Part shown: one piece after another, positions 1 through 64,000 of the stretch
Layout of the letters: every line of letters starts with the position of its first letter
Position numbering within the stretch: the stretch's first letter is position 1
Assembly: GCA_963793305.1 (NCBI GenBank)
Contig: CAWBZV010000005.1
Coordinates: 1,280,001 to 1,344,000, forward strand
Length of the DNA stretch: 64,000 nt
Reading direction: 5' to 3'
Source: an uncultured Gemmatimonadales bacterium
GTDB lineage: Bacteria > Gemmatimonadota > Gemmatimonadetes > Gemmatimonadales > Gemmatimonadaceae
The notes under the pieces: generated by a model
Databases searched by the model: none
Told to the model about the DNA's origin: nothing
The model's input: the letters and a program-made list of their open reading frames with translations, nothing else
Translations under genes and position numbers: made by a program

Positions 1-245
1 CCGATCGGCACGTTGGGCACGCTGAATGCGCCGCCGGAATTGGTCATCACCGCCGTCATCGCAGTGCCACCGGTCGGAGTCACGACAACCGAGACGGAGG
101 CGAGGCCGCCCCCCAGGGAGCTCGCTATAGTCCCGGTGACCGTTCCGTACGCGTTCGCCGGAACAATCGGGGTACCGGAGCAAGACAGGAACAAGGACCC
201 GCCGGCAAATGCGGCGACTATCAGGAGGGGAACGCGGACGCGCAT
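1..245 (-). CDS. Lipoprotein with carboxypeptidase-regulatory-like (beta-sandwich) domain, partial (runs off window)
   Basis: Manual translation from ATG 245: MRVRVPLLIVAAFAGGSLFLSCSGTP...GTVTGTIASSLGGGLASVSVVVTP...TNSGGAFSVPNVP. Signal peptide with lipobox-like LSC; GxVxGxI...TxxxGxF pattern. Not in the ORF track. Confidence 0.6.
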   Translation of the reverse strand, partial: MRVRVPLLIVAAFAGGSLFLSCSGTPIVPANAYGTVTGTIASSLGGGLASVSVVVTPTGGTAMTAVMTNSGGAFSVPNVPI

Positions 246-451
246 GGGCGGCACCAGGGTGTCGTCGGATGTGATGGTTTGAACGCAACCAATCGACGAA
301 CACGTGGGATGGACCGTCACCGATGCACGATAAATGCGATCGCCGATGCTCGCCGGTAGTCGTTCACCCCGGCTCCCGTAGCGTTCGCCCAGGGGTGAGT
401 GCCGGTCGGATGCGATAAGCTCTAGCTTCGGCCCAACTGCACGGAGAGGCT

Positions 452-1816
452 ATGGAACCCGCTCTGATGTTATCCCCGAGGACGCTCGGCGAAGCGGTGC
501 CGAGCCATGAGCTCAACCCGCTGCTCCGTCCCATCACCGACGGCCTCGTCGATCTGGCCGGGGTATCGGCGGCCGCCGTGTGGCTCCGCACCGCCGCGCG
601 CGATCCGCGGTTGCACGTTGGCGCGACCGCCGGTGCCTTCGAGGCACACGACTGGGCGTTCGTGCACAAAGCGCTCGACACCCGCCAACCCTACCTGCTC
701 GGCGGCGTGACCGCGGTGTTCCCGCTCGTCGCGCGCGACGAAGTGGTGGGCGTGCTCGCGGTGCTCTATCGCCGGCCGATCGACACCCAGGAATTCGGGT
801 ACTTGGGCCTCATCGCCAATCATACCGCGGGCACGATCGAGGGCGCCCGGCGCGCCACACGCCCGATCTTGCGCGTCGAAAAAAGCGATGAAATCATCGG
901 CGCCAGTGCCGCGATCCGGTCGGTGCTGGACATGATCCATCAGGTCGCGGCCAGCGATACGACCGTCCTGCTCATCGGCGAGACGGGCACCGGCAAGGAG
1001 CTGATCGCGCGAGCGCTGCACGCCCAGAGCGCCAGGGCGCTCAAGCCGATGGTGACGCTCAACTGCGGCGCGATCGCTCCGGGGCTAGTCGAGAGCGAGC
1101 TGTTTGGCCACGAACGCGGCGCGTTCACGGGCGCGGTGCAACGACGCGTCGGACGGTTCGAGGCGGCCGACCGTTCGACACTGTTCCTCGATGAGGTCAG
1201 CGAGTTGCCGCTCGAAGGTCAGGTGAAGCTCCTGCGCGCGCTGCAAGAGCAGGAGGTCGAACGCGTCGGCGCGTCACGCCCGATTCGCGTCGACGTTCGA
1301 CTCGTCGCGGCCACGAATCGCGATCTCGAGCGCGATGTCGCGGAGGGCCGCGTGCGCCCCGATCTCTACTATCGCTTGAACGTGTTGCCGATTCGCATCC
1401 CGCCGCTCCGCGAGCGTCGCGAGGACATCCCGCGATTGACCCACCATTTCATCGCGCATTTCGAGCGAAAACTCGGCAAGCATTTCACCGGCATCGATGC
1501 CGACAGCCTCCGGCGGCTCCGGGCGCATTCCTGGCCGGGCAACGTCCGCGAGCTCCGCAATGTCATCGAACGCGCCTGCGTCCTGGCGCGGGGTCCGGTG
1601 ATCAGCATCGAGCGCCCGCTGGCCGCTATCACCCCGTTGGACGATGACGCCGAGCGATTTACGTCGCTCGCCGATCACGAGCGCTCCTATTTGCGCCGGG
1701 TGCTCGTCCACACGAAGGGCCGGATCTCCGGCCCCAGTGGTGCGGCTGCCATACTCGACGTGCACCCGAATACGTTGCGGTCGCGGCTCGACCGCCTCGG
1801 GGTCACTGCACGATGA
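452..1816 (+). CDS. Sigma54-dependent enhancer-binding protein (GAF-like + AAA+ + Fis HTH)
   Basis: Walker [39 protein letters not shown]-terminal [16 protein letters not shown]. Confidence 0.95.
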
Positions 1817-2898
1817 TCTGACCGTGCATGCCGAGGGCGAGGTGGGGCATGCAATAGAACTTGTACGTGCCAGGCGCGACGCCCGTGAACGACACGGTCG
1901 TCGCGTCGTTGGCATTGATGAGCAACGGGCCGGTCAGCGGTCCTGATGTCCCCTGCATCCCTGCCTGCAGCTGCCGCTGCGCCCCGGCGGGAATGCTGTC
2001 GGGCCAGAAGGTCACGTTGTGTGGCCCGCCGATCTTGTTGACGAATCGCACCGCCTGCCCGACGTGAATAGTCACGCTACTCGGCTCAAATCGATAGCCT
2101 TTCGCGTCGCCGACCATTTCGATGGTGACGGCATCGCTTGGAGCGGTCGCCGAAGGCGCCGCACTCATCACAATGGAGTCCATGCTGACCGGGTGCCGCC
2201 GAAGATTCTGAACGAAGTGCACGATGTCCCAAGCCTGGTCCGGAGACAGCGATCCAGCGAACCCGGGCATTGGTGTCCCGTTGAGCCCCGTCATGATGCG
2301 AAGGTAGATGTCTTGACCTTCGACCCCAGTCTTTATATGACGGCGCGTGAGATCGGCCGGCTGGTCCGGATTACCCCAGGCATCGACCAGACTCCTGGCC
2401 AGCGGCCCATTGCCCGACCCATCGCCGTGGCACGACGAACACGCATTGGCGAACAGGGTGCGACCTGCCGCGACTGATTCTCGCGTTGAGGCTGGCTCCG
2501 GCGATACAGCGATCGGCTGACCCGGCTGCTCGGCGCGCCAACGCGGCGAGAATGTCTGGATATACGCGATGACGTTCGAGCCGCGCGCGCGGGTTGAGCG
2601 CGTAGAATGGCGGCATGACCGTCCCGTACAGCCCGTTGCTGATCGTCCGATCGAGATCCGCGACCGTGGGCAGAGAGCCAAACGGTGTCGACCGGAACTT
2701 GAACAGCCCTTGCCTGAAGTCGCGCGGGCGCGGGTTGGCGAACGGTGCGACCTCGCCGGCTCCGTTCCCACGAACGCCATGACACTGCGTGCAGAACCGG
2801 TTGTAGACAGCCTTGCCGCGTCCTGGATCGCCAGCGTGCTCATCGCGCGGCGGCGCGAACGCCATAAGGGCAAAGCCCACGGTGGCGGCGAACAACAC
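1803..2898 (-). CDS. Diheme c-type cytochrome fused to C-terminal plastocyanin/azurin-type cupredoxin (about 364 aa after removing a +1 base at 2571-2577)
   Basis: GTG at 2898, 1 nt after the upstream stop. Signal peptide; CTQCH...GTVMPPF and CSSCH...GTPMPGF; type 1 copper ligands PHNV and YCMPHLALGM. Two track ORFs join (RARL-DVIAYIQ) when GACGTTC is read as GACGTC. Confidence 0.85.
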
Positions 2899-2899
2899 G

Positions 2900-4150
2900 T
2901 CAGAACGCAAGGAGCAGCCCCGCCCATATGAAGTGCTGCGTGAGATTCGTCCCATCTGATGCCTGGAGGCGGTCCCGCTCCAACGCGTAATACACTTGCC
3001 ATCCCCACTCGAACCGCGACGTGAACTCGACCGTGTGTTGGATCCCGAACAAATAGATGTCCTGATCCCCGAAGCTTCCCGTGTGTCCCGGCACGCCCTG
3101 CGTGACGTTTCGAATCAGGTTGTACCGCGCGAACAGCTCGAAGGGCAGGGCCGGGACGTAGTCGATCTGCACCTCGCCACCGTCGTATAGCGCGTCGTGC
3201 GTCGCGCCGGGAATCAACGCCTTGTCATCCCGTCCTTGAAAGGCAATCGCCTCCAGATGCAGCGGCAAGGCGTCCGACGCGAGCCACGTATCGAACGTTC
3301 CGCCGTACCGCCGCTGAGGCTTGAGGGCCGCGCTGTCGGGTCCGACGGCGACGGTCGCGTACGTGCCGAAGGCACCCAGCTCGACGTTGCGCACGAATCC
3401 GGCCGGTATCTGAAAGAGATGACTGACGTGACCGTACACGCTCGGCGTATTGAACAGCTGGTGGCTTCCGGAGCCAATGCCGTTGTTGTCGTAGAACATC
3501 ACCGAATAGCGGTTGGTGCTTCCCCGGTCATGCCCGGACAGCTCGAGACCAGATGGGTTCGCCAGCAGATCCAGCCCACGGCTCCCGGGGACCGTGTAGC
3601 TCAACGACCTGAGGTTGCCAGGCAGCACCGTCGTGAAGTCTCGCTCGCCAGCGGTCGCGATCGGCAGGTCGAAGTCGAGCTGGCCCAGCCGGAGATTCAA
3701 GGCGTCGGTATCGAAGAGCCGGTTATACCGCAGCCAGGCGGCCTCGAAGAACACACCCCCGCCGCCGAACCCGATCACCGGGCGGATGCTGAACGAGATG
3801 TGCTGGCTGAGGGACGCCATCGCGCCGAGGATCACGAAGCCCGGCGCGACTTCGCCGACATTCGTCACGGTCTGCTTCTCGGACTTGCTGTACTGGTACT
3901 GGTAGTTCTCCTCGACCCAGGCGAAGATCGGCCAGTACGATGGATCAGTCGTGATCGCATCGTCCTTGCCGTTGTTGAAGCGATAGCCATTGTCGCGGAA
4001 CGCACGCCCGACAACGTTCAACAACGGCCACGCTTCGTGGCACGCCGTGCACTTCAATCCGTACTTGCGCGCGAACGCCGGTATCCCATACGCGGGGCGC
4101 GCCATTCCAAAAAGAATCAGGGCCAATAGCAGGCGTTGCAGTCTAGTCAT
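2900..4150 (-). CDS. Cyc2/ExtI-like outer-membrane beta-barrel with N-terminal monoheme motif
   Basis: Signal peptide then IPAFARKYGLKCTACHEAWPLLNVVGRAF; alternating amphipathic beta-strands; C-terminal Phe (WAGLLLAF). Confidence 0.8.
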   Translation of the reverse strand: MTRLQRLLLALILFGMARPAYGIPAFARKYGLKCTACHEAWPLLNVVGRAFRDNGYRFNNGKDDAITTDPSYWPIFAWVEENYQYQYSKSEKQTVTNVGEVAPGFVILGAMASLSQHISFSIRPVIGFGGGGVFFEAAWLRYNRLFDTDALNLRLGQLDFDLPIATAGERDFTTVLPGNLRSLSYTVPGSRGLDLLANPSGLELSGHDRGSTNRYSVMFYDNNGIGSGSHQLFNTPSVYGHVSHLFQIPAGFVRNVELGAFGTYATVAVGPDSAALKPQRRYGGTFDTWLASDALPLHLEAIAFQGRDDKALIPGATHDALYDGGEVQIDYVPALPFELFARYNLIRNVTQGVPGHTGSFGDQDIYLFGIQHTVEFTSRFEWGWQVYYALERDRLQASDGTNLTQHFIWAGLLLAF

Positions 4151-4324
4151 TGGCGCTGCCTAAAGCAGACCCCGGGCCAGGTCCGTCCGGGACAACACAC
4201 CCGCTCCTAACCACTTGCGCCGGCTCAGCCTAGCAACGGTCGCGACGCGAAGCGGCGCGCTGTGCCCCGGTTTCTTTTTCACGACTAATCGTGATTTCAC
4301 GACGGTTGGGTGATATTCCACGAC

Positions 4325-5296
4325 ATGACACCCCGCGCCCTCGTTGCCGCCGCGCTGATCGCGACCCCCGCACTCGCGCAAGCGCCGGCCAAAAGCCTGC
4401 CGCAGCACATCGCCGATGACTTCATTACCCTAGCCGGCGGCCTGCATCCGGGATACCGGCTCAACCACGCCAAGGGGATTGTCCTCACCGGCACCTTCGC
4501 CGCATCACCAGGCGCCACGGCCGTGAGTCGCGCCCCGCATCTCTCGGCCCCGAGCACGCCGGTGATCGTGCGATTCTCGGACCCGACCGGCGTGCCGACG
4601 ATCCCGGACAAGGATCCGAACGCCTGGCCAAAGGGCATCGCGCTGCGCTTCACGTTCCCCAATGGTGCGTACACGGACATCGTCTCGGTGGCGCATAACG
4701 GATTCGTGGTCGGCACCGGCGAGGATTTCGCGGCGTTCCTCGATGCGGCCATTGCGACGAAGCCGAGCAGCCCGCACCCGAATCCGATCGAGAAATTTCT
4801 GGGTACGCACCCGAACGCGAAGAAGTTCGTGACCGATCCGCACCCATTGCCCGTGAGCTACGAGACGGAGACCTATTACGGCGAAAACGCCTTCATCTTC
4901 GTGAACGCCAAAGGGGAGAAGCAGGCCGGGCGCACGCGTATCGTGCCCATGGACGGCGACCGGTGGCTCGATGATGCGGCCGCGGCCAAGACGTCGCCGA
5001 ATTATCTCGTCGACGAGATGCCGAAGCGGTTGCCGTTCAAGATGAAAGTGATGGTGCAGCTGGCGAACCCGGGTGATCCGACCAAGGATGGGTCGGTCGT
5101 CTGGCCCGAAGACCGCAAGCTCGTCGAGCTGGGCGTCATCACCGTCACGACCGTCGCCCCGAATAACGCGGAGCTCCAGAAGAGTTTGGCGTTCAACCCG
5201 ATTTACCTGTGCGACGGAATCACGCTCTCCGACGATCCGCTGCCCGTCATTCGCTCGGCCGTCTACGCCCTCTCCGTCGCCCATCGTCGCCCATGA
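4325..5296 (+). CDS. Secreted catalase-related peroxidase (SrpA-like short catalase domain)
   Basis: RLNHAKG (distal His), VIVRFS, GIALRF, DDPLPVIRSAVY (proximal Tyr); Ala-rich signal peptide. Confidence 0.9.
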   Translation: MTPRALVAAALIATPALAQAPAKSLPQHIADDFITLAGGLHPGYRLNHAKGIVLTGTFAASPGATAVSRAPHLSAPSTPVIVRFSDPTGVPTIPDKDPNAWPKGIALRFTFPNGAYTDIVSVAHNGFVVGTGEDFAAFLDAAIATKPSSPHPNPIEKFLGTHPNAKKFVTDPHPLPVSYETETYYGENAFIFVNAKGEKQAGRTRIVPMDGDRWLDDAAAAKTSPNYLVDEMPKRLPFKMKVMVQLANPGDPTKDGSVVWPEDRKLVELGVITVTTVAPNNAELQKSLAFNPIYLCDGITLSDDPLPVIRSAVYALSVAHRRP

Positions 5297-6456
5297 CCGG
5301 CGTTGGCACGAAATCCGTTTGGGGAGGGGAAGAGGAACCGTCATGGGCGGGCGCGACACAGGTTCCGGTCGTTCACAGTGTGGCGTTCGGCTATGACGAC
5401 GTCGACGAATGGCTCGCCGTCGCGCAGGGGCGCAAGCCGGGACACATCTATAGTCGCAACACGAATCCGACGGTGCACGCGTTCGAAGAGAAGGTCCGCG
5501 TGCTCGAAGGCGCCGAAGCGGCCACGAGCTTCGCCACGGGCATGGCGGCCGTTAGCGGTTCTCTCTTCGCACTGCTCTCGCCTGGTGACCGCGTCGTCTC
5601 GATCCGGGATTGCTACGGCGGCACCAGCAAGCTGTTCGGAGAATTTCTCCCGCGCTTCGGCATTGATGTCGTTCAATGCGAGACGAACAATCCGGCCGCC
5701 ATTTTAGCCGAGATCGCGCGCGGATGTCGAGTACTGTACCTCGAGTCGCCGACAAACCCCACGCTCGCGATCGTCGACATCGCGCGACTCTCGGCGGCCG
5801 CCCATCGCGTTGGCGCCACGGTCGTTGTCGATAACACATTCGCGACGCCGATCAACCAAAACCCGCTGACCCTCGGCGCCGACCTGGTCCTCCACAGCGC
5901 GACGAAATTTCTGGGCGGCCATGCCGATGCACTCGGCGGCGTCCTTGTGGGGTCGACTGAGCACATCGGCCGCATCTATCACTTCCGCGAGATCACCGGC
6001 GCCACGTTGCATCCCGAAAGTGCATATTTGTTATTGCGCGGGATGAAGACGCTACACTTACGAATCCGCCAACAAAACGCGAGCGCCATGACCATCGCGC
6101 GTTTCTTGTCGTCGCACCGGCGCGTGTCGAAAGTGTTCTACCCGGGGCTCGAAACGCACACGCACCACGATGTCGCGGCACGCCAAATGCGCGGCTTTGG
6201 CGGTGTCCTGAGCTTTCTTGTGGAGGGTGGATTCGACGCTGTGCGCGAATTCTTGCCGCGATTGGAATGGGCGCATCGCGCCGCGAACCTCGGCGCGGTC
6301 GAAACCGTCGTCGGCCCACCGGCCACGACGAGCCATGTCGAGAACACGCCCGATGAGCGCCGCGCGCTCGGCATCCCAGAGGGCCTCGTACGCTACTCCG
6401 TCGGCATCGAAGACACCGACGACTTGATCGCCGATCTCACCCAGGCATTGCACTAA
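5293..6456 (+). CDS. PLP-dependent cystathionine gamma-synthase/lyase family protein
   Basis: YSRNTNPT, ESPTNP, VDNTFATP, HSATKFLGGH; ATGA overlap with the upstream gene. Confidence 0.93.
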   Translation: MTGVGTKSVWGGEEEPSWAGATQVPVVHSVAFGYDDVDEWLAVAQGRKPGHIYSRNTNPTVHAFEEKVRVLEGAEAATSFATGMAAVSGSLFALLSPGDRVVSIRDCYGGTSKLFGEFLPRFGIDVVQCETNNPAAILAEIARGCRVLYLESPTNPTLAIVDIARLSAAAHRVGATVVVDNTFATPINQNPLTLGADLVLHSATKFLGGHADALGGVLVGSTEHIGRIYHFREITGATLHPESAYLLLRGMKTLHLRIRQQNASAMTIARFLSSHRRVSKVFYPGLETHTHHDVAARQMRGFGGVLSFLVEGGFDAVREFLPRLEWAHRAANLGAVETVVGPPATTSHVENTPDERRALGIPEGLVRYSVGIEDTDDLIADLTQALH

Positions 6457-6471
6457 GCGGAGAGAAATATC

Positions 6472-7362
6472 ATGCGGGTGCTCGTCACAACACCGACCGG
6501 CCACATTGGAAGCCGCGTCATCCAGCGTCTCACCGGACACGCCGAGATCTCGGTTTTCGCCCGAGACGCGTCGAAGATATCTGCGCCGAACGTCGCGGTG
6601 CATACGGGAGCGCTCGAAGATACCGCGGCGCTGACCCAGGCCGCCGCGGGCGCGCAAGCGATGCTGTTCATCATCCCACCGACCTACTCGACGACCGATT
6701 GGGGCGCGTGGATGCACCAGATCGCGGTCAGCGCTGCCCAAGCCATCCGCGCGAGCGGCGTCTCACGCGTGGTCATGGTGTCCAGCTTCGGCGCCCAACT
6801 CCCCGACCTCGGCCCGATCACAATGCTCGGTAAAGAGGAGCAGGTTATTCGGGCCGCGGCGCCGAGTCTCACGATTCTGCGCGCGGGGGCATTCATGGAG
6901 AACCTGCTCCAGTCTGTCCCGACGGTCCGCGACACGAGCACGATCTACGGTGTCTACGCGCCGGACACGCTCCTGCCGATGATCGCCACCCACGACATCG
7001 CCGACGTCGCGGCCGCGCGGTTGCTCGATACGACATGGACGGGGCAGTCGATCCGTGGGCTGCAAGGGCCGGCCGACATCTCGTATCCGGACGCCGCCCA
7101 CGCGATCGGCGCGGCGCTCCGTCGAAGGATCAACTACGTGCAGGCGCCGGTCAACGTCGCGATGGCCGGCATGCGCGCCGCTGGAATGAGCGAGGCCGTC
7201 GTCACGGGCTACGGCGCAATGCTTCGCGGTCTTGCCACGTTGGGCTACAAGGCGGCCGCCGAGCAGCGAAGCCCGGAGACAACGACGCCGACGACGATCG
7301 ACGAGTTCGCGCGTGCGATCTTCGCGCCCGCGGTCCAGCAAGCGGAGGCCATCAACGCGTGA
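6472..7362 (+). CDS. NmrA-like NAD(P)H-binding protein
   Basis: N-terminal VLVTTPTGHIGSRV Rossmann motif; ILRAGAFMEN; MIATHDIADVAA. Confidence 0.88.
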   Translation: MRVLVTTPTGHIGSRVIQRLTGHAEISVFARDASKISAPNVAVHTGALEDTAALTQAAAGAQAMLFIIPPTYSTTDWGAWMHQIAVSAAQAIRASGVSRVVMVSSFGAQLPDLGPITMLGKEEQVIRAAAPSLTILRAGAFMENLLQSVPTVRDTSTIYGVYAPDTLLPMIATHDIADVAAARLLDTTWTGQSIRGLQGPADISYPDAAHAIGAALRRRINYVQAPVNVAMAGMRAAGMSEAVVTGYGAMLRGLATLGYKAAAEQRSPETTTPTTIDEFARAIFAPAVQQAEAINA

Positions 7363-7392
7363 CGGTCGTCCCGACTGACTCGTCGAACGGAC

Positions 7393-7605
7393 ATGCCGTG
7401 TAAGCCGCCAGCGTGGGACGATTTCGGGCAGACGTTCGAGTCCGGGCGCGAGTACGACGGACCGGCTCAGGTCTGGTACTATATGGTCGATGGGCGGCAA
7501 CAACGGATTCGCCTCCGCGAGTGCCGCCCAACCGATACGACCGAACAGATCAAAGCCGAAATCGAGGCCCACATCGCCTCGAGCAGCCACAAGTTCAGTG
7601 CGTAG
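7393..7605 (+). CDS. Hypothetical protein (70 aa)
   Basis: Fills the gap between genes; protein-like composition; no recognised motif. Confidence 0.45.
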   Translation: MPCKPPAWDDFGQTFESGREYDGPAQVWYYMVDGRQQRIRLRECRPTDTTEQIKAEIEAHIASSSHKFSA

Positions 7606-9625
7606 CAGCGGTCGTCGACCCACCTGGCTTGAGATACGTTGCATACCAATCCAGATACCGCTGCAGCCGATCCGTTCTGAAACTCGGCCGCGTAATTCCG
7701 TGATAGGCTCCGGGATAGATGATCAGCTCCGCCGGGACGCCGAGGGCGCGTAACGCCTGATACATCTGCTCGCCGCCGATCAGCGGGACATTGAAGTCCT
7801 GGTCGCCGCCTAAGAACAACGTCGGCGTCGTGATCTTGTTGGCGTGGAAGAAGGGATAGGAGACCTTGAGCCACAGCTCGGGGTGCTCCCACGGCTGCCC
7901 CAGCTCGGCCACGTACTGCGTGATGTACTCGTCGACGCCATACATCGCGAGTTGCAGCGCGCTCCCCGCGCCGCTGGTCGCGGCCTTGAAGCGATGGTCG
8001 CTCGCGATCGTATAGTCGGTCAAGATCCCGCCATAGGACCAACCGCCGATCCCGAGCCGTGCGGTGTCCGCCAGCCCCATAGCAACGGCATGATCGACGG
8101 CGCCGAGGAGATCCAGCACTTCCTTGTGCCCCCAATCAGCGAGGATTGCTTTCTCGTATTCTTCTCCGCGCCCGTTGCTGCCACGATAGTTCGTCTCGAT
8201 GACGACGTAGCCATTCGCGGCGAAGAGCTGACGCTCGAACGAGAACTCGTGTTGGTCTTGTCCTTCAGGGCCGCCGTGGATTCTGAGTAGTGTCGGATAT
8301 TTCTTGCCGGCGGCATAGCCCACCGGCTTGATGATCAACCCATGGACATCGGCGCCGTCCTTGCTCTTCGAGGCGAATTCCTCGGCGCCGCTGAGATCTA
8401 CACCTCCGAGCCAGGCGTCGTTGACATGTGTGAGCCGGCGTGCGACGCCATGCTCGATGGCGACGACTTCGTTCGGCTGTGTATCGGTCGAGACGAGAGC
8501 CGTGATCGCATCGTCGGAGCCCAACGATGCGTCGCTGACCACGAGCTGCCCTGGCAAAAGCCGCGTGACTTGGCCATTCGCGACATCGATCCGCGCGGGA
8601 TACTGCGACCGGTCATCGGCGACGAGCACGGTGATCGCCTTCCCATCGCTCGACCACCGTGGATCCGCGACGGGCCGGTCGATCGCCGGAGCGATGACCC
8701 GTGGCGAGCCGCCCATAGAGGGGATGACGGAAAGCTGAAACTGGTCGTACGCAAAGAGCTTCGGGTCGGTGCTCCCCGCGAGATACGCGATCTGGGATCC
8801 GTCCGGGCTCCACGCCAGGTGGCTTCGCTCAGGCGGATTGTCCTGTCCGGGCGATGTCGTCAGCTGCCTTGCCGGAGCGCCCGGCTTGGCGTCCATGACG
8901 AACACGTCCCAGTTGTCCGCGCGATCGACATCAGTGGGGAAGCGCTTGCTGGCGAACGCGATCCGCGTACCGTCCGGCGACCACACCGCGCCCCCCTCGT
9001 CGTACGGGCCCGGCGTCATGATCTCCGCTTTGTGCGTCTCGACATCGAAGAGGTAGAGATGCGTGCGCTTCTTCCCCATGTATCCGACGATATCCTGCTT
9101 GAACTGATAGCGATCGATCACGATCGGCTTCGGCTTCTTGGCTTTGCCTGCTTTCGTCGTGTCCTCGGGCTCGTCGGTCACGTCGAGAACGATGTGCTTT
9201 CCGTCCGGAGCCCAGGCGTAGTCCTCGATGTCGCCGGTCAGTTGCGTCACGCGCTCGCCCTCGCCGCCCTGGCGGTTCAGGAGCCACAGCTGCGTGGTCT
9301 CTTCCGAGTCGCCCCGCGACGACAGAAATCCCAGATAGCGCCCGTCAGGACTCCATCGCGGCGTGTTCGCGCCCTCCGTACCGGAGGTCAGCTGAATCGT
9401 CTGCGACCCGTCCCAACGGACCATCCAGATATCCGTATGGTTTTTGTCGGTTACGGAGTCGGCGCCGGTCACGGTGTAGGCCACCCACTGGCCATCTGGC
9501 GAACGTTGTGGATCTTGTATGTCGCGGACCCGGTAGAGGTCGCTCACGCGAAGGGGACGGCGGCTGGTCTGGCCGGAAGCGGTCATCGCGGCGATACACG
9601 CGACGCACACGAGAGAGATGCGCAT
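7595..9625 (-). CDS. S9 family (prolyl oligopeptidase/acylaminoacyl) peptidase with PD40 propeller
   Basis: Signal peptide, repeated WSPDG motifs, IHGGP, nucleophile GWSYGG, DFNVP, YHG. Confidence 0.95.
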   Translation of the reverse strand: MRISLVCVACIAAMTASGQTSRRPLRVSDLYRVRDIQDPQRSPDGQWVAYTVTGADSVTDKNHTDIWMVRWDGSQTIQLTSGTEGANTPRWSPDGRYLGFLSSRGDSEETTQLWLLNRQGGEGERVTQLTGDIEDYAWAPDGKHIVLDVTDEPEDTTKAGKAKKPKPIVIDRYQFKQDIVGYMGKKRTHLYLFDVETHKAEIMTPGPYDEGGAVWSPDGTRIAFASKRFPTDVDRADNWDVFVMDAKPGAPARQLTTSPGQDNPPERSHLAWSPDGSQIAYLAGSTDPKLFAYDQFQLSVIPSMGGSPRVIAPAIDRPVADPRWSSDGKAITVLVADDRSQYPARIDVANGQVTRLLPGQLVVSDASLGSDDAITALVSTDTQPNEVVAIEHGVARRLTHVNDAWLGGVDLSGAEEFASKSKDGADVHGLIIKPVGYAAGKKYPTLLRIHGGPEGQDQHEFSFERQLFAANGYVVIETNYRGSNGRGEEYEKAILADWGHKEVLDLLGAVDHAVAMGLADTARLGIGGWSYGGILTDYTIASDHRFKAATSGAGSALQLAMYGVDEYITQYVAELGQPWEHPELWLKVSYPFFHANKITTPTLFLGGDQDFNVPLIGGEQMYQALRALGVPAELIIYPGAYHGITRPSFRTDRLQRYLDWYATYLKPGGSTTAATH

Positions 9626-9634
9626 GGCCAGATT

Positions 9635-11035
9635 ATGAGCACAGTCGAACGGGAAAGCGAGGCCCTCCGAAAGGAGCTGACGCTCCCTGACCTGGTGTTG
9701 ACCCAGATTTTGTATGTCGTCGGCATTTCCTGGGTCGGCGCCGCCGCCAAGCTAGGTCAATCCCAGGTCGTTTTTTGGCTCGCGGCCATAGCCCTGTTCT
9801 ACATCCCCCAGGCAGCGGTCGTCGTCTTCCTGAGCCGACGATTCCCACTCGAGGGCGGCCTCTATCAATGGGCCAAAATCGGACTCAATAGCGCCGTTGC
9901 CTTCCTCGTCGGCTGGAACCTCTGGCTCTACGCCATTGTGTTTCTCGGCACTTTGGGCATCACCGTCGCCAACGCGTTGGTCTACGCGATCGGCCCGAGC
10001 GCCCAACCGCTTGCCGGCAACCATGTGTACATCGGAGCCATCGCCGGCCTTCTTATCGGCGCGCTCGTCGTGATCTCGATCTTGGGTCTCGGCGTCAGCA
10101 AGTGGGTCCACAACGTAGGTGCCGTCCTGCTCATGAGCGCCTTCGCCTTGCTGCTGGTCCTCCCGGTGATCAACATCGCCCGCGGCACCCTGCGTGAGTA
10201 CCACCCATTGGCGATCACGGCGCCGGCATTCACGCTGCTCAGCGTGAATATCTTCGGCAAGCTGGCCGTCGGCGCACTATCGGGGTTCGAGTATGTCGCC
10301 GTGCTTGCGGGTGAAGCTCGTGACGCACGGAGAACAATCGCCCGATCGGTAATGATCGCCGCGCCAGTCATCGCGCTCATGTTCATCCTCGGCACGTCAG
10401 CCGTGCAAGCGTTGGTCCCGTTGGATCGACTCGATCTGGTCGGCCCGATCCCACAGGCCTTTCGTTTGGGTCTCGGCTCGGCCGGTGCGGTGGCCATTTT
10501 TGTTCCATTCGCGGTATTCGCGGCAACCTCACGCACGGTCGCGAATTCGAGCGTGATCTTCACGGCTACCACGCGCATGCCGATGGTCGCGGGTTGGGAT
10601 CGACTGATGCCCGCCTGGTTCACCAAGCTGCATCCCAAGTATCGCACGCCAGTTCACTCGATCCTGTTCATCGCTGCCTGTGCACTGGTATTCGCCGTCG
10701 CGGGCATGACGAATGTCGGCGAGCAGGAGGCATTTCAGCTCCTCGAGACCGCAGCCGGCGTCTTCTATGGTCTCACCTATCTCGTCCTCTTCGCGATCCC
10801 TCTGATCGGCCTGCCCGCTCCGCTATGGCTCCGCACGCTGGCCCTCGCGGGGTTCGCCACCACCGCGCTCTACGTCATCCTGTCCATCTTTCCCATCGTG
10901 AACGTCGTCAGCCCGCTCGCGTTCGCCTTGAAGATCGGCGTTTTGATCGTCGGCGCGAACCTCATCGGCGCCGGCATCTACTTCATAAGTCGCGCTCCTG
11001 CCACGCCACGAGCTCCATTGTCGAGCCGTCGATAG
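9635..11035 (+). CDS. APC family amino-acid permease
   Basis: About 12 hydrophobic segments, EGGLYQWAK, GFEYVAVLAGE, HPKYRTP; start ATG 9635 inside the longer track ORF. Confidence 0.92.
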   Translation: MSTVERESEALRKELTLPDLVLTQILYVVGISWVGAAAKLGQSQVVFWLAAIALFYIPQAAVVVFLSRRFPLEGGLYQWAKIGLNSAVAFLVGWNLWLYAIVFLGTLGITVANALVYAIGPSAQPLAGNHVYIGAIAGLLIGALVVISILGLGVSKWVHNVGAVLLMSAFALLLVLPVINIARGTLREYHPLAITAPAFTLLSVNIFGKLAVGALSGFEYVAVLAGEARDARRTIARSVMIAAPVIALMFILGTSAVQALVPLDRLDLVGPIPQAFRLGLGSAGAVAIFVPFAVFAATSRTVANSSVIFTATTRMPMVAGWDRLMPAWFTKLHPKYRTPVHSILFIAACALVFAVAGMTNVGEQEAFQLLETAAGVFYGLTYLVLFAIPLIGLPAPLWLRTLALAGFATTALYVILSIFPIVNVVSPLAFALKIGVLIVGANLIGAGIYFISRAPATPRAPLSSRR

Positions 11036-11651
11036 CGTAGACCGCCTGGATCTCGTGTGCCAGCGGAAAGTGCGCCTGCCATCCCCGCGCCACGATCAGG
11101 ACTCTCGTTGGCCCGCTCACTAAGGCCGCCGAGGGGGACAGCGCGGCGCGCACGGGCTCGGGCGCCGCAGTCGTGTCGACCGATCCATCGCCCCAAATAG
11201 TGACGTAGGGCGCAATGGCCGGTGCGGTCGCGTCTGTCACACCCGGGACGAGCGTCAACTCACCCACGCGCTGCAGCGGCCGCGCGGTCAGTTCCTTCGT
11301 TATCGCGGTGGCCAGTCCTGGAGCGACGAACTGCTGCAAGAGGCCACGAATGGTCGCGGTGTCCGCGTGAGCGAGGTCAACGCGCGCATTGAGGTTCGTA
11401 CCCACCACGCCGAACGCCGCATCGCCGAGCGAGACGTTGGAGATGTTCGGGAGCCGATGTGCCTGTAGCTCTCTCAGGCCGAGCGCAATGCCACTCTCCG
11501 CGGCGTAGCGGGCCACTGTTCTCGCGCGCATGCTCTCGACGATGCCCGCGTCCAATCGCGCGGCCCGGCCAATGTCCGTCGCAATCCCGCCGAGGATGAG
11601 CAAGAGACCGAGCACCAGAATGAGAGCGACGCCACGGCGACTACTGCGCAC
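10983..11651 (-). CDS. gspK: Type II secretion minor pseudopilin GspK-like protein (short)
   Basis: RRGVALILVL prepilin-like start, ARYAAESGI, NARVDL, ELTLVPGV, PYVTIW. Confidence 0.7.
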   Translation of the reverse strand: MRSSRRGVALILVLGLLLILGGIATDIGRAARLDAGIVESMRARTVARYAAESGIALGLRELQAHRLPNISNVSLGDAAFGVVGTNLNARVDLAHADTATIRGLLQQFVAPGLATAITKELTARPLQRVGELTLVPGVTDATAPAIAPYVTIWGDGSVDTTAAPEPVRAALSPSAALVSGPTRVLIVARGWQAHFPLAHEIQAVYAIDGSTMELVAWQERDL

Positions 11652-11958
11652 GGAGCCGCCTCAGATCGAACCGCGCGCCGCTTGGCAATGTCACCGTGAC
11701 AGTAATCACCACGAGCCCGGGTCCCCACGCGGTAGCGATCACGCGTCTCCTGTAACCGCCAGGCAGCGCGACCGGATTGGTCTCGCCGAGCTTCGCTTGC
11801 TCCATGCCATCGGCTGCATAAGCGATAGCCTGCGACCACGCGCGAGACCGCGCGAGCAGCAAGTGGCTGCCGTGAAAAAGCTCCAGGTACCCTGTTACAA
11901 CCAAGCTCAGGATCAACAGGGCAACGAGTACTTCGAGCAAGGTCAGGCCGCGTCGCAT
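11641..11958 (-). CDS. Prepilin-type N-terminal cleavage/methylation protein (GspI-like)
   Basis: MRRG-LTLLEVLVALLIL type IV pilin motif; TAATG coupling to the upstream gene. Confidence 0.8.
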   Translation of the reverse strand: MRRGLTLLEVLVALLILSLVVTGYLELFHGSHLLLARSRAWSQAIAYAADGMEQAKLGETNPVALPGGYRRRVIATAWGPGLVVITVTVTLPSGARFDLRRLRAQ

Positions 11959-12497
11959 TAGAACACCACTCTCACTGGTGGCTCGATGCGTTGCCCGCGG
12001 TTCCAGAGTGTAATCACGACCGCTCGTGGAGTGACCATCGAAGCCGGCCAGGCAACGAGCCACTCGTCTCCGGTCGGCGCCAACACCCGTACATCCATTC
12101 GCGTCACGCCGGGGAGTCGAAACGCGATCTCTGTCGCTGGCGCGCGCCCAACAGGCGTCGCATCGAACATGAGTCCGCCAGCATCCGGTGTGATCGTTAC
12201 GCGCCAGTCACAATCCGCGTCTAGCGGCGGCCCACCGCCGGCGGCGACGAACGTCAGCGTATCGCCGGCGAGCGTGAATGTGGTATCACCCTGTCGCTGC
12301 GGCGTGCGCGTATTCCGCAGCACATTGACGAGCAACTCTCGCGTCATGCGCGCTCTCTGCTCGACGGCCATGGCAGTTCCGAGTCGATCACGCGCGCCGA
12401 GACTCACTTGCATCGCGCCGTACGCGATGAGCGCGACGAGACTCGTGAGCACGATGGCGACCAGTATTTCCAGCAGCGTGTAACCCGTTGGCCCCAT
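11958..12497 (-). CDS. Prepilin-type N-terminal cleavage/methylation protein (GspJ-like)
   Basis: MGPTG-YTLLEILVAIVL motif; C-terminal W..WP....PRAVVITL typical of GspJ. An alternative start exists at 12518. Confidence 0.78.
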   Translation of the reverse strand: MGPTGYTLLEILVAIVLTSLVALIAYGAMQVSLGARDRLGTAMAVEQRARMTRELLVNVLRNTRTPQRQGDTTFTLAGDTLTFVAAGGGPPLDADCDWRVTITPDAGGLMFDATPVGRAPATEIAFRLPGVTRMDVRVLAPTGDEWLVAWPASMVTPRAVVITLWNRGQRIEPPVRVVF

Positions 12498-12557
12498 CGC
12501 CCCTGGCGTTCGCCCCATGGCAGTGGCAGGGTCGTGCGACGGCGGTGAACCTACCGC

Positions 12558-13493
12558 ATGGATCTGAAGGACCTGCGCTACACGATCGCCGTCGCCGACG
12601 AAGGGAGCTTCACCCGAGCAGCGGCGCGGCTCAACCTGGCGCAGCAGGCGCTCTCGAAGCAGATCGGCGATCTCGAGCGAGAGCTTCAGGTCCGGCTGTT
12701 CGACCGCATGCCCCGCGGCACGCGACTCACCCCGGCGGGCGCCGCATTCGTCGAGGCCGCTCGCGCGACGCTGGCGCAGAGTCAGCGCGCGATGGCTCAC
12801 GCCCGCACCACGAATCGGCAGGAGTCGCAGGTGCTGCGCGTCGGCCTGACGCCGTCCTCCGTGCTCGCGGGTGATGCCGCGACCTCGTTCAGTTTCTTTC
12901 GCCGGCGCCAACCACTCGTCGGGATCGAAGTCATGGAGAGTGCACCGTTGGCGCTGATCGACGCGGTGCGCGACGGCACCATTGACCTCGCGATCCTCTG
13001 TTCGCCCCCGGATGACTCCGGCGAGATGGCGGGGGAGTGTATCGCCGAGCGACCACTGGGCGCAGTGCTGCCGGCGATGCACCCGCTGGCCGTGTCCGAC
13101 GTGGTGCGCTTGCGCGATCTCGTCGATCTGCCATTGATCACCTATGGTCGTGACGCCGATCCGGTCGGCTACGATGCCCTGGTGCAAGCGCTCGCCCGCC
13201 GCGGTCTCAAACCTCGCCTCGCGGATGTCCGCGCTGGTGGTCCGCCGGGTCTCATTGGTCCGTTGATCGCCGAGGGCGAAGCATGGGCACTCGCGACGGC
13301 CGACTACTCGTGGCCTCTGTACGAGCGCACACCGGGGCTCGTGTTCCGCGACTTCTCCGACTCGCCGATCTTCGAGCAACGGTGGATCCTGTGGCTCCAC
13401 GACACGCCTTCTCATCTCGTGAGGCAATTCACCGAGATGTGGAAAACGCTGCATGGACAATGGAGCCACAGGGATCTGAGTTATACGATCTGA
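12558..13493 (+). CDS. LysR family transcriptional regulator
   Basis: MDLKDLRY...GSFTRAAARLNLAQQALSKQIGDLERELQVRLFDR HTH. Confidence 0.95.
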   Translation: MDLKDLRYTIAVADEGSFTRAAARLNLAQQALSKQIGDLERELQVRLFDRMPRGTRLTPAGAAFVEAARATLAQSQRAMAHARTTNRQESQVLRVGLTPSSVLAGDAATSFSFFRRRQPLVGIEVMESAPLALIDAVRDGTIDLAILCSPPDDSGEMAGECIAERPLGAVLPAMHPLAVSDVVRLRDLVDLPLITYGRDADPVGYDALVQALARRGLKPRLADVRAGGPPGLIGPLIAEGEAWALATADYSWPLYERTPGLVFRDFSDSPIFEQRWILWLHDTPSHLVRQFTEMWKTLHGQWSHRDLSYTI

Positions 13494-14617
13494 TCGCGCG
13501 CTTCGTCCGCGTCGTGCGCGAGGTCTGTCAACATCTCGATGAAGGTGTGCGGTTGACCCTTGAAGAGTCCATCCGAGATGAACGACTGCAGGGCCGCCAT
13601 CGCCGCCCCTTCGGTTTCCGTGGGCCGCAGGATCGACACCGGGGGGAACCGGTTCGACAGGAAGAACGTCGGCTCCGGCATGATGAGGTTGGGTTGGGTA
13701 TCCTCATTCCCGTTGGCGATCAGCGGGAAGAAGAGCTGCGGGTTGCTGGGATCCGTGAGGGGCGCGAGCGGTGCCTGGAGCGCGTTGCCCGCTTTGTCGT
13801 GCCACGTCTGGAAGTGCATCGTCTCGGTCGGCCCGATGGAGAGCAGGATGCGGAGCGTTTCGTGGCTCTTCGCGCGCTGGGCGAGCTGCATGTAGAGACT
13901 CGCGCCGCCCACCTCGATGAACCCGAAGTGGAATCCGGCGGTATTGGCGATCGCCTGGATGTGTCCGGTCGGCGTGAGGTCGGCGTTCGTGCGAGGGATC
14001 GCGGTGAACTCGCCCGTCGCCAGGCTCTTCACCACTGGCGCAAATACGTGGTTGGGATTGAGATCGGGGTTGAAATTGCGCGAACGGAGCCGCGTCCACC
14101 ACGTCGTGTCGACGGTGAGCTTCATGAGATTGGTGATGCGACCGACGCCGATCGCGCCTTCGGCCTTGCTGCCTTCCAGCGTGGCGAACTGCGACAAATC
14201 CTCCTGCGCCACCCCTTTGGACTTCAAATAGGCGTTGAGCCAACGGTGATGGCTGAACTCGTCTTCGGTGTTGTCGTGGATGTACTGCGCCATGTCACCG
14301 TCGAGCTGGTTGAGCGCGTTCGTGTACGGGGCGTTGCCGCCGGCCAGCTTGTGCCCGATGATCTGCTCCATCTCGGCGTCCTGAATCCCGCCGAGCTCCG
14401 TGTACTGCTGCCAGAGATCGGCCTCGATCTGCTCGAACGCGGAGAGGAACCTGAGTATCGCGGCGTCCCCGCGTGAGATGCTGCCACTCGACCGCTGCGC
14501 GCCGAACGCCGGGAGCGCGGCGGTCAGCAGGGTCCCGCCGGCCACGGTCGCGGCGCCCGCGGCGAGCACGCCGGTCTTCAAGAATTCGCGTCGATTCTTT
14601 GTGTCCTGCGCATCCAT
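13481..14617 (-). CDS. Tat-exported ferritin-like domain protein
   Basis: NRREFLKTG twin-arginine signal; EQIEADLW, DEFSHH, FIEVGG, ETMH di-metal ExxH motifs; GGAG RBS. Confidence 0.85.
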   Translation of the reverse strand: MDAQDTKNRREFLKTGVLAAGAATVAGGTLLTAALPAFGAQRSSGSISRGDAAILRFLSAFEQIEADLWQQYTELGGIQDAEMEQIIGHKLAGGNAPYTNALNQLDGDMAQYIHDNTEDEFSHHRWLNAYLKSKGVAQEDLSQFATLEGSKAEGAIGVGRITNLMKLTVDTTWWTRLRSRNFNPDLNPNHVFAPVVKSLATGEFTAIPRTNADLTPTGHIQAIANTAGFHFGFIEVGGASLYMQLAQRAKSHETLRILLSIGPTETMHFQTWHDKAGNALQAPLAPLTDPSNPQLFFPLIANGNEDTQPNLIMPEPTFFLSNRFPPVSILRPTETEGAAMAALQSFISDGLFKGQPHTFIEMLTDLAHDADEARDQIV

Positions 14618-14748
14618 GAAACTCATCTCCCAAGAAATTGGTGAGCTGCATGATCGCCGGTCGAACGCCACGAACTCCAACACATTGTCATAGGGGCGCA
14701 CCACATTGGCGCGTTGTGACCACCCTGCGTCCCGTCCGTCGTATAGTC

Positions 14749-16660
14749 GTGCACCATCTCAAAATCCGCTCGAAGCTGGCGTTGATGTTGCTGCTGCCAC
14801 TCGGCGGGCTCGGGCTGCTCGTCGCCCTGGACGTTGCGCGCGCCAACGACGCCGCGCAGCGCGCGCGAACGCAGCGACAATTCGCCGACGTTGTGGTGCG
14901 CGTTGGCGAATTCGTGCACGCCGTGCAGGACGAGCGCACGGGGTCCGCAAACCCGAAGCTCGCTGCCGACCTGGCAGCCGAGCGCGCCAAGACGGATAGC
15001 GAGTTGAGCTTGTTACGTTCGACGACGGCCTCGATCGATACGACCCGTTACACGAAGCAGATCCGTGGCGCGTTGGCCTATGCCTCGCGACAGGTCGACT
15101 GGCTGGCCGTCGTACGGAACGGCATCACGGCGCGCGACGAGACGCCGATTCAGGTGCTCGACTCTTATGGCGATCTCGTGGGCTCGCATCTCGATGTGGA
15201 CGGAGCGATGGGCAGTATGAGCGCCGATGTCGAGACCGCGCGCCGGGCGTCCTCCTATCTCGCCCTGGCACAGGCGAATGAGCAATTGGCGCTCTCCCAG
15301 GCCGCGAATGTCTTCGGACTCAGGGATCGCGCGGCGGCGGCACTGGCCGAGCAGCGCGCGTACGCCGAGCAGTTCGCCCGGTCGGCGGACTCCGATGATG
15401 TCGAGGCCTATAAGGCGGCCGGCGACTCGTTGCCACTGGTTCGCTCGATCGAGGACACCCTGGCCGCCGACCTCCAACAGCGAGCAACCGATGTCCGCCA
15501 GGCGGCGGTGCGATCGGAGACGGGGCTCGTGACCGGCTCGTCGCTGGTGTTGGTCATCGCGGTCATGCTCGCGGCCGGCCTCGGACGCGACGTCGTGCAG
15601 TCGTTGAGCGCTGTCACCCGGGCGGCTAGGCAAGTGGCCGATCGCGATCTCCGCGTGGACGTTGCGGAGGCACACGGCGATTTTGGCCAACTGGCCCTGG
15701 CGTTCCGCGAGATGATCGAGCACCTGCGGGCCATCATTCGCGAAGGCGAGCACGCCTCGCGCCGCGTCGAGGAGCTCGCGGCCACGATCGCGTCGTCGAG
15801 CGAGCAACTGTCGGCGTCTGGCGAAGAGGTCACCGGCGCCGTTGCCACGATTGCCGCGGCCGCATTCGGAGCAGCTCGCGAGTATGCGGTCGATCGAGGG
15901 GGCGCTGGCCGACATGGAACGGCGCGCCGACGAGATCATGGCTGCTGCCTCCGGGGTGCTGGAGCTGGGCGATCAGATTGCGTCGACCGCCGACGAGAGT
16001 CGCGTCGGTCTGAGCCGCGCGCTGGCGTTACTGGTCGACATCGGGACGTTCGTCGACACGACGGCGGGGCAGGTCGATCAACTGGCCACGCGATCCGAGG
16101 CCATCGAAGGCTTTGCCTCGACCATCACGCGCGTGGCCAAACAGAGCGCGTTGCTCGCGCTCAACGCGGCGATCGAGGCCGCGCGCGCCGGCGAGGCGGG
16201 TCGCGGATTCGCCGTCGTCGCGGGCGAGATGCGACAACTCGCCGAAGACTCGGCGAAATCGGCGTCGGAGATTACGGATCACGTGCGCGGCGTGCGCGAC
16301 AGCATGCTGTCCGTCGTGTCCACGATGGAGCAGGGGCGCGAGCGGGTGGTCGGCGTACAAGAGGTCTCCCGCGACGCCGAGCGCGCCCTCGAGCGCATCG
16401 GCACGTCGGTCGAACGGGTCCGCGTCGCCGCCCAGGGCGTCGCCCAGGCTGCCTCCGACAATCGCCGCGACGTGACCGGCGTCAACCGCGCCGTCGCTGC
16501 CGCCTCTGCCGCCGCGGCCGCGCACGCCTCCGGCGCCGAGCAGGTCGCGGCCTCGGCCCACGAGCAGACCGCCGTCACCCAAAACGTGTCGGCCACCGGC
16601 GCCGAACTGCTAGAGGCGGTCGCTGGAGTGCGTTCCGTCATCGCGGCATTTCGGACCTGA
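14749..16660 (+). CDS. Methyl-accepting chemotaxis protein with NIT-like sensor and HAMP (about 636 aa after removing a +1 base at 15862-15867)
   Basis: KIRSKL + [10 protein letters not shown], second TM and [28 protein letters not shown]. Frames join (AAA-SEQL) when CGCATTC is read as CGCATC. Confidence 0.88.
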
Positions 16661-16685
16661 CGCCCGCGTACTAGGTTGGGCCGCT

Positions 16686-17918
16686 ATGGCGGCTCACCTG
16701 ATCCTGCTCCTCGCGCTCCTCCAGCAGCCCGACTCGACGTACCACGATCACATCGCGGCCGCGCGCGCGAGCGCTCCGCCGGCCGCGCGCGAGCATTTGC
16801 TGCGCGCACTGGCCTTGCTCCACGGCCATTCGGACGTGTTCTACCTGCTGGCGCGCAATGCCATGGTGATGGGGCAGCCGGAGGCGGCTGTCGGCTATCT
16901 GCGCACCATCGCCGCGATGGGCCTCGCGTACGACGCCGAGAGCGACTCGACGCTCGCCCCGTTGCGCAACCGCGCGGACTTCCGGGCCGTGGTGGCGGCT
17001 ATGGCCGCGAACAAGAGTCCGATCGGTCACGCTACGACAGTCGCGACGCTCGATGACCCCGATCTCCTCACGGAAGACGTGGCCTATGATCCGTCCGATC
17101 GAACGTTCTATCTGAGCTCGATTCACCGGAGAAAAATCGTCGCGATCTCGGCGGATGGCGGGCGAGCGACGTTCGCGACGACGGCGTTAGCCCCGATGGC
17201 CCTCGTGGTCGACACGAAGCGTCACACCCTGTGGGCGTCCATCGCGGGCATGGCCCAAGCCGAGGGACACGAGCCGGCGGACACAGGTCGTAGTGGCGTC
17301 CTTCGCTATGACCTGACCACGCGAAAGCTGATCGCGCACTACGACCTGCCGGTCGATGGCCCGCAACACGTCCTCGGCGACATGACGCTCGACGCCTCCG
17401 GCAACGCGATCGTGTCCGACGGCGCCGGCGGCGGCGTGTACAAGATCGATCGCGAGCGAGGCGTGCTCTCGGCCTTGATCCCACCGGGCACCTTCCAGTC
17501 CCCGCAGAACCCGGCCGTCGCCCAGGATGGCCAGATTCTCGTGGCCGACTACGCCATGGGCGTCGCCACGATCGACCCGGCAACCCACGCGGTCTCGTGG
17601 ATCGCCCACGCGGACACCGTCGCGCTGAACGGCATCGACGGGATGTACCTCGTCGGCCACGTCCTCTACGCGATCCAGAACGGCACGAACCCCGAGCGCG
17701 TGACGCGCTTCGTGCTCGACCCGGACCTCCGCCGGGTCGTCACCTGGTCGGTCGTCGAGCGCGCGACGCCGGGTCTCGGCGACCCCACCCACGGCGTGGT
17801 CGTCGGCAACGATCTCATTTTCATCGCCAACAGCGGGTGGGACCGCTTCGGGGACGACGGCCACATCACAAATCCGCAGGGCACGCCGGCGCGGCTGGAG
17901 AAGACGAAACTGGAATAA
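16686..17918 (+). CDS. Secreted SMP-30/gluconolactonase-like beta-propeller protein with N-terminal TPR-like helices
   Basis: Signal peptide; EDVAYDP, GDMTLD.SGN, SPQNPA, GIDGM propeller motifs. Confidence 0.75.
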   Translation: MAAHLILLLALLQQPDSTYHDHIAAARASAPPAAREHLLRALALLHGHSDVFYLLARNAMVMGQPEAAVGYLRTIAAMGLAYDAESDSTLAPLRNRADFRAVVAAMAANKSPIGHATTVATLDDPDLLTEDVAYDPSDRTFYLSSIHRRKIVAISADGGRATFATTALAPMALVVDTKRHTLWASIAGMAQAEGHEPADTGRSGVLRYDLTTRKLIAHYDLPVDGPQHVLGDMTLDASGNAIVSDGAGGGVYKIDRERGVLSALIPPGTFQSPQNPAVAQDGQILVADYAMGVATIDPATHAVSWIAHADTVALNGIDGMYLVGHVLYAIQNGTNPERVTRFVLDPDLRRVVTWSVVERATPGLGDPTHGVVVGNDLIFIANSGWDRFGDDGHITNPQGTPARLEKTKLE

Positions 17919-17939
17919 GCCCTCGCGCATACTATCGGC

Positions 17940-20105
17940 ATGTCCGACCAACGGCGGGCCGAAGCGCTCATTGCGGGCTTCTACGCGGCGCTGGCCGCCT
18001 GCGCCATGCTCGAGACGGTGCGCGATGCCACAGGCGCGATCGTCGACTTCTTGGTGATCGCGGTCAATCCGAGCGCCGAGCGACTGCTCGGGTGCTGCGA
18101 CTACCAGGTCGCCGGCACGTCGGTAACGTCGTTGCCGGAGCTCGCGGGAAATTACGCGTCGGTCGTCGACACGGGCGAGCCGCTCGTGGAGGAGTTCCGT
18201 CTCGCGCGCGGCGGTTGGGTCCACCGGATCGCCACGCGGACTCCCACGGGCGCGCTCGTGGTGCTGCGCGATGTCAGCGATGACGCCTACCTGGTGCGGT
18301 CCAACGATCGGTTCTTCCAACTCTCGGCCGATCTCATGCTGCTGGCCGGTTCCGATGGCTCCGTCAAACGCGTCAATCCGGCCTGTACGAGCGTCCTCGG
18401 TTGGACCGAAGCCGAGCTCCTCGGCATGAACGTCTCGACGCTGGTCCGCTCGGACGGTCATGTCCGCTGCAAAGACGGCAGCTACCGCTGGATTGCATGG
18501 TCGAACGTGTCGGACGGCTATCTGATCGGACGGGATGTCACCGAGGAGCGCCAACAGAACGCCTTGCTCACGGCCATTGTCGAAGAGACCTCGGACGTTG
18601 TCTTCGTGAAGGACACGGATGGCCGCTACATCCTCGTGCACGGCAACACGGGTGTGAACGGTGTTTCGAATACGGCGTTTCTCGGGCACACGGACGCGGA
18701 GGTCGTGCCCGAGTGGGCGCCAATGCGTCGCGCATCGGATCTCCGCGTGATGGCGTCTGGCGAGGCCGAGACGATCGAGCAGGAGTACATGCGGGGCGGG
18801 ACGCGCTACACGTTCATGGTCACCAAGGCGCCGTACCGGGCGCCCGATGGGACCATCATCGGTGTCCTCGGCGTCGCGCGCGAAGTCACGGCGATCCGCC
18901 GCCTCGAGACCCGGATGCAGCAGGCCCAGAAGATGGATGCCGTGGGCCGCCTGGCGGGCGGCGTCGCCCATGACTTCAACAATCTCCTGACGGCGATCTT
19001 GAGCTTCGCCTCACTCGCGGGGGAGTCGTTGGTGCGGGAACATCCCGCTCAGGCCGACTTGCGCGAGATCCATCGTGCCGCCGAAGAGGCCGCGGTGCTG
19101 ACGCGCCAGATGCTCGCGTTCAGCCGGCAACAGATCCTCGATCCGTGTCCGATCGACATCAACGATCTCGTCAAGCGAGAAGAACGCCTCCTCAAAAGCC
19201 TCCTCGGCGAGCGTGTGGCGGTCACCATCGCGATGGATCCAGACCTCGCGATCGTCGAGGTCGATCCGGGACAGTTCGTGCAAGTCCTGATCAATCTCGT
19301 GGTCAATGCCGGTCACGCAATGTCGAACGGTGGCCAGCTGTGGATCGAGACGGCCAACACACGGGTCACGTCCGCCGACGCGGAGCGTTTGCCGGGATTA
19401 CCCCCGGGACGCTACGTGCGACTGGCGGTCCGAGATACGGGTGTCGGCATGGATGAAACCACCCGGCAGCGCGTCTTCGAGCCGTTCTTCACCACGAAGC
19501 CCGAAGGGGAGGGCACAGGTCTCGGACTGTCGTCCGTGTACGGCATCGTCAAGCAATCGCACGGCGGCGTATACGTGGAAAGCGAGCTCGGGGCTGGGAG
19601 CGAGTTCGCCGTCTACCTCCCGGCGGTCGAGGCGGCCGCGCGTTCTTTGCTCCCGCTTGCGCCGATCGCGACGCCGCTGGGCCATGAGACGATTCTCGTC
19701 GTCGAAGACAATCCCGCGGTGCGCCATGCCGTCGCGCGGATGCTCGCCGAAGCCGGCTACCATGTCCTCGCGGCGTCCAGTGGCGCCGAAGCGCTGGACC
19801 TCGCACGGGGAGCGGTCGACCTCGTCGTGTCGGATCTCGTCATGCCGGGCATGGGCGGGCGCATGCTCGTCAACCGGTTGCGCGCCGGGTACCCGAACTT
19901 GCGGGCGCTGTTCATCTCGGGCGTGGAGCGCGATGCCGCGGTCGTGCCCTCGGGCACGGCGTTCCTGCCAAAGCCATTCGGCGCGGACGCGCTCCTCCGC
20001 GCGGTGCGCGCCGTCCTCGACAGCACGCCAGGTCACCCCTCCGCCGGGCTCGCCGCATCGCCGGAGTCAACTCGGCCAGATGGGCGCGATGACGCTGGTC
20101 ATTAA
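17940..20105 (+). CDS. Hybrid PAS-domain sensor histidine kinase/response regulator (CckA-like)
   Basis: PAS repeats, GGVAHDFNNLL H-box, FEPFFTTK...GTGLGL, receiver ILVVED...SDLVMPG...KPF. Confidence 0.93.
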   Translation: MSDQRRAEALIAGFYAALAACAMLETVRDATGAIVDFLVIAVNPSAERLLGCCDYQVAGTSVTSLPELAGNYASVVDTGEPLVEEFRLARGGWVHRIATRTPTGALVVLRDVSDDAYLVRSNDRFFQLSADLMLLAGSDGSVKRVNPACTSVLGWTEAELLGMNVSTLVRSDGHVRCKDGSYRWIAWSNVSDGYLIGRDVTEERQQNALLTAIVEETSDVVFVKDTDGRYILVHGNTGVNGVSNTAFLGHTDAEVVPEWAPMRRASDLRVMASGEAETIEQEYMRGGTRYTFMVTKAPYRAPDGTIIGVLGVAREVTAIRRLETRMQQAQKMDAVGRLAGGVAHDFNNLLTAILSFASLAGESLVREHPAQADLREIHRAAEEAAVLTRQMLAFSRQQILDPCPIDINDLVKREERLLKSLLGERVAVTIAMDPDLAIVEVDPGQFVQVLINLVVNAGHAMSNGGQLWIETANTRVTSADAERLPGLPPGRYVRLAVRDTGVGMDETTRQRVFEPFFTTKPEGEGTGLGLSSVYGIVKQSHGGVYVESELGAGSEFAVYLPAVEAAARSLLPLAPIATPLGHETILVVEDNPAVRHAVARMLAEAGYHVLAASSGAEALDLARGAVDLVVSDLVMPGMGGRMLVNRLRAGYPNLRALFISGVERDAAVVPSGTAFLPKPFGADALLRAVRAVLDSTPGHPSAGLAASPESTRPDGRDDAGH

Positions 20106-20298
20106 GACACGCGCGGGAATCGGCACCGAGATCCCGGTCGCGCAACGGCGCGAGGATTTTCGCATTCTGGACATCTACCGGGACAACGCGGTCGCAAAGA
20201 TCGTCGCGTCCGACTGGATCGACTATCTCGAGCTGGCCCGCTGGAACGGCCAGTGGAAGATCGTCAACGTGCTGTGGGCTCTGACACCGAAGGATTAA
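20080..20298 (+). pseudogene. C-terminal fragment of an NTF2-like (putative lumazine-binding family) protein
   Basis: QMGAMTLV...ILDIYRDNAVAKIVASDWIDYLELARWNGQWKIVNVLW matches the family C-terminal half as I recall it. The N-terminal half is absent. Confidence 0.6.
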
Positions 20299-20648
20299 GT
20301 CCAGCGCCGAGCGAGCAGCGTCGCCAGGGGCTGCACCAGCGCCAACGGGTCGGCGTCGGGCTCGATCGCGACCGACACGTGCCCCCATGTGGTTGGCACG
20401 ACCAGTTGGTAGAGCCGGCCATAGCGAATCAGCACGAACTTGAGTCCGCCGACATCGATGTTCCCGCGCTGAGTCACGAGCGTGAGCAACGTCGGATTGA
20501 CGATCAGCTCCTCGTACCGGTCGGACTCCGCGCTGGACGCCCCGGCGCGATTGGGACGGCTTTTGGATGTGAGCTCCCCGTGATTATACGTCGCGACATA
20601 CCGGACGACGGGGGAGACAGCGAAAATGGCATCAATGAGCGCGTCCAC
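20295..20648 (-). CDS. Hypothetical protein (117 aa)
   Basis: Compact ORF, GC-typical codon use, convergent overlap with the neighbour; no assignable motif. Confidence 0.7.
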   Translation of the reverse strand: MDALIDAIFAVSPVVRYVATYNHGELTSKSRPNRAGASSAESDRYEELIVNPTLLTLVTQRGNIDVGGLKFVLIRYGRLYQLVVPTTWGHVSVAIEPDADPLALVQPLATLLARRWT

Positions 20649-20682
20649 GGCGCGTAATCTAATAGTGCGTTAAGTTCGGTCC

Positions 20683-21288
20683 ATGCTGAAACCCTGGGCT
20701 GCACTCTTCGTGCTGACACTGGGTTGCTCGCCCAAGGTCTACTCGATCTTCCAGGAAGGGCATCACAAGTTCGCATACAAGAGCGATCGCGTCATCGTCT
20801 GGGACGTTCGAGTGCCACCGCGCACGGCGACGCGCATGCACGATCACGAGTTCGACTACCTGTTCGTCACCCTGGGCCCGGCAGTGGTGACCAGCATTCC
20901 GTTGAAGGGCCCGCCGACGCAGCTCGTGCTCCAGGACGGCGACGTCCGGTTCACGAAAGGTCCGCTGATTCACGCGGCCAAGAACACCAGCAATCAGCCC
21001 TTTCACAACGTGACGATCGAGCTGACCAAGCCCTCCACGAACGTCACGCCGTGCGATTCGCCGTGCGTCTACACATCGGACCAGTGGACGGCATACTCCA
21101 TCACGCTCGCTCCCGGCGAGCACGTGGACACGCAGGATGCGTTGGTCGTCCCGGTCTCGTACGTCAACTTGACCCACCGTCCCGAGCAGCCCCTCCGCAT
21201 CTATCCGGGACAGGTCAACGATACGCGCCACCCGCTGACCAACGCCGGGCCATCGGACGCGCGGTTCATGCTCCTGGAGTTCAAGTAG
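20683..21288 (+). CDS. Cupin-domain lipoprotein
   Basis: Lipobox LGC; MHDHEFDY and IHAAKN cupin motifs. Confidence 0.75.
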   Translation: MLKPWAALFVLTLGCSPKVYSIFQEGHHKFAYKSDRVIVWDVRVPPRTATRMHDHEFDYLFVTLGPAVVTSIPLKGPPTQLVLQDGDVRFTKGPLIHAAKNTSNQPFHNVTIELTKPSTNVTPCDSPCVYTSDQWTAYSITLAPGEHVDTQDALVVPVSYVNLTHRPEQPLRIYPGQVNDTRHPLTNAGPSDARFMLLEFK

Positions 21289-21291
21289 CGC

Positions 21292-22473
21292 GTGGCGGCC
21301 CGCGGATCTGGCGCGGCGGTCGCGGCGAGCTTCCTCGGCTGGACACTCGACGCATTCGATTTCTTCCTCGTCGTCATCTCGGTGCCGGCGATCGCGGCCG
21401 AATTCCATCAGCCGATCAAGGCCGTCGCGCTCTCGCTGACGCTGACCTTGCTGCTCCGGCCACTCGGCGCGGCCATCTTCGGCCTCATGGCCGAGCGCTA
21501 CGGACGCCGGCTGCCGCTCATGATCGACCTCGTGTTCTTCGCCATCATCGAGGTCGCCACGGGTTTCGCGCCGACATTCGCGTCATTTCTCGTCCTGCGC
21601 GCCCTGTTCGGGATCGGCATGGGCGGTGAATGGGGCGTGGGTGCGGCGCTGGCAATGGAGAAAGCGCCGTCGAATCGCCGCGGGATGTTGTCCGGTCTGC
21701 TGCAGGAAGGCTACGCAGCAGGGTACCTGCTCGCCGCCGTCTGTTCATTCTTCGTGCTCCCGAAATTTGGATGGCGCCCGATGTTCTTCATCGGTGGCCT
21801 CCCGGCGCTCTTGGCGATCTTTGTGCGTTTCCGGGTCACCGAATCAGAGGTGTGGGAACGCACGCGCCACACGAGCTGGCGGCTGTTGTTCGATGGCGTG
21901 TTCTCGCAATGGCGCCTGTTCTTGGGGCTCGTGTTGCTCATGACGATGATGAACCTCGTCTCGCACGGCACCCAGGATCTCTATCCGACGTTCCTGCAGA
22001 AAACCCGTGGCTTCTCGCCGGAACGAACGGCAGTCGTGACCGCGCTCTCGATGATCGGTGCGCTGGCCGGCGGCCTCTGGTTCGGGTCGCTCTCGGATAC
22101 GTTCGGGCGCCGGAAGGCGATGATCGGCGCGCTCGTCGGCGCGGTCGTCATGGTGCCGCTCTGGGTATTCGCGCCGTCGTTCCCGACCATCCTCGCGGGC
22201 GCGTTTCTCATGCAGTTCATGGTGCAGGGCGCATGGGGCATCATTCCCGCGCATATCAACGAGCTGTCGCCCGACGGCGTGCGCGGCTTCATGCCAGGGT
22301 TCGGGTACCAGTGTGGCGCGGCCCTGGCTGGATGGGTCCCGTTTGCGCTCGCCGCGCTCGCCGAGCACACGGGGTACGCGATCGCCATGGCTGGCACTGC
22401 CGTCGTCGTCTGTTCTCTCGCGGCCCTCGTGGTGGCAACGGGTCGCGAGAAGCGCGGAGTGACGTTCGGTTAG
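21292..22473 (+). CDS. MFS transporter (sialate/carboxylate:H+ symporter-like)
   Basis: FLGWTLDAFDFF, GLMAERYGRR, GIGMGGEWG, SHGTQDLYPTFL. Confidence 0.92.
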   Translation: MAARGSGAAVAASFLGWTLDAFDFFLVVISVPAIAAEFHQPIKAVALSLTLTLLLRPLGAAIFGLMAERYGRRLPLMIDLVFFAIIEVATGFAPTFASFLVLRALFGIGMGGEWGVGAALAMEKAPSNRRGMLSGLLQEGYAAGYLLAAVCSFFVLPKFGWRPMFFIGGLPALLAIFVRFRVTESEVWERTRHTSWRLLFDGVFSQWRLFLGLVLLMTMMNLVSHGTQDLYPTFLQKTRGFSPERTAVVTALSMIGALAGGLWFGSLSDTFGRRKAMIGALVGAVVMVPLWVFAPSFPTILAGAFLMQFMVQGAWGIIPAHINELSPDGVRGFMPGFGYQCGAALAGWVPFALAALAEHTGYAIAMAGTAVVVCSLAALVVATGREKRGVTFG

Positions 22474-22508
22474 AAGCGCGACGAAGGAGCGCTCTGTCCA
22501 ACCGACTG

Positions 22509-22553
22509 GATTTAACTAGCAGCGTGCGTTTTTCAGCACCTGCTAGTTAAATC
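22509..22553. terminator. 14-bp perfect inverted repeat between convergent genes (probable bidirectional terminator)
   Basis: GATTTAACTAGCAG (22509-22522) pairs with CTGCTAGTTAAATC (22540-22553), with an inner GTGC/GCAC stem. Confidence 0.6.
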
Positions 22554-23514
22554 TCGCCTCTTTCAGCGGATCGAGGTTGACGTTCCCGCCGCTCAACACG
22601 CACACGACTTTTGCTCCCTTCGGCGCCTTGACGAGCCCATGGCGAAGGGCGGCAACCGGCGCAGCCGCGGCGCCTTCGATGACGAGCTTGCAGTGCGACA
22701 TGACCCAACGGACGGAGTCAAAAATGTCGCTATCGGGCAACGTTACAATGTCATCGACGAAGCGCCGCACGACTTCGAAGGTCTTCTCGCCGACCCGCTT
22801 GACCCGCAGCCCATCGATGATGCAGTCAACGCTCGGCAACGTCACAACATGGTCGGCCTGAACGCTGTTTTTCATCCCGGGCGCCCCCGACGACTCCACG
22901 CCAATGACGCGCACCTTGGGATTACGCGCCTTCACCGCCATGGAGACGCCGGAGATGAGCCCACCGCCGCCGATCGGCACGACGAGGACGTCAACGTCGG
23001 GCACGTCGTCCATGACCTCGTGGCCGAGCGTCCCTTGGCCGGCCATGAGATCGTAGTCGTCGAACGGATGCACGTAGGTGTATCCGCACTCGGTGATGAG
23101 CTCCTTCGCCCGCTCGTTCGCCTCATCCCAAATCGTGCCGTGCGAGACGACCTCGGCCCCGTAGGCTTTCGTCGCCGCGACTTTCGATGGCGTCGCGTTC
23201 GTCGCCATCACGACGACCGCGCGAATCCCATAGATCTTGGCCGCGAGCGCGACCCCCTGCGCGTGATTCCCGGCGGAAGAACAAATCACACCGCGCTGGC
23301 GTTCTTCGGGCGTGAGCTCGAGGAGTTTATTCAGCGGTCCCCGGAGCTTGTATGATCCAGTGCGCTGGAACATCTCGGCCTTGAGGTGCACGTCATAACC
23401 TGTCTCATGACTGAGAAGACTCAACGTCAGGATCGGCGTGTGATGTGCATGAGCGGAGACCCGGCGCCGCGCCTCGGCCCAGACCTCGGAGGTGAATGGA
23501 ATGCGATCAGGCAT
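22543..23514 (-). CDS. Threonine/serine dehydratase (PLP, no ACT domain)
   Basis: KAEMFQRTGSYKLRG, SSAGNHAQG, VPIGGGGLISG, LSGGN. Confidence 0.93.
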   Translation of the reverse strand: MPDRIPFTSEVWAEARRRVSAHAHHTPILTLSLLSHETGYDVHLKAEMFQRTGSYKLRGPLNKLLELTPEERQRGVICSSAGNHAQGVALAAKIYGIRAVVVMATNATPSKVAATKAYGAEVVSHGTIWDEANERAKELITECGYTYVHPFDDYDLMAGQGTLGHEVMDDVPDVDVLVVPIGGGGLISGVSMAVKARNPKVRVIGVESSGAPGMKNSVQADHVVTLPSVDCIIDGLRVKRVGEKTFEVVRRFVDDIVTLPDSDIFDSVRWVMSHCKLVIEGAAAAPVAALRHGLVKAPKGAKVVCVLSGGNVNLDPLKEARFN

Positions 23515-24458
23515 GGGCTGAATTTAGCACACTCAAAGGGAAATAGGCCGAGACACCCCAATTCGGCTGATCCACGATCTGCGAGATCTTGAGATCGGCG
23601 GCCAAGCTGCACAGGATGTATGCATCTCTCGGATCGAGCCCGCGCTCCGTGCCCAACCATCCGATCAACTCGCGCACCGCGTTCTTGGCGTTCGTCATGA
23701 GATCCGGTCCAAGCGCGGTCGCGGCGTAGTATCCGCCACGATCCGACTTCGGCTGCAGCGGTCCCGGTGGCGTGCGAAAGTGATATCGCCAGGGACGCAT
23801 GCCGCCGCCCTTGATGACGGAAAACCGGAGACTGAACCGCATGGGACTCTCGATGCCGGTCACGCAGACTTCTCCATCACCTTGCGCCGCGTGACAGTCG
23901 CCCGCCGAGAATAATCCCCCTCGGACGAAGACCGGCAGATACAACGTCGACCCGGCGGTCAGATGCCGGGTATCGATGTTCCCCCCGCCTTTCGTGGGTG
24001 GCAGCACATCGTGCGGTCCGGGCTCGTCGATCGCGACACCCATCGTGCCGCAGAACGGCGCGATGGGAATGGTGATGTCGGATCTCAACGCGGTGTCGAC
24101 GCCGTTCGTAAGATCGAAGTGACGGATGTACGGCTCGGGAAAGTCCTCGGCGAGAAGACCGAGCCCGGGAATGAGTCCGGCCCACCCCCAGTCGAGCGTC
24201 GAGAGACTGAGGACGTCGACTTGGAGTGTGTCACCGGGTTCAGCGCCGCGGACGAAGATCGGCCCGGCCAGGGGGTAGAGACGGTTGAAGTCGAGCGAGG
24301 TAAACACCGATGCGGGCGACCCGGGTCGAATCTGCCCGTCCGTCACTTCGTCTGTCTCGCAGTGCACCACGTCGCCGGAGTCGATCTCCACGACAGGTGG
24401 ATTCGCCCGGTCCCACTTGAAATGCACTTTGTCCCGTTCGAATGCGGTACTCGGCCAC
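23507..24458 (-). CDS. Acetamidase/formamidase family protein (about 316 aa after removing a +1 base at 24440-24445)
   Basis: LAGPIFVRGAEPGD, GGNID, GDCHAAQGDGEVC. A strong GGAGGAGG RBS precedes GTG 24458; corrected start MAEYRIERDKVHFKW. Confidence 0.9.
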
Positions 24459-24487
24459 GATCCCTCCTCCTCGTTATTGTATTACCG

Positions 24488-24940
24488 GTGAGCAAGCAGA
24501 GCGCAGGCGTACTGCTGTTTCGCCACCGAAACGGGGTGCTCGAGGTCTTTCTCGTGCACCCGGGCGGCCCCTTTTGGGTCCGTAAGGACGACGGCGCGTG
24601 GTCGATCCCAAAGGGTGAGATCAACCCCGGCGAAGAGCCGCTCGCGGCCGCGCGGCGCGAGTTCTCCGAGGAAACCGGCCTCACGCTGGACGGAGACCTC
24701 CTCCAGCTCGCGCCGGTGAAACAGAAGAGCGGCAAAGTCGTGCATGCGTGGGCGGTGCGCGGCGATGCCGATCCGGCGACGATCACGAGCAACACGTTTA
24801 CGTACAACGGCCGCGAATATCCCGAGGTCGACCGCGCCGCGTGGTTCAATCTTGCGGAAGCGCGCCGGAAGCTGTTGCCAGGTCAGGTGCCGCTGCTCGA
24901 TGAGCTCGACCGCCGTGTGTCTGCGGAAGAAACGCCGTGA
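24488..24940 (+). CDS. NUDIX hydrolase
   Basis: SAGVLLFR, HPGGPFW, WSIPKGE...AARREFSEETG Nudix box, YPEVDRAAWF. Confidence 0.92.
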   Translation: MSKQSAGVLLFRHRNGVLEVFLVHPGGPFWVRKDDGAWSIPKGEINPGEEPLAAARREFSEETGLTLDGDLLQLAPVKQKSGKVVHAWAVRGDADPATITSNTFTYNGREYPEVDRAAWFNLAEARRKLLPGQVPLLDELDRRVSAEETP

Positions 24941-26060
24941 GCAACCCGATCGCCGGAAGGAACGCGCAGACGCGATAGACGAATTCGAGACTCGTCGCGT
25001 CGGCGAGCTTGCCGAGGAACGCGGCGCCGATCCCGCCCAGCCCGAACGCGAGGCCGAAGAACACGCCGGAGATGAGGCCCACGCGGCCAGGCACGAGATC
25101 CTGCGCGTAGACGAGAATCGCCGGCATGGCCGAAGCGAGGACGAGCCCGATCACAATGCTGAGGCCAGTCGTCCACGCCAGATCGGCGTATGGCAAGATG
25201 AGCGTAAAGGGTAAGACGCCCAGAATGGAAACCCAAATGACGTACTTCCTCCCAATCCGATCCCCAACCGGCCCGCCAATAATTGTTCCGGCCGCAACAG
25301 CGCCCAGAAACAAAAAGAGGTGTATCTCGGCGCTCCGCACGGACAGATGGAATCGGTTGATGAGATAGAACGTGTAGTAGCTCGTCAGGCTCGACAAATA
25401 GAAAAATTTGGAAAACATGAGTGCCACCAGAACCGCGAGAGCGCCAATCACGCGGCGTCGGGGCAACCCACTCGTCACGGGGGTGACCGCCGAGGGACCA
25501 CGTTGGGCCAAGTGGGCCCGGTACCAGCGCCCGATGATCGTGAGCACCACGATCGCCAGCAAAGCGACCACCGAGAACCAAGCCAGACTGGATTGGCCGT
25601 TTGGCAGGATGATGTACGCGGCGAGCAGCGGCCCGAGCGACGTGCCGGCGTTCCCGCCAACTTGAAAGAACGACTGCGCAAACCCGGGCCGATTCCCTGA
25701 CGCCAGCCGCGCCACGCGCGACGACTCGGGATGAAAGATCGATGAGCCGAGGCCGACGAGCGACGCTCCGCCGAGCAGGGTGAGAAAATGCGAAGCCGCG
25801 GACAGCACCAGAAGGCCGCACAGGGTCGCGCCCATGCCGATCGCCAGTGAAAATGGCAATGGCCGCTTATCGGTATAGAGTCCGACGAACGGCTGCAGGA
25901 GCGACGCGGTGATCTGGTACGACAGCGTGATGAGCCCGATCTGGCGAAAGTCGAGATGATGCGTGGTCTTGAGGATCGGGTAGACCGCGTAGATCAGCGA
26001 TTGGACGAGGTCATTGAGCAGATGGCAGAAGCTGATCGCCGCCAGAATCGCGAGTTGCAT
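24846..26060 (-). CDS. fsr: MFS transporter, fosmidomycin-resistance (Fsr) family
   Basis: HLLNDL.QS, IFHPESSRVAR, QSFFQVGGNAG, GDRIGRK.VIW.SILG. Confidence 0.88.
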   Translation of the reverse strand: MQLAILAAISFCHLLNDLVQSLIYAVYPILKTTHHLDFRQIGLITLSYQITASLLQPFVGLYTDKRPLPFSLAIGMGATLCGLLVLSAASHFLTLLGGASLVGLGSSIFHPESSRVARLASGNRPGFAQSFFQVGGNAGTSLGPLLAAYIILPNGQSSLAWFSVVALLAIVVLTIIGRWYRAHLAQRGPSAVTPVTSGLPRRRVIGALAVLVALMFSKFFYLSSLTSYYTFYLINRFHLSVRSAEIHLFLFLGAVAAGTIIGGPVGDRIGRKYVIWVSILGVLPFTLILPYADLAWTTGLSIVIGLVLASAMPAILVYAQDLVPGRVGLISGVFFGLAFGLGGIGAAFLGKLADATSLEFVYRVCAFLPAIGLLTAFLPQTHGGRAHRAAAPDLATASGALPQD

Positions 26061-26069
26061 CCGCGAAAG

Positions 26070-28411
26070 CTAAGGCGCCGCGCTCGGCTCCAGCACCGTG
26101 GTCCACACGTTGGCGAGGGCGCCCGGGAGCGTCGTCTCCGTCCACGCACCCGCGCGTCTAAACCGCGCGCGGATGGTGGCGCCGACTCCAATGGGTTCCA
26201 GCTTCGTTTGGATCAACGCCGTGATGCGCAGGCGCTTCGTGCTCCGGAATTCGTCGGCGCCGTACCGTTCGTCGACGCCGCTGAGCACGCGGCCAGGAAG
26301 GTCCAACGCGGTGTTCGCGTTGTCGGAGTACCAGAACGTCGGTCGTGCCGCCGAACTGCTCGACGACGCGACGATCCGGCACGAGGTTGGGATCCAGCAC
26401 GCCGGATGGTCCGACGTGATACCCGCGCGGGAGGCGCCCTACCTTCGCGGGAAGCGCAAGCGCGCCGTAGAGCGTCGGAACGAGGAGGATCACGCCGCCC
26501 GCGCACGCGACGAGCGCGCGGAGTGGCCACCCGCGGCGTCGCCACACATCGATGGCGCCGAGCACGGCGACGGGGAGCACCGCGAGGCTCGCTGGCGCGA
26601 CATGTCGCGCGGTCAGATCGGCCGCGAAGCTCGTGAACGTCCAGACGCCGGCGATCGCGACCATGGTGACGACAAACGCCATCACCGCGAGCCGGGCGGC
26701 GGCCATGGCCCGGACCGCCGGCAGGCGTGCGCCATGCGCGATGAGCCACAGGAAGACGAGACCGGGCGCCACGCCAAAGTAGGACGACGCGCGCAATCGG
26801 CTCAGCAGTCCGTCCGCGTCGGCTACGGCGAGGGCAGGATCGGCGATCAGCGCCGCAAACGACTCCACGTGTGGATAGAACCCGGCTTGCGCGGTCACAC
26901 TGTTCACCGCGACGCCGAAGTGCGCATTGAGAAGAGACAGCGCCACCACAGGAATCGCCGTCCCCGCGGCGACCCACCAGAGGTTGCGCCACGAGCGCTC
27001 AACGCCGAGCCACGCGAGGGCGCCGAGCCCGAGAAAGAACAGCGAGTACTTGACGATATACGTGACGCCGAGCGCGAGCCCCAGACCGAGCGCGCCTCGA
27101 CGAGCACCGCGCAGCGCCAGAAGGAGGACCCACGGTGCAACCGCGTAGCTCAGGGTGTCTTGCGTGAACAGGTAGAGACCGTTGCTCGCCTCGTGCAAAA
27201 AGGGGAGGGCCGCCGCGACGATCGAGAGGACCCACGTCGGCGCCTCGAATTGCTCGAACCATCGCAACCATCCAATGGAACCGGCGATCAGGCACAGACC
27301 GGCCACGATGCGGAGAGCGGCGCCGAGCGACAGGCCGGCGGCGAGCCATGGATACGCGGCGAGCTGCGGGCCGGGCGGACGCGAAACGATCCAGAATGCG
27401 TTGATCGCGAGAGAGGTCGGCCGGGTCGGGCTGAACGACCGTGTTCAACGTCGGCGACTGGCCGGCGACGTACTGAACCGCCCCGCGGAGCTGCGCGGCC
27501 TGGTCGCCGTTGATGCCTTGCGGTACACGACCCATGATCGCGAAAACCAGCGCCAGCGCGACGATCATGATCACCCAGGGCGCGCGCCCCGCAATCGCGA
27601 CCTTGGTCGCTCTCCAGAACCACCGTGCCCGGAGCAGCGCCAACTGCTTGGCCTGGTGCGCGCGACGTCGCCGGGCAATCGCGCGCAGCCGCGGATCCGA
27701 CAGACACGCCACCATTTTGCCATACAACCGTATCCACCCTTCGGCGGCGCCAATGAGGTTCTCTGCATATCGGGGATCGCCGCCTTTGTCGCGCACCGAC
27801 ACGAGGGCCTCGGCGATCGCGGTGACCTCGCTCCGCATCGCGAGGCGCAGCCAGAGGTCCTGGTCTTCGTTCACCGCCAATGCTTCGTCGAATCCACCGA
27901 CCTCCTCGATCAGGCTGCGCTCGGCCATCACGGTCGGTGTGCCGACGATGGCGTCCAACGTCAGCAGTCGCTCGACGATGTCGCCATCGTATGCGATGCG
28001 CGGTTTGTATCGGGCATCGGACACCGCCCGCCCTTCGGTATCGATGATCGACAGCGCCGTGTAGCTCCACCGGCGCGTCGGCGCCGATTGCATCGCGCGC
28101 ACCTGCACCGCGAGCTTGGTCGGCGCCCACACGTCATCGGAATCCATGAATGCGATGTACCGACCCCGCGCGACGCCAATGGCCGCGTTCCGTGCGATCG
28201 ACGGCCTGCCCGAATGCAGAAGCCACAGCACCCGGACGCGCGGATCGCCGAGGCTCCGCAGGTACGCCCGCGTCTCCTCTCCGGAGCCATCGTCGGCGAT
28301 GATGAGCTCCCAGTCAGCGTACGTTTGCCGCAGCACCGAGTCGATGGCCGCGGGCAAGAACTCCAGGCGATTGAACGCCGGCAGGATGACGGAGATGAGT
28401 GGCGTGGTCAC
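26070..28411 (-). CDS. GT2 glycosyltransferase fused to a multi-pass membrane (GT-C-like) region (about 779 aa after removing +1 bases at 27394-27399 and 26334-26340)
   Basis: ISVILPAFN, ADDGS, FMDSDD GT2 motifs read in frame into TM segments. Three track ORFs join at the CGCATC and GACGTC error sites. Confidence 0.65.
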
Positions 28412-29784
28412 CGGTGAGCGTCGTCGTGGTCCAAGCGCTCGAGGATGACTTGGGTCGCGAATGCGTAGCCGGCCGCATTGAGGTGCGTCCAGACATGCGG
28501 CGGCTGCCAGAACCGGTCATCCGAGTCGGCGGTGAACCGGGCCTGGAGGTCGATCACCGCAATCCCGCGGCGATCGAGCGCCTGAATCAGCGTATCGCGC
28601 GCCGGTCGGCAGGTCTTGGTTCCGATCTCCTCCCCCCACAGGGGCAGATGGACGAAGTAGAATCGCCCACCCCACTGCTCGACCTCCGAGCGGGCCTGCG
28701 CGATCAGATCGGTGAACTGCTGCAGCCGATCCGGCGCGCATGGCAGGTCTCCCACACGGTCCCATTCGGGCACGAGCATCGGAAAAGCCTTCTCTCGCAG
28801 ATCGCGCAGCGTGAGAAACCGCCTCATCTTCCCGCGCCACGGATGCGCCTGGGCCGCGGCGGTCGTCGCAATGTTCCGGTCTTGGTACGATCGCATCATC
28901 GCATCGACCTCGCTTTGCCGGGTGAGCAGCGACTGTCGAAAACCTGGCACGCGGTACTGCCCGAGAAATCCGCGGGCGCGCTCCGACTCGAAGTCCATGA
29001 AGTCGTTGCCGGGGAAATAGAGCCACACGACGTGGCGCGGCCGGCGCGGCGCCGCAAATTCCCGGAGGATGGCGAGCTCGGAGAGCGGGCCGTTCCCGTT
29101 CACGCCCAAGCTGATCGCCGAACGGGTGCGGCGCATTCGCGCGGCGATGTTCTCCGTCGTATCCACGCACGCGCCCTGCGCAAACGAGTCTCCGATGAGG
29201 ACGACGTCGGGCGCCGGCTCGCCCCACGCGCCCGGCGGGTTATTGAACCCATGATCGTCGCTCCGGTAGGTCGTGAACGCACCGCCCTCGTTGCAGTACA
29301 CGATAAACGTGTTGGCGATGCCGGCGAGCGGATACGGATGTCCGGCCGTCCGGTCGGCGCGATACGCCGCATCCAGCTCCAAGCGCTCTGTAGCGTAGTA
29401 CGCCGGGACACCCAGGGCGCGGAAGTCGAGGACGACGTTGAGCCGCGAACGCGGATCCCACGCGCCCCGCAGGCCGGCCGGCGGTGGCAGATGGCGCGGG
29501 TCGTCGCGCGGTCTAAACGCGAGCGCCGCGTCGGCAACGTAGAACGCCAGCATCGCCGCGCCGATGCAACTGGCGATGATCGCGCGGCGATCGCGTCGCA
29601 TGAACAGCGAGGCAATGGCCACGATGCCGACGATCGCCGGACCGATATCGTATCCGGCCGCGAGTGCGGGATATCGCGCCGGGATATGGGTGGCCGCGAA
29701 GATGACGATGCGGATGGCGCCGAGCGCCGTGACCACGAGTACGGCGATGGCGATCGCGTCCACGAGTCGATCAGTCCGGCGCAA
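28408..29784 (-). CDS. Membrane-anchored SGNH/GDSL-family protein
   Basis: Three N-terminal TMs; IGDSF, GNGP, GNDF, THLNAAG blocks. The start may instead be GTG 29763. Confidence 0.82.
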   Translation of the reverse strand: MRRTDRLVDAIAIAVLVVTALGAIRIVIFAATHIPARYPALAAGYDIGPAIVGIVAIASLFMRRDRRAIIASCIGAAMLAFYVADAALAFRPRDDPRHLPPPAGLRGAWDPRSRLNVVLDFRALGVPAYYATERLELDAAYRADRTAGHPYPLAGIANTFIVYCNEGGAFTTYRSDDHGFNNPPGAWGEPAPDVVLIGDSFAQGACVDTTENIAARMRRTRSAISLGVNGNGPLSELAILREFAAPRRPRHVVWLYFPGNDFMDFESERARGFLGQYRVPGFRQSLLTRQSEVDAMMRSYQDRNIATTAAAQAHPWRGKMRRFLTLRDLREKAFPMLVPEWDRVGDLPCAPDRLQQFTDLIAQARSEVEQWGGRFYFVHLPLWGEEIGTKTCRPARDTLIQALDRRGIAVIDLQARFTADSDDRFWQPPHVWTHLNAAGYAFATQVILERLDHDDAHR

Positions 29785-31537
29785 ACGCGCCTCGCGCCAT
29801 CTGGGCCTCGGACACGACCTGGTCGGTCTTCCGGAGAAAGCAGTTGCCGATGCTCATCGCTTCGATCGCCGTCGCCATGAAGCATCGGAACGCATCCTCC
29901 GGCGTGCACACGATCGGCTCGCCGCGGACATTGAAGCTGGTGTTGACCAGCACGGGGCAGCCGGTTCGCGCTCCGAATGCCGTAAGCAGCGCGTGGAACC
30001 GCGGGTTGGTCGCCTGATCGACGGTCTGGATGCGCGCCGAGCCGTCGACATGCGTAACGGCTGGGATGTCCGATCGGTGTTCAGGCCGAACCGACGCGAC
30101 GAGCAGCATATACGGGCTCTCGACGTCGAGCTCGAACCACTCGGCGGCGCACTCGGCCAACACCGCGGGTGCGAAAGGCCGGAACGACTCCCGAAACTTG
30201 ACCTTGAGATTGAGCGTCGACTGCGCGTTGGGGTCGCGCGGGTCGGCCAGGATCGACCGGCTGCCGAGCGCACGGGGACCGAACTCCATGCGTCCTTGGA
30301 ACCACCCGAGCGCGTCACGTTGGACGAGACGCTCGACGCTGCACGCAACGAGCGCCTCGTCGGAGAGCGTCGTATATCGAGCGCCGAGCACCCCGAGCCG
30401 TCGCTCGATCTCCTCTTGAGTGAATTCCGGCCCCAGCAACGCCCCTTGCATGGCATCGCCAGTCGGAATTGGCCGCTCGGTCGACGCCTGATACGCGATC
30501 AGGGCGGCGCCGATCGCCCCGCCGGCGTCGCCCGCCGCCGGCTGAATCCAGAGCCGCTCGAACCGACCATCGCGCAAGACCGCGCCATTGGCGACGCAGT
30601 TGAGCGCGACACCGCCGGCGAGGCACAGGTTCCGCTGGCCGGTCCGCGCGGCCACATCGCGCGTCATGCGCAGGATCGCCTCATCGAGCACGGCCTGAAT
30701 GGACGCCGCGAGGTCGCGATGTCGCGAGAGGAGCGGCTCATCCGGCCGGCGCGCCGGCGCGCCGAACAGCGCATCGAACGCGCCATTCGTCATGCGCGAT
30801 CCGGCGCAATAGTCGAAATACGAGAGGTCGAGACGGAACGATCCATCGTCCTTGAGATCGATCAAGTGATCCCGGATGAGCGCCGCGTACCGCGCCTCGC
30901 CGTACGGCGCCAGGCCCATGACCTTGTACTCGGCCGAGTTCACGCGAAATCCGAGGTAGTGCGTGAACGCGCTGTACAGGAGCCCGAGCGAGTGCGGAAA
31001 GTCGATCTGGCGAAGAATGTCGAGCGTCGGCCGCCGCCCGATCGCCACGGAGGTCGTGGCCCACTCGCCGACGCCATCCACGGTGAGCACGGCCGCTTCG
31101 TCGAAGGGTGACGGAAAGAACGCGCTGGCGGCGTGACTCGCGTGGTGTTCGGTGAACCGGAGACGCGCGTCCCAGTCGACGCGCGGATCGAGGGCGCGGA
31201 GCTCGCGGCGCAGGCGTGAACGGAGAAACAGCTTGTCACCCAACCAGACGGGCATGGCCCGCGCGAACGAGCCCAGGCCGCGTGGAGCCACCGCGAGATA
31301 CGTCTCGATCAGGCGCTCGAACTTGAGGAAAGGCTTCTCGTAATACGCGACGAGGTCGAGATCGGCCGCCCGGATGCCAGCGTGCTCCAGACAGAACGCG
31401 ATGGCGTGTCGAGGAAAGTCGGGATCGTGCCGGAGCCGCGTGAACCGCTCTTCTTGAGCGGCCGCCACGATCACCCCATCGTCGATGAGCGCGGCCGCAC
31501 TATCGTGATAGTACGCCGAGATCCCGAGGATCTTCAC
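29771..31537 (-). CDS. O-carbamoyltransferase (NodU/CmcH/SxtI family)
   Basis: ILGISAYYHDSAAAL, EHHASHAASAF, EYKVMGLAPYG, GGVALNCVANG, EFGPRALG, NTSFNVRGEP. Confidence 0.95.
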   Translation of the reverse strand: MKILGISAYYHDSAAALIDDGVIVAAAQEERFTRLRHDPDFPRHAIAFCLEHAGIRAADLDLVAYYEKPFLKFERLIETYLAVAPRGLGSFARAMPVWLGDKLFLRSRLRRELRALDPRVDWDARLRFTEHHASHAASAFFPSPFDEAAVLTVDGVGEWATTSVAIGRRPTLDILRQIDFPHSLGLLYSAFTHYLGFRVNSAEYKVMGLAPYGEARYAALIRDHLIDLKDDGSFRLDLSYFDYCAGSRMTNGAFDALFGAPARRPDEPLLSRHRDLAASIQAVLDEAILRMTRDVAARTGQRNLCLAGGVALNCVANGAVLRDGRFERLWIQPAAGDAGGAIGAALIAYQASTERPIPTGDAMQGALLGPEFTQEEIERRLGVLGARYTTLSDEALVACSVERLVQRDALGWFQGRMEFGPRALGSRSILADPRDPNAQSTLNLKVKFRESFRPFAPAVLAECAAEWFELDVESPYMLLVASVRPEHRSDIPAVTHVDGSARIQTVDQATNPRFHALLTAFGARTGCPVLVNTSFNVRGEPIVCTPEDAFRCFMATAIEAMSIGNCFLRKTDQVVSEAQMARGAFAPD

Positions 31538-31543
31538 ACGTCC

Positions 31544-31693
31544 CTAGAACAGGGAGTAGATGAATGGCGCGATGGCCGCGCCCTGCGTGAGGATGAGGAC
31601 GGTCCCGAGCACGACGAGGAACGTGACCGCCGGCCAGATCCAGTACCGACGCCTCACGCGAAGGAATTGCCAGAACTCGATGAGAGACCGCAT
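31544..31693 (-). CDS. SxtK/DUF5989-like small membrane protein (49 aa)
   Basis: Manual translation MRSLIEFWQFLRVRRRYWIWPAVTFLVVLGTVLILTQGAAIAPFIYSLF; typical APFIYxLF end. Below the ORF-track cutoff. Confidence 0.88.
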   Translation of the reverse strand: MRSLIEFWQFLRVRRRYWIWPAVTFLVVLGTVLILTQGAAIAPFIYSLF

Positions 31694-31694
31694 G

Positions 31695-32114
31695 TCAATA
31701 AGGTCGGGTCAGCGATTCGCGATCGACGACGTGTGAGGGGCGCTCGATCCAATAGGTCGGCTCGAGGGGATCCCGCCGCAAGCGAAGTATATCGATCCTG
31801 CGCCACCGCATGATGATCGCGGTCGGCGTCAGCAGGAGAAAGTACGCGATCGCCAGCACGACCGGACCGGTGACCCGCTGCATGATGTGTCCGAGTCCGG
31901 TCCACACCTTATTCGGCTGGTGGAGCCAATGCGGCGTCGCGAGACTCACCGCGGCGAGCAGCGCGGCCAGTGCCAGCGGCCATATGCGAACGTCCGCCCG
32001 TCGGACGAGCGGGAAGAGGGCGAGACAGACCAGAGCGCCGGCGATCGTCAGGCCGAATTGCCGATCAGACGGTCCTCGTGGAGGCGGCGGGACAATAGGA
32101 TCGAGCACGTTCAT
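31695..32114 (-). CDS. SxtJ family membrane protein
   Basis: SDRQFGL, two TMs, W..LG..., YFLLLTP, DILRL, TYWIER; ATGA coupling. Confidence 0.85.
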   Translation of the reverse strand: MNVLDPIVPPPPRGPSDRQFGLTIAGALVCLALFPLVRRADVRIWPLALAALLAAVSLATPHWLHQPNKVWTGLGHIMQRVTGPVVLAIAYFLLLTPTAIIMRWRRIDILRLRRDPLEPTYWIERPSHVVDRESLTRPY

Positions 32115-33028
32115 TGGGCTCGCCGAACCGACTGGAGGGTGGCGCGGACCGCGGTCCTGGCGGCCCGCCAATACCACGCCGGATAGGCGGGCCGTGTCGC
32201 ACCCTGGAGCAACGCCCGGCAGGCAGCGCCAGAGCGCCCGGCGCTCGCGTGCAGCCCGGCCAGCACGAGCGTGCTGTCGGCGCGCCGTCGACGCGCGATC
32301 GCGCGCAACGACGGGGCAGGGAGCGACACGGCGTGCTTGCCATACAGGCGCACCCACCCTTCGTATGCGCCGACCCGATCGACACTGTAGTGCGCGTGGC
32401 CGCCGGTGCGCACCGTGGTGAGCGGATCGGCGACGACGGCGACCGGGCTCCGCACGGCCAGCCGGATCCACATATCGTAGTCCTCGCAGAACCGCTGGCC
32501 CTCGTCGAACCCGCCGACTTCGGCGATGAGGCTGCGTTCGGCGAGCACGGAGGGCACGGCGACATGCGCCTCGAGTCTCAACAGGCGCTCGACGATGTCG
32601 CCGGTGTATGCGACCCATGGCGCGAACGTCCCGCTCGGGACGGGCTGGCTGTCAGGGCCGACGATGACCAGAGCAGTGTAGCTCCAGCGGCAGCCGGGTG
32701 ACGCCTTGAGGACGTTGAGCTGCACGGCGAGCTTGGTGGGCGCCCAGCTGTCATCCGAATCCAGGAACGCGAGATAGCGGCCGCGCGCACGCCGGATCGC
32801 CGTGTTCCGGACGACGGCGGGAATGCCCGAATGCGGTAACCAGAGGACCGTGATGCGCGGGTCGTCGAGCGTGCGGAGGTACGCCTTCGTCTCGTCTCCG
32901 GATCCGTCGTCGGCGATGATGAGCTCCCAGTCGGCGTGCGTCTGCCGGAGCGCCAATGCGATGGCCACCCGCAGGCAATCCATGCGATCATACACCGGAA
33001 GGATGATCGAGACGCTCGGGTCGGTCAC
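32111..33028 (-). CDS. GT2 family glycosyltransferase
   Basis: VSIILPVYD, ADDGSGD, FLDSDD, GGFDE, EDYDMW; GTGA coupling. Confidence 0.92.
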   Translation of the reverse strand: MTDPSVSIILPVYDRMDCLRVAIALALRQTHADWELIIADDGSGDETKAYLRTLDDPRITVLWLPHSGIPAVVRNTAIRRARGRYLAFLDSDDSWAPTKLAVQLNVLKASPGCRWSYTALVIVGPDSQPVPSGTFAPWVAYTGDIVERLLRLEAHVAVPSVLAERSLIAEVGGFDEGQRFCEDYDMWIRLAVRSPVAVVADPLTTVRTGGHAHYSVDRVGAYEGWVRLYGKHAVSLPAPSLRAIARRRRADSTLVLAGLHASAGRSGAACRALLQGATRPAYPAWYWRAARTAVRATLQSVRRAQ

Positions 33029-33972
33029 AGGAGCTCGATGTCCCGCGCGTACACGCATGGGCCCGCCATGTGGCAAAACGCCGGCCCATCGCTCATCAGC
33101 GTCTGTCGCACCACGTCGGTCACGAAAAACGTATGGGAGTGGATCGTGTGCACGGCCTGAATCTCGAGCTCGCGGACGAACAAGGCGTCCCGCGGCACGG
33201 GCAGCCCGAACTCCGGCGATACCCTGGTGGCGAACGGCAAAGCAGCCCAGTCGACGCACATCCGCTCGTGATGCTTGCCGAGTGCGTAGGCGTGCTGCTT
33301 GAACGCCGCCGGGAGCGCGCTGACGGCCAAACGTCGGCTGTGCGCCATGAGCGGAATGGCCGGACTCGTCGACCGGAGCGCCATCAAGAATTGTCCCGAC
33401 GAGACCGGGCCGATGAGATCCATCGGAAAGAGATCGCTCGCTCCGCCATCAATCACCGAGATCAGCGAGACTGGTCGCGGGCGCATGTAATACACGTTGA
33501 GCGCACGAAGGGCGCTCGGCGTCATGCGAAAGTTGTACGGATTGGGCTTCTTCTTTCGGCGATACCACCAGTCGCGGCCTTCGCGGGCGCGCTCCTGGAT
33601 GGGGCCGAGGCATCGATTGGTCGATCGCGTGACCTCGCAGATCCACAGGCGATGCCGTTCGGACGGCAGATCGATCGACTGACGTGCCCGCAACATCAAG
33701 CGCCCGCGTACCTGCGTGCCGTCATCCCAATCCTGCAGTGTCAGCGCGAGGGGGGCGGCGAGCACGATTTCCGGCGCGAGCGACGTCTCCAAGCAGAGGC
33801 CGATAGTGAGTGGCCGCAAAGAGACCGGGGCGTGATCGCAGCTCACATCGCGACTCTCGCCGAGCCCGTCCAAGATGACACGAGTGACCCGGCTCGGGTC
33901 TTGGAGCCCGACCGTGGCGTGCGCTTGCCAGGGTGCGCCCCCGAACAGGACGCGCTTGAGGAGTTGCTTCAT
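33025..33972 (-). CDS. Flavin-reductase-like (split-barrel) protein
   Basis: RPVSLISV...FPMD and C-terminal HSHTFFVTDVV resemble the flavin-reductase-like fold; coupled on both sides. Confidence 0.55.
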   Translation of the reverse strand: MKQLLKRVLFGGAPWQAHATVGLQDPSRVTRVILDGLGESRDVSCDHAPVSLRPLTIGLCLETSLAPEIVLAAPLALTLQDWDDGTQVRGRLMLRARQSIDLPSERHRLWICEVTRSTNRCLGPIQERAREGRDWWYRRKKKPNPYNFRMTPSALRALNVYYMRPRPVSLISVIDGGASDLFPMDLIGPVSSGQFLMALRSTSPAIPLMAHSRRLAVSALPAAFKQHAYALGKHHERMCVDWAALPFATRVSPEFGLPVPRDALFVRELEIQAVHTIHSHTFFVTDVVRQTLMSDGPAFCHMAGPCVYARDIELL

Positions 33973-34625
33973 GGCGCGCGCTGGAATCCGAGAAAGGTGA
34001 ACTGCCCGAGCAGGCCACCACGACGCAGCACCAGACGGAACGCAGGAGCGGCGGCGCGCGCGATGGCTCCGACGTAGTGGCGATAGCTCGCGGCGTCGCT
34101 GCCCTCGACGGTCAGCATCGCCGTCCCCCAACTCCTCGAGAGGGCGCGCCACCACCAGCCGCAGCGCAGATCGCGCCAATAGAATGGATTGATCACGCTG
34201 ACGATAACCTGGCCCCCGGGCGCCACCGCTCGCGCAAAGCGCCCGAAGAGGTCGCCCAGGTCGGGCACCAGATTGAGCACGGCAAAGTTGGCGACGATCG
34301 CGTCGACCTGGCCATCGAACGGGACGGTGAGTGGGGTCACCACCCCGTCCGCAATCTCCCGCGAGCAACGAATGGCGAGCTGGTCGATCATCCGTGGTGA
34401 GGGATCGTACGCGATGACGGTGAAGCCGCGGCTGGCGTACCACGCGGCATCGAGGCCGGTGCCGCACCCGAAGTCGAGTACGCGCGATGCTGGTGGGATG
34501 CGGTCCGCGACGAGCGTGCGGAAGGCATCGCGAAATCGGGCGTTCCGCGGCTCGCGATCCATCGTCGCGTCGTACCGCGCGGCCTGCGCATCGTAGTACG
34601 CGGCAATCCGCGCGGCGTCAATCAT
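33969..34625 (-). CDS. Class I SAM-dependent methyltransferase
   Basis: VLDFGCGTG motif I; DPSPRM; APGG. Confidence 0.9.
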   Translation of the reverse strand: MIDAARIAAYYDAQAARYDATMDREPRNARFRDAFRTLVADRIPPASRVLDFGCGTGLDAAWYASRGFTVIAYDPSPRMIDQLAIRCSREIADGVVTPLTVPFDGQVDAIVANFAVLNLVPDLGDLFGRFARAVAPGGQVIVSVINPFYWRDLRCGWWWRALSRSWGTAMLTVEGSDAASYRHYVGAIARAAAPAFRLVLRRGGLLGQFTFLGFQRAP

Positions 34626-35559
34626 GGATCACCCGCGGGACGCCCGCGACGATGACGAGCGCAACGTCGGCCTCCGTTGCTTCCCAGACCGGGCGGCGGA
34701 ACACCGCGAGGTCCGCTGGCGCGCCGCACTCGAGCGATGGCTCCGGAAGTCCCAATCGCCGCGCCGCCGTGCGGCCGACCGCATCGAGCAGCCGCTCGTC
34801 GGACATGAGTCCCGACGTCCTCGCGAATCTCAGCTCATCGAGTAGAGACCCGGCGCCGGTAAGCAATGAATCGCTGCCGAGCAGTATGTCTATCCCTGGA
34901 GCCAAAAGATCCGCCGGCACAGTCGCGTCGAATAAAAACGCATTGGATGAAGGGCACCAGATGACCGCCGCTCCGCTCCCCCGTAGCCGCCGCACACCAT
35001 CGTCGTCGGTTCCGACCACGTGGACGGCCAGCAGGGACGGCGTCAAAAGACCCCGCCGATCCAGTTCGCGGACCTCGTCGGCCGATCGTTCGTCGACCCC
35101 TTCGGCGAGATGCATTGTCCACGGCCCCTCGCGTCTGCCGTCCGGCGGCTCGATGCCGAGCGAGTGCACGTTCGGCACCCGAGCAACCCGAACGGGGAAT
35201 TCCGGGTCGTCGAACGCCGGCTCCCACGCATCGTGATGCACCACGGTAGTCACGCCGGCAGCCAGATTCTTCCACGCGCCCGTCTGCAGCGCTTCCCGAC
35301 GCGGCACAGCGCGCGCCCGCTCGATCTCATGGGCGAAGCGCACGTGGATGTCGTCCCCCCACTCGTACGCGTTGGCATACGGCGGACAACCGAGCCGACC
35401 GTAGTGGTTCCGGTGTAGGTGATCGTGCGCGTTGATCAATCCGGGCCGCAACTCGCCATCCGGGATACGGAGCACACGATCGATCCGTCCCGTGGGCGGC
35501 ACGATGATCCCGTCCTCGATGCCAACGGTGGCATTCCGCGCCTCGATGACGAGCTTCAC
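34618..35559 (-). CDS. Metal-dependent amidohydrolase/deaminase family protein
   Basis: PGLINAHDHL, AGVTTVVHH, HLAEG, WCPSSN, LGSDS, GAPADL. Confidence 0.9.
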   Translation of the reverse strand: MKLVIEARNATVGIEDGIIVPPTGRIDRVLRIPDGELRPGLINAHDHLHRNHYGRLGCPPYANAYEWGDDIHVRFAHEIERARAVPRREALQTGAWKNLAAGVTTVVHHDAWEPAFDDPEFPVRVARVPNVHSLGIEPPDGRREGPWTMHLAEGVDERSADEVRELDRRGLLTPSLLAVHVVGTDDDGVRRLRGSGAAVIWCPSSNAFLFDATVPADLLAPGIDILLGSDSLLTGAGSLLDELRFARTSGLMSDERLLDAVGRTAARRLGLPEPSLECGAPADLAVFRRPVWEATEADVALVIVAGVPRVIHD

Positions 35560-36224
35560 CGCCGCGCCTCGCGCCGATAGGCGAGCACCAGCACGAGCTT
35601 GAGCCCCCGCTGCGCCTCATACACGCCGAGTCGATCGGCCGTCGCGTAGAACGGCCGAATGAGCGGGCCGACGATGCCGTCATGCCGCACGGTTCTGGCG
35701 AGGCCGGCTCGCACGGCCGCCGCCCGGTGCGCCGCATCGTCATGCACCCAATGCTCGATCTCATGCGTCACGCCATCCGCGTCGCGGAACGTGCGTCGAT
35801 GCCCGGCGGCGACGGCGTCAGAATGGAAGTCGGTGACGACGACCGTCCCACCCGCCCGGCACACCCGCGCGAGCTCGGCGTACGTCGCGTCGAGCTCGCG
35901 GATGTGCCCGATGACGAGCCGACACCACACGACATCGAACGACGCAGTCGCAAATGGCAGCGCGCGCAGATCGGCCGCGGCCACGGGCTCCACGCGATCT
36001 GGTGATTGCAGCATCTCCGGTACCGCGTCCACGCCGACGGCAAATCGCGCCGGGATCCCCCGCATGCGCCTCCCAACACCACACCCTGCATCCAGCAGTC
36101 GCCGGCCAGCAACCGGCACGGTCAGCGCCCCGACGAGCCGGTCCTCGAGGAAGCTGACGGCAGTCTCCGCCTCATAGCACGGAGCCCACAGCCGATACCC
36201 CTCCCGACTCGACAACATGCTCAC
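35556..36224 (-). CDS. Class I SAM-dependent methyltransferase (BioC-like)
   Basis: GYRLWAPCY, LLDAGCGVG, LPFATASFDVV, TDFH. Confidence 0.9.
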   Translation of the reverse strand: MSMLSSREGYRLWAPCYEAETAVSFLEDRLVGALTVPVAGRRLLDAGCGVGRRMRGIPARFAVGVDAVPEMLQSPDRVEPVAAADLRALPFATASFDVVWCRLVIGHIRELDATYAELARVCRAGGTVVVTDFHSDAVAAGHRRTFRDADGVTHEIEHWVHDDAAHRAAAVRAGLARTVRHDGIVGPLIRPFYATADRLGVYEAQRGLKLVLVLAYRREARR

Positions 36225-37726
36225 CGTGCGGCTTCTCGCAGATGTCCGTACGCCTGCCGATCGTCGGGCACTCGCTGGGCCCACCGTCGCACCGTGCGCA
36301 ACGCCCGAGGGTGGGAGAAGTTGCCACGCGCCCACCGTCCACGCGCCAGCACTTGCCCGAGCGTCCGCCCCCACCCTTGGACCCTGGTATCATGCACCGA
36401 CGGAAAGCGGCTCTTGAGCACCAGGGTGAAATCTTCGACTCGTTCTTTCAATCGCCGGTCGAGCCATGGCACGTGTGGATCTTCGTGCGTCATCCACGAC
36501 ACCCACTCCGGCTGCGTCCACTCGTCCAGCGTGGTCGGTGTTCCGCTGAGCGCATCGACGTTGCCGTACGTCCCGCGTCGCTGCGGGGTCGGCGTATAGA
36601 AGTACGAGATCAGCTCCATCGCCGGATTGACGGTCTTGAGTCGCCGAATGAACGTCAGCGTGTTCTCGATCTCCCGCTCGGGATCATCTGGATCGCCGAA
36701 CACGAACGAGAACTCCGGGATGATCCCGTGTATCCGCGACCGTGCGGCGACCTCGAGCACCTGCGCCGTCGTGATTTTCTTGTTCATCTTCTGCAGCACC
36801 GCGTCCGATCCCGACTCGGCCCCGCAAAACACCATGGTCAGCCCCGCGCGCTTGAGGAGCCGCCAGGTGTCGTCCGAGAATCGCAGGAGCGCATCGACTC
36901 GCGCTTCGCACCACCACCGCAATCCGAGCGGCGCGATCCGCTCAGCAAATTCTCTCGCGTGGTCTTCGCCGACAAAAAAGTTATTGTCGTAGAAATGCAC
37001 GGAATCCATCCCGTGTCTTCGCGCCAGCATTGCCAGATGCCGTACCGTTCGCGCCGGCGACTGCTGTCTCTCCCGGCTCCCGAACACCGAGATGACGCCG
37101 CAGAAGTTGCACCCGTACGGACACCCGATCGACGCCTGATACACACCGGATCGCCGTCCGAGAAATGTGGGTCGGAGATACGTCTCGATCGGGATCTTAT
37201 AGTAGGCCGGCTCGGGCAACGCATCAGGCCCGACCCACCGCCGCTCATGCCCGATCCAATGGTTGCCGTCCGGCTCCCGGAATCCGAGACCCGCCACGGT
37301 TTTTGGATCGCGATGGCCTGCGAGCACGTCGAGCAGCTCGACGAACGTCTGTTCGCCCTGCCCGCGGACGATCCAATCGACGTCCGGCGAGTTGAGCACG
37401 GGCGTCGGGTAGAGGCTCGGGAAGTTGCCACCCCACACGATCGGCAGATGCGGATGCCGCGCCTTGAGCGCGTGCGCCAACGGCACCGCGCTCACCAGCT
37501 GCGGCCCGGGCATCACGCTGAACGCGACCACCGTCACGGGGTCCCCCGTGCCACGGCGCCGATCGATATGCGTCTCGATCTCGGCCAATACGTCGATGTC
37601 GGGCAGATTCCCATCGACGATCTCCCAGCTCACGCCTTCGGGAAGCGCCGCGCCGACGGCCATCACCGACAGCGGGAAGCGCCGGTTCTTCGGGCGTGTC
37701 GCCCTCGGGTTGACAAAGACAATCAT
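36221..37726 (-). CDS. B12-binding domain radical SAM enzyme
   Basis: N-terminal cobalamin-binding region (FPLS, IVWGGNFPS), CPYGCNFC, FYDNNF, GAESGS. Confidence 0.93.
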   Translation of the reverse strand: MIVFVNPRATRPKNRRFPLSVMAVGAALPEGVSWEIVDGNLPDIDVLAEIETHIDRRRGTGDPVTVVAFSVMPGPQLVSAVPLAHALKARHPHLPIVWGGNFPSLYPTPVLNSPDVDWIVRGQGEQTFVELLDVLAGHRDPKTVAGLGFREPDGNHWIGHERRWVGPDALPEPAYYKIPIETYLRPTFLGRRSGVYQASIGCPYGCNFCGVISVFGSRERQQSPARTVRHLAMLARRHGMDSVHFYDNNFFVGEDHAREFAERIAPLGLRWWCEARVDALLRFSDDTWRLLKRAGLTMVFCGAESGSDAVLQKMNKKITTAQVLEVAARSRIHGIIPEFSFVFGDPDDPEREIENTLTFIRRLKTVNPAMELISYFYTPTPQRRGTYGNVDALSGTPTTLDEWTQPEWVSWMTHEDPHVPWLDRRLKERVEDFTLVLKSRFPSVHDTRVQGWGRTLGQVLARGRWARGNFSHPRALRTVRRWAQRVPDDRQAYGHLREAAR

Positions 37727-38490
37727 GCGATACGCTCGAAGTGATACAGCACGTGATCGCCGAGCGGCGCCAGCGGCCGCGAGACGACGCGGTCGATGGC
37801 TTCCATCGCGCCCAGCAAGTGCGGATGTCCAGAGATCCACGGCTCAGCCGCGCTCGGCGGCACGGCGACGCCAATGCCAAGGCGTCGGACGAGCCGGAAC
37901 CAAGGCCGCATGGCGCTCACGATCTCCCATGGCCGGTGATAGCGAACCACGAAATGTTGCCCGCCGAGGCGCGCCGGCGCGTCGTGGTGCAAGCGTCGCA
38001 CGGCGGCCCGGAGGTCGCGCCGTGCGAGTTGCACGACGACCTCGCCAGGTGAGCACGTGCCGAACAAGACGAGGAGCGCTTGGCCCCCAGGTCGCACCAA
38101 TCGCGCGAGCCCTCGGGCGACGGGGACCAGATCGGTGACGCAGTTCAGCCCCGCGAAGTTCGAGAACGCACCGTCGAACGCCGGTTGATCCAACTCATCG
38201 AGCCGCTCGGCCGGCAGCACGGCGGCCGATGCGCCGAGCCGTTCTTGCGCGATGCGGACCATCGCCGGTGCCGCGTCGGTGAGAAAGACGTGTCGCCCGT
38301 GCGCGGTGAGCCATTCGGCGTCGACTCCCGTTCCGCCGCCCACTTCCAGCACGCGCGATCCCGGCGGGAATGCGCCGAGCAGGGCGGCACGCACGGCGCG
38401 GCGCTGCGCGGCAACGCTGAGCCATGCCCCGTAGCGTTCGTCGAAGCGATCGGCGATCGCGTCGAAGGCGAGAGCAGCCGCGGTCGTCAT
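37723..38490 (-). CDS. Class I SAM-dependent methyltransferase
   Basis: VLEVGGGTG, FDGAFSNFAGLNC, RPGG. Confidence 0.9.
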   Translation of the reverse strand: MTTAAALAFDAIADRFDERYGAWLSVAAQRRAVRAALLGAFPPGSRVLEVGGGTGVDAEWLTAHGRHVFLTDAAPAMVRIAQERLGASAAVLPAERLDELDQPAFDGAFSNFAGLNCVTDLVPVARGLARLVRPGGQALLVLFGTCSPGEVVVQLARRDLRAAVRRLHHDAPARLGGQHFVVRYHRPWEIVSAMRPWFRLVRRLGIGVAVPPSAAEPWISGHPHLLGAMEAIDRVVSRPLAPLGDHVLYHFERIA

Positions 38491-39839
38491 GCCGAGCGGC
38501 CGCTGGCGAGCTCAGTCCACCGCCCGACGTCTTCCTCGCCGGTCGTGACTTCGTGGTGCAACGCGTCCCGCAACTGGCGATAGAAGTTGGTGTTGTATGT
38601 GCCGTGGAAGAGCATGGCGAGATCGTCGGTATGCTCCCAATTCCGCTTCGCCCCGAGCTCGGCCACTACGTTCTCGTGGAACTTGGTCCCAGGCAACGGA
38701 TACGAGACCGACACGCCGATCTCGTCGGGTCGTTCCTCGCGAATGAGATCGCGGGTCAACAGGACGTCGTTCCACGTCTCCGACGGATAGCCGAGCTGGA
38801 TGAACCAGCAGGCGCGAATACCCCGCGCTTTGAGCGCCCGGGTGGCCGCGCGGGCTTCTTCGACGCGCGTGCCCTTATCCATGGCGTCGAGGATTTTCTG
38901 GGATCCCGACTCGACGCCGAGCCAGACCTCTTCGGCTCCGGCCGCCGCCAACGCACTGACGACATCCGGCCGCATAAGGTTCACGCGTGACTGGATCATG
39001 AACGGCGTCTCGGCTCCTTCGCGCGCGACGGCGCGCGCGAAGTCCGCAATCCACTCCGCCGTCAACCCGAAGATGTCATCGGCGAACCAGATGTGATCGG
39101 CGCCGATCTCGTTCTTGATGTGGCGCATCTCGGCCGCGACGGCGCCGGGAGACCGTTGCGTGTACCGCCGCCCGAACACGGGCTTCGCGCACCAGTTGCA
39201 TCCATATGGGCAGCCGCGGGACGTCACCATGTTCCACGAGAAGCGACCATGGTGATCGACCCACACGTCACGGTACGCCTCGACATCGATCAGGTCCCAC
39301 GCCGGGAGCGGCAGCACGTCGAGATCGCGGAGGGCATGCCGCGAGGGCGTCGTCGTTCCGTCCGGCAGGATCAACCCAGGCACCTCGGTGAGTGCCGCGT
39401 TCGGATCGCTCACCCAGATGTCGGCGAGCTGCAGCACAGCCATTTCGCTCTCGCCGAAGAGCACCGCATCGGCGCCGGCCGCGAGATAGATCGCGGGACG
39501 GTCCGACGAGTCCGACCCATTGACGACCACGCGGGCGCCGCGAGCGCGCGCCGCGCGAATCATCGCCAGGGTCGCCTCGCGCGTGCGGGTCGTACACATC
39601 TTCGTGAGGTAATTGAAGTTGTCCTCGACGATGGCCACGATGTCCGGTCGCACGTCGTCGAGCATCGCCGTGAACGCGTCCACGCCCGATGCCAGCATCG
39701 CATCGAAGAACGCGACGGGATGCCGTCGTTGGCGCAAGAGCCCGGCGGTCAGCAGTGTCGCCAGCGGCGCGTACGGCTTCATGCGCGCGAGCTGTTTCGG
39801 GTCGTTGCGGAGAAAGTACGAATGCGCGATCAAAATCAT
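38487..39839 (-). CDS. B12-binding domain radical SAM enzyme
   Basis: YAPLA...GESE, SRGCPYGCNWC, FADDIF, GVESGSQKILD, YPLPGT. Confidence 0.93.
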   Translation of the reverse strand: MILIAHSYFLRNDPKQLARMKPYAPLATLLTAGLLRQRRHPVAFFDAMLASGVDAFTAMLDDVRPDIVAIVEDNFNYLTKMCTTRTREATLAMIRAARARGARVVVNGSDSSDRPAIYLAAGADAVLFGESEMAVLQLADIWVSDPNAALTEVPGLILPDGTTTPSRHALRDLDVLPLPAWDLIDVEAYRDVWVDHHGRFSWNMVTSRGCPYGCNWCAKPVFGRRYTQRSPGAVAAEMRHIKNEIGADHIWFADDIFGLTAEWIADFARAVAREGAETPFMIQSRVNLMRPDVVSALAAAGAEEVWLGVESGSQKILDAMDKGTRVEEARAATRALKARGIRACWFIQLGYPSETWNDVLLTRDLIREERPDEIGVSVSYPLPGTKFHENVVAELGAKRNWEHTDDLAMLFHGTYNTNFYRQLRDALHHEVTTGEEDVGRWTELASGRSA

Positions 39840-40841
39840 GACACCCTCTGGGCAGCGTCGAGCATCGTGACGAGATGCGGCACGGCGCTCGATGGATCGT
39901 TGGAGACGGCGAGCTCCCATCCGCCGACACCCGCCAAAGCGCGAGCGCAGGCGGCGAGCCGCGTGGGGAAACGATCGAATCCGGGTTCCGGTTCCCGAGC
40001 CAGCGCGGCCGCGACAGTCTCCGGTCGCGCTCGCGTCAATACGGTCTCGTCACTGGTTCGCGTCAGTAAGCACACTACCGCGCGCTCCGCGCGCAGTGCC
40101 GCATCGCTCGGGCGATCGAGCGCGACGGATATCTTGCACTTCCCGCTCGGCAGCCTGACCGGATCGAGCGCCGCCAGCGTCGGAAATCGTTCTCTCGCAT
40201 CCGGCAGAAGCGAGATGCGCCGTCCACGCGTCGGCGGCCCCCACACGGTCATCCGAGGCCGCAACTGCACCCACACGGTGTCATCGCTCACGACGGTGAG
40301 GCCTGCTAGAATGCGCCGCATACGCGAGTGTGCTCTTGCCCGCGCCGCTGGGCCCCAACAACAACACGATCGCCCCACCATGCGACACCGCTGCCGCATG
40401 AACGGGGTGGCGATCGTAGTGATCGACGATGGCGTAGGTCAGCGCCTCGAGGATGGTCTGTCGAAACTCCATCTTCCGAGCGACTAGCGCACACGGCACA
40501 AAGCCAAGGGCCTGGCGTCGAATCGGATCGGCCACGGCGACGCGATCGGCGCCGTGCAGAATGAGTCGAGACGCGTCGGGGGACCACACCCGTGCCGCCG
40601 AGGACGGCGCCGCGTGCTCCCCGTGCACCACGATGCGCACGAGCAGCGGCTTTCGTCGCCACGGCTTGCTCCCGGCAACCGCATCGCCGAACGCGTCCGC
40701 CGCGGCGTCGAGAACAGCGTAGCTGTTGCTCTCGAAGCGTACCGGCACGCCCAACACACTCGTGGTCAGCACCTGATCCGTCACGATGTCGCGACCGAGC
40801 GGGTCACGACTCTCCGAGAAGTCGATGCCGCAGTGGTTCAT
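39836..40841 (-). CDS. HPr-kinase-like P-loop protein (about 334 aa after removing a +1 base at 40309-40314)
   Basis: VHAAAV...GPSGAGKSTLAYAA-HLAGLTVVSDD after correcting CGCATTC to CGCATC. Confidence 0.85.
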
Positions 40842-41966
40842 GATTGCGCTCCGCGACCTTCGGCCAACACGACTTCGTCGTAGAGCTCCTCGAACATCCG
40901 CGCCGTCACATCGGCGTTCTCCGTCAGGGCGCGCTCGTGCGCCGCGGTCGCGAGTCGCATCCGATAGTCGTCGTTCGCGAGGACCGAGGCCATCGCGCAC
41001 GCCATCGAGTCGGCGTCGCCGATCGGTACGGCGACCGCCGCCTCCGGCGCCCATTCCGCGACATGACCGACGCGCGTGCCAACCGTCGGTAGGCCGGCCA
41101 CCGCTGCCTCCAGCACGGCCGCCGGCCCCGCTTCGTGGCGCGAGCTCATGAGGTGCACATCCGCTTGGGCCGCGAGCGTGTGGAGATCGTTATATCGGAG
41201 CTTGCCGTGAAACGTGACGCAACCGGAGAGCCCCAACTCCTGCGCGGTCTGCTGGAACGTCGCCGCCAAGCGTGTCGTAGCCGGCAATGTCGAGATGGAA
41301 CGGCACGTCCATGCGGGAGAGCAACGACGCCGCGCGGAGCAGCATCCCTTGGTCTTTCACCCGATTGAGGTCGGCAATGTGCAGCAGGCGCGCCGGTTGG
41401 GTCATGTCGCGCGGCCGCGGTGGCGCCGGGGACCAGCGGTCGAGCGCGATGCCGAGTGGGATCCGACGGGCGGCGATGCCCAATGCGGCCGCGGTTTCGG
41501 CCATCGGCGCGCTGGTGACCGTGACGCGTTGCGCACCAGCGACGGCCAGTCGCAGGACGAGACGACCGCGCGCCGTGCGTCGCTGTCCGTACCCGATCTC
41601 GGGGATCGACACCATCTCGGCGCCCGTCATGTGCAGCACGACCGGAACGCGAAAGCGCCAACCGGCGATCGCCGCGGTCGATCCCGTGCCTGATACCCAG
41701 AACGCGTGAAAGACATCGAATGGCCGCCTCCGATGCTCGTCTGCCAGCACGGCGAGTGCGCGCCGTCGCCGGCCTGCGCCGCCGCCGACATCGTGGACGG
41801 TCGCGCCCAGGAGCTCGTATCGGCCGATCGCCGGTGTTGGCGTCAACGCGAGCACCACCACGGCGTGTCGGCGCGACAGGCGCTCGATCAGTGCGAGCAG
41901 CACGGGGATCACCCCGTCCGTTCCGCTCCGATCAACGCCCCCGGGCACGAACAGCGCGATACGCAT
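40838..41966 (-). CDS. GT4 family glycosyltransferase (about 375 aa after removing a +1 base at 41255-41261)
   Basis: MRIALFVPGG, DVFHAFW, NRVKDQ, SRHEAGPAAVLEA...TRVG; frames join at GGD-VQQ. Confidence 0.88.
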
Positions 41967-41995
41967 CAGCGGCGGGGTCTCTTAGCTTTCGCCCG

Positions 41996-43237
41996 ATGGA
42001 CGACCTGTCCGAGAGCGAGATTGTCGCCATCAACCGCCGCGCGCAGACGTTCGAGCGCACGGGCGATCCGGGGGTTCTCTGGCCCGAGGTCGACGAACCG
42101 TCTCGGCTCGCCGCGCTGGCTGAGATCGAGCGTTGCGTCGCCGTCGTTCTCCGTGGCGGGTCGAGTGCGCTCGATGGCGACCCCGCGGCGATAGGGATTG
42201 CCGGTCTCACTTCCGGGACGGGCCCTGGGCTCGGCCTGTGGGCCGCGACTGGCCGTGTGACGACCAGTCCCGAAATCGAGAGAGTGTTGGCGCGCCACCT
42301 CGCTCATGGGCGCGCACGCGCGGAGCGTCTCGATCGCGGCCTCGGCAATGCGTTGGACACGCTCGCGGCTGCGGGCGTATCGTGCACGGTCCTCAAGGGC
42401 ATGCATACCGCGCGCCGCTACTATGCCGAGCCCGGCGCCCGGCCCATGGGCGACATCGATCTGTTCATTCTCCCGCAGTCGCGCCGCGCCGCCGAGCACG
42501 CGCTCGCCAGCAACGGGTGGCGGAGAGGAGAGCGCCAACGCCGGCCGTACAAGTGCAATTGGCATCCGCCCGGCGTCGATGCGCGGATTCGCGGGCTCGA
42601 TCTCGTGCACACGTGGGACCCATGGAGCGTGGAGCTGCACACGTCCCTGGATCGCATTTTCGCCCCCGGTCGCCTGGCGCGACTGCCCTTGAGAGCCGGC
42701 GACGACGAGCCGTGGACGATGGCCGGAAGACCGGTGCGCGTACTCGTTCCGCCGATGCTCATCGCGTACCTCGCGGCGCACGCCTCGGAGGAGTCCCACG
42801 CGACGCGACTGCTGCGCGTGGTGGAGCTCGTGCTCGTGGCCCGAGACGAGACGGCGCGCGGCCGCCTCGCGTGGCGCGACGTGAGCGCGCGTCTGGCGGC
42901 GACCGATAGCGCGGGCTTCGCTTTTCCCGCGCTCGCTTTCGCCGAGCGACTCGTGCCCGGCACGGTCGACCCCACGGCGCTCGCCGAGTGTTCGGCGGCC
43001 GCGGGTCCGCGCGTGCGCGCCCTCGTCGAGGCTGACAGCGCCGCCGACAGCGCGCCGCTGGAGCGCGTGCGCGTGGCCGAGAAGTTCATGTGGTCGCGCG
43101 GCCCCGCCGACACTGCTCGCCGACTCGGCCTCATGCTGTGGCCCAAGGCGAGCGGATCGTTCGGCGATATGGTGCGCACGTACGCCCGGCGCGCCTATCG
43201 GCTCTGCCATGGCCGCTTTACCGGGTCGCGAGAATAA
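41996..43237 (+). CDS. Uncharacterised nucleotidyltransferase family protein
   Basis: VLKG...YY...RPMGDIDL, VELH; divergent from the operon with only 29 bp between starts. Confidence 0.85.
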   Translation: MDDLSESEIVAINRRAQTFERTGDPGVLWPEVDEPSRLAALAEIERCVAVVLRGGSSALDGDPAAIGIAGLTSGTGPGLGLWAATGRVTTSPEIERVLARHLAHGRARAERLDRGLGNALDTLAAAGVSCTVLKGMHTARRYYAEPGARPMGDIDLFILPQSRRAAEHALASNGWRRGERQRRPYKCNWHPPGVDARIRGLDLVHTWDPWSVELHTSLDRIFAPGRLARLPLRAGDDEPWTMAGRPVRVLVPPMLIAYLAAHASEESHATRLLRVVELVLVARDETARGRLAWRDVSARLAATDSAGFAFPALAFAERLVPGTVDPTALAECSAAAGPRVRALVEADSAADSAPLERVRVAEKFMWSRGPADTARRLGLMLWPKASGSFGDMVRTYARRAYRLCHGRFTGSRE

Positions 43238-43498
43238 AAGCGCGGTGTCCGCGGTCTCCGTACCGAGGGCCGTGTGGCCGAGGCGAGCTGAGCGATAAAG
43301 GGGCGCATAGCGGATCTGCGAACGCTAGACGGCCCGGACTCGTCTTGCGACGGAACATGGGCGAACGACGGCTGAGGTGGGGTGAATGACGCGTACCTGC
43401 GCGTCATTGCGTAGCGCACGCTGGCCGAGGAGCGAGGCGCAGCCGAGCGACTGAAAACCGACTTCTACGCGAGCATCGCGAGCGTAGATTTCGCGGCT

Positions 43499-44653
43499 AT
43501 GCCAAGCACGGCGGCGGCCAGAAGCGCACTCCGCTTTGTCGTACTGCTCGGCGTTGTGAGTCTGTTCGCCGACATGACATACGAAGGTGGGCGCAGCATC
43601 ACGGGTCCGTGGCTCGGGGCCCTCGGCGCGAGCGCCGTCGTCGTCGGCGTCGTGGCCGGCGCGGGTGAGCTGATCGGCTACGCCCTGCGCCTCGTGTCAG
43701 GCGTCTTTGCCGATCGCACGCATCGCTATTGGGCGACGACGATCGTCGGGTACGCGATCAATCTCTTCGCCGTTCCGCTGCTCGCCCTCACGGGTACGTG
43801 GCCAGCGGCCGCGGCGCTGATCATTACTGAGCGCGCTGGCCGTGCCATCCGCAAACCGAGCGGCAATGCGATGCTGTCTCACGCCGGCGGCGTGATCGGA
43901 CACGGCTGGGCCTTCGGCTTACGCGAGGCGCTCGACCAGACCGGCGCCGTACTCGGCCCGCTCACCGTCGCATTTATTCTGGCGCGGCAACTAGGCTATC
44001 CCACGGCGTTCGCATCACTCGCCGTGCCCGCGGCGCTGTCGTTCGTGTTTTTGCTGATCGCCAGCCGGCAGTTTCCGCGTCCGCGGGATTTGGACGTGAA
44101 GACGCCACCGGCTATTGTCGCCGAGCCCAGGCGCTTCTGGATCTACACCGTCGCCGGCGGACTCGTCGCCGCGGGCACCGTCGACTTTCCTCTCGTCGCG
44201 TTTCACCTCGCGAAACACCACGTCGTGACGCTCGCGGGCGTTCCGCTGCTGTATGCGTTGGCGATGGGAGCGGCCGCCGTGTCCGCGCCCGCGATTGGCA
44301 TCCTGATGGACCGGCGCGGGATGCCAGTCCTCGTCGGCGCCGTCGTCGTGACCGCTGCCGCGGCCCCACTACTATTTCTCGGGGACACGCGCTGGGTCGT
44401 CGCTGGTGCGGCCGTCTGGGGCTTGAGCACGGCGCTCCAAGACGCGACGATTCGCGCCATGCTCGCGCGGCTGGTCCCGCCAGACCGCCGGGCAAGCGCG
44501 TATGGCATATTCGACAGCGTCTTCGGCGTCGCTTGGTTCGTCGGCAGTGCCGCGATGGGTGGGCTGTATGTTCTGGCGCCGGTCGATCTCGTGATCTGCT
44601 CGGTCGTACTGCAGTTGGCGAGCGTTCCTCTCTTTCTCCTAGCGCAACGATGA
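43499..44653 (+). CDS. MFS transporter
   Basis: VSLFADMTYEG, multiple TMs, RASAYGIF. Confidence 0.9.
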   Translation: MPSTAAARSALRFVVLLGVVSLFADMTYEGGRSITGPWLGALGASAVVVGVVAGAGELIGYALRLVSGVFADRTHRYWATTIVGYAINLFAVPLLALTGTWPAAAALIITERAGRAIRKPSGNAMLSHAGGVIGHGWAFGLREALDQTGAVLGPLTVAFILARQLGYPTAFASLAVPAALSFVFLLIASRQFPRPRDLDVKTPPAIVAEPRRFWIYTVAGGLVAAGTVDFPLVAFHLAKHHVVTLAGVPLLYALAMGAAAVSAPAIGILMDRRGMPVLVGAVVVTAAAAPLLFLGDTRWVVAGAAVWGLSTALQDATIRAMLARLVPPDRRASAYGIFDSVFGVAWFVGSAAMGGLYVLAPVDLVICSVVLQLASVPLFLLAQR

Positions 44654-45834
44654 AAGCAGCGATACAGGCACTCGGCTCCGGCCCTCTCACCGAGGCCGCA
44701 CTCGCGAAGCACATCTTTCCGTTGTTCTCGCGAGCACTCGACACCGATCGGATCTATCTCGAGAACCACTCCCTCGGCCGCCCGCTGGATCAAAGCACTG
44801 ATGACATGCGCGAGGCGTGCGATCTGTGGCAGTCGAGACTCGGCGATGCCTGGGATGCGTGGCTCGCCGAGCGCGAATGCTCCCGCGCCCGGTTCGGCCG
44901 CTTGATCAACTCGCCACGCGCCGACTGCGTGGTGCCCAAGACATCCGCGGGCCAGGGTCTCCGCACGGTCCTGAACGCGATGCCGGGCACGCCCCATGTC
45001 ATCAGTACCCGGGGCGAGTTCGACTCCATCGATGTGATCCTGAGGCAATACGCCGCGATGGGGCGTATTCGCGTCACCTGGGTCGAACCGGATGTCGATG
45101 TCCTGATCGCAGCGCTGGAACCAGGCGTGGACCTCGTCGTCGTCTCGCAAGTTCTTTTCATGACTGCGCGCATCCTACACGGCATCGATCGGCTTGCCGT
45201 GGCATGTCACGCAGCGGGTGCGCGCCTCTTAGTCGACGCCTATCACGCCGTTGGCGTATTCCCCGTTGATGTGACGGAGATGGGCGCGGATTTTCTGATT
45301 AGCGCCTCGTATAAGTATCTCCGTGGTGGCCCGGGGGCGGGATTCTTGTATATCTCGCCCGAAGTACTGGACAGCGGGTTCATGCCGTTAGACACGGGCT
45401 GGTTCGCCAAGGAAGACTTTTTTGCATTCGAGCGCCCGGATCCACCGCGATTCGCCAAGGGCGGCGATGCGTTCCACGAGTCGACACCCCCGATTTTTAC
45501 GTATTATCAGGCGAGAGCTGGGCAACAGTTCGTGCTCGAGATGGGAGTCGCCCGCTTGCGACTGTATAGTCTTGAGCAACTGTCGCGATTCAAGTCGTAT
45601 CTCGCGGATGCTGGTGTCGAAGCCGAGGGCAGCGGCCCCGATTATGGCGCCTTTCTCACGATCCGAGCGGACAATGCGCGCGAGCTGGCCCAACGTCTCG
45701 CCGAGCGCGGGGTCGACGTCGACGCGCGCGGGCACTTGGTACGCGTGTGCCCGGATTGCCTCACGACCGACGAGGAGATGCAGCGCGCGGCGCTCTCTAT
45801 AGGTCTCGTTGCCTCGACCCCCGCTCGCTCGTAA
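44650..45834 (+). CDS. Class V PLP-dependent enzyme (kynureninase-like)
   Basis: YLENHSLG, VDAYHAVG, SYKYLRGGPG; ATGA coupling. Confidence 0.85.
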   Translation: MKAAIQALGSGPLTEAALAKHIFPLFSRALDTDRIYLENHSLGRPLDQSTDDMREACDLWQSRLGDAWDAWLAERECSRARFGRLINSPRADCVVPKTSAGQGLRTVLNAMPGTPHVISTRGEFDSIDVILRQYAAMGRIRVTWVEPDVDVLIAALEPGVDLVVVSQVLFMTARILHGIDRLAVACHAAGARLLVDAYHAVGVFPVDVTEMGADFLISASYKYLRGGPGAGFLYISPEVLDSGFMPLDTGWFAKEDFFAFERPDPPRFAKGGDAFHESTPPIFTYYQARAGQQFVLEMGVARLRLYSLEQLSRFKSYLADAGVEAEGSGPDYGAFLTIRADNARELAQRLAERGVDVDARGHLVRVCPDCLTTDEEMQRAALSIGLVASTPARS

Positions 45835-45845
45835 ACTGATGAGAC

Positions 45846-46241
45846 ATGGGCGTCCCGATTCTGATCGTTGACGATAATCCGCTCAACGTCAAGCTGGTCC
45901 GAGTGTTGCTGGTAACCAGCGGCTACGATGTGCGCACCTGCGCGGACGCCGAGGAAGCGCTCGAAACGTTACAGTCGTTCCGACCGAGCGCGATCCTCAT
46001 GGATATCCAACTGCCAGGAATGGACGGCCTCGAACTCACGCGTCGGCTCAAGTCCGACCCTGAAACGCGCGATATCACAATCATCGCCCTCACTGCGTAT
46101 GCAATGAAGGGTGATGAAGAGAAAGCGCGCGCGGCCGGCTGTGACGGATATCTCACGAAGCCCATTGACACCGCGTCCTTTCCCAGCGTGTTGGCGGGAT
46201 ACCTATGCCGTACACAATCCTCGTCGTTGAAGACAACCTGA
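45846..46241 (+). CDS. Single-domain response regulator (DivK-like)
   Basis: ILIVDDN, MDIQLPGMDG, ALTAYAMKGD, TKPID. Confidence 0.93.
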   Translation: MGVPILIVDDNPLNVKLVRVLLVTSGYDVRTCADAEEALETLQSFRPSAILMDIQLPGMDGLELTRRLKSDPETRDITIIALTAYAMKGDEEKARAAGCDGYLTKPIDTASFPSVLAGYLCRTQSSSLKTT

Positions 46242-49200
46242 TCACGCAGAAAATGATGGTGGTCACGCTGCGCGCCGAAGCGTACCGCGTGATCGGCGCC
46301 GCCGATGGCCGGTCGGCGTTGGCGCAGGTTGCCGCCGAAGAACCCGATCTGATTCTGCAGGATCTCATCCTGCCCGACATGGACGGGATCGAGCTCGCCA
46401 AACGCATCCGCGCGCTCGATGCCGGACGCGATGTGCCGATCATCGCGCTCTCGGGTCTCGCCTCGAAGCTCGAGGAAGCACAAGCCGCCAGCGCGAACTT
46501 CGCGCGGTTGCTCTTCAAACCCGTCGAGACCGCGCGGCTCGTCGCCGAGATTCGCAGCGTGCTCCCGGCGCAGGACACGCGCTCCTCCACGCCACAGACC
46601 GCACGGCGCGTGCTCCTCGTCGATGACGACCCCGTGCAGCTCAAGCTCTATCGCCTCCAGTTGGAGGAGCGCGGATTCGTCGTGCGCACCGCTGGCAACG
46701 CCGCGCAAGCGCTCGGCGCGGCTCGCGACGAGACGCCCGATGCCATCGTGTCCGATCTCATTATGCCCGGCATGGACGGGATGGAGCTCTGTCGCACGAT
46801 CCGGCATGATCCCGAGCTGGCGCACGTGCCGTTCATCCTGACCACGGCCAGCGGCTCGTCGGTCGAAGAGGGTGACGAGCATCTGGCGGCAGGGGCCGGC
46901 GTGAACGCCTTCGTGCCGCGGACCCCGGATCTCGACCACGTGCTGCATGCGCTCACGAATAGCTTCACCCCTGGCGCACGCACACCTGGAGCAACGGCGA
47001 CGCACGATCTGGCCGAGCGGAAGACGCAGATCGCCGCGCGCGTGATGCGGGAGCTCGAGCACCAAGCGTCGCTCAACCAATCGCTCACGCGCGAGCTGGC
47101 GATGAAGACGGCGCAACTCGGCATCATGACCGCGGTGGCCGACGTGCTCGCCAGCAACGCCGATCTCGACTCGATGCTGCACGAGGTGCTCGCCAAAACG
47201 CTCGATGCCGCCGGTGTGTCCATTGGCGCGATCTATCTGAGCAACGGTACGTCCAAGATCCACCTCGCCTGCCAGATCGGATACCCCGCCTCGTCGGCCA
47301 CCGACTTCGACGGTGCGCTCGCCGACGTGCTCTCCAGTGGCAATCCGATGCAGGTCCGGAGCAGTGCGTTCGGCGACCCGGGCTTGTTCACGCTGCTCCC
47401 GCTGACCGTCGGCGGAGAACGACTCGGGGTGTTGGGCCTGGCGTCGGCCCAACGACACTTGGGACGCGACTGGCTCCGCATGGCGGGCAGTGTGGCCTCC
47501 CAGATCGCGCAGTCGATCGCGCTCACGCGCTCCGTGGGTCGGATGCGAGAGTCCGAGCAACGGTTCCGCACCGTCTCGGCCAACGCACCCGTCGGCATCT
47601 TCGAGTGCGATGCCACGGGCCGGCTGCGCTACGCCAACCAGCAATGCCAACCGCTCTTCGGCCGGGCGGCTGCCTGGATTGACGCGGTGTTCCCGGAAGA
47701 TCGCGGAGCGGTCGCGTTGCGCTGGCGGGACGCGATCGATGCCAACCGCGATTTTGCCGTCGAATGTCGGTTCGGCGCGACCGACGGGCCAGTCCGTTGG
47801 GCCGGCGTCCGCGTCGCCGGCGGCTTCGGGACGATCGCCGATGTGACGGACAAGAAGGTGGCCGAGGAAGCGCTCCGCCAGAACCTGGAGTTGCTGCACG
47901 CGGTGACCGAGGGCACGTCCGACCTCATCGTCGCCAAGGACCTGACGGGCCACTATCTCATGGCCAATTCGGCCGCCGCTCAAGTGTTCGGGTACCGTCA
48001 GGGCGCGATCACGGGTCGCACGGATGGCGAGCTCTTTGCCCCGGACATGGCGCAGACCATTCGCGCGTCGGACTATGACGTCGCGTTCACGGGCGAGACG
48101 AAGGTCTACGAGGAGACGTTCGCGTCCCGTCCGTATCTCTCGTCAAAGGGCGTGCTCCGCTCGCCTGACCAAAGCGTCACCGGTACGTTCAGCATCTCGC
48201 GCGACATGACGGAGCACAAGGCGCTCGAAACGCAACTCCGCCAGGCCCAGAAGATGGAAGCGGTCGGCCGGCTCGCCGGCGGCGTCGCGCATGATTTCAA
48301 CAACATGCTGACGGCGATCATGAGCTACGCCGAGCTGCTCGGCGTGGACCTGCCGGAGGACGTCGCCCTGCGCGAGAACCTCGATGAGATCCGGCAGGCC
48401 GCGCGCCGCGCTGCGGGGCTCACACGCCAGTTGCTCGCCTTCAGTCGCCAGCAGATCCTCGAGCCGCGCGTGCTCGACGCCAACGATGTCGTCACCGGCC
48501 TCGAGAAAATGCTGGTCCGCATCATCGGCGAGGACGTTCGAGCTCGTGACGAAGCTCACGCCGGGCATCGGTCACGTGCGGGCCGATCCGGGCCAGGTGG
48601 AGCAGGCGATCCTGAATCTCGTGATCAACGCGCGCGACGCCATGCCAAGCGGCGGGCGCCTGGTCATCGAGACCGGGGACGTGGAGCTCGACGAGAAATA
48701 TCTGAGCGACCACGGCGTCCACGGCCTCGGCCCGTATGTCATGATCGCGATCACGGATTCAGGGCAGGGGATGGACAAGGCGACCCAGGCCCGAATCTTC
48801 GACCCGTTCTTTACGACGAAAGAGCAGGGCAAAGGCACCGGACTGGGTCTTTCCACGGTGTACGGGATCGTGAAACAGAGCGGCGGGTTCGTGTGGGTCT
48901 ACAGCGAGCCGGGCCAGGGTGCGACGTTCAAGATCTACCTCCCGCGGATCGATGACCCCGTGGAGAGACCGGTAGCACCGACGGCTGTGCGCGCGACTGG
49001 CGGCCGCGAGACCGTGCTGGTCGTGGAAGATGAAGAGGCGCTGCGGAAGGTCGCGGAACTGATCCTGATGCGCGACGGATATACTGTGTTGGTGGCATCG
49101 AGCGGCGACGAAGCGCTCTCGCTGGCCAAGGATTTCCCGAAGCCGATCGACCTGATCGCGACGGACGTGGTCATGCCCGGGCTCGCTGGCCGGGACCTCG

Positions 49201-49370
49201 TGCGCCGCCTGATCGCCATACACCCGAACGCGAAGGTCCTGTTCATGTCTGGCTATACCGACGACGCCATGTTGCGGCATGGCATCCCGGAGCCAGGCAC
49301 CGCGTTCCTGCAAAAACCGTTCAGCGGTCTCGCCCTCACGCAGAAGATTCGCGAGATTCTCGACGGCTGA
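46205..49370 (+). CDS. Hybrid histidine kinase: REC-REC-GAF-PAS-PAS-HisKA-HATPase-REC (about 1054 aa after removing a +1 base at 48533-48539)
   Basis: Two N-terminal receivers, AHDFNNML, FDPFFTTK...GTGLGL, C-terminal receiver; frames join at IGED-VELVT. Confidence 0.9.
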
Positions 49371-49436
49371 CCGTCTAGGTCATCTAATCATAAAGTATGA
49401 TAGCGGTAGCTTGCCTTTTGTAGGCATACTACTGCG

Positions 49437-51959
49437 ATGAAAATCCGCGCACTGGTATTCCTCCTCGCGGGGGCAACATCGGCGTCCGCGCAGTCAGTGA
49501 CGCCTGACTCGGCGACCGTCACGCCGGGTCCCGAGTACCAAGCGAATGGCCTGACGCGCTTCCTCGTCGGCAACGGCTATCGCGACCTCTGGACCTTGCC
49601 GATCAAGGTCCCTGTCCTTGACATGGATCATTTCGCCGGCGGCCTCACGCCACTCAAGATTGGCTCCTCCGGCGGCCAGACGTGGTCGCTGCACACGAGG
49701 GGCGCTGACGGCGAAGAGTACGTCCTGCGTTCCGTCGACAAGCACGTCAAGCTCGGCCCCGAAGTGTCGTCGGGCGTCCCGGCGTGGCTGCTGCGCGACC
49801 AGATCAGCGCCGGCTTCGCGACCGGCGCGCTGGTCGTGGCGCCCATCCTCACGGCCGCGCACGTCCCGCATGAGGATCCCCTCCTCGTCGTCCTCCCCGA
49901 CAATCCTCGCCTCGGCGAATATCGCAAGCAGTTCGCCGGACTGCTCGTCTGGGTCGAGCACCGTCCGCGTAGTGATGACACGTCGAAGATCTCGAAGACC
50001 GAGAAGATGATGCAGGAGATCTCGACTAAGGTCACGGAGCGCCTCGATAGCCGCGGGTATCTCACGGCACGTCTCATGGACATGTACGTGGGCGACTGGG
50101 ATCGTGGCCATCTACAATGGTTCTGGGAGCGCACGGGTGAGAAGCACGATCATCTGTGGCGCGCGATTCCGCACGATCGCGACTGGGCGTTCGCGAACCA
50201 CGACGGCCTCCTGTACTACCTCGTGCGGCAGACCACGCCGTGGTTCGTCAAGTACCAGCCCAAGTATCCCAAGCCGATTGGTCTCGAGGCGAACGCCTGG
50301 GGGCAGGATCGTCGCCTGTTGCAAGATCTCGAGGAGCCCGTGTGGGACTCCACGGCGCAGTGGCTCAAGTCGGTGTTGACCGATGCGGTCATCGACAATG
50401 CGGTCAAGCAGCTCCCGCCCCCCGAGCGGGCGCGGTACGGCGCGCAGCTCGTCAAGGCGCTGCGCGCGCGGCGCGATGCGTTGCCGTGGCTGGCGAGCTC
50501 ATTCTTCCGGACGGTCGCCGCGCAGGCGGACGTGCACACCGTCACGGTCCCGTCGGTGATCGACATTCATCGCTCGGGCGATACCGTGGAGATCCGCGCG
50601 CGCTCGCGTGGGGACGATGCGGAGACGTACTACGATCGACGCTTCAACACCGGGACGACGCGCGAAGTGCGCCTCTATGTGGACGGCGGCCCGGACAGCA
50701 TCGCCACGTCGGGGAGCGGCAATGACATGCTGGTACGGGTGATCGCCAATGGCGATGGCGACGTGATCGCCGACCAGTCCAACGGCATCCAAGTGTACGA
50801 TGGCGGGCATCGCGTGCGCGTGCTCGCGGGGGATCCGGAGACGAATCACGCATTGTACGCCGCGCCCCGGTTGCCGGCTGGCACGCCGGAGGCAGACCGT
50901 CAACCCGTCAGCTTCCTGCTGCGCGATGCGGGGTCGTGGTGCATCCCGACCAATCCGGCTTCGTTCAGCTCGACGGCTGGGTTTACGCTCGAGAACGGGA
51001 TGGACTGTCAGGCGTACGGATTCCGGCGGATTCCGTGGGCGATCGACAACGTCATCAACGTGGGCTTCACGTTCGGCCCGGGTGGCATCGTCGGGGACTA
51101 CACGGGATCCATACGCGGCGTCGGCGGGTCGCCCATCTATTCGTTCCATATCGAGGGGACGTCGGCCGAGTATACGTGGTTCTATGGGATCGGCAACGGG
51201 ACCGGGCATCCGCTGACGGACGACAGTTACCGCGCGCGCGAATCGCGCGTGACCGTCGCGCCCTCGGTCGGGATCGAGCCGATCTCGCATCTCACGCTCA
51301 CGATCGCGCCCGAGCTGCGATATCGGGACGCCGAGCAGATCCTTCCCGCGTACTTCGCGACGACGCCGCATCCGTACGGCAGCGGCCAGTTCGGCGTCGT
51401 CGACGGGAAGTTCAGCGCGGTCTATGACACGCGCGGTACGATGTACGCCGACTCCAGCGGGTTCCGCCTCGAGCTCTCCGGTCGCGGTGTTCCCAGCGCC
51501 TGGGATGCGACCTCGGCGTACGGCACGGCGCACGCCGAGATCGCGGGGTTCGCGCTCATTCCGAAAACGCCATTGACGATCGACCTCCGCGCCGGCGGCG
51601 ACAAGCTGTGGGGCCCCCTCGCGCCGTACCAGGATCTGCCGCACATCGGTGGCATTGGTACCGTACGCGGGTTCTTCCCCGGTCGCTTCACGGGCGACGC
51701 GGCACTATACGAGGAGTCCGAGCTCTTCCTGACGCTCGGACACATCACGCTCGTCGCGCCGAGCGAGATCGGCATCCTCGGCTTGAACGACGTCGGCCGG
51801 GTCTTCGCCTCCGGCGGGACCAACGCATCGACGTGGCACGATGGCTACGGCGGCGGCATCTGGGGGGCGTTCCTCGACCGTCGCTACATCATCACGCTCA
51901 CCATAGCCCACAGCGTCGAGCGGACCGTCGTCGACGCTGGCTTCGGACTCGGCTGGTAA
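49437..51959 (+). CDS. Outer-membrane protein with BamA/TamA-like C-terminal barrel and kinase-like N-terminal domain
   Basis: Signal peptide; VRGF...RFTGD, DVGRVF, HDGYGGG, terminal GFGLGW; N-terminal GGQTWSL, YVLRSVDK, GDWDR, IPHDRD. Confidence 0.75.
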   Translation: MKIRALVFLLAGATSASAQSVTPDSATVTPGPEYQANGLTRFLVGNGYRDLWTLPIKVPVLDMDHFAGGLTPLKIGSSGGQTWSLHTRGADGEEYVLRSVDKHVKLGPEVSSGVPAWLLRDQISAGFATGALVVAPILTAAHVPHEDPLLVVLPDNPRLGEYRKQFAGLLVWVEHRPRSDDTSKISKTEKMMQEISTKVTERLDSRGYLTARLMDMYVGDWDRGHLQWFWERTGEKHDHLWRAIPHDRDWAFANHDGLLYYLVRQTTPWFVKYQPKYPKPIGLEANAWGQDRRLLQDLEEPVWDSTAQWLKSVLTDAVIDNAVKQLPPPERARYGAQLVKALRARRDALPWLASSFFRTVAAQADVHTVTVPSVIDIHRSGDTVEIRARSRGDDAETYYDRRFNTGTTREVRLYVDGGPDSIATSGSGNDMLVRVIANGDGDVIADQSNGIQVYDGGHRVRVLAGDPETNHALYAAPRLPAGTPEADRQPVSFLLRDAGSWCIPTNPASFSSTAGFTLENGMDCQAYGFRRIPWAIDNVINVGFTFGPGGIVGDYTGSIRGVGGSPIYSFHIEGTSAEYTWFYGIGNGTGHPLTDDSYRARESRVTVAPSVGIEPISHLTLTIAPELRYRDAEQILPAYFATTPHPYGSGQFGVVDGKFSAVYDTRGTMYADSSGFRLELSGRGVPSAWDATSAYGTAHAEIAGFALIPKTPLTIDLRAGGDKLWGPLAPYQDLPHIGGIGTVRGFFPGRFTGDAALYEESELFLTLGHITLVAPSEIGILGLNDVGRVFASGGTNASTWHDGYGGGIWGAFLDRRYIITLTIAHSVERTVVDAGFGLGW

Positions 51960-51963
51960 TGGC

Positions 51964-53394
51964 CTAAAAGAGGTTCCAAAGAAACTGATTATAGACCTCG
52001 TGGTGATACTGCACCTCGGGTCCCTTGACGAATGTGCCGAGCAGCCGTGGGCAACGATCGGCGGAGGCCTGCTTGAGATCAGCGAAGCGGGCCTTCACGT
52101 CTTCGCCAAGCAGCTTGGCGGTCCATGGCGCCTTCCGGAAATTCTCGATCGCATCGTAGATGTTGTCTGGCAAGTATCGCTCGGCCTGCCGGATATTGGC
52201 GATCTTCGCCGTCTCGCCATCGAGCCCGGTCTTGAAGACCGACAGCATCACCATGTACGGATTCGCATCCGGCGCGACGGAGCGCACCTCGACTCTCGCG
52301 CTCTTCTCATTGCCGATGGGAATGCGCACCATCGATCCCCGATCCGTCGGCGACGCTTTGATCTGATTCGGCGCTTCAAAATGGGGATCGAGCCGCCGAT
52401 ACGCGTTCACGCTCGGATTCAAGGCCAGGCACACATCGTTCGCATGCGTCAGGATGCGATCGATGAACGACCACGCCATGGCGCTCATGCGCTCTTCGCC
52501 CTTCGGATCCCAAAACAGATTCTTGTTGTCCTTCGAGATCGACACGTTCGTATGCATGCCGTTGCCATTGACGCCCACCACGGGCTTCGGTAAGAACGAT
52601 GCCGTGAACCCCAGATTCGTCGCCACCTGCCGACAGATCAACTTGTAGAGCTGAATCTGATCGGCCGCGGCGACGACCTCGCCATACCCGTAGTTGATCT
52701 CGAACTGAGAGGGAGCGACCTCGGGATGGTCCTTCTCGTTCTGGAATCCCATCGCCCGCTGCACTTCCGCGGACGTATCGATGAACGTGCGCAGCGCATC
52801 ACCCGGCAACGAGGAGTAGTAGCCCCCCGTGCTCACGTATTCGAATCGATTCGTGTTGTAAAACTGGCGTTCGGCATCAACGCCCTTGAAGAGAAAGCCT
52901 TCAATCTCGTTCGCGGCGTTGAGGGTGTACCCTTGCTTGTCGAACAACGACTGGGCGTAACCCTTGAGCGCGCCGCGAATGTCGGCGGCATACGGCGAGC
53001 CGTCCTTGTCGATCACCTCGCCGAACACCAGCACTTTCCCCGAGCCGAAGAAGTCAGCCGGCGCCCAGTAGAACGCGCTCCAGTCCATGGTGAGCCGCAG
53101 GTCGCTCTCCCGCTGGGCCGTGAAGCCGCGGATCGACGACCCGTCGAACGTGAGATTGTCCCAGCTCTTGACGAGGAACTTCTTGTCATAGTCGAGCATG
53201 TGCAGCCGACCTTCGAGGTCGCTGAACAGCACCGTCACGGCCTTGATGCGCTTCTCGTCGGTCAGGTACTTGATCCGCTGCTCTTGAATCTTGTCCGGGG
53301 CGACACGATTTCGACGCTGCTCCTTCGCCTGCAGATTCAGCTGTTCCAGCTCGTCGTACGAAAGGGCCAAGAAGTTGCGCAGTTCCGCCGCCAT
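51964..53394 (-). CDS. glnA: Glutamine synthetase family protein
   Basis: FDGSSIRGF, EIEGFLF, HPEVAPSQFEI, PKP...NGNGMHTN, NAYRRL, RVEVRS..PDANPY. Confidence 0.9.
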   Translation of the reverse strand: MAAELRNFLALSYDELEQLNLQAKEQRRNRVAPDKIQEQRIKYLTDEKRIKAVTVLFSDLEGRLHMLDYDKKFLVKSWDNLTFDGSSIRGFTAQRESDLRLTMDWSAFYWAPADFFGSGKVLVFGEVIDKDGSPYAADIRGALKGYAQSLFDKQGYTLNAANEIEGFLFKGVDAERQFYNTNRFEYVSTGGYYSSLPGDALRTFIDTSAEVQRAMGFQNEKDHPEVAPSQFEINYGYGEVVAAADQIQLYKLICRQVATNLGFTASFLPKPVVGVNGNGMHTNVSISKDNKNLFWDPKGEERMSAMAWSFIDRILTHANDVCLALNPSVNAYRRLDPHFEAPNQIKASPTDRGSMVRIPIGNEKSARVEVRSVAPDANPYMVMLSVFKTGLDGETAKIANIRQAERYLPDNIYDAIENFRKAPWTAKLLGEDVKARFADLKQASADRCPRLLGTFVKGPEVQYHHEVYNQFLWNLF

Positions 53395-53449
53395 GTCGCT
53401 CCCTCGACTGAGATGAGTCCGCCGCCCTGAACGTAGTAATATTGCCGAG

Positions 53450-53839
53450 ATGAACTCCTCGATCCAGCGCGCCAGCGTGCTCGTCGTCGACGACGAAGAA
53501 GTCGTTTGCCACGCACTTGATGTGTTGCTGCATCGGGCCGGATACGAGGTGATCACGGCCCGTACCGGCAGTGCGGCAAAGGAGATCCTGGCGATTCGTG
53601 GCGTCGATTGTCTGATCATCGACTATCGACTGCCGGATGTCCGTGGCGATGTCGTCTTCGCCTTCGCCATCGCCCACCAGCCGCATCTGGCACGCGCGAC
53701 TGTTTTTATTACGGGCGACATTACGGACCGCGCGAGGGATTCCATCGAGGACACCGGGTGCCCGATGGTGCTCAAACCGTTCGACGCAGCGGTGTTGCTG
53801 GATCGAGTCGCCGAGCAGCTAGCTGGCAGCCGGCGTTAG
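53450..53839 (+). CDS. Single-domain response regulator
   Basis: VLVVDDE, DYRLPD, FITGD, LKPF. Confidence 0.9.
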   Translation: MNSSIQRASVLVVDDEEVVCHALDVLLHRAGYEVITARTGSAAKEILAIRGVDCLIIDYRLPDVRGDVVFAFAIAHQPHLARATVFITGDITDRARDSIEDTGCPMVLKPFDAAVLLDRVAEQLAGSRR

Positions 53840-53854
53840 GGATATCGTTCGGCC

Positions 53855-54593
53855 ATGACTCCATTAGGTCGATTTGTGTGGTATGACCTCCAGGTCCCCG
53901 ATCCGGCCGTCGCCATCGGGTTCTACACGAAGCTGTTCGGCTGGGGCACCGCCCCGTTCGGCGATACGTACACGATGTGGACCCTCGATGGCTTGCCCAT
54001 GGGTGGCGTGATGAAGGAGCCCGGGGTACCGCCGAACTGGCTCGCGTATGTGGCGACCCCCAATGTCGACGCCACCGCCGCGGATATCACCCGGCTCGGT
54101 GGGCGGCTGATCGTTCCGCCCACGGACATCCCGACCGTCGGCCGGTTCTCGGTGTTTATGGACCCGCAGGGGCCGGCGATCGCGGCGTTCACGGCCCAGA
54201 ACGAGTTCCCGGGGCACGAAGGCGAGCCCCACGTGAACGAGTTCGGGTGGCACGAGCTCGCCACCGGCGACTACGAGCTGGCGTTCAATTTCTACCACAC
54301 GCTCTTCGGCTGGGACCGCGGCGTCTCGGCGCCCATGGGCGAGCCGTACGGCAACTACCAAATGTTCGGCCGGAGCGGCGTGCAGCTCGGCGGCATGTAC
54401 AACAAGCCGGAGTCGATGCCAGCGCCGTTCCACTGGGTGCACTATGTCTTCGTGAAGGACGTTCGACCAGATCGCCTCGCGCGTGCCGCCGCTCGGTGGC
54501 CAGGTGATCTATGGGCCGACCGACGTGCCGGGCGGCCCGCGCATCGCGATGTTCATTGACCCGCAAGGTGCGATGTTCGCGGTATATGCGTGA
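53855..54593 (+). CDS. VOC/glyoxalase family two-domain protein (about 245 aa after removing a +1 base at 54458-54464)
   Basis: FVWYDL...FY.KLFGW repeated twice; the corrected tail KDVDQIASRVPPLGGQVIYGPTDVPGGPRIAMFIDPQGAMFAVYA mirrors domain 1. Confidence 0.9.
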
Positions 54594-54836
54594 CTAGCGG
54601 CGCCAGCTGATCGCGCTCAGCTCGGCAGGCGATACGCGGTACCAGTCTGGTGGGTAATTCCACACCCGCCGAATTGCGTGCGCGGAGGAGAAAATGAGGC
54701 ACCGTCCTCCGCGCGCGCCGGGGATCGTCGAGGCATCGACTTCTGAGACTTCCCATTCGGTCCCGGTCTCATCCATGAACTCCCGAGCCAGCCTCGGCTC
54801 GGTCGACCTTCGAATGGGCACCTCACGGTCTCGCAT
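54594..54836 (-). CDS. Small hypothetical protein (80 aa)
   Basis: GGAG RBS then ATG 54836; REFMDETGTEWEVSEV...CLIFSS...RRVWNYPPDW...ELSAI. Confidence 0.7.
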   Translation of the reverse strand: MRDREVPIRRSTEPRLAREFMDETGTEWEVSEVDASTIPGARGGRCLIFSSAHAIRRVWNYPPDWYRVSPAELSAISWRR

Positions 54837-54885
54837 AACTCCGCGCAGCGCAGCAAACTCCGCGCCGCCACTCGATTGGAACCTG

Positions 54886-55695
54886 ATGTTGACGTACCTC
54901 GTGCCTCGCTGCACGCCGAGCGTAGAAACTGTCTCAGGCATAACCTATTCCCGCACCTTGCAAGTCGGCCGCGGCCGCGGCTGGCTCTCTGTGTATGCGC
55001 AGGGCGAAGCCCGCGCGCTCACAGTCGAGCTATCGCGATCGCTCCAAGGTCAGCGCGATGCCGCTCGAGAGCGTGTGAGCCGGTTGCTAGGCGTCGACGT
55101 CGATGTGCGTGGCATCAATCGAGCGCTCTCAGCCGATCCACTATTGGCGCCGCTGGTTCAACGTCACCCCGGCCTGCGCGTAGCAGGCGCGGTGGATCGC
55201 TTCGAGCTGGCACTGCGGGCGGTTCTGGGCCAACAAGTGAGCGTCGCAGCGGCCTCAACGTTCTCAGGCCGGTTGGCCACGCTCCTCGGCGATCCTCTCC
55301 AAGACGCCCCTCTGGGCCTAACGCGATTGAGCGTGACGGCCGAGCAGATCGCCGACTCTCGTCCGAGCACGATCGCACGGATCGGTCTTACCCGCGCTCG
55401 TGCCGCAACCGCGGTAGCGCTTGCCAAGGCAGTGATGGATGGCCTCCTAGCCGACGACTCCGACCCCGAGTCGCAGATCGCCGCTCTAAAGGAAGTCCCT
55501 GGAATCGGCGATTGGACCGCCTCCTACATCGCGCTGCGCGCGCTCCGTTGGCCCAATGCCTTCCCGCACGGCGACCTCGGCCTGCGCAAAGCCGCGGGCA
55601 ACCTGACCGCGCGCGAGCTACTCGCGGTCGCCGAACGCTGGCGCCCATATCGCGCCTACGCGGCGATGCATCTTTGGGCGAGCCTGCATGCCTGA
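54886..55695 (+). CDS. alkA: DNA-3-methyladenine glycosylase II, possibly 5'-truncated
   Basis: FELALRAVLGQQVSVAAA, HhH PGIGDWTA, FPHGDLGL, WRPYRAYA. AlkA-like sequence (PPLDW) begins upstream of the first usable ATG. Confidence 0.85.
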   Translation: MLTYLVPRCTPSVETVSGITYSRTLQVGRGRGWLSVYAQGEARALTVELSRSLQGQRDAARERVSRLLGVDVDVRGINRALSADPLLAPLVQRHPGLRVAGAVDRFELALRAVLGQQVSVAAASTFSGRLATLLGDPLQDAPLGLTRLSVTAEQIADSRPSTIARIGLTRARAATAVALAKAVMDGLLADDSDPESQIAALKEVPGIGDWTASYIALRALRWPNAFPHGDLGLRKAAGNLTARELLAVAERWRPYRAYAAMHLWASLHA

Positions 55696-56428
55696 CTACT
55701 TCTCGGCCCAAGCGGCGACCTACGCCGCGTTTCGCCCCACCTATCCCCGCGAGCTCTTCGCGTTCGTCGCCGAGATCGCCCCACGCCGCGACTTGGTGTG
55801 GGACTGCGCCACTGGCAGCGGCCAAGCAGCGCTGGCGCTGGTCGACGATTTCGCGCGCGTCATCGCGACCGACTCGTCCGCGAAGCAACTCGCGCACGCG
55901 CCCCCGCACGAACGCATCGAGTATCGCGTCGCCCCGGCCGAGAACAGTGGCCTTCCAGCCGCCTGCGCAAACGCGATCACGGTCGCGCAGGCGTTGCATT
56001 GGTTCGATCTCGATCGCTTCTACGCCGAGGCGCGCCGCGTACTGTCACCGCGTGGCGTGTTGGTCATTTGGTCTTATAACGATGCAGTGCTCGACGACGC
56101 AGCGCTCGATGCCGAGTTGCAGCGCTACAACGCGACGACAGTGGGCCCATACTGGCCGCCGGAACGCCAGATCGTGCGCGACGGATACACCACGGTGCCA
56201 TTCCCATTCGCCCGTCTCGAAGCACCCCCGTTCACGCTGACGCGCGATTGGACGCTCGCCGAGCTAGCCGGGTACCTGAGAAGCTGGTCAGCGACCGCGC
56301 GTTACGTATCCGAGCACGGGACAGACCCGGTCGTGGAATTCGAGCGCTCGGTCTTAGCGGACCGCTGGGGCGATCCGACGCGCCCGCACAGGGTGAGTTG
56401 GCCTGTGGTCGTTCTAGCTGGACGCTGA
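55688..56428 (+). CDS. Class I SAM-dependent methyltransferase
   Basis: YAAFRPTYP, WDCATGSGQ, VAQALHWFD, YLRSWSA. Confidence 0.92.
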   Translation: MPDYFSAQAATYAAFRPTYPRELFAFVAEIAPRRDLVWDCATGSGQAALALVDDFARVIATDSSAKQLAHAPPHERIEYRVAPAENSGLPAACANAITVAQALHWFDLDRFYAEARRVLSPRGVLVIWSYNDAVLDDAALDAELQRYNATTVGPYWPPERQIVRDGYTTVPFPFARLEAPPFTLTRDWTLAELAGYLRSWSATARYVSEHGTDPVVEFERSVLADRWGDPTRPHRVSWPVVVLAGR

Positions 56429-56458
56429 TAGGAGTCGGCTGGACGCTGATAGGAGCCG
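56417..56458 (+). repeat. 21-bp tandem duplication
   Basis: GCTGGACGCTGATAGGAGTCG / GCTGGACGCTGATAGGAGCCG (1 mismatch). Confidence 0.9.
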
Positions 56459-56522
56459 GACGACATATCGGCGTAGGCGATCTGCTTTTCGAACATCGTC
56501 CGGAGCCGATATGTCGTCCGGC
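56455..56522. repeat. 18-bp perfect inverted repeat, 32-nt spacer
   Basis: GCCGGACGACATATCGGC (56455-56472) / GCCGATATGTCGTCCGGC (56505-56522). Confidence 0.9.
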
Positions 56523-56601
56523 GACGGGGCGCGCAGGGGCCGCTGACGGAGCCTCCTACGTACGGGGTTGTGCGTCAGTTACAAAACCGTTACTGTGACC
56601 C

Positions 56602-56931
56602 ATGCTGCTACCGAGGGCAAAATCTTTCGTATGCGACGGCGTCCAATGGCTTGCGTGGCCATCGGCAGCGCCGGATACCCCCCGGGAGGGTTGCGAAGAG
56701 CCGCTCTCCCTCGGGCCGCCGAGGATTTTCTTCCGGTCAGTGTCGGGCGACTTCCGCAGCCGCGCTTACGCGAAGGCCTCCTGGGAGGCGTTGGCGCGGT
56801 TGAGTGACGAGGAGCTTTGCGAGGAGCTCCGACTCGCGGGCACGTCCGGCGACGCGGGAGAGGTCCACGTCACGAACACGCCCGAGCCATCATCGACCAT
56901 GACGCGATCCTCGCGTCGAATGATGCGATAG
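56602..56931 (+). CDS. Small hypothetical protein
   Basis: SFVCDGVQWLAW...IFFRS...RSRAY...LSDEELCEEL; pattern resembles 54594-54836. Overlaps the convergent ORF. Confidence 0.5.
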   Translation: MLLPRAKSFVCDGVQWLAWPSAAPDTPREGCEEPLSLGPPRIFFRSVSGDFRSRAYAKASWEALARLSDEELCEELRLAGTSGDAGEVHVTNTPEPSSTMTRSSRRMMR

Positions 56932-57503
56932 TAGCTCGGGAACAGTCCGTGTTGCTCGACGCTCTCCACGAACTCGATCGTGACGGTGTACGCGCGCGCG
57001 ACCATGTGGACGGGGGTTCCCGCCTTCAAGTCCATCCAGACGCCGACGCGGATATCCCACCGCTCGTCGGGCCGATCCGCGATCGGCGGACGCGGCGGCG
57101 AGATCCGCTCCTGATCGCTCGCGAAGTCGACCAGGTCCCGTAACTCCCGCCGGCGCCGCGTCGCCGCGTTCGAAAACGGCGCGCGCAGCACCGCGGGCTT
57201 GGATGGCGGAATCTCCCCCCGCTGGAGTGCCTCCACGAGCGCCCTCACGTCCGGGTGCCGCCTGAGATCAATCAGCGTCGACGCACCGGGCGCCGTGAGC
57301 CGCGGCAAGAGGCTCCGCTTCGTGCGCCGCACGATGGTCGGGGCCAGGCACTGGGCGCAGACCACCAGGTCTCCGCTTCTCAGTCCCCGCGTGCCCACAT
57401 TGTGGTTCGAGTCGAGAGCCGTCCGCGACTGACAGAACGGGCAGCGAAGAGTCGCGGTTGGCGCCGCGGGCGAGGGCAGCGTGGCGAGTTGGTCGTCAGA
57501 CAC
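56766..57503 (-). CDS. Hypothetical protein with putative Zn-ribbon
   Basis: CPFC...CAQC pair near the N-terminus; start GTG 57503 is uncertain. Confidence 0.55.
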   Translation of the reverse strand: MSDDQLATLPSPAAPTATLRCPFCQSRTALDSNHNVGTRGLRSGDLVVCAQCLAPTIVRRTKRSLLPRLTAPGASTLIDLRRHPDVRALVEALQRGEIPPSKPAVLRAPFSNAATRRRRELRDLVDFASDQERISPPRPPIADRPDERWDIRVGVWMDLKAGTPVHMVARAYTVTIEFVESVEQHGLFPSYYRIIRREDRVMVDDGSGVFVTWTSPASPDVPASRSSSQSSSSLNRANASQEAFA

Positions 57504-57653
57504 GGCGGAAGGGGGCCAGATTGCGGCACGCACGCGCGCGGCACGGATAACCCTCGGACCGCGGAAACAGGCGCATGCGCTACCCGCTACACATTATGTC
57601 AAAAGGCTTGCGAGTAAAGAGGGGAGCCGGTTATTCCGTATTGGTCCAAACCG

Positions 57654-57737
57654 GCCGGGATGGCGAAATCGGTAGACGCGAGGGACTTAAAATCCCTTGG
57701 GGGTAACCCCATGCGGGTTCGATTCCCGCTCCCGGCA
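57654..57737 (+). tRNA. tRNA-Leu (anticodon TAA)
   Basis: GCCGGGA acceptor pairs with TCCCGGC; AGGGA-CTTAAAA-TCCCT anticodon arm; long variable arm GGGG-TAA-CCCC; GGTTCGATT T-loop; CCA not encoded. Confidence 0.96.
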
Positions 57738-58126
57738 TGATGCGCCGCAACGACTTACACGCTCTCGCTCGAGATCGCGCTACGCACTTTCCCTCTCACT
57801 TTCCCCTGTGCGGCGAGAGCCGCGCGCTTTCGACGTCTTCGCGTCGTCGCCGTGCGGCGGCTCGTCGCGTCGCTTCTGATCGTCCTCGCGTCGTGGCGCG
57901 TCGCCGGTGCTTACGAGCTTGAACGTACGAGCGCCGCGCTTCGCTCGCCTCGTGCTCGCTGGGGCCGGCTAGCCAGGGCTCGGCTGCCGTGGCGGGATTT
58001 TGGGCCCATCATCGGGTGCAGCCGTTACACGTGCGTTACCGCAACAGATGAGGTTATGAGTTTCCTGGAGGGAGGGGTCGTCCCCGTGGGAACGCCAAAC
58101 TTTTGAAGAGAGGTGCGATCGAAACG

Positions 58127-58495
58127 ATGTCTATCGTCAGATTTAGTTCGCCAGGGTCGGGGGGCTTGGGCGTAGCGCGAGAAGGACTGGTGTTCACTGT
58201 CATTCCCCCGCGATCGATGGAGTCCGTGAACCTTTGGATCAACGCAGCAGTCGGCATGCCGGATGTCGAAGTGAAGGTTTCCCCCGGCATCGAGGTGAGT
58301 GACGCGCTCGCCCAAAGCACCACCGAGGAGACCGTCAGCATCAGCCTTAAAGTGGGCGAGGAGAACAAGCAGCGCATTACCGCGCCGAATGGTGCGTTCG
58401 ATGTCGCGCTCTTGAACGTTAGTAAGCGGCGCGAGGGCCAAAATGCGTTTGACACATACGAGTACGAGGTGCAAGTGGAGAAGGTGAAGGAGTAG
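58127..58495 (+). CDS. Hypothetical protein (122 aa, beta-rich)
   Basis: GAGAGG upstream of the start; protein-like composition; no motif. Confidence 0.6.
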   Translation: MSIVRFSSPGSGGLGVAREGLVFTVIPPRSMESVNLWINAAVGMPDVEVKVSPGIEVSDALAQSTTEETVSISLKVGEENKQRITAPNGAFDVALLNVSKRREGQNAFDTYEYEVQVEKVKE

Positions 58496-58549
58496 CCTCC
58501 CTGTCGCGGCGCGAACGTGTGGCCAGCCAATGGGGATGCGGCCCATCGG

Positions 58550-59487
58550 CTAACCGCCGCGTCGCTCGCTCGTTTCGTCCGCGCCCTCGACCTTCAACGT
58601 GTCGCCCTCGACCCTCAGCGTGTCGGTAGTCCAGAGGTGCATCACCTTTGCCTCTGACGGTGCCTCTCGCTTATGAGACAGGATGCGCACGCCATCTTTG
58701 ATGGTGAGCGAAGCTTGGTGAAAGGGCGCGCTGGGCAAAGGAATCCGTACATCCTTGCCGTCGTCTTTCACGAGCAGCGCGCCGGCGAGTTGGATGCTGT
58801 GCATGGAGGCCACGCCCTTTGCGAACGAGTCCGAGACCTCGGCACCTTGGCTGTTCTGTCGACCGCGAGCCGCGACGAGCAGGTCCTGCGTCTCTTCCTC
58901 TCCGCGCAGCGGCAACTGGAATAGAATCGATCGCGGGTTCAGGAACGTCACCTTGGCCTTTGAAGGTCGGGGTGATGGGCGGCATCAGCACGCCGTCGAA
59001 CCACCAGTTATCGACCGCGACGCCCCAGAGCGCGAGCTCACGATTAGTCCAGTGAAGCCGAAGCTCGAACGTCGATCATCGCGCGCGCCCGGCTGCTCGC
59101 CGTCGCGTCAGCTCGTAGTGTCGATAGCTCGCCCTTCGCGGGGTCCCCCGCCTTAGCAAGTTCTTCCAACTTCGCGACGAGGTCGTCGTACTGACGGTTC
59201 GCGGCGTCTAACTTAGCGCTGAGTGATTTGTTATTGGCATCGGCGGCGGCGATCTTTTCGTCCCGCGCGCGCACCTCGGCCGTGCGCCGAGCCAGCGCGA
59301 TCGACACGTACACGAGCGAAACAGACACGAGCAGCAACGGCACCGAGCCGACGAAGTGTAGGAGTCGGCCGACGAATCCCTGGACGTCGGTGGGCGACGC
59401 GAACATCGCGACGATCGCCGCCGCCGACCCGAGACCGCCGAGGACCGTGAGAGCGCCTCGACGGATCTTGCTCCAGTCGATTCGCAT
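58550..59487 (-). CDS. Hypothetical 2-TM + coiled-coil + globular protein (about 311 aa after removing +1 bases at 59067-59073 and 58943-58949)
   Basis: Three track ORFs join at two GACGTC error sites: ...AMID-VELRLHWTNRELALWGVAVDNWWFDGVLMPPITPTFKGQGD-VLNPRSILFQL... Confidence 0.65.
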
Positions 59488-60245
59488 CGTAAGAACCGTG
59501 GCTGCGCTACCATCGCGTTCGCCGTCATGTCTTGGTCGCGCTGCTTCTAGTTCGTGTCCCATCTGCGGCTGGGAGAAATAGTCCGAGGTACTCACTAGAC
59601 GCTTCTCTTAGAATGTGGGCGATTTATCAATCCTGCGCAAAGGTGGGTACCCGCCACCATGCGCGAAGAGCGCGGCGTAGCGAGCGGATTATCGACAATT
59701 CCGTCCTCCACGAGCGGAAAAGGTGCTACGTGCGCGCACCACTCCTGCCACGTCACCGCAACACCTGGGGTGGTTATGATCGCGCGCACGAGTAACGCGC
59801 GCGTGTAACATGCTCGCGTGTGACCTGCGCGCCAAAAGTTGTCATCCAAGCGCACGATTAAGCGCGAGCAACATCGCTCGACTCGGCGATGACGGTCGTC
59901 GTGCACGTCCAAAACCCGTCTTCCTCGACCATGCTAGCGCGCTCACGTACGAACAACGCGCTCCCGCGCACGTCAGCAGAACGGCCTGTCACTGTTGCGA
60001 GTGCTCTCGATGTGGCAAGTACCGTCTGCCACGCGAGTCGGTTAGTTCTACGTCGCGCCCCCAATACTTGGCGCGCGCCGCGATTACTAACCGTGCGCGT
60101 TTTAAACGGTCGCGCGCGCTATTTCCGGGGTGCCGCCGCGCTCGTGCGGCGTTTACGGCTCTATCCCTGGCAGGGGGGCGAGGTGATGACCGGACTGATC
60201 CTGACCGCGATATTTCCAGCGGACCTACATCAAGGTTGTGATGCT

Positions 60246-60956
60246 ATGCCGAGAAAGTTCGACAACGTATTTGTTCTTCCGGACGGGCGGTCGGTGCGCG
60301 TAACGGGAGAATTTCCGGACAACGAATGGCAGGCGCTCGTTCGGTTCGTGAGCCGCGCGGACAGGCTCCGCGAAAGTCCGCTCGTTCAGGAAGATATGCG
60401 CCAGATCTCCGAGCTCTTGATCGCCATTCCATCCGGCGAGGGGTTGACGACGCGCGAGCTAGAGCGGCTCCCCCTCAACGATCTCGCGATGAGCCTGCGG
60501 CCGTTCGTCTTAGACAATGACGCGACGTTCTTCTTCAAGATACTGAACTATCTCTCGCACCGGATCGAGGACGATGACGTGCGCGAGTGGTTCAAGCGGC
60601 TCAGGCGTGAATTCCAAGGTTTGGAGCTACAAAAGGACTTCGAGGTAATGTGCGGCAGCGTGAACGTGACCTCGTACGAGTTCCTCAAGCAATGGCTCAC
60701 CGCGAAGGTCTACCACGTGGCACCCGACCTAGAGGACGAGGTGGACAAGACGCTGGCCGCCGTTGATCCGCAGGTCATGCGCCACTGCATGGGCCTTATG
60801 ATGGGGTTGATAGCTGCCTGCGTGTCGTTCGTATACGATCTGATCTTGGCGTTGCGCGACGGCACGCCCGTGACCATTTGGAGAGGACCGATCGGTCAAG
60901 CGACGATCGAGTGGACGCCGGATGCCCCGCCGCCCGCCCGTACGTCTCAGACGTAA
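60246..60956 (+). CDS. Hypothetical helical protein (236 aa)
   Basis: The coding-like portion starts at MPRKFDNVF; LRPFVL...FFKILNYL and WLTAKVYH segments. Confidence 0.65.
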   Translation: MPRKFDNVFVLPDGRSVRVTGEFPDNEWQALVRFVSRADRLRESPLVQEDMRQISELLIAIPSGEGLTTRELERLPLNDLAMSLRPFVLDNDATFFFKILNYLSHRIEDDDVREWFKRLRREFQGLELQKDFEVMCGSVNVTSYEFLKQWLTAKVYHVAPDLEDEVDKTLAAVDPQVMRHCMGLMMGLIAACVSFVYDLILALRDGTPVTIWRGPIGQATIEWTPDAPPPARTSQT

Positions 60957-61262
60957 ATGCGGGAGAGCTGGCGGGCCGCCGCCCGGGTCACAGGCGACGC
61001 GCTCGCGCCGGAGACCAGCTTGAATCCGCCGGAGCCGGATCACCGCGTTCCGTAAGCTTGCCGTCGCGAGCGTGACGACGCGGCTCGCGGCGACGGTGAT
61101 CGTGATCTCCGCGCTGGCGTCGTTGTCGAGCGGCGTGTAGACGCTCAGGTATTCGACTCCGGAATCTCAGAGCGACTACTCCGCGGAGCCGTATTGGCTG
61201 ACCTGATATGCGAGTGTCGCGGCGGTCCAGGTGCTGGGCATCACGATGGTGAACGCGACACG
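60947..61262 (-). pseudogene. Decayed small phage-like gene
   Basis: Reads IVMPSTWTAATLAYQVS..(stop)..(stop)..EITITVAASRVVTL then, after a shift, FKLVSGASASPVTRAAARQL. The resemblance to small phage proteins is from memory only. Confidence 0.4.
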
Positions 61263-61402
61263 ACCGTCGGCGCTTTGTTTACGACGGCCTGTTTCTGCAT
61301 GGCAGTAAGGCAGGGCAACTGCGAACCCTTGTTGACCACGCTATCCATCGACTACTAGTGATCAAGCAAAACGACGAGATCTCTGCCGAGTTCTAATTCT
61401 GG

Positions 61403-62536
61403 TTACGGGCCAGTTGTCTCGCCGGGCGATCTCGGCGCGTTTCCACTCTGTTCTGCCGCAAGCAACCCGAGAGCCGCGCGAATCACGCGCAGCACATTGT
61501 CATTGGCGTTGATCGGCGTAAGCCGGATGTTGGGATGGTCACGCTGCCAAACGCGAAAGAGTTCATCGGCGAACGCCTGACCAATCTCCAAAACTCCTTT
61601 GAAGTCGAGAACAACCGCGTCAAACCAGTCAAAGCGTGCGGCGATGGATTTTGCTTGCGACCTCGAAACCAATCTCTCCTGTCCCACTTGCGCGAGGTTC
61701 AACGGAACGTGAGTCACGTTCAGGCCGTATTGTCCGGGCAAAGTATATTGATCCAACACGCTAGTCATAGTACGTGATGGTCGAGTATCTATGGACATGG
61801 TTACTCTGGTGCCAGGTTCAAGGTCCGCCATATCGATCAGCCAGTCGCTGGTCTCGTCAATGTCCGGTGCATGCGAGAAGTACGTATGTCCGGACGATAT
61901 CGTGAAACGGTCACACATACGGCTGGAATAAAAGATGCCCCAGCCGGTGTGAGATGTCGGATCGGTTGTGAGGCGACCTTTGATCAAATCCAACACCGCG
62001 GCTCGCTCGTCCTCGTACTGATACATTTCCCTGAGCTTGTTGAAGATCCCCACGCCCGCGTCGCTAACCATCAGTCTCACGACCGCGGCGGAGCACGATA
62101 CTACCACGAAGATCGAAGTCGATTCAGAATGGTCCAGCGCATTGTTGTAAATTTCGGTGAAGGCGTACTGCGCAATTTGGAATGCATGAGTAAGCCCTGG
62201 AAGCTTGGGCGCGACGTAGTTGGCCCAGACTTCGGACTCACTTGGACCGCCGACTCGAGGGAAGGATTGCGAGGAGACTACGGTGTAAACACCGTACTGT
62301 CGGCCTTTGGTCGCACCTTGCGCGACCAGGATGCCTTCATCCACGAGAGATCGCAGATGGCCATTAATCGCCTGCCTAGTGATTTTGAAGTGCTCGGCAG
62401 CCTCGGCTACTATTTCCGCAGCTCCCACCGCCTTCTCGGGGCCGGTTTGTCCTAGTTCCTTGAGTGCAAGGGCGCGAATCAGGTATCCAGCGACCGTGGT
62501 GGCATCAGGGGGCAGAGATCCGTCGATTGGAAACAC
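61403..62536 (-). CDS. wHTH + HATPase-like + DUF4325 (STAS-like) domain protein
   Basis: HFKITRQAINGHLRSLVDEG HTH; AFTEIYNNALDHS, DAGVGIF, HTGWGIF, GTRV GHKL boxes; LVSRSQAK...LDFKGV..IGQAFADELFRV. Confidence 0.85.
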   Translation of the reverse strand: MFPIDGSLPPDATTVAGYLIRALALKELGQTGPEKAVGAAEIVAEAAEHFKITRQAINGHLRSLVDEGILVAQGATKGRQYGVYTVVSSQSFPRVGGPSESEVWANYVAPKLPGLTHAFQIAQYAFTEIYNNALDHSESTSIFVVVSCSAAVVRLMVSDAGVGIFNKLREMYQYEDERAAVLDLIKGRLTTDPTSHTGWGIFYSSRMCDRFTISSGHTYFSHAPDIDETSDWLIDMADLEPGTRVTMSIDTRPSRTMTSVLDQYTLPGQYGLNVTHVPLNLAQVGQERLVSRSQAKSIAARFDWFDAVVLDFKGVLEIGQAFADELFRVWQRDHPNIRLTPINANDNVLRVIRAALGLLAAEQSGNAPRSPGETTGP

Positions 62537-62725
62537 GATAGCAATTTATTAGAAAGCCAGCCTGGTGTCTAGTTTCCAATCCGAGCTGACCCATTCCCGG
62601 CCCGCTAATCACAAGGAAGGTCCAGGACTATGGCATGTGTTATGACACCGGAGTGGTCTTCGACTGCCTGCTCGCCGAGTTGTGCTGCTGGACTAGGGCT
62701 TAACCGATCTTCCGGGTCGATGGTA

Positions 62726-62783
62726 GGACCTAAAACCCCTTTTAGGGTTAACCTCATTTTGGGTTCGATTCCAGCTCCCGGCA
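62726..62783 (+). repeat. Degenerate copy of the tRNA-Leu 3' portion (att-like site)
   Basis: GGACCTAAAACCCCTTTTAGGGTTAACCTCATTTTGGGTTCGATTCCAGCTCCCGGCA aligns with the tRNA from the anticodon arm to the discriminator. Confidence 0.85.
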
Positions 62784-62784
62784 C

Positions 62785-63315
62785 TCAACTCGAACGCATC
62801 CGATAGAAAACGAACTCCTCGCTGTAGAGCGCCCGGACTTTTCTGCCGTTCTGTTGCGCTGGGCGGAATCTCATGTGCGGCATGGCATCGCAGATTCCGC
62901 GCGTCAGTGCCATATCGTCCGATTCGGTGACCACGACAGATCCGGCCACCGGCCGGCCGGCGGTGTCGATGATCGCGACCGCGGTCGCGCGAAGCGCGCC
63001 GTGGTGGGTGAACGGCGGATTGTCGTCCGGGCTCAAGGTCATCGCGACGACACTATAGTCGCTATCCCTGGCCACGGCGTCGACGCCATTCTCGAGGCGT
63101 TTCGCGGGTTGCTCTGGATCAGAGACGACATCGCCAATCGCGCCGACATCGACGTTTCGGACGTCGGCGCAGCGGCCCACGGTCGAGTCTTTCACCGCTC
63201 GCGCAGGTAAGCCGGCGAGCTCATCGGCCGCTCTCGGCGCCGACGCGCAGCCGGCGAGCGCGAGGCTCGCCAGTGCCACGAGTCCCGAGCTCGCCAGATA
63301 CCATGCTCTCGTCAT
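62785..63315 (-). CDS. Lipoprotein with TonB C-terminal-like domain
   Basis: Lipobox LAGC; IIDTAGRP...MRFRPAQQNGRKVR. Confidence 0.75.
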   Translation of the reverse strand: MTRAWYLASSGLVALASLALAGCASAPRAADELAGLPARAVKDSTVGRCADVRNVDVGAIGDVVSDPEQPAKRLENGVDAVARDSDYSVVAMTLSPDDNPPFTHHGALRATAVAIIDTAGRPVAGSVVVTESDDMALTRGICDAMPHMRFRPAQQNGRKVRALYSEEFVFYRMRSS

Positions 63316-63723
63316 TTCACCTCGATCTTCTTCCGCCCTTGCTGCTCCGCTTTCGGCGCCGGCATGGTCACTTCCAAGACGCCGTTCGTAAATGTCGCTT
63401 TGATCTGATCGGAGTCTACGTTCGCAGGGAGCGGGATCGCTCTGTAAAAGCTCCCATAGCTCCGCTCGCTGTGATCCGCGTCGCCACTCGATTGCTGGCG
63501 CTCGCCAGAAATGGTGAGCGTCCCGCCGTCGACCTCGACGTTAACGTCTTTCGAGTTGAATCCGGGTAACTCGGCGTGCACGACGAGCTGATCATCGCGC
63601 TTCGACGCGCCGATCGCGGGCAGCCAGAGCGCCTCTAGCGTCGCCATCCGCATTTTCCCCATGTCGTCGATCATCGCGCGCATCAACGCGAACGGGCTAA
63701 GCGGGCGTGGCCTGTGTTTCCAT
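63312..63723 (-). CDS. Hsp20/alpha-crystallin small heat-shock protein (5' +1 frameshift near 63703)
   Basis: AELPG, LTISGER, ERSYGSFYRAIPLP, ATFTNGVLEV. GAGGGAG RBS before ATG 63723; removing one C gives METQATPLSPFALMR. Confidence 0.88.
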
Positions 63724-63761
63724 CGCGAACTCCCTCTGGTAAGTGGTACCAGAGATGGCCC

Positions 63762-63776
63762 GCAATCGCAATGCCA
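63762..63776 (-). promoter_or_regulatory. Sigma54 (-24/-12) promoter upstream of hsp20
   Basis: Minus strand TGGCATTGCGATTGC matches TGGCAC-N5-TTGC with exact GG-N10-GC spacing. Confidence 0.7.
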
Positions 63777-63780
63777 GTAA

Positions 63781-63976
63781 CTAGTGCTTCGGCTCGTCTG
63801 AGGAGGTGTTCTCTTCGACGATCTTGTGCACCGTGATCGTGAGGTCAGGGTACCGCGACCGGCCCACTTTGACCGCGTCTCGAACCGCCTGGATGGCCCG
63901 CCGGGAAAAGTCGTGCTGCGGCTCGAACGTCTCCCTCGACTTCGACGTTCATGACCAGCAGGATCGCTTTCCGCAT
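63781..63976 (-). CDS. Small hypothetical protein (64 aa after removing a +1 base at 63925-63931)
   Basis: Corrected MRKAILLVMNVEVEGDVEPQHDFSRRAIQAVRDAVKVGRSRYPDLTITVHKIVEENTSSDEPKH; may extend beyond the window. Confidence 0.55.
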
Positions 63977-64000
63977 GCGATGGAAGGTAGATCCGGATAG

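Follow-up and report, generated by a model that had tools for sequence, protein, structure and literature searches.

A 17-kb operon of a Gemmatimonadales bacterium is a composite of a recurrent core and a carbamoyltransferase block attached within one genus

The window (the whole 64,000-nt stretch of DNA analysed here) contains a 17-kb run of closely packed genes, which the initial annotation read as a single pathway that included carbamoylation. The locus raises the question of whether these genes constitute one pathway, and of what their enzymes might make.

Organization of the operon

The 15 minus-strand genes are all found in the order first described, from the GT4 gene to the GT2-membrane fusion (26070..41966). 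Their labels are backed by Pfam for GT4, the two radical SAM enzymes with B12-binding domains, three class I methyltransferases, Amidohydro_1, Flavin_Reduct, two GT2 enzymes, SxtJ, DUF5989 (SxtK), Carbam_trans_N/C and Lipase_GDSL_2. For the HprK-like kinase Pfam returns weak P-loop matches only, and the label is upheld by the family profile, for which HprK is the top match in the PDB (1jb1, E = 2.9e-7).

Starting at the high-numbered end, NT is a PF14907 nucleotidyltransferase of polymerase-beta fold on the plus strand (41996..43237; Pfam 89.5 bits); as noted initially it is divergent, 29 bases separating its start (41996) from that of GT4 (41966). All the remaining genes are on the minus strand. 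The GT4 glycosyltransferase (40838..41966) is followed by HK, the HprK-like P-loop kinase, identified by alignment and PDB profile match (39836..40841), and then by RS1, a radical SAM protein with the motif CPYGCNWC and a degenerate B12-binding-like domain, whose nearest solved fold is AprD4 (38487..39839). MT1, a class I SAM methyltransferase (37723..38490), precedes the B12-binding radical SAM protein RS2, with the motif CPYGCNFC (36221..37726). The class I methyltransferase MT2 (35556..36224) is paired with AH, a deaminase-type amidohydrolase supported by Pfam and alignment (34618..35559), which completes the core. MT3, a further class I methyltransferase (33969..34625), and the flavin-reductase-like FR (33025..33972) form an optional two-gene unit, assigned from Pfam and from comparison of loci; in 49 of 57 loci MT3 immediately precedes FR, and in 27 of 47 loci from outside the host genus FR is next to further cassette genes. 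GT2a (32111..33028) is of a type seen in other cassette loci. The strand then continues into the add-on block, comprising an SxtJ-family membrane protein (PF19588; 31695..32114), a small SxtK/DUF5989 membrane protein (PF19451; 31544..31693), the O-carbamoyltransferase CT of the NovN/GdmN/TobZ type, identified by Pfam and PDB match (29771..31537), and a membrane-anchored SGNH (GDSL) protein, the counterpart of sxtL (28408..29763). The final gene is a local add-on, in which GT2b is fused to a GT-C-like multi-pass membrane domain (26070..28411). An Fsr-type MFS transporter gene (24846..26060; Pfam) begins 9 bases past 26070, as reported initially; it follows the cassette only in the host genus, is found in 1 of 80 RS1 loci and is not a conserved part.

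The junctions are mostly of the ATGA/GTGA type, with 4-base overlaps at 10 of the 14 internal junctions and one overlap of 8 bases. The three gapped junctions (1, 6 and 7 bases) all lie inside the SxtJ–SxtK–carbamoyltransferase–SGNH block. Reading frames in the window are broken at 41256 (GT4), 40310 (kinase), and 27395 and 26335 (GT2-membrane fusion). Each break is a single extra base absent from the short-read contigs of near-identical strains; run X1 shows this for all four breaks, and X2 and X3 for three each. Since these bases are missing from the short reads, the three genes are unbroken in the related genome G001 (368, 334 and 767 aa respectively) and, of 10 flanking genes that were compared, 2 are likewise split, the four apparent frameshifts are assembly errors.

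Two modules with different distributions

The core (43237–34618), comprising the nucleotidyltransferase, GT4, the HprK-like kinase, two B12-type radical SAM enzymes, methyltransferases and the deaminase-like hydrolase, recurs in four phyla. Its gene order is conserved between them, and RS1, MT1, RS2, MT2 and the amidohydrolase occur together in 24 of 80 loci. Among the 24 loci where RS1 is at least 57% identical, MT1 is present in 21, RS2 in 20, MT2 and AH in 19 each, the kinase in 17, NT in 13 and GT4 in 11. The divergent nucleotidyltransferase belongs to the core as proposed, lying within 10 kb of RS2 in six of the eight genomes that have RS2 (0.45 expected). At E ≤ 1e-100, RS2 has no fewer than 4065 related clusters. 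The core is nevertheless patchy, with RS2 in eight of 300 genomes (these are related, so the counts overstate independence) and an empty site in G003; HK, NT and GT4 occur without RS2 in 11 of the 300. No cassette match was found in the plasmid and phage collections. The composition also varies. A fourth methyltransferase (X) follows MT1 in 21 of 24 full cassettes and is missing from that of the window. Of 51 RS2 loci, 32 carry MT2 with AH and seven, in its place, a HemK-like methyltransferase (three with PIG-L); no locus has both. In apramycin biosynthesis AprI, of the HemK family, N-methylates an amino sugar (PMC9338882). Literature searches turned up no account of the gene set or of its families, in keeping with the initial statement that the locus matches no described pathway.

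The distribution of the carbamoyltransferase block is different. CT, SxtJ and SxtK are found in none of the 80 RS1 loci, nor in any of the 48 with at least 9.5 kb downstream, a flank long enough to take in all three of these genes and part of SGNH, and too short to reach the GT-C fusion. In 300 other genomes CT is present in 74 and RS2 in eight, and both in two (1.97 expected), on different contigs; 13 wider CT loci contain no cassette gene. CT follows FR in two of 33 metagenome loci with at least 2.5 kb downstream, both with an FR 91–92% identical to that of the window. In the congener G005 the core is present and FR runs directly into the MFS gene. The block is attached to the core only within the host genus, where one congener does not have it, and the position of the gapped junctions agrees with a boundary between the two. 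A single conserved 17-kb pathway including carbamoylation is not supported by these observations, and the 17 kb is a composite of two modules. A paralogue of the SGNH protein (49%) stands alone at C3:600277.

The four families of the block are also found together in the saxitoxin genes sxtI-sxtJ-sxtK-sxtL (O-carbamoyltransferase, two hypotheticals and a GDSL lipase; PMC2684587), and no other sxt family is encoded in the operon. The block is common in this phylum (CT in 74 of the 300 genomes, as above; SxtJ or SxtK beside it in 27 of 29 loci) and sits in many contexts; it is thus a general-purpose unit for carbamoylation and no set of toxin genes. CT itself gives a full-length two-domain match to NovN, GdmN and TobZ (PDB 9s2t, 7vyj and 3ven; E = 7e-103), and scores 168 bits against NodU (cut-off 1000).

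Enzymes of the core

The catalytic motifs of the core are intact, and none of its enzymes has a membrane segment. RS1 and RS2 are predicted B12-type radical SAM enzymes, with CxxxCxxC motifs at residues 210–217 and 202–209 respectively. The B12-binding Pfam score is 48.3 bits for RS2 and 29.4 for RS1 (cut-off 32.1), and the genome scan finds RS2 only; the structure model of RS1 keeps the fold of the B12-binding domain. The top Foldseek match of RS1 is the aminoglycoside enzyme AprD4 with paromamine (PDB 6fd2), which has the same three-domain fold (TM 0.78, 22% identity); the protein methylase MgmA is second. RS1 scores 92.2 bits against the AprD4 family NF033070 (cut-off 500), and the locus differs from aminoglycoside clusters in having neither an AprD3-type reductase nor aminocyclitol genes. 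The identity, the family score and the next fold, MgmA, all count against the sugar-chain reading given below. Against the curated NCBIfam B12-radical-SAM families (BchE, HpnJ, HpnR, PhpK, BzaD, rhizo-twelve and others) the best scores are 98–107 bits, with cut-offs of 251–775.

HK has an invariant histidine, a Walker A motif and a conserved acidic pair in an alignment of 26 relatives, which fall far under the cut-offs of TIGR04352 and TIGR04355. D153-x-D155 of NT is invariant in an alignment of 20, and its model (pLDDT 91) is predicted to fold like ANT(2'')-Ia, MenT1, LnuA and FKRP. Given the folds of ANT(2'')-Ia, LnuA and FKRP, the initially proposed nucleotidylation of a small unit, which would give an NDP donor, is only one of the roles that NT may have. 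AH shares an invariant HxH, HxxE, H and D pattern with MTA/SAH and related nucleoside deaminases (PDB 4f0r, 4gbd and 1p1m), from which its type is predicted; H45, H47, H150, E153, H180 and D230 are invariant in an alignment of 29. It is ∼100–140 residues shorter than those deaminases and under every NCBIfam cut-off.

The closest parallels to the HK–NT pair are PsmK/PsmN and LppK/LppN. PsmK is an HprK-like kinase that phosphorylates a peptide serine, with PsmN needed for hexose on that phosphate (PMC6993621); LppK likewise phosphorylates a peptide serine, and LppN showed no activity in a heterologous host (PMC13381572). Both pairs combine, like the core, an HprK-like kinase with a DxD nucleotidyltransferase of an uncharacterised family, often among glycosyltransferases. 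Unlike the lasso peptide and LPP clusters as there described, the core locus has no precursor, RRE, cyclase, leader peptidase or ABC exporter, and its pair is joined to two B12-type radical SAM enzymes, three or four methyltransferases and a deaminase-like hydrolase. RRE, cyclase and leader peptidase families are absent from the operon genes. Across 94 loci, neither a conserved small ORF nor a convincing Ser/Gly-rich one lies within 1.5 kb of the cassette. In these genomes the other PF14907 copies adjoin a PqqD gene, unlike the copy in the cassette; no PqqD gene is near the cassette in G000, G001, G005, G271 or G303, and in G000 the nearest match on that contig is ∼660 kb away.

Possible product of the core

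In relatives the neighbours of the cassette are mostly glycan genes, in agreement with the initial view that the product is a glycoconjugate. They include GT9 (five loci), Wzx/MurJ flippases, Wzy_C, Wza/Wzz/Bac_transf, polysaccharide pyruvyl transferase, sulfotransferases, PIG-L deacetylase and GT-C. Of 39 long RS2 loci, 14 have glycan assembly or export genes, compared with five of 298 host-genome tiles; the window and G001 are among the 14 solely on account of their GT-C. A hand recount that leaves out these two and the loci from which queries were taken gives six of 31. The window locus has no initiating transferase, flippase, polymerase or exporter. The surface destination of the core product is one that we only infer, because the fetched flank of 25 of the 39 loci holds no glycan assembly or export gene.

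From the predicted activities, the core, with the optional MT3–FR and GT2, would phosphorylate, extend and methylate a short sugar chain, and the block appended in the host genus may add a carbamoyl group; we favour this reading and put its prospects at about even. HK would place phosphate on an acceptor hydroxyl, and the PF14907 enzyme would convert it into a sugar-carrying phosphodiester, a step for which PsmN is needed on pseudomycoidin, with further sugars from GT4 and GT2. RS2 would then use cobalamin to C-methylate. RS1, whose B12 domain is degenerate and whose closest relation is to the sugar dehydratase AprD4, would deoxygenate or methylate a sugar. The class I enzymes could O- or N-methylate, while the amidohydrolase might unmask an amine for MT2 or clear SAH/5'-deoxyadenosine. 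The product would pass to a cell-surface glycan or glycolipid whose assembly genes are usually elsewhere, and in the host genus the GT2–GT-C fusion would hand a sugar to a membrane acceptor. Several of the enzymes with the closest folds (AprD4, ANT(2'')-Ia, LnuA and FKRP) act on sugars, which counts for a sugar substrate; that the two HprK-like kinases PsmK and LppK act on peptide serine, not sugar, counts against it.

Alternatively all 15 genes may have been recently assembled within the genus into a pathway for one carbamoylated product, transferred by the GT2–GT-C fusion. This is compatible with the composite reading, and we consider it rather doubtful. The coupling is unbroken from GT4 through the tail to the fusion, and the whole run is kept in G001 at 89–91% DNA identity; G004 has GT2a-SxtJ-SxtK-CT, and the tail is probably kept there (73% DNA identity, separate contigs). 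The tail is bracketed by the GT2a and GT2b duplicates of this lineage, which are nearest to cassette GT2s, and two unrelated cassettes each contain an SGNH gene: L128, which also has a 65-aa CT fragment, and L077. These observations likewise weigh against a clean split between core and tail. The core without the block in G005, the chance-level co-occurrence in 300 genomes and the many other contexts of CT–SxtJ/K argue the other way. A protein or peptide might instead be phosphoglycosylated in trans, with the kinase acting on a serine in a target whose gene is elsewhere; a glycan would be built on that phosphate by NT and the glycosyltransferases and tailored by the radical SAM and methyl enzymes. 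PsmK, LppK and PsmN as described, the HK–NT–GT4 part found without RS2, the MgmA match, the soluble core enzymes and the frequent absence of export genes would fit; the missing small ORF and PqqD gene speak against it, as do GT9, the flippases and pyruvyl transferase, which are polymer genes, and we think it unlikely.

Less probable still is that the core product is diffusible, a glycoside or nucleotide-capped natural product resembling aminoglycosides or nucleosides, which would leave the cell through an MFS or ABC transporter. The nearest characterised folds belong to enzymes of aminoglycoside biosynthesis and resistance, the distribution is patchy, and MFS genes flank the window cassette and four NT loci. 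Against this, the operon encodes no scaffold enzyme (cyclitol synthase, aminotransferase, NRPS or PKS; the absence of PKS, NRPS, terpene, Wzx and Wzy families noted at the outset holds in Pfam and NCBIfam profiles), the transporter is not conserved and the plasmid and phage collections lack the cassette. Hopanoid tailoring by HpnJ/HpnR-like radical SAM enzymes is very improbable. HpnJ and HpnR are among the weak NCBIfam matches, and G000, G001 and G005 encode a squalene-hopene cyclase, but the scores are 70–95 bits with cut-offs of 578–650; G303 (100% complete) has the cassette and no cyclase over the cut-off, and G003 a cyclase and no cassette.

A more specific reading is put forward speculatively, and we think it unlikely. 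The core would be an undescribed, self-contained cytoplasmic system, using the kinase/PF14907 pair known from lasso peptides but freed of precursor and RRE. The pair would attach a phosphodiester-linked glycan to a protein or a surface polymer; the AprD4-like enzyme would deoxygenate and the B12 enzyme C-methylate it, with carbamoylation and transfer by the GT2–GT-C fusion in the host genus. If true, this would be a new kind of bacterial glycosylation, in use by thousands of soil lineages.

Gene order and sequence integrity

The 15 minus-strand genes that the initial annotation assigned to one coupled pathway for a heavily tailored glycoconjugate (26070–43237) are all present where it placed them. 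A divergent nucleotidyltransferase gene of the PF14907 family (NT, 41996–43237) lies 29 bases from the start of the glycosyltransferase gene GT4, and an MFS gene follows the run after 9 bases. The ATGA and GTGA overlaps said to couple nearly all of the genes are found at 10 of the 14 junctions; one further junction is an 8-base overlap, while the remaining three are gaps of 1–7 bases, all inside the block of SxtJ, SxtK, O-carbamoyltransferase (CT) and SGNH genes. As predicted from its sequence, the run is a real operon. The search for RNA elements in the window found nothing besides a tRNA, and scans for promoters and terminators gave results at chance level.

GT4, the HprK-like kinase (HK) and the GT2–membrane fusion (GT2b) are broken in the window by four single extra bases. 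These bases are absent from short-read contigs of near-identical strains, the three genes are unbroken in the congener G001, and two of ten flanking genes are also split in the window; the four breaks are therefore assembly errors, and pseudogenes are ruled out. The two flanking genes, a hybrid sensor kinase at 46205–49370 (1053–1055 aa in the congeners G004 and G005) and a second gene at 14746–16660, carry further errors of the same kind. An ATGA overlap joins GT2a and SxtJ in the window and in G004; in G001 the two genes form a single frame of 440 aa (L007:9185-10507), through either a true fusion or an erroneous base.

Recent transfer is rejected, since the GC and GC3 of the genes agree with those of the host. 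Within 57654–64000 a tRNA-Leu(TAA) is followed by a fall in GC to 0.57–0.62, a possible island edge. After NT come a second MFS gene and a class V aminotransferase-family gene (43499–45834); this MFS gene lies outside the cassette, as it also flanks the empty site in the congener G003.

The conserved core and its enzymes

The core (34618–43237) comprises NT, GT4, HK, two radical-SAM enzymes of the B12 type (RS1 and RS2), two class I methyltransferases (MT1 and MT2) and a deaminase-type amidohydrolase (AH). Among the best 80 of at least 600 RS1 matches in GTDB genomes, many of them short contigs, RS1, MT1, RS2, MT2 and AH occur together in 24 loci, whose record titles name Gemmatimonadota, Pseudomonadota, Acidobacteriota and Chloroflexota. 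A fourth methyltransferase, X, is present in 21 of these 24 and in G004 and G005, and is absent from the window and G001. In those 24 of the 80 loci whose RS1 shows 57% identity or more, the companions are MT1 (21), RS2 (20), MT2 (19), AH (19), the kinase (17), NT (13) and GT4 (11). Of 300 other genomes of the phylum, RS2 is found in 8 and NT in 17; NT lies within 10 kb of RS2 in six of the eight, against 0.45 expected, the related genomes not being independent. The other 11 NT genomes carry HK-NT-GT4 (with GT4c, GT2, GT9 or MFS genes) without RS2, so that the core itself consists of two nested modules. A third methyltransferase (MT3) and the flavin-reductase-like protein (FR) form a two-gene unit that is optional. 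In 49 of 57 loci the gene immediately upstream of FR is of the MT3 type, and 27 of 47 FR loci of at least 4 kb outside the window's genus also contain further cassette genes. One cassette has a cytochrome P450-like gene between FR and the radical-SAM genes (L151:8195-9208).

Of 8000 clusters scored, at least 4065 are related to RS2 at E ≤ 1e-100, and none of RS1, RS2, AH or the kinase passes a curated NCBIfam cut-off. Searches of plasmids, phages and viral contigs gave no match to RS1, which leads us to reject carriage by these elements and hence a role in DNA modification. The model of RS1 (pLDDT 94) is nearest to AprD4 (TM 0.78), then to MgmA (0.66) and TsrM (0.71, with a higher rmsd). AprD4 is B12 independent, a point that does not enter the argument. 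The B12 domain of RS1 falls under the Pfam cut-off and that of RS2 above it; the host genome contains a cobalamin riboswitch and six B12-binding domains above cut-off. Membrane segments were not found in any core enzyme.

AH keeps the deaminase site, and its best matches are deaminases of the MTA/SAH type. Across 51 RS2 loci, MT2 is accompanied by AH in 32 and stands alone in three. Seven of the 51 have instead a HemK-like methyltransferase (NPP[YF] motif, passing TIGR00537), never alongside MT2, and three of the seven also have a PIG-L deacetylase and a GNAT protein. The HemK-family enzyme AprI methylates an amino sugar, according to PMC9338882. By analogy, this alternation and the PIG-L and GNAT genes hint that an amine would be unmasked and then methylated; alternatively, AH may remove a by-product. 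AH and a PNP/UDP phosphorylase never occur together (37 and 12 loci), a pattern confounded by taxonomy, and replacement of AH by the phosphorylase as a salvage enzyme is for that reason not upheld.

The histidine, Walker A motif and acidic pair of HprK are all present in the kinase, whose top PDB match is HprK. In NT the DxD motif is invariant; its sequence has no match in the PDB, and its model (pLDDT 91) folds like MenT1 (Z 13.9), ANT(2'')-Ia (Z 11.8), LnuA (9.8) and FKRP (7.6). Loci of Chloroflexota and some Bacteroidota lack the window-type NT; directly upstream of RS1 they have a gene without a Pfam match that carries a G[AS]...DxD motif (family Y; L037:694-1674 and 26 other loci). Y and NT never occur together at the threshold used (30 and 28 of 101 loci), L077 having Y and a distant PF14907 gene below threshold. 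Comparison of their profiles is not significant (E 0.091), and replacement of NT by Y in Chloroflexota is unproven.

The carbamoylation block

The initial annotation's single conserved pathway, carbamoylation included, stands for the core, which spans four phyla, and is not supported for the add-on block. CT, SxtJ and SxtK are found in none of the best 80 of at least 600 RS1 loci, nor in the 48 of these with at least 9.5 kb downstream, enough flank to reach CT; they are also absent at this site in G005, where FR runs straight into MFS. CT occurs in 74 of the same 300 genomes, and CT and RS2 are both present in two (1.97 expected), each time on different contigs. SxtJ or SxtK adjoins CT in 27 of 29 loci by hand count; one of the 74 genomes, contributing one of these loci (L106), is unpublished. 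Thirteen wider CT loci contain no cassette genes; an SGNH gene adjoins CT in six of them by Pfam (37 of 63 neighbours scanned) and in a seventh by tblastn. The block has the same family set as sxtI-J-K-L, as described in PMC2684587. Of the 33 metagenome loci whose flank is long enough, two have CT after FR, and both of these are nearly identical to G001. Of the five congeners, G001 retains the complete run, in G004 the core and the block fall on different short contigs, G002 gave no match, and in G003 (one contig) other genes occupy the site. The block is a carbamoylation graft at the level of the genus.

The clean division between core and block is weakened by GT2a and GT2b, which are lineage duplicates (support 0.998) with 44–48% identity to GT2s of other cassettes against 30–34% to the host's other GT2s, and by SGNH genes within the cassettes L128 and L077. 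L128:5447-6797, inside an unrelated core cassette, holds a 65-aa N-terminal CT fragment and an SGNH gene that may be left over from another, independent graft. No Pfam family matches the membrane half of GT2b; its resemblance to GT-C/PMT_2 proteins in the Atlas is a lead. Elsewhere in the host genome are a lone SGNH paralogue (C3:600253-601683, 49%) and two further carbamoyltransferases (C5:1112632-1114345 and C3:1218053-1219807), one among polysaccharide-type genes. Whether in this genus the block acts on the same product as the core, which we doubt, is separate from the type of product.

Product and significance of the core

We place the likelihood that the core makes a methylated, phosphate-linked glycan decoration at about even. 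Its neighbours in relatives include GT9, Wzx/MurJ, Wzy_C, Wza/Wzz, pyruvyl and sulfo transferases, GT-C and heptose genes, and genes for assembly or export accompany 14 of 39 long RS2 loci (6 of 31 when query sources, the window and G001 are dropped), compared with 5 of 298 tiles of the host genome. GT9 heptosyltransferase-family genes lie beside HK-NT-GT4 in five loci (L029, L137, L140, L142 and L143), and one cassette adjoins genes of the kind used for heptose synthesis (SIS, GHMP-kinase and HAD-transaldolase; L201:15849-19385); these hint at a heptose-containing acceptor. The other 25 of the 39 loci have no assembly or export gene nearby. A soluble glycoside is the least probable of the three products weighed here.

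Phosphoglycosylation of a protein in trans is unlikely, though less so than the soluble glycoside. PMC6993621 describes PsmK as placing phosphate on the terminal Ser of pseudomycoidin, and addition of a hexose to that phosphate as requiring PsmN with its D134/D136 pair; LppK likewise acts on Ser, with no effect seen for LppN, according to PMC13381572. In five carriers tested PqqD genes are far from the cassette and adjoin other PF14907 copies, which separates the cassette NT from peptide systems of the RRE type. One such copy in the host (C5:385734-386793), kept in G001 and G005, likely belongs to a separate peptide-type system. The surroundings of the cassette in 94 loci contain no conserved small ORF, and a RiPP precursor or Ser/Gly mini-protein encoded there is rejected; a scan of the whole genome turned up just two Gly/Ser-rich ORFs that look secreted and have a good coding score, neither of them linked to the cassette. 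Hopanoid tailoring is also rejected. The small-ORF result, the detachment from PqqD, the neighbouring genes and the assembly and export counts together rank glycan decoration over phosphoglycosylation of protein, and that over a soluble glycoside.

All the families in the run are already known, and no description of their combination was found in the open-access main texts searched, which gave one title on phosphonates and otherwise unrelated ones. The 17-kb form is the less important; it shows a common carbamoylation block being joined to the cassette within a single genus. The core is uncharacterised and widespread, and contains two large radical-SAM families without names in addition to the PF14907 enzyme. 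It is complete, and lacks the CT block, in Sphingomonas sp. UNC305MFCol5.2 (L023), whose record is titled as an isolate genome, so that product and chemistry are directly testable, and the core merits a test at the bench.
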